NCBI GenBank assembly: GCA_023231475.1
Contig: JALJEE010000990.1
Coordinates: 1 to 45,467, forward strand
Origin: Seison nebaliae
Lineage: Eukaryota
Direction: 5' to 3'
Length of the DNA stretch: 45,467 nucleotides
The notes below the pieces were generated by a model. It made no database searches, had not been told where the DNA came from, and saw only the letters and a program-made list of their open reading frames with translations. Below, in pieces: positions 1-45,467 of this stretch. Position 1 is the stretch's first letter, and every line of letters starts with the position of its first letter. Position numbers and translations under genes: made by a program.

Positions 1-233
1 TTGTTTTAGAATGATTGTTTCTAGGAATATGGAACTAAAAATTTAAATCCGATGTTTCTTTTACGAATGATCTTCGCACCTGTAAATATAATTTTTGAAA
101 TTACCGTGACAACTAAAGATATTTTATTATATAATCTTAAGTTGTGATGTAATTGGACAAGGTAAATATGATTTTCAATCGCGTGCTATATTGTTTTCTT
201 TAGAAAAAATTTTGGAAATAATTTTTCTGGAGA

Positions 234-3200
234 ATGTTGCCGCTTCAAACTAGTGTATCGATAGAAAGTCTATCGAATAATCATGGGACGCCACAATTAA
301 TAGAAACTGGATTAGCAACATCTTACGATAATGGATTTCAAATTCCTATACATCAATTGCTTCATATGAAGAGTTCAGGTGCGAAAATAAGATCACATCG
401 TAAATTGCACCAGTTGACTGACCAATTAGAATTACCATTTAATCGGATAGCGGAAGTTCATCGTAAGAAAAGTTGGAAAGTTGAACGGAAACTAAAGAAA
501 ACTTTATCATTTCATGAAGATACGACTTATATTAAAAATGAGTTCGAGGAGAATAATTTGGATGAGCGACCCACATTGTTCAATACTCAACATATTCTTC
601 TCATATCGAATGAAGCGAAAGTGAGTCGGAATCTCAACAAAGTTACTTTGGACGAAGTAGCGATTCTTCATTTGCAGTTCGATCTGTATACGACGGAGAA
701 GATAATTCCTCTTTTAATTCACAATATAAATATGCGTCGAATAAAATCGGTAGGAATAATTCCATATTGTCGACGACAAGTATTTGGTATTTCGAAACAT
801 ATCAGTTTAGATATTCAATCTATAAAGAATGCGAAAAGAAGGGTGGAAGATCAACCATTAATTCGATTTTTGAAAGAATTATCGAAATTATTAAATTGTG
901 CTAATAAAAATATTTCGTTCAATTTCTTGAGAATGCACAAAACATTCGTTATTCCTTTGGAAGATGTAGCTAAGTTTCTTTGTGACGAGACCGGTTTACA
1001 TATTCGAATAGTGCGTGATTATACTGGTGAGACGTGTTTGTTTGATTCGATTTCCCAATCGAGTTCCGAATCAAAATTCACATCAAATCCAATTGGTGGT
1101 ATTTATTTTAATTTGAGACATTTGAAGAATTTATTAATGAAAGAGAAATCGATTGCTGCCTTCGAGTGTATCACTAGATTGGGACGAGGTTCTTTTGGAA
1201 CTGCTTTCCTTTATCGTCGTCGAAATGATGATACTTTAGTAGTTTTGAAAAATATTTCTTTGCACGACTTGAATGTGAGTGGGAGGAAGAAAGTGATGAA
1301 TGAAATAAAGATCATGTCAACATTAGATCATCCCAATATCATTACATTCTACGACAATTTTGAAGAACGTGGAACTATGTTCATCGAAATGGAATATGCC
1401 GATAATGGCACACTCTATTCATATATTCGTCGACCGAATGAAAATTTGATGGAGGATAATATTCTCAGTAAAATGAAACAATTATCTAGTGCACTCATTC
1501 ACATTCATGCAAAGAAGATTTGGCATTTCGATATCAAAACTGAAAATATTTTCATGACAAAAAATGGTGCTGTGAAATTGGGAGATTTTGGTATTTCAAA
1601 AATGCATTCCACTACTCTCGATGCAACTAAATGTACGTTAGGTACCGCACCATATATGTCACCGGAAATGTGTCGTGGTGACGTGGTGAATGACAAATCA
1701 GATATTTGGAGTTTGGGTTGTGTTCTCCACGAAATGATGACTCGTCAAGTAACATTTAGTGCAGATAATATTAATGCGGTTGTAGATAAAATAACGAAAT
1801 TAGATTATGTCCAACCATCGTCGTCGTATGGAGAAGAAACGAGAAAACTTCTAAAAAGTTTATTGGAACTTGATATTGAGAAACGATTGACTGCATTAGA
1901 AGTGAATGAGAAAATAAAAGAAATGAGTTCTAAGAATTCGGAGGAATTGATGTCTGCCATTTTTTTGACATCATCAAAAAAAGTTAAATCAGGAATCATC
2001 GAATTAGAATGGAATGGAAATGAATATGAATGTCGAAATTTATTCATTTTTCCACATGGAGCTGTCATTGATAATTTATCATCAACTCAGTCACATAATA
2101 TCGTTCAAACGGAATTATCTCAATTATTTGCTTGGGGTTATAATAAACATGGTGAAATGGCTGGTGAAGCATCAGATGAATTGATTCAATCTCCGATTGT
2201 ACTTTCCATGAAATATCAAGATTTTCGGGATGTTCAATGTGGAAATGAGTTCACCATCTTTCTTTCGAAAAACGGAACAATCGCTAGTTCTGGAAACGGT
2301 TCAACCAATTGTTTAGGACATGCAAATACAAAGACGATTCATGAACAATGTTTAATTGAAGAATTATTATATATCGAAATCGTATCAGTCGCCGTAAATG
2401 ATGATCACGTTGTGGCGATTTGTAAAGATGGTTTTGCTTATACTTGGGGCGATAACACTTATGGACAATTGGGAACGGGTAATTTCGAGAATAAGAACAA
2501 ACCACAAAAACTCGATTTGAATTATACGTTTGTTCGAGCGATTGTTGGAAATGGTGGAACGATTTTAATTTCAAAATCAGACGAATATTATTCGTGTGGA
2601 AATAATATTAATAATCGATTAGCCATCTCTCAACAGAACGGATTATTACATCATTTGAAAACGTTCGATATTTACAACAAATCCAATTTAGTCGATGGAA
2701 AGACGAATGAATTAATCGCAGCTAAAATGCTCAAATCATTCGACATTCAACATTTCCTGATTTGTCAAACGTTTTCCGTTTTCATTTCAGTGAAAAAGAA
2801 GAAACAACTTCTTTACACTATCGGATATGGGAAGAAGACTTCTGATTCAGTCATATCAATTCCACAAAATGTCGATGTGAAATTTGAATTCCATTGTCGT
2901 GGTATTCAAGTCAATAATCATTCGATTTTCCTTCTTATGGACAGTACGACGAATCCGATTTCTGTCTTCGATTTGGACAAATCCATTTTATTGAACATCA
3001 GTATCTTCTCTAATAATTTCCATCATAAACTCATAAACAATTCCAATTTAGTGATGGATGATCTAGAATTTACTTTCCTCTCACTTCGTCCTCATCCTAA
3101 TAGAATTAAGAGAACAACATTGTTCGTTTCATTCAATCTTTGTCAGAAAATTATGTCAGAATTGGTAACGAAAAATTTGAATCATTTAAAAATTTTCGAT

Positions 3201-4291
3201 CATCATGAACGGAATGAGTTCGATCAATTCCAATTACATCAATCAACATCGAATAATCGATTGGGAAGACCAGAAGAGAACTTATTATCTGAGAAAATTT
3301 ATCAGCCAATTAATATTCCAGAAAACTTATTTAAAGAAGTTGGTGAATCGGTACAATTGTTTATTACTAAACAATGTGAATCGACCGTCCATCATAAAGA
3401 GAATGATGAAATTATTCAAAGTGTCAATTTATCTGTCGATCAATCAGTTCAATCATCAGAAAGAATTCCTGGATGGATTTTGGAAGAAAGTCAACAAACT
3501 GACAAATTATTAGAAGCCAGAAAACTTTCATCTAATTGTGCTAGTCCAAACTCGTCAACCACCGAATTAGAACATTCAAATTCTTCAATAGTTTTCGTTC
3601 CAAAAAAACCAAAAAAAAAATTAAAGAACTCCGAAACGAAAACCATCCAGACGACTAAGAAGAGTAGTGAAAGTGGTAAAAGTAATGTCAGTAAACCGCT
3701 ACCTCCAATTAAGAAGAAGAATTTAGGAAATGGTAATCAACGCAAACAAATAGATTGTATCAGAAAACCATCATTCAGGAATAAATTTCTACCGGGCAAA
3801 TCAATTGCACGCTTCAAACAAAACGTTAGAATTTTAAATATTTTTTGAAAAATTTATTTAATTTCTCAAATTATCGATGTTTATGAAAATAGACATTTAA
3901 TTCGAATAATAGTTTGACGATGGAGAAATGGAATAAATCGACGTCTGGACCAACTTATGACGAATTAGCACTACAAAATAAATTGGCTAACGAACAAATT
4001 ATCCATTTGAAAGTTTGTAAATATTTTTCAAATTTCAATTATACTTATTTTCAGGAACAACTCTCTCAACATAATCGACAAATTTCTTCTTCTTCAATTG
4101 CCCTATCGACTGGAAATGATAACGAAGTAATAAATAAATCTCTCTTACCGGATATTGTGAAACATGAGCAGAATGACACGGCACTTGTTCGCCATTTGCA
4201 TTCGGCCAATTCAGTGAAAAGTTCAGCAGAAACAAATAAAGATGGAATCAATTCCTCGAAAGTCAAATCGACAACATGTAATTTCTTATAA
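234..4291 (+). CDS. Nek8/Nek9-like (NIMA-related) Ser/Thr kinase with N-terminal extension, RCC1 repeats and C-terminal CaaX-like motif (~1315 aa)
   Basis: Kinase motifs GRGSFGTA, VVLK, HFDIKTEN, DFG and GTAPYMSPE, followed by RCC1-like repeats (FAWGYNKHGE, YTWGDNTYGQLG). Exons 234-3824, 3893-4012 and 4055-4291 join in frame through GTT..AG introns 3825-3892 and 4013-4054. Ends KSTTCNFL*. Confidence 0.88.
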
Positions 4292-4366
4292 ATTGTGATG
4301 TCCCCCAATTTTGTATTTCCTTTTCTCTCCCAAAGTATTCGATCATTATTCTCCTACACAATTTTT

Positions 4367-4783
4367 TCATTTATACGGATCGTGCCACGGTCGACTATCA
4401 ACCGCATTAAGGATCCATTTTTTTACTCTACCCAATTGACTTTCATCTAATTCATTATAATCGATGGAATTCCTCTCCAAAAATGAATTTAGAACTTCTA
4501 AATCTTCGCCATTCTCACTATCCGTATGAGTTGTCGTAGTTGGTGTTAACGTTACTTCGGCATAAATATATTCATATTCGTACATCACTTCTGGAGGTGG
4601 TCGACTTGACAGTGGAACAACTGTCCCATGTGATTCTAGATGTTCTTCTTGACTTTCTTCCTCTTTTATTGTTTTTTGTTTTCGACGAATTCTCAGACAT
4701 TGTACACACTGAACTAAAGTGAAGGTTGAAAGAATGATGAGGAATAATATAATCGATAAAATGAATTGAATTGAAAAGAACAT
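4367..4783 (-). CDS. Small single-pass membrane protein of unknown function (138 aa)
   Basis: ATG-started intronless ORF with an N-terminal hydrophobic helix, then CVQC plus basic stop-transfer (RIRRK) and an acidic tail. Convergent with the Nek gene. Confidence 0.6.
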   Translation of the reverse strand: MFFSIQFILSIILFLIILSTFTLVQCVQCLRIRRKQKTIKEEESQEEHLESHGTVVPLSSRPPPEVMYEYEYIYAEVTLTPTTTTHTDSENGEDLEVLNSFLERNSIDYNELDESQLGRVKKWILNAVDSRPWHDPYK

Positions 4784-7700
4784 CGAAAAAAATGAAAAGT
4801 CTCTATAAATTGCTTTATATTTCTTAAAATTTCACATTTCAAATCGAAATAAATTTCAATTCATTTCCAATAAAATATCGAAACGGATTTCAGTTTTTTT
4901 TCATATTTTAAGAAAACCAAATTTATATTTTCCCTTTGATACTGACACATTATGAGATTTTAATGTCTTTTTCATTCTATTCAATTGGACGAACTAAACT
5001 GAAATTTTAATATAATTTTTGAACAAAAAAATTTCCAGCAAGTCAGATAGTTTGAAAGAAAAAGAGGTAGTTGAGTATCTTTCCGTTTGAGTTTTTTGTA
5101 GGAAATGTGAGATTGTTTTTGGAAGACGAATAGGAATGACGACATATTATATAAAGGAAAGTAATAAATATTTAAATGATTGATGAATTACAAGATAGAG
5201 AACGGTGAAGGACTTGTACTGTTGATAATTATGTGGAATTATTTAGAGAAATTACATGTCATTCATGAAAATGGGGATGATTGAAAAAATAAACAAATAT
5301 AATTTGCGCATGTTTGACGATATTGTATTTAGTTGATAGCAGTTCGATAAGTTAAGTTGCGTTGCATTGTTTCCATGCAGTCCTTTATCGACATGTAATT
5401 CATGTAATTATATTGCATCCTCATATAAATTGATAAAATAAATATGTAACAAATGTAGGGGGAAGACAATGGAGGACGACTATCAAAATCGGTGATAAAT
5501 AGACACTAACGAGTCAACATGACAATTTAGTCACGAAATCGCCGATATTCGTATTGGAGCGAATCGATATAGAATATACGGTAAGTTAGTAATGAAGAGA
5601 AAGTGGGAGAGTGGGCAGTTTGGGTGAGATGGTGCGGAGAGAAGTGCTGGTGGAAGAATAATGAAGTTTGATGACAACAATCGTCGTCGTACTAAATGAA
5701 AGAATGTCAAAAATTGTGATCATCAATGAATATTATTGGATATGAATATTCTTTCTTCCGTCGAGGTAGATGTCGTGCATTGAGTGAAGAAGTAGCCAGA
5801 GAAGTTGTTGACGACTTGGTAAGTTCGAGGGGATAAGGAATAGTATGAAATGGAAGAAGGGGGGACAATGATTATAATGAAGTTGAACACCATCATGATG
5901 ATGATCATCATCATTTATATTATTCAATAAAATAATAAAAAATGATGGTTGTTGACAGCCATTAGAACGATAATGATGATAGAAATACTGAAACAGAATG
6001 TTCAACTTAACTTAACAAGGAGAAGAAATGTAATAACAATAATTCTGATGACGTTGAATCGTGATACAGAATTAACAATCGTATAATGTTATGGAAGTGT
6101 GTGTGCTAGAGACTTCTCGCCTCATCTTCCTCCTATCAGTTGAGGTGCATTCTCCCTTCTTTACACAAATGCACTGCCATTTCCCTCTTATGGACACAAG
6201 TTATTTCATCTTCTTTCGACGTCGATGTTCTGGCAGTGCAACTTCACAATTTATCTCACGATATTTAACTATCTGAACAATCGAGTAAGAAAGATGGGGA
6301 AGAAGGAAAAAAACCGATTAAATGACGAAATGCCCATGAATTATATTCCTCCTTTGCATTTGTTGCTGATATGTAACTAACACTACCTTTTATTCTCTCA
6401 AGAGCTTCCTCCAATCTCCCTCCTTCCACACAACAACGGCAAGAGTTTATCTAGTCATTCCTCCCCGCCCAATGAAGATTGATGGAGGAGAATTTTCTGA
6501 TCTGAAGTTTTCCACAATACAAAATCTTTTCACTCTTATTCTCTCGATTCATGTTCTTCTCGCCCCTTCTTCCCAACAATCATTCTCTCCCAACCATTCC
6601 TCTTGTTATTCTTCCGCTTATTGGTGGACAGAAAAATAAGAGGATAAGCGCTTATTAAACACACAGCAGAAAATATTTATGTTCCATATTTCCCACTCGT
6701 TCATGAGTGAAAGGTAAAGTTACTGTTAAGTACTTGTTATGTGTTATGTTATTGTGTGATAGAAAAATGGAGCCAGAAAGAAGAAAATGGAAGTATTTAA
6801 AAAAGAGAATTCAAAAAGAAAAAATAAATTAGAATTACTTATCTTTATTCCGATTTTCTCTAATGAACAAGTCATAGCAGTGTGAGAAGTGAAGAAAGAA
6901 GTTTGAAGACTAATAATTTGCCGTTCGTCATTTGTTTTGAACTCTCTCGTATTTTTCATTAGTAGCAGAAATTAAAGTTTCTTTTACATATTCCTCACTC
7001 ACATCGACGACAAGTGAAGTGTTTTATTGGAAATTGGGTAAGTATTATTTTGTTGAATAATCAGCTTTCGATGGAATATAGTTCGATTCTGAAAGATCTA
7101 CTCGTCGAATCAGTCGGTGAGAATATGGTATAATAAGAAATTATTATTATAATTCACCTCGTGTGAATTTCACTCGAATGACATTCTCCTATTGAAATTG
7201 TGTTCACAGTCATTTCCAATCTAGCCGGGGATAGCTTTCATCTCCTTTCCTACTATTATTTCTTTCCACACATTCTCCTACCTGCCTCCGACGTAAATGA
7301 TATGGATTTGTCGATTTCCTGCCGAAATGCTGAGTTCGTATGTGAATATATATATGTTTGAATTCAATTAATGCCTACTTACGTAATTTATAGTTAAGGT
7401 AATGCAAGATAATGCATATGCAATTAGACCATTATCTTATTGTAAAACTGCTTCACCCCTCAAATTATACAATGAGGCAATGGCGATGTATTATCACCAT
7501 TCTATTATTTAGCGGAATGTCGATCAATCTTTACACTCCAACCGTCTTCCAACTATATTCAGCAATATTTCAACTTTCCTTATCTAATCAATCAAATCAC
7601 TTTTCTCATTTCACGTCAAATCAACTAATCATATTTTAGTGGACAAACACTATAATTATTTTAATCCATGTTCGCCCAAATTTTCTGCCCACTTAAACCT

Positions 7701-9079
7701 TAATTCCAGGATTGACACCACCAACTTACAGAGTAATTCCTTCCTAATATGATTCGATTGGAACCATGAAAGTAATAGGCAATGATTAGTACTGTGCTGG
7801 AATTGAATTAACGAAAATTATTGTATGTCCAATTTAGATCTGTAGACTTTAGATAAGATAAATACCCAAATTATATCTTTCTACAAATTTCCAGATTGCG
7901 GGAAAAAAATTAATTTTTCTACCTATAAAAACCATTCTTCTTACAACCAACCTAACTTTTTTCTTCGAATTTTAATTTTAGATTATCAGATAATGGAATT
8001 TGTTAAGAATGTTAAGAAACAAAAATAATCCGATTTCATTTTGGAAATTATGTCAGTTTATATTTCGTTGTTAAGTTGACGAGATGGTTGTCGATAAAAG
8101 ATGTTTAACATGAAATCATCAACTTTCTATAGCGATTTCATGTTCATGTACAAATTCCATCAGTAATCCGTCTAGTCATTGAATTCATTTCTTTTCGAAT
8201 AGCAAATCATAAATCAGAAATATTTAGTCTTCTCTCTGTTTTATTCGATAAGGAGCGAATTTTCGAAGAATGAACGGAAATTCAGTATATGGAGGATAAT
8301 CGAAATATTATTCTTATATGTAATTCAAAGTTCAAAAATTATAATTTAGAGTCAAGTTAATTCTTTTCCAACGAAAGAAAAAATCTAATTTATGTCAAAT
8401 TATTCTGAATTTAAATCATAGTGACGAAAGTTTTTTAAAGAAGTTTTTGATCAAAAATTTTATATGTAAAAATTGACTGTCTTTTGTAAGAATTTTCATT
8501 TAATCTTTTTAATTTGAAGAACAAAGGAAAATAGTTCGACTTTCCTCACATCGACAGGAGATGACAATGCAAATAATCTTTGTCGTGTCATAATATAATA
8601 TAATTATTTTCAGAAAATTATTTTATTATTCGTAAGGACTAGTGGTCATTGAACGAAAGAAATTTATTATGTTCGTATATTTCATGTAGTAGATGAAAAG
8701 GAGAGGATTGAAGTGGAAGCTTTGACAAAAATTTCAATTAACTAATTCAAAAATTAAATTATTTTGAAATAATTCATTAAATCTTCTCCACTTTTACCAC
8801 ACAACAGGTGATCGATTGAAGTAAAATAATAATCGTTCCAAGTAATTTTTCGTTTTATCCCATTTATATATTTATAATGAATTTTGCTGAGAGAACTTGT
8901 AAATTTAAAATACATTCTTCTTATATAATAAAAGATGTTTTCAATAAATTATTTCTTTATCAAATTTTGTGCAATTCTGATAGGGCACTTCGTATACAAA
9001 CATTTAATAACATTACCGACTTATACGGACATATTGAGATGTATACATACATGACTTTAAGTAATGTCTTTATATAAGT

Positions 9080-9118
9080 ACACACACACAAACACACAAA
9101 CACACACACACACACATA
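9080..9118. repeat. Imperfect (CA)n microsatellite
   Basis: acacacacaaacacacaaacacacacacacacac read directly. Confidence 0.85.
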
Positions 9119-10076
9119 CAAATACACGTACATACCTGGACGTGAATTGACACATATGACTATTGTATAAATAAGGAAAATTTGGAGAAGATAACAGATC
9201 AGAGGACATCTAATGTATGAGAGATTAGGAAGAAGAATTATAGTTAGTACTGCAATGATCATACGTATGCACATTTAAGTGTATGATAAATTGAATTTGA
9301 TGGAAAGTAAATAGAATGTGACATATACGTATATCGTTCACCAATCTATACCTGTGTTCTCTCCGTTATAATCCGACGATTAAATTGTATTAACGATTTG
9401 ACTGAATTCATATGTCCATTTCATTCATATTCTCCCATCCTTTCTTTTATGAATGAGATATCCCGATTACTCTTAATTTTCCACTATTCAGTCATCAGCA
9501 CTTCATTCACATTTTGATGTCATCCATCAGGAAAGAAGTCGTATGATTTCCTTATGCGTTTTCTATTTTATTAAAATTGTACCTGAAATTTTTGTCGTCG
9601 TACGATGATATAAATCAATATCATTCTTCCATGAATTTCTCATTGGATATTGCTAATAGAATATCGGAAATGAAATCAACTTTTTTCGAAAAATTTCAAA
9701 ATTCAAAATTAATTAAAGAAATTAAACTAAAATTTTTATTTTATATTTTTATTTTAAATTTTTTTTGTTTTAAAAAATGATTTTTTTCTGATATTCTCTT
9801 TTTATCTAATGAAACAGATTTATTGTTCAATCAGAAAACAGAGGTTAAAACGGTATTGTTTTTCATCTGACTCACAAATACATTGAAATCGAATTGAAAT
9901 TAAAAAATTCAATCAAATTATTTGAGTTGAGAAAAAAGACGTTTCGGTTATTGGATCAAGAGAAATTGCCAATTGGATTTTCATGAAATATTAATTTGAA
10001 AAACATTACATCATTCTCATTTCAACAACGTCATATTATTCAAATAAATTCCATTTGATAAGTGAAAGAAAGAAAA

Positions 10077-10145
10077 ATGGAAGAAAATGAAAATGATACG
10101 GAACTCGGTCAAATTAATACACAAATCAACGAAGTTCAAGATGAA
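10077..10145 (+). CDS. Distal SNAP-25-type first coding exon (MEENENDTELGQINTQINEVQDE)
   Basis: ATG at 10077, 23 codons, phase-0 donor GTTAGT at 10146. The peptide matches the SNAP-25 N-terminal pattern that precedes SLESTRRM, and the phase fits acceptors at 14623 and 16342. Confidence 0.72.
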
Positions 10146-13100
10146 GTTAGTGGAAACATTTTTTCTAAAACGGAAATAACATGAAAATTTCAAAAAACCA
10201 AATTAATGAGAATTGAGGAATAGATTAAGAAATTATTGATTTTTTTGTTTTTAATTTTAACAACTTTATGAGAAAGAGAATTGGAGAAGAAATGCTTATG
10301 CTCATGAATTCCCAATTTACTAATAGGAAATATAAAGGAAAAATATTTTTTTATCGATTTTACGTATTTCTGCATGATGAATTGTGGACATCCAACGGGA
10401 AATTAACAGTTTAATTTTCTTCTTGAAATATTGTGAGATGTAACTGGACTTAGCATGAAGTGGAAGAGGAAATAAAAATTTAATCTTATTTTCCTGGAAT
10501 AGACGGTCGAATTGACATTGAGAAAGAAGATTGATGGAAATAGATATAAAGATTTATTATTTGAACTAATCTTCTTTTTTTTACTATTCGATTCTCTCGT
10601 ATCTTCCTGATTGATTTGAGGAATGGATCGGTAATGAATTTATTGGTTGAGGAAGTTAATTGTCAGATTGTTAATTGGAAAATAGAATGAGAAAAAAAGA
10701 AGAAATTTCCTTTTGGATCATTCAACAAATGGAATGATTATGTAATAAATGAATAAATGCTACAGATAGGAAAGTTGATTGAGACAATGCAAATAAAAGT
10801 GGAAAGTAGGAGAGTTATTTGACTTCATTAATATTGTTGTTATTGTTATTGGTTAATATCTGAAAGAAATTTGTGCGAATTTCTATGTACCTACTTTTGA
10901 TTATCATATAAAATGGAGTGGACGTCGGAAATGAAGAATGCAATGAGTATGTGGATGAATCGAATAACATTATAATAACTAGTAGAGATGATTCTCTCTA
11001 TTAACAATTCTCGTTTCTTCTTTAATTCGTCTTTATTTCTATTATTGATTCGTAGCACTCCATACTTATTTTTCCGTTTACTCTTTTTCATGGAAATTGG
11101 AAAGTTTGCAGCAGAATTAGATGACATTCATTTCAATTCGTTCTATTCATCCTTCTATAATTTTCTTCTTTTTACGTAAAATTTCCTTATGCATTCCCCA
11201 GCACCGACATATGCATGAAATTGGTGATTGGCGATGTATAAATGGAAGAAATAATCGTCATTGCTGTGATGCTTCTTTTTCAATGACATTGGTCGAAATA
11301 AAAAGAAAAACATGAGTCAAAATCATTTAGACTTTACATGCAGAAATAAGAAGAATAGATGGAAAGAATAGAACGAAAATTTTTATTTATCATTCGCTCA
11401 ATGCATAATATCATCGATAGTTCTATTTCTTTTCTTCTCACCATATTCCTCCATTATTTATTCTCCTTCTTTCCATCCATCATCTCCTTCATTCGACAAT
11501 TTTTTCCGTTTTGGTTTCTGAAGGAAATTAAACTTATTGTTTATTCCTTTCGATTCCTGTTTATTCCATCGACAGTAAAATAATCGGAATTCATATAATT
11601 CTTCTCCATATGAAATCGAACAAAATTTTTTACAGTAGAAGAAACTTAAAATTATTAATATGACAAAGTTGCCATGACGTGGAGAGAGACGTCCATTCAT
11701 AAACATCGTAATTATTACGATAATTATGAATATTGTGCATAGTCTGTGCATAGAATTCATTTATCTAATAATTTTTATTGTCTACATTTTTCTTCACGAT
11801 AAATAACTTTCTTACTTTCTCTCATTTCTCGCAAGAAAAGGACTTTGGTGAAATGAACTACACTTTTAATTATTCGATCTTTCTTATTGTACTTCGACCA
11901 TCCCCTCACATCTCCTCCAAACATTTTGCTCTGTATTCTCCCAATTTGAGTGCGATCTCATCGAACACCCAAAATATATGTGGACATCATTTTTATGACG
12001 AAGAATTTTCTCATTCCATTCCACAAATCGCCTACAGAAATACATAAAATTATTATTCCTTATTGTCATTTTAATTCTATGGGAAACCGTTGTTTAATGA
12101 TTCCCGTGCGTTCAAAAATAGTCTGACTTCGATATTTCCGTTTTTCTTCAGGTATGCTAAGTCGACAATTCCTCCTGTTTTTTTTGTCTTCCAATTATCC
12201 CTATGGGATGTTTTTGTGAAAAAACAAAAATGTTTTTGTCATCAACAGGCAACATCATCATGATGATGATCATCATAATTCTGTATGATGTTGAGTTTTC
12301 GATGAATAGATAAAAGAAACATCAAACTCCTTCTTTTCTTGATGTTGCACATTAATTAATTTCCATACGTTTCCGATATTCTATCGGATCATTTCAATCA
12401 TTCTTCATATTAGTCTCATCAATGTCAATCAGGAGACGATGTTTTCATATACATGTATCTCCAGAATTATGGACGAAACAATAAGAAGAAATTATGTTTT
12501 CCTTTAAATTTTCTATAATCATATCATTCTTCTTCTACTTTCCTTATGAACTAGAGCATCAGTATCAGTGTCTCAAGGGAAGGAAGTAGAAGGAAAAAGT
12601 GTCTTTTAATTTATTCAACTCCTTTTGCGTCGAGCAAAACTTCCACATAATTAACTACTCAATATCATCATAATGTTATATCGCTTTCGCCATCGTACAG
12701 TTCATATCATATTTCATATTGACAGGATTCATGTTGGTGATATAAAAAAATTAGCGCGCAACATAAGAAGATATTATATCTATTTTTATTCATCTCTTGT
12801 TCTTTTTTGTTGAAGAGATAGCTGTATGTCATCACACTATTCCCATTACCTGAATTTGCATTCGATACATGATGGAAATCTAATAAATAATCTACTGATG
12901 AATTCTACGTTTGATGAATTCAGAAAACTCTCACTGACTTTCCTCTCCAAAACTTTAAGATAAATAGAATCTCAAATTCTATTTGCCAGTTATTCTCATA
13001 TAATTCCATCTAATATCTTTCAGATTCTTTTCGAACTCGAACATTCCCTCTGTTATTCATTACATTAATTCTTTTTAAACTTTCCATAAGTTTTAATATT

Positions 13101-14344
13101 GGAAATTTGGAATGAATACGGAATAAAAAAAATAAAAGAATTCTTTCTTTCTACAGTTGACATCGAGGAAGGATATATCGATAGAATCAATTTACTATTT
13201 GTGCATTCTTTGTGCATTTATTGTGCAAATATGAAAAAGGAAGAAACTTATCAAATATAATTTATCGAGAAAGATAGATTCATTTATTTATTATAATTGT
13301 CTAATTATTGTGATTATTTTCGTTTGTTGGTTGTCGTAGTTATGAGCGAAATATATTAGTTCAATATCGTCCTTCGTCAACATTATCACTGTAAATTATT
13401 CTCATGTGACGAATGTCCACTTTGTTAGAGATGTTCGGAAAAAGAAAACTATATTCTTCCTGTTTATCATTCCATTAATTATTTTCTCGTTATTCGATCC
13501 ATTGTTAATTCCCTTCCATTCCATTCATCATAATCGATTTCATATAAATTTATTGATAGTTTTTCTCGTACAATTTTTTTTATAAATATTTGTTCCCCAC
13601 TTCATCATCTTATTCTTCTCTTGCACTCCTTCCAATCGTTCGAACGATTCTTATATAAATTAACATGATTTTGTCTAGGATGTGAATGGACATGTACGTA
13701 TGTAGGAGAAGAAATTATCATAAAAATATCTAATCATTTATTCATCTTCTTCATCCCAATCTCGTTCAATTGACAAAAAGCTATTCAGTTCGAGAGAAGA
13801 TTTTATTATTCCATCTCCCTTCTATCCAATTCTCTTACTCTCCAATATTTATAATATATATTCATTATTATTCCTCCTCATATTTTGGAGCATTCCCTCC
13901 TCTTTCTCCTCCTCAATCGACGAGGAAATTTAGGTTTGGATTATTTCCACGGAAATTTCCGTCATTAGACTAATGTGTGCACCTGTAATTATGTACACGA
14001 GAATATTATTTGAGGATCAATCAGATAAATTATATATGTGCTATTTTATATATTTTTCAAGAATACTCTCCGACACAAACCTAATAATTTCCATTCATTT
14101 ATCCATCAGTCAGTTATTCAATCATTTCTTATCACTTTTTCCGATACATCTCATCATTTTTGATAATATCGTTAAGTCTTCTTTTTATTAAATTATTTTT
14201 CCTTTTTTCTTTAATTCTCTCGTTTTTTTTTCCTCTTAATTTCTCCTTTTAAATTATCGTTATTCTATCGTGGAAAACAGGAAGGAAATAAATTCTCTCT
14301 AGAGTTCCCTCTCGATATTTTCCCTTTTAAAACACCACAACGAT

Positions 14345-15434
14345 ATGGCATCGTTTTTTAACGCGATGCGCGGGGAAGATCCCGAAGAAGTGAAACGTTT
14401 AGCAGAAGAGGCTGAACTCGAGAAACGTTACACTGAAGATGCAGAAGGACGTCCATTGACAGAACAGGAGGGATTACAGCTTCGAATCGATGATCAAACG
14501 AACGAGGTTAACTGACTAAAATCAAACGATCTCCCAATCGAATTAGTAGTAGAGAATAGATTTACGAAAACCATCAACTATTTATTAAATATGAAAATTG
14601 ATTAAAAAATTTTTCTATTTCAGAGTTTGGAATCCACCCGTCGAATGCTTCAGTTATGTGAAGACGTTTAGTCATTTTTTTTCTTCTTCAAAATTCACTT
14701 TCGTCTTTTCACCATCTTTAGAGCAAAGAAGCTGGTATTCGTACTTTAGTTATGTTGGATGAACAAGGAGGTTTCCTCGTTTTTCGACAATTAGTCCATA
14801 TATATTTTTGAAAATGTTTTACAGATCAATTGGATCATATCAATGTAAATATGGATCAGATTAATACGGATATGCGAGACGCCGAAAAAAATTTGGAGGG
14901 TCTCGAAAAATGTTGTGGTCTTTGTGTGTTACCGTGGAAAAAGTTGGAGAATAAATTTTATTTTTGAAAATTTTCAATTTTGTTTAGGAGGAAAAATTTC
15001 GATAAAGATCCTGAATTTGCTGCGGCATTTAATCAAAATGAAGATGGCAAACTTGGTGGTGATCAACCGAGGAGGATTGTGGGCGATCAACAGGTTATTA
15101 ATTTAATTTCATGGAAAAATCTTTTTTGTAAATTTTCACGTCGAAATGGGCGGTAAGGGTTTTATCACGAGAGTAACAAATGACGACCGCGAAGACGAAA
15201 TGGAGAAGAATGTGACGGATGTAAATAGTATGATAGGAAATTTGAGGAATATGGCCGTAGATATGAGTACAGAAATCGATTCTCAGAATTCGATTATCAA
15301 ACAAATCAATGTGAAAGTTTGCACCATATTCACTTTTCATGTTCTTATGAAATTTCGAATAATTTCAGGCTAATGCAAATGAAGCTCGAATTACAGAAGC
15401 GAATAAACGTGCAAATGTTCTTTTGAAGAAATAG
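14345..15434 (+). CDS. SNAP25: SNAP-25 (Qbc SNARE), conserved copy
   Basis: Exons 14345-14506, 14624-14665 ([14 protein letters not shown]), 14722-14770 ([16 protein letters not shown]), 14825-14942 (..[10 protein letters not shown]), 14988-15093, 15140(or 15158)-15316 ([21 protein letters not shown]) and 15369-15434. All phases are compatible. Confidence 0.95.
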
Positions 15435-16342
15435 ATGCTTGAAATAAATTAATGATACAATACAATAATTATAAATGAATAAATATCATACAACGACATT
15501 GAAACAGTTTACCGAAAAGTGAATTTGAAGAAAAAGAAAATTTCGAAAATTTTGTGCACGAAATTTTCAAAAGTTCCTTAAACAACAACAACAACAACAA
15601 CAATATAAACAACAAGAATAATAATCATCATAATAATCGCGACGATATGATAGTTTGAAGACTTCTTTGACTACTCTCAATTTCTTATTGAAAATCTACC
15701 GTCGGATTACTGAATTTATTCAATTTTACTGATTATTGTTTATCGAAACTCTATTCCTTTAATTTTTTTTTATCATTTCACATCATCTTTCTTTTCATTC
15801 TTTTTAATCTTTTTTCTTTGGAATGTTATCAAAATATGATGAACTTTCACGATGATAATTATAATGAGAGTGATGATTGATAAGTGATGGATGGATAGAT
15901 GAATGGATGAATGAATGGAGAGAAGACACAGTGAAGAATTTCTATTATTATTATAATTATAATTATTATTATTATTATTATTCCAAATCATATATTCTTG
16001 CATCCTCTATTTTGCTAACGATCCATTCCTTGATTACTGCGATTTCACTTTCATTCTTTTTCATTTCGCAGTTCACACACTTCTAACAATCTTGTATAGG
16101 GCTTTCTTCACATATTCCTGTCGCATCACATCATCAAAAAACGGTATCAGACATTTTTCATCTGATCAGAAATCAAAGAATTTTTTTCATGAAATTTTAT
16201 CATTTCCCTTCTCATCCATTCTCATAGTCACCAAATCCACAATAATAATCATCATACAATGTATCCTTCATATTTTCAGTTTATGCAAAGTTCATTAAAA
16301 AATAATTTTCGAAAATTTTAATTATTTTCCTCCACTTTTCAG

Positions 16343-17166
16343 CAAGTTCAAGCTACTAGAAATATGGTGAATTTTACTTATGCAGTTTCAGCTTTTTCTT
16401 TCTTTCCACATCATTCTCATCTTCCTCCTCCTCCTCCTCCTCCTCCCAAAAGAGTTACAATAAAGGCATAGACATCGGTAATACATTGTACCAACATAGA
16501 GGTTCAACTTAAGATCAATTCTTGATAAAAAAATAAGTCGATAAAATTTTGAACAATAGAGAAATTGACTAATATTGAAGGCAATATGTCGAAGATGGTG
16601 GAGGATATGAAAGTGGCTGAGGATGACATGCAGGAACTACAAAGAGGTTGCTGTTCGAAATTTTGTAGAGTTTTGTGCATTAAGTTACAAGAATAATTCA
16701 TGGAAATTACTAAATAAAAATTTCTCCATGTTTAGAGTTTGTGGTTGTGTCTTTTCCAAAGATGATCGTATGAGTTTAGGTTCCAGTAGTCATAACAGCG
16801 AAACATATGCAGGAGCAACAGAAGAAATAGTTTATTAAAAATTTTAAAAAGTAATTAAATTTTTCCAATTAAAAGATGCCGAAAAAAGGGAAATTTACAC
16901 AAAGGACACCAAACACAGCTGGCTCGGCTGAGAAGTTGATCGCTGGTAATCTTGTAGAAGTGAATCATATGTTGAAGAATTTGAAAGATATGGCATTGGA
17001 ATTTAGTGAAGAATTAGATGATCAGAACAATGTGATAGAATCGATAAATGCTCAAGTTTCTATCTTCTATTAATGTAATTGAATTATGAAATTTTAGTCG
17101 ACAAAAACTACGACGCAATTGAAAGGAATAGCAGATAAACAGAAACGATTATTGAAGAAACAATAA
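16343..17166 (+). CDS. Divergent tandem SNAP-25 paralog (first coding exon not found locally)
   Basis: Exons 16343-16384, 16453-16501, 16560-16683, 16736-16829, 16876-17055 and 17098-17166. Intron phases are the same as in the upstream SNAP-25 and the first two exon lengths are identical (42, 49 nt). Has a Cys cluster and Qc helix NLKDMALEFSEELDDQN. Confidence 0.85.
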
Positions 17167-17203
17167 AATTATTAATTTTTTTATTTAATTAACTTATTTT
17201 ATT

Positions 17204-17863
17204 TCATTTCCAAAATAACACAATTATACTGATAAATAAATAAAAGAAATGATACTTAGGTATTTTGGATGAAGTGGATCCCAAGAGAAATTCACGAGTT
17301 AAACTACAATTAAATCTCGCACCTTCTTTCCTTATCTTTTGCAACATTCTCAATTGTTCTTCAATCACCAAAAACTGATAAAGACTACAATCATTCACTC
17401 TTCGAAACCAACATCGAAAAAACGCTCTTAATGGAAGACATAATTCCGACCGTTTCTCTTTCACCACCAGATGTTGTTCACAATAACTTTCCATATCTTT
17501 CATTATCTCTTTTGTACATCTTCGTTTCGAATGGATAGAATCAACACTTAATTGTTTACATAATACCTTCCATTCCCTGAAACTAGCCCGAGCATTTAAT
17601 ATCACTTCCAATCCTTTCGTTGTAAGAACGTCACATTGCATCTCATCAATGGCAAATGTCAATTTTCTTAAATTACTACCAGCCATCTCACAATTCACTT
17701 GCATATCGAATGCTTTCGATTTTTTGATTCGATCAACCTCTTTGATAAAGATCTTGTCGATACGCTTTACGTCGCAAATTGGAAATTCGTCTTTCTCTTT
17801 CTCCTTGCCATTCGCGATGGAAATTATAATTGAAAAGATGAAAATTTTTAATTCGATTAACAT
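17204..17863 (-). CDS. Cys-rich secreted/surface protein, possibly GPI-anchored (219 aa)
   Basis: Intronless ORF with a signal-peptide-like N-terminus (..IISIANG), about 10 spaced Cys, and a Ser-rich spacer followed by a C-terminal hydrophobic tail. Confidence 0.7.
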   Translation of the reverse strand: MLIELKIFIFSIIISIANGKEKEKDEFPICDVKRIDKIFIKEVDRIKKSKAFDMQVNCEMAGSNLRKLTFAIDEMQCDVLTTKGLEVILNARASFREWKVLCKQLSVDSIHSKRRCTKEIMKDMESYCEQHLVVKEKRSELCLPLRAFFRCWFRRVNDCSLYQFLVIEEQLRMLQKIRKEGARFNCSLTREFLLGSTSSKIPKYHFFYLFISIIVLFWK

Positions 17864-17987
17864 TTTCTTTCCTTCCCCACAATTGAACTATAAAAGGAAA
17901 TTTATTTTTCGAAAATTAATTAGAGAAATTGACAAAAAAAAAGAAAATTAAATGGAAAAAATAGTAAAAAAAAAAAAAAGAGATATG

Positions 17988-19065
17988 TCATTTGATCGAA
18001 CTAATGGCGAATGGTCCGAACTTCTCCTTAAACCTTCCATACATCTTCGATTTGACCGCTTTAGCACGACTCAATGTTGGGCTTATAAGAGGAGTTTGAT
18101 TGATTTTTGATCGAAACGTACGTCCCGCAGCAAACTTTTTTCCTTTAGGTATACTACCCGTTTTCTGAGATAATGATGTTTGTGGTGAACCGAGTGAACG
18201 TAATCGTTTGAATAATTTCGGTCCTTTCGTCGTTTGTTTCTTTGGGAGTTTCTTACATGTACATTTCTGACCAGGTTGACAACAAGATTTACTGTTCTTC
18301 TTTTTCATTTTTTTCTTTCGACGTGGCGACGGACTACGTGATGGACTCGAATAATTCTCTCTAAATGTAACTGCTGTTTTTCGAGAAAAAAGTTCTGATA
18401 CTCCAACATCACCTCGTTCAGATGGTCGAGCGATAGATTCATAGAAATATTCTCCTCCATCAATCGTCCAAGCAACATGATATGAGAAAACTGAAAATTA
18501 AAATAAGATAAAGATAAAATTGAAAGAAAATAAACAAAGTACATCAATTCCATTCGTTGCGGTTGGAGAAGCACACCAAACGAAAAAATAACATTTGAAA
18601 CCCCAATAAAACGGTAGATTGATATCCGATACAGGTTGATGAGAGTATTCGAGAAGAATAAATAAAATGTAAATAAACCAATATAATGACCATTGCCGTT
18701 TACGAGTAATACCTGTTGTATTAGTAAAACTAAAAAATTTTTAAAATAAATTTAAATTTTCTCTATAGTTTTAAAATAACGCCAAAAGAAGTGGATATAA
18801 TGGTAGAACGATACAATTGCAAATGAAAATTTTATATTTACAGAATAAAAATATGTTAATCGCTACGAAATTGATGACTGGAGAGAATGGAATGAATGAA
18901 ATTGAGGAAGAATATAAAGTAACTCATCAATAATACTTTCTCTGACAGACCAACCATCTCCCCTACACATTGTATAACGGGATTCTTCGAAATTATCGAA
19001 GTACGAAGCCATGGACTATTATAGTCTGAATTCGATAATAGACTATATCTTTGTTGTCCAAACAT
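17988..19065 (-). CDS. REEP/DP1/Yop1 (TB2/DP1/HVA22) family ER-shaping protein with basic C-terminal tail (~311 aa)
   Basis: Exons 19065-18924, 18877-18781, 18729-18536 and 18490-17988 splice in frame (936 nt). Product reads ICNCIVLPLYP..RQWSLYWFIY..LPFYWGFKCYFFVWCASP..NG, the family signature. The ORF track shows only fragments. Confidence 0.8.
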
Positions 19066-19539
19066 TTATTTATCGTACGAATAACTTGAAAGAGAAACTA
19101 TAAAAAAGAAATATTAGTAGACAAAAAGTGAAATGAATAAAAATTAACTTTTTTAGTTGAAACTTGTTTTGAAAGTAAATTTCGTTTCATTTATATAACG
19201 TTTCCCTACTTCCTTATCATGAATTGATTTGGTTCAATTTCAAAAAAAAAATATGAAAATTTCTCATTTAATCATCATCATGTCAAATTGAATCGAATTG
19301 TTTTTTAGCATCAATACAAACTAAAATTTCATGACATTCGTCGACGTTATAGAGAACTATCTCTAAGATTTCTTAATCTTATTGAAATTAGATTTCTTTT
19401 AAATGTTTAACATGTTTGTTGATCTTTTTTCATTATGTTTCTTTGAAAAAATGTTTTATTTTATTTTATTGATTAAAATTCGCAATGAATAAGTTAGTAA
19501 AGGAGAAAAATGAAATAGTAGAAGAAATAAAAAGTTGGA

Positions 19540-21384
19540 TTAAGCTGCTTTCCAATAACTGAAATCGATGTCGTTAAATTGTTCACAGTTAATCCGTTTA
19601 TTGTGTTTAGGATCAGCTTGAAGGAATGGATTGAGTTGCATGAACAACATCGATTTCATATTACGACACATGAGATTAGCTAATGATGTAGTTTGTTTAA
19701 TGGTCCGTAATTGTCCACTTTGGAATTTGATTGGATCATCTGATGTTAAATAAAAGAATCGATCACCATATTTGAGATCAGCAAACTGTTTCCCGATGAT
19801 ACAAGCGAATGTCGGTCCGACATTAGCCCCCGGTAATTTCGATTCAGCTAAGCCACCAGTAAATAGATCGATATCTCTCGGCGAATGATATAAAGTTCGA
19901 AGACGTTCGATTCGAATTGATGGAATATATCGAGAGAGATCGGCCCAATTCACTTCGACTTTCGGTGAGAGAATTGTTCCTTTAGTCTCACAATAATGTC
20001 GATATACAACATATGACGGTAAACCGTGGTCACGACCACGAGCAATATTTAATGCAGCGATATCGAAAGAAACGGCACCGGGAGAGAACTCGAATAAATG
20101 ATCTGTCATTTCTTCCGTAATTTTCGGATCGACTTGCATCGATGGGAGATTCATCGAATCTCGAACACAACTATCCATATCAGTATCTTGTCGAACATCA
20201 GCCACACGGAAATAATAATTTCTCAATCGTTTAATCGAATGAGGAATTAAACGATAAAAAGCATCAGCTTTCCCCAAATTCGATGGAATCATCGAATGAC
20301 CAAAACGGAAAGCAGCAGTAGAAAACGCGTTGGCTATTGATGGATTTACGTCTTCGTCATAAAAATAATTTTCTTCATCCGAATAAAGACCATAAGATGA
20401 CATGATATCTTTACCTAGAATGAGCGGAAGGAAATTGTTGTATGTGATATGTTGGAGTTGTGCTATAATGATTCTTCTCGTTTCCTGAAATGTCGTTTCA
20501 TCGGACCATTTGGGATTCATTCCTTGAAGTAATCCAGCAATTCGATTATGTTCCCGAAGGAAGAGAGTATGAAGTGAAACTAGGAGAGGTTGAGTATTGA
20601 CACGATTGTCACCAGCTGCGAAACAATGAACATTTTTTGGTTTACTTTTATCGATACATCCCATCGTATCGTCATGTGGTAACATTTGATTATCCGACGC
20701 TTTCAATTTACCATCTTTCATTGTTCGTAAACTTATTTGAATTGGTAATGTCGATCCATAAATTTGAGAACCGTCGATAAATGAAGTAATTCCATTCACT
20801 TGTTCTCTCATTTGTCTCGGACATTGTTCGCCAAGTCTCGCTGTTGCTGATCGGACGAAATTGAAACAATCTTGTTTACCTTTCAATTTATCATCATCGT
20901 CAATGAATAGTGGATAACATTCGGGATGTGTAAATCGCGAACATCGACAATCAATCGATCCTCCATTCTCATCACGACTCATTAATGTCGTTGTAATATC
21001 ATGATCGAGAAATTGTCCGAAATTCATTAACATCGTCGTATATCGATTATCAGCTACATCACGTCCAATCGAATGAAATCGTCGACTAATCAATCTGGGT
21101 GATGGAAGAAACCATCCATCAGATGAAGTCTCACGAAATGCATCTAATCGATTATGACGATCATAATCTGCTTCTACATATCGTTTAAACGGAACATTCG
21201 CTGCTCCCCAATATGGTACGTGGAGATTGTTACAACCACCATCAGCCGAACGATATGGATAATCACCGTTACATTGAACGTTCAGATTGAAATCACAACC
21301 GATAAACTGATCACGAGGAAATGAATAGACGGAGAAGATAATGAAATTTAATAGAGAGAATAATTGAAGAAGAATCATGTTCAT
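19540..21384 (-). CDS. Animal heme peroxidase (peroxinectin/chorion peroxidase-like), secreted, intronless
   Basis: Motifs YRSADGGCNN, GQFLDHD (distal His), GDNRVN (distal Arg), AFRFGHS (proximal His), RGRDHG and GDRFFY. First ATG is at 21384 (the ORF track starts at TTG 21402), followed by a signal peptide. Confidence 0.93.
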   Translation of the reverse strand: MNMILLQLFSLLNFIIFSVYSFPRDQFIGCDFNLNVQCNGDYPYRSADGGCNNLHVPYWGAANVPFKRYVEADYDRHNRLDAFRETSSDGWFLPSPRLISRRFHSIGRDVADNRYTTMLMNFGQFLDHDITTTLMSRDENGGSIDCRCSRFTHPECYPLFIDDDDKLKGKQDCFNFVRSATARLGEQCPRQMREQVNGITSFIDGSQIYGSTLPIQISLRTMKDGKLKASDNQMLPHDDTMGCIDKSKPKNVHCFAAGDNRVNTQPLLVSLHTLFLREHNRIAGLLQGMNPKWSDETTFQETRRIIIAQLQHITYNNFLPLILGKDIMSSYGLYSDEENYFYDEDVNPSIANAFSTAAFRFGHSMIPSNLGKADAFYRLIPHSIKRLRNYYFRVADVRQDTDMDSCVRDSMNLPSMQVDPKITEEMTDHLFEFSPGAVSFDIAALNIARGRDHGLPSYVVYRHYCETKGTILSPKVEVNWADLSRYIPSIRIERLRTLYHSPRDIDLFTGGLAESKLPGANVGPTFACIIGKQFADLKYGDRFFYLTSDDPIKFQSGQLRTIKQTTSLANLMCRNMKSMLFMQLNPFLQADPKHNKRINCEQFNDIDFSYWKAA

Positions 21385-21633
21385 GAAAATTGAATTTTCC
21401 AATGATTTTATTTTTAGTTTATGAAAAGTTTAAGAATTATTTTAATACGCTCGAAGAAACGGCAACATGTAAAAATCTCAATTATTTTCTAAATTTCCGT
21501 TTCTAACTACCATGTACCACAATCACTGTCATTTCTCTCCAGAAATTATCTTACAATTTCTCTAAAATTCTTTCTCTTCATATTTAATCGTTTAATTTTC
21601 TGACAGGAAATGTAGGAAGTATTGAAAATAACT

Positions 21634-21672
21634 TTGTCTGAATAAATTGTCTGAATAAATTGTCTGAATAAA
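21634..21672. repeat. 13-nt tandem repeat (TTGTCTGAATAAA)x3
   Basis: Three perfect copies in the divergent peroxidase/DGAT2 intergenic region. Confidence 0.9.
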
Positions 21673-21962
21673 TTGAGATGAATTTAATTTTATAAAGTTT
21701 TTAATTATTTAATTTGAATTCTCTCATTATTTTTTCTTCCAATTAAAGTTTATGGGCCCATCAAAATCGAATCATTTAACGAAATTAGATAATCAAATTA
21801 ATTTAATTTCATTATCATCTTCTCCACCCTAACGGCTTACAAATGATGATAATAGTTGTGGTCTTATCGGGAGATATTTTTATCGGAAGAAAATTTTGAG
21901 AATTAGATAGAAATATTAAATTATTTTAATTTGAGAATTGACTGTAAAAAAAACTGGAAAAA

Positions 21963-23172
21963 ATGACTAAAATTTTTGGAATAGAATTCGCTCCTCTCAT
22001 CATACCTTGGCGTCGACGGTTACAAACGCTTTGTATTCTCTATGTTGGAATTTGTCTCTCTTCCTCTCTCTCTCAATTCTTCCCAGTATGTTTTATGTTT
22101 CGTCGTTGTTGGATTTCTAGCGACATTTGTCTTCTTATATCTCCTCTTTACCAAATATTATTATGTGACATTACTTTATCTATTGTGGTTGTATTATGAT
22201 TGGAAGAAAGAAGAGATGGGCGCCAGATATTCTTTTTTGACACGTCACACTAATTTATGGAAACATATTGTGTTAGATTAATTTAAATTCAATTTGTTCT
22301 TTATAAGTCCGTTCATTTTCTATAGAGATTATTTTCCAATAGATATCAATTTGGTTGAGGAATTGAACATTGACAAACATTACATTTTCGCATGTCATCC
22401 TCATGGGATTTTATGTTTTGCACCATTTGTGCATTTCGCTACTGATGCTACAAAATTCCATAAATTATATCCGAAAATTCCAACTCATTTAGTGACACTT
22501 CGATGTTATTTCAATTTCCCTTTACTTCGAGAATACATGTTAAGTGGAGGAATCATCTCATCCACACGCAATGCCATCAATTGTGTGTTGAAGAAAAAGG
22601 AAAGCATCGCACTTATTATCGGTGGTGCGAGAGAGTCGCTTGAAGCCAATCCCAAATCAACCAATCTCGCCATTAAACATCGAACTGGATTCATTCGAAT
22701 TGCCATAGAAAACAAGTTTCTCATTTCTAATTTCTCATTTCTGCTAATTGGAAGTTCCATAGTGTTCCAATTGTGCCAGTGTTTTCATTTGGAGAAAATG
22801 ATGTTTATAAACAAATCTCCGAATCTGAAAATCCATTTCTCCGACAAATTCAACTTTATCTCCTCAAAATTTTCCCATTTGCTTTACCCATTTTTCATGG
22901 ACGTGGAATTTTCAATTACACATTCGGAATCATACCGTTTCGACGACCCATTCATACTGTAGGTTTATAATTAGTTATTCAATTTAAACTTCTAAAACTA
23001 TCCTTCATAATATTCAGTTGGACGACCGATTAAATTCGAATCGGTGAAAAATCCATCAAAGAAAATCATCAAACAATTCCAAGAAGAATATTTCATTCAA
23101 TTGAATGAATTGTTTGAGAGTCATAAACTTCAATATGGCTATGACAAAGAAGATCATTTGACGATATGTTAA
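21963..23172 (+). CDS. DGAT2/MOGAT family acylglycerol acyltransferase (~336 aa)
   Basis: Exons 21963-22043, 22087-22271, 22326-22715, 22763-22962 and 23018-23172. Motifs FAPLIIPWRRRLQT, DYFP, HPHG, GGARE, VPVFSFGEND, PIFHGRG and VVGRPI. Confidence 0.93.
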
Positions 23173-24086
23173 ATCGAATGAAACTCGATATTATCACTGA
23201 AGAATTTTCTTCAGGTCAAAACAATGAGAATTTAAACATTTGAAAAAATGTTGATTTGAAAAGAAATAAAAATATCTATTTTTTTTTTTCATAATTTCTA
23301 TATTTCATGTTATCGAAACGCAAAGAAAATATTGTCACTATATAGACGACAAATAAATAGGAACATATTGTTGTTGTTGTTGTTAATTTTTTATCGTTAA
23401 ATATAAACACTATAATTTTTCACAAAAGATAATTTTTGAGACAGAAGAGAGAAGGAAGAATTGGAGAGAAGAATAAAATTGACGAAATAAAATAAATTGT
23501 TTGTGATGTGGTCTTTGTGAAAATGGGAAATTGGAAACAATTTAATTAGAATGGAATTCGGAGTAGTTGACGAGAAGAAAAAAAAAACGGAAAATTAGAA
23601 GTTTTCGCAATTAAAGATTTGTTTTGTTGGTCAATCGAACGATATATGAAAGTTAATTATTCTAAATATTGTTGTTGTTGTTGTTGTTGTTGATTATAAG
23701 ATAAGTGATGGTAATGGTCTTTGAAGACGAAAGGAAAATTTAATAAATATTTAAAATGAAATAGAGAATGAATTCGATCAATCGATAATCTGATATCAAA
23801 TTAAGTTGAATTGACCAATCTTTAATCATCATAAATAACGATGTTGTGTGTGCGAGTGTATTATATAAAAAAAAGAGAGAGAGAACGGATAAACTGTAAA
23901 TTGGAGAAGTGTTGATGATAGGATAAAATGGAAATTCATTCTTCGTTTTAAATGTTATCTCAAAGTTTTTGTGAAGCGACGAGAGAACGCACATGCTAAA
24001 CATGAGAGAAAGACAGAAAGAGAGAGAGAGAGAGGAAGGTGAAAGGAGAGAATTAAATAGATGAATCGAATGAATTGTAAAAAAAT

Positions 24087-24977
24087 TCATTTTTTGTCAT
24101 GTTGAATAATATTCAACATTTTCGCCATCAAATGATTCTGACCATCACCATCACCATCATCGGTTGGAGAAATAATGGTATCGTCATAATCCAAATGTTT
24201 ATTCATTTGGGTTTTCGTCGATGCACTTTTGGGAACGTTGGGATTATTGGAAGAATTGTCATCACTCTTCTTGTTGTTGTTGTGACTGGAAGTGACGGGA
24301 GTGGTTGACGGAGGATCGCCAACAACATCTGATGGATCTAATAAAAGATCGTTAGATGAATGTCGACCAGAACCTGGTGGTTGATGCATATGATCAACAT
24401 CACAAGGATATTCATGATTATAATCATAAAAACTACCACCATCATCTTCACAAATACTCATTCGCATATTAGATGCGATTACATCATCTTCATCTTCCTC
24501 TTCATCATCATCATCTCGTTGACTTTGATACATTTCATCTTTGACTTGTAATGTAAGAGAAGTAGATTTACATCGACTTCCTGCATCTGATTCATTGGAT
24601 AATAAACCATGATCATTTGCATTCGTACCGTTACCACGCGAATTAGTAACATCCATTAAACTTCTACTTTTCGTATATCGATAAGACGTTAAGAGATCAG
24701 TCTCTATCGCTGAATCTTTCATTGGTCGATCATGAATCAAATATCCACTATCGTTAGGACTCTCATCAGCTCCCTGATCGTCACTGTTATTGTTATTATT
24801 GTCACTGTTCAATTGATTGAGATTGTTGGATAATAAATAAATTTTATGTCTATCCATATTCTGTATTTTATTCCTTCGATTAACATCATCATTTTCATTT
24901 GAATTGATCACATTCGTCTTTTCCGATTGACCATCTGGTAAATGATCCGATGTCAACAAATGTGTATGTTGTGGAAC

Positions 24978-25015
<38 letters not shown>

Positions 25016-38100: not shown

Positions 38101-41032
38101 GAGAAAGAGATAAATTCGATTGATCAAAAATCATCAGAAAATCATCAGCAAAATCATCAAATACATGACTCATTCAGTTATTATAACGAGATGACAAGAA
38201 CGAAAATTGAATTATTACAATTAACATATTCAACTCCCATTTCACAACGTCAACAACAACAACAACAACAACAATCTCAACAAAATCGAGTATTAATTTT
38301 TATCGATTCCATTTTATCGATGGGAATAATTTTGATGAATTCGAAGTTATTAGGAAATAAAATAAAATTTCCAATCGATTCATTAATTGAATTCCTTTTG
38401 GAATTAATCTCTTTTTATCGTTGTAATGAATTTACTTATCGTCTACTCATCGAATTAGCTACTCAACATCAACTTTATATGAGAAGTTCGATGATAATGA
38501 AACGATTAATGGAAATTAATGGAACAATATCAGCTGTCACTTATGCAAGATATAATCAATTGATGGCAGAATGGAAATCGGATGAATCTGAATCATTTTG
38601 TGGTTCATCTACTCGAATGAATTGTGGGAATAGTGGAGAGCAATCGATTGGCGAATCATCAGGAATTGAGTCAACAATAAATCGGATTTCTGAAGAAGGA
38701 AAACCATCGTCAACATTATCGATATCAGAAAATTTTGTAGAGAATCCAAATCAAATTAAAATGGGAAATAATCATCCAATAATTTATGAGAATGGTGTCA
38801 ATTCACGAATTGGGAAAAATGATGAGAATTCTTCAATTACTCCTAATTGTCATGAGAATTTTCAGAATGATCATTCAAATTCTTTTCAAAATTCTCCTCA
38901 ATCTAATAATTGTGAAATTGAAGATAATGATCAATTTCCAAGAGGTGATGGTGAGAAATCATCATCACATGAAAGTGGTATAGAGGAAACGATAAAATTC
39001 GATTTAAACCATGATGTCATTGTACGTGAAGAAGATGTTGTTGTTGTTGTTGATGAGGAGGAGGAGGAGAAATTGAAGATTAATAAAGTTCAAAATAAAG
39101 ATGATGGTGAAATGTCATTAAATGATGATATATTATCATCATCATTGAAGAATTCGTTGAGAAAAAATGATCGAACGGAAATCTCTTTAAAATCTTATCA
39201 ATGTATGGCAACTCAAACTGAAGAGGAAGAAAAGATGAATTCAAAAAAGATTTCACATTCCAAATCGACAACACTCGATACAAATGCCTCATTCGTTTCT
39301 CTTCATCGATCAACTAATTTGATGAATACTAAAGTGAAATTGAAATTTATGTCTCCATCTAAACGGTTAATGGAATCACTCACTCCCAAAAGTATGGTCA
39401 TGTCAAGTAAAAGTATCTTCCAAACGACTAAATCGTGGTTGACTCCCAATCGCTCTTCAACTACTTCGAATAGTCCTAAAACAAAAAAAAATTTAAAAAA
39501 CAATTCTTCTGATACCATTTCCATTTCATCTACTCCCATCCAAACGAAACAAATTGATGAGCTCAATCAACGACGTACATCACTTCATGCATCCATCAAT
39601 TCATTAAGTAACGGTTCCGATTCCGTTGGGATGGATTTAGCGGCATCTATTAATAGTAATTCGTTAGTGAAAGACGATGTCACATTTCCCAAACGAGTCG
39701 AACAATTATTCGAAAAATATTTCGAATCATCTTTAGAAAGTAAATCGTTTGAAATGGATAATTTCTCATTGAATTGTGATGAGAAGAAAGATGATAATAA
39801 TGTCGATGATCCGATATTGGACAATCCGATAAATTCCCCTAAAGAATTTATGAAAACTTTAACAAAGAATGAGAATTTAGATGGGAAATCATCAACGATG
39901 AGAAAAAAAAAGATAAATTTTATCGTTTGTATCAAATGTGATCGTTGTGGTAATTTGTATTATGATCTCGATATTTTTGGAATGTGGCAATTGGGAAAAG
40001 ATGTTTTAGAAATCGAATGTGAACATTGTGCTGATAATTATCAGAAAGAGAAAGATTCTCTCATGACCACATCATTTTCAGCACTCGATATCGGAGCATT
40101 ATCCATGTCTCATGGATCGTTGATTCCTCGATTGACAGTGGAGATGATGGATGAGGAAGAAATGGAGAATTATGAGAGTTCTCATGTAATTCTCTTATCG
40201 CCTATACATTTATTGAAGAAATTAGAGAAATTAATTGAAACGGAAAGTAACATCTATGAACATCGTGCTTATCTTTTTTGGAATTTAGTCTATTATTTGC
40301 GACGATGTAATTTCCATCATCTCATCGATTTCTCACCATTCATTCACCATATACTTCCTCATATGAAGAATGAACAAAATTCTTCTAATGATTCAACTAA
40401 CTCGTCATCTTCATCATTTCATTCTTCAATTGAACAATTGTTCAATCACCCCACAACCGACAACGACCATAAAGTGGATGATCCGGAGAAGAATGAATAT
40501 GAATTTCAATTGAAAATGGATATCGATAATTTTCATCCATCAGAAGCATTACCGCTCTACGTTTTATGGCAACAGAAAAGTTGGAGTTTTTTCTTCAAAA
40601 ATTAACTTGTAAATTTTTCATGTAAATTTAGACAAATATTATGAAGGCTTAGAATTAGACGATCTCGATCACATTATCGTGAGTGGATGTCGAATGAAGA
40701 ATCTTATCCAAATCGTCGAACAGTTACAAATGAAGAATATGACTGTGGCATTCCAATTATATTGTATGGAACTGAAGGAGAAACATGCACAACTCAGATG
40801 TAAGTTGAGAATGCCAATTTTCCGCGAATTCCAATTACTCTATATTCAACTGAACAATGAATTGAATGTGCAACTATATGAGAATACACACGACTTCTTC
40901 CACGATTACAAGACGGCCTATACCGCCAATTTTTCTAAATATATCGAGATCATTAAAAATAAAGATTATCGACCATCAAGTGTCATTTTGAATTGTTATT
41001 TTCGTTTTGGTCTTCAGGGATTCATCATATAA
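35142..41032 (+). CDS. DENND4: DENND4/CRAG-like Rab GEF (MABP + uDENN/cDENN/dDENN + C-terminal region, ~1710 aa)
   Basis: Exons 35142-36241, 36287-36415, 36769-36913, 36965-37372, 37630-40579 and 40632-41032, all in frame. Motifs [49 protein letters not shown] and [11 protein letters not shown]. Confidence 0.9.
36546..36750. repeat. AT-rich ~28-nt minisatellite (AAAATTTAATTTTTAATTTTTTTTCCT-like, ~7 copies) inside DENND4 intron 2
   Basis: Repeated units with variable T-run length read directly. They account for this intron being 353 nt. Confidence 0.85.
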
Positions 41033-42425
41033 TCCGGTTCCATGCACATAATTCTTATTCCATTCAATTCCCGCATTTTTCTTAATTCTTTCCCGCTTCA
41101 TCTCTCGTTTTCATTTATCATATTCTCCTATTAAATAATTTATTCATTCAATTTCCATCTTTAATAAAAAATCAGTTGATTTGGATATTCTCAATGAAAT
41201 CATTTCACATATTCTCCCTCTCACTATGATCATATGTAATTAATCCATATTAGTTTAGTTAAATTATGAAAAATTTACTTATATCTTAACATTTTATGAT
41301 TACTTAACTTTATTTCATATTGAGTCAACACGAACACTATTATTACAAACTACAATATAGATGTAAATTATGGCACATAAAATAATTCAATTACAATTCA
41401 CAGAACTTTCTTTTCCTCTTTTTCAGTTAATACGGTCCATAGAACTAAAAATTGATTTTCAACTTGAAAAAGTTTTAATCATTTTTTTAATCCAAATGAA
41501 TATTAAATGACGGTTGTAAGAATAATTTGAACTGCAGAGTCTAAACTTTCTAAACTGAAAATGACGTTTTTGCAAAGAAACAAAGAAAATTTTGCGCGCA
41601 ATTTTTCTTGCAGGAAATTGCCTATAAATGCAAACGAAATAAAACAATAGATTATTAATATTAATATTAGGAATTTTTAGTTTCAGTTGAACTTTCGAGT
41701 CAGACCACGTATCTCACCGAAAGAGGCAGCGATGTTATATGTTACATAAAAAATGGAAATGTTTTAGCGGATAAACGTTGGAACAGTTTATCCTAAGAAA
41801 AGAAGATAAACCATATACCAATACATACATCGATAATTTATCAAACGAGGTGATTTCATCAAACAAATTTGCAGTTTCATAGGAAATTTTAAATACCGAC
41901 GTAATGAGTTGAGATATTAAAATTGAAAACTAGTTGTTTGAAATATTTACTCTCAATTATTCAAAAACGAAATGGAAGATTAATCTTCCTCAATAATCTC
42001 TTATTTCTCTCATAATTGTCAATATGAAATATTTACTCTCAAGTAGCAATTGTTACTTATGTTGTCGATCGTGTAACAAATTCCCAAATTCTAAAAGTTA
42101 TGGATATGGAAATAACCATATAATGTTGAAAATAGTCAATTGTTGACATCACGAAATTTTCTTAAATTTTATGTTCATTTTCTCTCATTTTTATTCTAAT
42201 TTTAATACAACAATTCAAAAATATCAATTAATTTAATATATTAAAATTTTATCTACTTTTCAACAACGGTCCTATTCCTTTTGATTTACTGAATCGAATA
42301 ATTTTGGTTATGAAAAAAAGGACAATTCTCCTTCGTTTTTCACTGAGAATATGTAGGAACATTTTCATTATCAATCATTAAACATATTTAATCGCATAAA
42401 TTTTTATGACATTTATAAAATCCGT

Positions 42426-43205
42426 TTAAATATATGATAGGAAAATTTGGTATCCTGTTGCAGTAACTAAAGGGTGACTAAAATAACAGTCTCCCCAGAA
42501 CTCTGTTAGAGCTTTGCCCATTTTTCGGAAAAGAGACCCATCCATTGATGTGCTACCATCGTTGTTACATTTTTTTAAACTACCACTATCAAAATCATTG
42601 TATATCTCTGCACCAACTTTCAGTTTGTTATTTGAATCGATATAACAACCACAATTTTTCGCAGTTCTATCTATTGGGTATCCATAGCCATTATGGGTGT
42701 AATTGAAAATTACTTCTAAACAAATTGGTTTTTCTTGGGTCATACTTTGCAGAATTGAAAGTCCGAGAAAGTAATTATCGTCCTGGTTAAAACCCTCATT
42801 ATACTGAGCTCCATTGTAAGTTCTGAAATTAATTATTTTTGCAAATAAAATTTTGTCTCCATCGATTTGTAGTGTATCAAGTTTTGAGATCAGTGGAAAG
42901 TATTCTGACAAAAGAAGTGTAGGTTTATAAAAATATTAGTTGTTTTAACCTTTCCTAATGAACATATTCTCATTCAAATCTTCCAAATTTGTTATAACAG
43001 AACCTGTGGTAGTATTCTCAAATCCCAAACATTGGTCAGATATAGCACATTTAAGTGCGAGACATTGAATATTGGGAATAATCATTAAAAATGTTTTAGT
43101 TGGTACAAAACGTAAAATTGTTTCTCCCACGTTACTTGAAATCAATTTAAATGATATGATAAATATTGTCAACAATAAATACCAATAGTTAATCTGTAAA
43201 AACAT
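42426..43205 (-). CDS. Secreted protein of unknown function with short PAN/apple-like Cys motif (~244 aa)
   Basis: Exons 43205-42950 and 42904-42426 are joined by a 45-nt GTTAAA..CAG phase-1 intron. Hydrophobic N-terminus and IQCLALKCAISDQCLGF motif. Confidence 0.65.
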
Positions 43206-44237
43206 TGTGATCACTGAATACGAGAAGTCGAATTTCGTTTAAAAATAAGTGTGAAAGAATATGGAAAACATTTAATCATTTTATAGAAATTTGGTTGCTA
43301 TGTAGGCAAATCTGTTGGCAAAAGTGAAACCGAAACTTGTTGCTCTTGGTAATATTCTGGTAAATTAAACTTTTCCTAAATATTCTTGCGCAGAAAAAAG
43401 TTCTATTTTCACTTAATAATTCCTAAATGTCCATATTACATACATTTTAAAATTCACATTTATTGTTGTGGAATAATTTGAATCTTGATATGACTTTCCT
43501 GGGAGACCAATTTGTAAGTCTACTGTGTCTACTTTTCTTAGAACTATTCAGAGTACTCTGTTTCTCCTCATTTCCTCAAATTTGGGAAAAATAAAATTCT
43601 AAAATAAATAAACTTAACAGTAAAGTTTTTTATGAAGTGGGTTTGGAGAGCATCTGGATGTCATACGAAGATGATAAAAAAAATGTAACTTATTCAGAAT
43701 TACAACAATAAAGAATAATTGATTAGTTCTTCATTCGAATAGGAAATAAGTCGACTAGGAAGCCTTGACGGCTTCCTATAGTTAACTGATAATGAGTTTG
43801 AAAACTCTGATAAATTCCATTGGCAAACCTATGAAGTCGTATGCTGGTATCTATATGGTGCTATATGCTTATATCTAAGTGATGGCTGGTATATAAGCAA
43901 ACAACCTCCGACCAATAATTAGATTATAAATGAGAAGAGAATTAAACCGTCTAAAAAGAATATCAAATCCAGAAATCGAAATGGTTCTTCATCTTCCTTC
44001 TCTGGTGAAGCTGTATCAGACTGTGTTAAAGAATATTTTTTGTGATATCATAAAAAACAAAAGAATATCAAATCTACATCAATAATATATGACGTTAACC
44101 GTCAAATAGATAACATATCAATAATCAACAACGTAGGTTTAATTTACCATAGTTGATTTTGTCCGAAATAGTCATTGCTTCTCTATATTAGACGAATTCG
44201 TTTGATTCCTACTGATATTCGTATATCAGTAAGTCAG

Positions 44238-44321
44238 GTTCGTAGAATGAAAATTCAAGTTCGTAAAATTAAAATTCAAGTTCGTATAATTAAAATTCAA
44301 GTTCGTAAAATGTAAATTCAA
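44238..44321. repeat. 21-nt tandem repeat (GTTCGTAAAATTAAAATTCAA-like) x4
   Basis: Four near-identical adjacent copies. Confidence 0.9.
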
Positions 44322-44827
44322 GTTTCTGAGATGAAATAAAGTGAGATGTTGATATCGACAAAACCCTAATTGTTTATTTAATCGACTGTAACAAGATCAT
44401 TTTTTTGACATTAAATAGAGTTTAATTAACATGGGCATATATTTAAAATGTTTTATGAGATTGGTATAGAATCTATAGTCTATAGTATAGACTCTATACT
44501 ATAGTCTCTGAGGGATCGCAAGAAAAAATGAAACTTTTGAAATCTTGGAGAAGAATATCGCGAGATAAATCGTAGTTGATAATTCTATTTGATTTGAGAA
44601 AATTATGAAATTTCCATATGATAATTTGTTGAAATTATAAAATTTGAATAATTCGATGGTTCAATTCCAACTGTGGAATATTAGCATAATTTTGATTTAT
44701 AAATAACATGATAAATCAAATAGGCGGAACAACAAGATATGTTACTGAGAAAATTAAAAGTTATCAACTATAAATAGAATGAAAATTTAACTTAAATTTT
44801 ATTACCTTATAATATTATTGAGGCAAA

Positions 44828-45211
44828 ATGAAGTTTTTATGCATCGTTCTTATTTCAATCTTCTGCATTTCAGCTGTTAGTAATTTAGAATGTTATTATA
44901 ATTATTCATTTATCTAATCCCGTTTTTTTGTAATTAGAACTGTACAAAATTGGTCTTTGCTCGTGACTTGTTGAGGATGTGCTCAAAAGTACGTGATGTT
45001 TTCGGTCCTTTCGATCCTGCTATAAAGCAAACTATGATAGTTCATAACAATATTTTTTACCATTTTTAATTATTTTTTTTCTTTAAAGGATTTGAAGATG
45101 TTCCCTAAACTATCATACACTAAGCAGTATGATATAGATAGAGCTCCTAGTTTCAAACACGCGTGTGCAGCAATCAACAGACTTTCTAAAACCACAAAGA
45201 TGCGTCGCTAA
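44828..45211 (+). CDS. Small secreted cationic peptide (90 aa, three exons)
   Basis: Exons 44828-44875 (signal peptide MKFLCIVLISIFCISA), 44938-45039 and 45089-45211, joined by phase-0 GTT..AG introns of 62 and 49 nt. AATAAA follows the stop. Absent from the ORF track. Confidence 0.72.
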
Positions 45212-45467
45212 TAAATTGCGTAAATGAAACGGAAGTTGAAAAATAATCTCAATTTAGATTTTTGTTTTATTTTTAAATAAATTCATTTTATTTATTTATT
45301 TATTATAAAATCAAATTAAAAATAAAATGAGATAGATCACTGTACATGTTATCAGTGATAAGTTTTCAAAAAACCTACGTCGATTTTATCTCTTAAGTGA
45401 TCAAAATAATTGAACAAGTGATAAAAAATAGGTTTAAGACAAATCTATATTCTTCCAAGATCCAATG

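Follow-up and report, generated by a model that had tools for sequence, protein, structure and literature searches.

Introns in a Seison nebaliae contig begin uniformly with GTT, suggesting a rewired 5' splice-site signal

The window, that is the whole stretch of DNA analysed here, comprises 45,467 nt of Seison nebaliae (assembly GCA_023231475.1, contig JALJEE010000990.1). Eleven genes could be rebuilt in it (Table 1), each of them open from ATG to stop in a reading-frame check, with splicing read from the DNA of this single window. The SNAP-25 gene has two alternative first exons and is followed by a divergent SNAP-25-like paralogue, for which a homolog search returned no non-Seison homolog. 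In the DGAT2 gene, a GTG at 22270 was rejected as a donor because it breaks the frame, and the donor was placed at 22272.

Table 1. Genes rebuilt in the window, with introns listed from donor to acceptor; all donors are GTT.
Gene	Positions (strand)	Introns	Basis or match
Kinase + RCC1-repeat gene, presumably NEK8/9-like	234..4291 (+)	3825-3892, 4013-4054	Pfam and frame; no homology spanning the junctions
SNAP-25	10077..15434 (+)	10146-14623, 14507-14623, 14666-14721, 14771-14824, 14943-14987, 15094-15157, 15317-15368	Deposited proteins P0040/P0089 match exactly
Divergent SNAP-25-like paralogue	16364..17166 (+)	16385-16452, 16502-16559, 16684-16735, 16830-16875, 17056-17097	Deposited protein P0090 matches exactly
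Unnamed, 311 aa	17988..19065 (-)	Three of 45-51 nt, donors 18923, 18780, 18535	Frame, length, composition test
DGAT2/MOGAT-family acyltransferase	21963..23172 (+)	22044-22086, 22272-22325, 22716-22762, 22963-23017	
Two-ARID-domain gene	24087..27417 (-)	25656-25598, 25399-25335	25656 by frame only
BSD-domain gene, presumably SYAP1-like	31246..32230 (+)	31528-31576, 31816-31879, 32021-32067	31528 and 32021 by frame
Neutral sphingomyelinase	32717..34158 (+)	32849-32902, 32980-33023	Deposited protein P0001 matches exactly
uDENN/DENN/dDENN gene, presumably DENND4-like	35142..41032 (+)	36242-36286, 36416-36768, 36914-36964, 37373-37629, 40580-40631	Pfam (36914) and frame
Unnamed, 244 aa	42426..43205 (-)	42949-42905	Frame, composition test
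Unnamed, 90 aa, hydrophobic N-terminus	44828..45211 (+)	44876-44937, 45040-45088	Frame, composition test

The introns are short, with a median length of 52 nt (more than 100 nt in 4, shorter in 32), and those starting at 4013 and 36242 are in frame and stop-free, so that retention is possible. No clear branch motif was found, a CTRA-like word occurring in just 9 of the 36 introns. U12-type (minor) introns are marked by an RTATCC donor and a CCTTRAY branch point, and each of these was found in 0/36. In an all-against-all blastn, the 36 introns matched one another only in the nested SNAP-25 pair and in weak stretches of 15-40 nt, and a recent introner family was rejected, the positions being ancestral. 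A single 35-nt candidate intron with GTA, at 27492, lies outside the gene models, upstream of the ARID gene. The acceptor of the intron that starts at 15094 may lie at 15139 in place of 15157.

Animal donors are typically GTA or GTG (consensus GTRAGT, with a purine at +3). In the window, all 36 rebuilt introns read GTT...AG, one acceptor being possibly non-AG, and the +3 position is T in 36/36 and a purine in none, the junctions of 15 of the 36 being supported by frame, length and composition alone. This independent reconstruction arrived at the same totals as the original prediction, which had claimed GTT at every donor in 11 genes on both strands; the ten donor coordinates that it quoted all read GTT, its count of G at +5 (11/36) was recovered, and GTTAGT opens both the distal SNAP-25 intron of 4478 nt and the DENN-gene intron of 257 nt, as it had stated. 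The one-sided 95% lower bound of the GTT share is 0.92 (n=36). The +3 T also exceeds the intronic background, given that intron interiors are 50% T and interior GTN is GTT in 19/38, against which 36/36 has p ~1.5e-11. Were C as good as T at this position, about 21% of donors would be expected to read GTC, and none does (p 2e-4). The neighbouring positions are far looser: A15 T14 C4 G3 at +4, A13 G11 C8 T4 at +5, T16 A14 with a single G at +6, A19 G8 at -1 and A25 at -2.

Junctions placed by homology to non-Seison proteins, with +3 ignored, are GTT in 16/16 cases. In SNAP-25, the GTT junction scores top at 6/6 with an HMM from 37 non-Seison homologs, and a blind spliced aligner gives GTT at 6/6, 14507 included. 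HMMs from 43 homologs of the DGAT2 gene and from 13 non-Seison homologs of neutral sphingomyelinase rank GTT top at 4/4 and 2/2, respectively, and the Pfam DAGAT positions run on residue for residue across three DGAT2 junctions. Three further junctions are flanked exactly by Pfam domain positions: 25399 by ARID positions 47/49, 31816 by BSD positions 34/36 and 36914 by DENN positions 129/131. When +3 to +6 were masked at all 36 junctions, 35 GTT, 1 GC and no GTA, GTG or GTC were chosen, the candidate windows and length prior being centred on our own gene models.

The same spliced aligner was run on control SNAP-25 loci, of which 27/80, picked as likely genomic or tree references, were aligned (L066 and L079 were excluded as near-duplicates, 99% identical, of L065). 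The non-duplicate control donors were GTA 33, GTG 6, GTC 1, GCA 1 and GTT 0. Among them, AT-rich loci of the bdelloid clade had GTT at 0/26 donors and A at +3 in 25/26. Five SNAP-25 intron positions (27/0, 41/0, 58/1, 97/2 and 191/0) are common to the window and the bdelloid-clade loci, and one position differs. The comparison indicates that ancestral introns were converted in place from GTA to GTT, because the five positions in common read GTA in bdelloids, and that AT-richness is no explanation for the GTT donors, because similarly AT-rich bdelloid loci have none. The Seison introns would still be classed as U2-type (major) by their GT...AG ends and by the positions that they share with orthologs, with the +3 purine trait absent. 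The proposal that this lineage selects U at +3 is well supported by the homology-placed junctions, the +3-blind test and the AT-rich rotifer controls, and the splicing machinery of Seison has likely been rewired for another intron-start signal. Literature searches gave no report of GTT-type donors in Seison or any animal; splice terms are absent from the supplements of PMC8351084, and Seison is present as a name only in the supplement of PMC10639083.

The reading that we place first, to which we give slightly less than an even chance, is that these GT-AG introns carry U where related rotifers have A by way of a U1 adenosine opposite +3. The pairing segment of U1 is predicted to be ACUAAC in place of ACUUAC, the form that the original prediction had offered as a possible cause beside altered U6, U1C or Prp8 contacts. 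Pseudouridine 6 of U1, which normally faces +3, takes A or G, and an adenosine there would presumably take U only, which would give the all-or-none pattern in which GTA, GTG and GTC are missing. When the donor context was scored in the normal U1 register, the pairing positions taken together were enriched (z 2.8, p 0.006), with G at +5 (p 2e-6) and A at -2 (p 8e-5) standing out, and A at +4 occurred in 4/4 introns longer than 100 nt versus 11/32 short ones (p 0.023, a small, post hoc comparison). The ACUAAC form gains indirect support from these enrichments, from the +4 A of long introns and from the lack of GTC. The U1 helix would be short, because -1 G (8 versus 6.1 expected), +4 A (15 versus 11.4) and +6 T (16 versus 17.9) are not enriched. 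Neither -1 G nor +5 G is present in 18/36 donors, and the -1 G/+5 G compensation table (1/7/10/18) gave p 0.39. An Entamoeba-type version with +4 U pairing scored z 1.6, a bulged-register model (z 1.9) was not preferred, and pairing scores against decoy GTT did not separate U1 variants. Rfam gave 0 matches in the window, snRNAs included, at the gathering threshold and at E up to 1. It counts against the ACUAAC form that U5 and U6 explain -2 A and +5 G equally well, and that U1 is unchanged in most lineages with shifted donors.

With the rest of the donor signal so weak (-2 A, +5 G), short length and the 3' AG likely help to define the intron. U6 probably lacks its m6A mark, since among the 25 syndermatans of a published BUSCO table (PMC12256650 supplement) Seison is the only one for which METTL16, the U6 methylase, is scored missing; this is weak evidence because Seison lacks 356/954 BUSCOs, 76 being losses particular to it. 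Without the mark, the preference at +4 would loosen in favour of U, and a U at +3 may be tolerated by U6 G44. At +4, T is found in 14/36 Seison donors versus 3/26 controls (p 0.02, post hoc and small). In other lineages METTL16 loss favours AG//GU (PMC11347140), which counts against the explanation, as -1 G stands below the controls here (8/36 versus 20/26). During the conversion itself, the two U1 forms would have coexisted for a time.

Alternatively, the snRNAs may be canonical and U at +3 imposed by proteins or RNA modifications, through changes in U1C, LUC7, Prp8 or SNRNP27, loss of U6 m6A or altered U1 pseudouridines. We consider this unlikely, if worth keeping in view, given that it is the usual finding elsewhere: in the accessible text of PMC10581693, +4 switches in Saccharomycotina track METTL16 and SNRNP27K with U1 and U6 unchanged, and in that of 10.1101/2025.08.15.670264, Fritillaria retains its U1 5' end and re-patterns m6A. 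U5-40K and LSm2 are, like METTL16, scored missing in Seison, but complete scores are given to SNRNP27 and to most of the listed core factors; rows for U1C, LUC7 and Prp8 were not found in the table. Moreover, the cases found in the accessible literature shift +4 or relax specificity, and none is described as forcing one +3 pyrimidine to the exclusion of A, G and C.

A requirement at U6, downstream of U1, is also unlikely, slightly more so than the previous reading. Here the ACAGAGA box would carry A in place of G44, opposite +3, and so form an A-U pair, with the METTL16 target also gone and U1 canonical or minor. The missing METTL16 suits this idea, and a check at the catalytic stage would account for a donor in which +3 is fixed and little else is conserved; U6 G44 forms a non-canonical pair with +3 A that is described as necessary for the repositioning that follows branching (PMC8283771, accessible text), and the U6 box of Cyanidioschyzon did change (PMC10581693, accessible text). 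However, ACAGA is invariant across 240 fungal species in the accessible part of the latter study and is kept in Entamoeba (10.1101/2022.06.08.495308, accessible text), the near-invariance of +3 in the bdelloid controls too means that a fixed +3 by itself is no sign of U6, and the preference of long introns for A at +4 suits U1 better.

A canonical U1 could also bind in a +1-shifted register, with +3 U acting as +2 U, a mode that Roca and Krainer reportedly described in 2009 at rare human GUUAAGU sites. This very improbable reading would fix U at +3 with all snRNAs left as they are and agrees with a mild enrichment of -1 A (19 versus 12.5 expected, p 0.03), but it predicts A at +4/+5 and G at +6, where there is one G in 36, with G enriched at +5 instead, and its set score is low (z 0.8, p 0.23), no donor of the 36 reading GTTAAG. 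Finally, an unchanged machinery, with T-rich introns, mutation bias and an annotator choosing GTT among several GTs, is strongly disfavoured and close to negligible: GTT does make up 59% of candidate GT donors near junctions on average, and the junctions were drawn from DNA with the masked test centred on our own models, but homology alone chooses GTT at 16/16 junctions, bdelloid introns with interiors of 44% T yield no GTT by the same aligner, T is depleted at +5 (4 versus 17.9 expected), so that T-richness alone does not describe the donor region, and the main contigs of two DNA sequencing runs carry no alternative letters over 13800-18600 (two runs there being DNA-like and two without cover, with no intron-like joint listed and no bearing on expression).

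Taken together, we lean, by a narrow balance, towards the view that the whole intron set, old introns among it, was recoded from GTR to GTT alongside lost U6 methylation and a change in a core snRNA (U1 position 6 or U6 G44), so that the major spliceosome of Seison would read a code orthogonal to the one used by other animals, with alternative splicing kept. Few RNA sequences of eukaryotes are as conserved as the U1 5' end and the U6 box, and it is an open question how genomes can exchange one base of a splice site across thousands of introns already in place. Near relatives with GTA at the same intron positions make it directly testable, and two Seison lineages together with acanthocephalans could date the steps of the switch. 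The Seison case also separates the role of +3 at U1 from its role at U6, which is relevant to human +3 splice mutations and to engineered U1 therapy. Generic animal donor models in gene finders could mis-predict Seison genes, and this may bear on the very high count of missing core genes in Seison.

The clear compensatory cases found in the literature are amoebae, whereas Seison shows a complete +3 switch in an animal whose genes carry introns. Entamoeba, the precedent for a U1 with a matching base opposite +3 and one absent from the original prediction, combines GUUUGU donors with a U1 of ACAAAC and a typical U6 ACAGA (10.1101/2022.06.08.495308, accessible text). As in Seison, +3 U is near-universal there (96.9-98.5% GUUUGN) and GT-AG ends are kept, but Entamoeba fixes +3, +4 and +5, whereas Seison fixes +3 only, GTTTG being found in 2/36 donors, short of a strict GUUUGN. 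Entamoeba is an intron-poor protist, and Seison an animal with several introns per gene, alternative first exons and a compensatory U1 5' end that is a prediction. U1 is unchanged despite shifted donors in Giardia, Trichomonas, Micromonas and Thecamonas (same source, accessible text), as it is in Saccharomycotina and Fritillaria. The accessible account of Saccharomycotina (PMC10581693) likewise has a consensus shift with METTL16 absent, and +4 in Seison leans to U beyond the bdelloid controls; the yeast shift, however, is at +4 (A to U), keeps the +3 purine and is linked to loss of METTL16 and SNRNP27K, SNRNP27 being scored complete in Seison. Fritillaria borealis is likewise an animal whose splice signals have changed across the genome, with non-canonical introns spliced by a U2-type spliceosome and with U6 m6A loss (10.1101/2025.08.15.670264, accessible text), a loss that is only probable in Seison. 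In Fritillaria, where U1 is unchanged, the terminal dinucleotides have become relaxed and diverse, whereas Seison keeps canonical ends and is strict at one inner position.

Gene models for the window (31.5% GC) were rebuilt from ORFs, Pfam matches and sequence inspection, giving 36 introns in 11 genes, every gene being open from ATG to stop. This independent rebuild reproduced the original prediction of 36/36 GTT donors in 11 genes, all introns running GTT...AG, and the ten donor coordinates quoted there proved to be GTT when the sequence was re-read. Acceptors are TAG (18), CAG (13) or AAG (5); 32 introns measure 42-68 nt and the rest 117, 257, 353 and 4478 nt (median 52 nt). The GTT pattern is real, lineage-specific and apparently undescribed in Seison nebaliae, a rotifer of the class Seisonidea whose host is the crustacean Nebalia (PMC8351084, available text). 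Homolog searches with window genes matched the deposited S. nebaliae proteins SNEBB_008753, SNEBB_008745 (two isoforms) and SNEBB_008746.

The two alternative first exons of SNAP-25 lie 4.2 kb apart, each in a deposited isoform, and a tandem divergent SNAP-25-like paralogue (P0090) follows. The ARID-gene protein carries two ARID domains, one without an intron and one intron-split, within long Q/N/H runs, and the 353-nt intron of the DENN gene consists mostly of tandem T-rich units. Intronless genes or very long exons (peroxidase, kinase exon 1, DENN-gene exon 5) sit beside genes rich in 45-60 nt introns, which suggests that intron loss was uneven.

Coordinates of the features discussed
Feature	Position	Strand	Remark
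Kinase gene, exon 1	234-3824	+	
SNAP-25, distal first exon	10077-10145	+	
Stretch compared with two DNA runs	13800-18600		
Matches to low-depth X1 contigs	13935-14035, 14367-14526		~86-91% identity
SNAP-25, proximal first exon	14345-14506	+	
SNAP-25, intron 5	15094-15157	+	AAG acceptor at 15157; alternative GT-AC end at 15139
Peroxidase gene	19540-21429	-	
ARID gene	24087-27417	-	
Candidate intron upstream of ARID ORF	27492-27458	-	T-rich CAG acceptor
Tandem units in DENN-gene intron	36540-36740	+	~26 nt each
DENN-gene exon 5	37630-40579	+	

Several lines of evidence bear on junction placement. When the deposited proteins were mapped with any intron ends permitted, 14 distinct introns were obtained and the sole GT-AG placement in each was GTT; these protein models may derive from a species-trained gene finder and their independence is incomplete. 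HMMs made without Seison sequences, with every frame-compatible GT/GC-AG pair ranked, put the GTT junction first in SNAP-25 (6/6), sphingomyelinase (2/2) and DGAT2 (4/4), and the proximal SNAP-25 donor was also recovered by a profile-to-DNA spliced aligner knowing only GT/GC-AG. Pfam positions are continuous residue by residue over three more GTT junctions, in DENN, ARID and BSD domains. Non-Seison homology sets 16 junctions, or 21 when the deposited paralogue is counted in, and the other 15 of the 36 are based on frame, length and composition. A coding-versus-intron score with +1 to +6 masked picked GTT in 35/36 cases, GC in 1/36 and GTA, GTG or GTC in none, agreeing with the modelled donor in 33/36; the candidate windows were placed around the gene models, which also set the 52-nt length prior, so the score ignores the base at +3 but is not independent of where the models put the junction.

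T makes up 50% of the intron interiors, where half of all GTN triplets read GTT; against this background 36/36 has a probability of ~1.5e-11. Neither a mutually similar repeat family nor U12-type introns were found among the 36. Assembly error within the stretch compared is unlikely, since the main contigs of two DNA runs hold no alternative letters there, skipped repeats aside. Low-depth contigs in run X1, whose matches include the proximal SNAP-25 exon, may come from a second lineage or a different organism, or represent a paralogue.

As controls, five AT-rich genomic loci (27-32% GC) were taken from 80 SNAP-25 loci of metagenome contigs; they cluster with the bdelloid Didymodactylos (support 100/100). 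Through the same aligner as the window they gave 25 GTA, one GTG and no GTT donors (n=26, not independent, being from five related loci of a single gene), and narrower ranges gave GTA in 24/24. Five SNAP-25 intron positions (27/0, 41/0, 58/1, 97/2, 191/0) are identical in window and controls, so ancestral introns were changed to GTT in place.

Measured against phase-matched exon and intron backgrounds, the 36 Seison donors are enriched for A at -2 (25 vs 13.1 expected) and G at +5 (11 vs 1.9, with T depleted), -1 A and +7 G lie weakly above background, and -1 G, +4 and +6 do not deviate. The controls (n=26) have -1 G in 20, +3 A in 25, +4 A in 18 and +5 G in 9; their -1 G preference is gone in Seison (p 3e-5), and +4 has moved towards T (p 0.02). 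In both sets, then, +3 is almost invariant and the +5 signal is weak; in Seison the fixed base has been swapped from A to T. The long introns carry +4 A in 4/4 (p 0.023, post hoc).

Two sites stand apart. The deposited acceptor of SNAP-25 intron 5, whose position differs from the bdelloid one, drops ~6 linker residues present in all aligned homologs and has G-rich, exon-like sequence just upstream; the GT-AC end, after a T-rich tract, restores the residues (324.0 vs 317.5 bits), several non-canonical ends scoring similarly, and the true acceptor may be non-canonical. Upstream of the ARID ORF, the donor closest to the CAG acceptor is GTA and the implied intron, 35 nt, is shorter than every other in the window; GTT donors occur 243 and 288 nt upstream. 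This site may break the GTT rule, be an intron of the 5' UTR or serve as an acceptor for trans-splicing.

Base-pairing rules let U pair with A or G and let G pair with C or U, but allow A to pair with U only. If C were as good as T at +3, GTC would be expected at ~21%, and none was observed; the absence of GTA, GTG and GTC alike points to an A partner facing +3. This position contacts U1 pseudouridine 6 and later U6 G44 (PMC8283771, in the portion available). A U1 carrying ACUAAC, as predicted, would supply that A, and we tentatively place it first among the causes, given a normal-register enrichment (z 2.8), +4 A in the long introns and the precedent of Entamoeba, where GUUUGU donors accompany a co-evolved U1 ACAAAC (10.1101/2022.06.08.495308, in part). 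A route to +3 U through proteins or modification only is less likely; in its favour are the unaltered snRNA sequences described in excerpts on yeasts (PMC10581693) and Fritillaria (10.1101/2025.08.15.670264). A published BUSCO table lists the U6 methylase METTL16 as missing for Seison, whereas every one of the other 24 syndermatans has an entry for it as present, duplicated or fragmented (PMC12256650 supplement). Such a loss would match the drift at +4, though not the lost -1 G preference, and as Seison is without 356/954 BUSCOs it is a lead only. The BUSCO sheet also scores U5-40K (missing in one bdelloid too) and LSm2 as missing, and SNRNP27 as complete. A change in U6 itself is less likely still as the source of GTT donors, and a +1-shifted U1 register fails, its predicted +6 G occurring in 1/36 donors.

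The full-text literature covered, which leaves out most subscription journals, where an earlier mention may exist, yielded nothing on Seison splice signals and nothing on an animal with GTT-dominated donors. The available text of the Seison genome paper (PMC8351084) has 'splice' once and 'snRNA' never, its supplements being without such terms; splicing terms are absent from the main text of PMC12256650, PMC11347168 does not name Seison, and PMC10639083 names it in its supplement only. A Seison lamin is reported to be alternatively spliced, splice-site detail not being given in the accessible part of PMC10125929. The kind of donor change seen here is already known from Entamoeba; Seison differs in that the switch affects +3 only and occurs in an animal, a combination that appears to be new.
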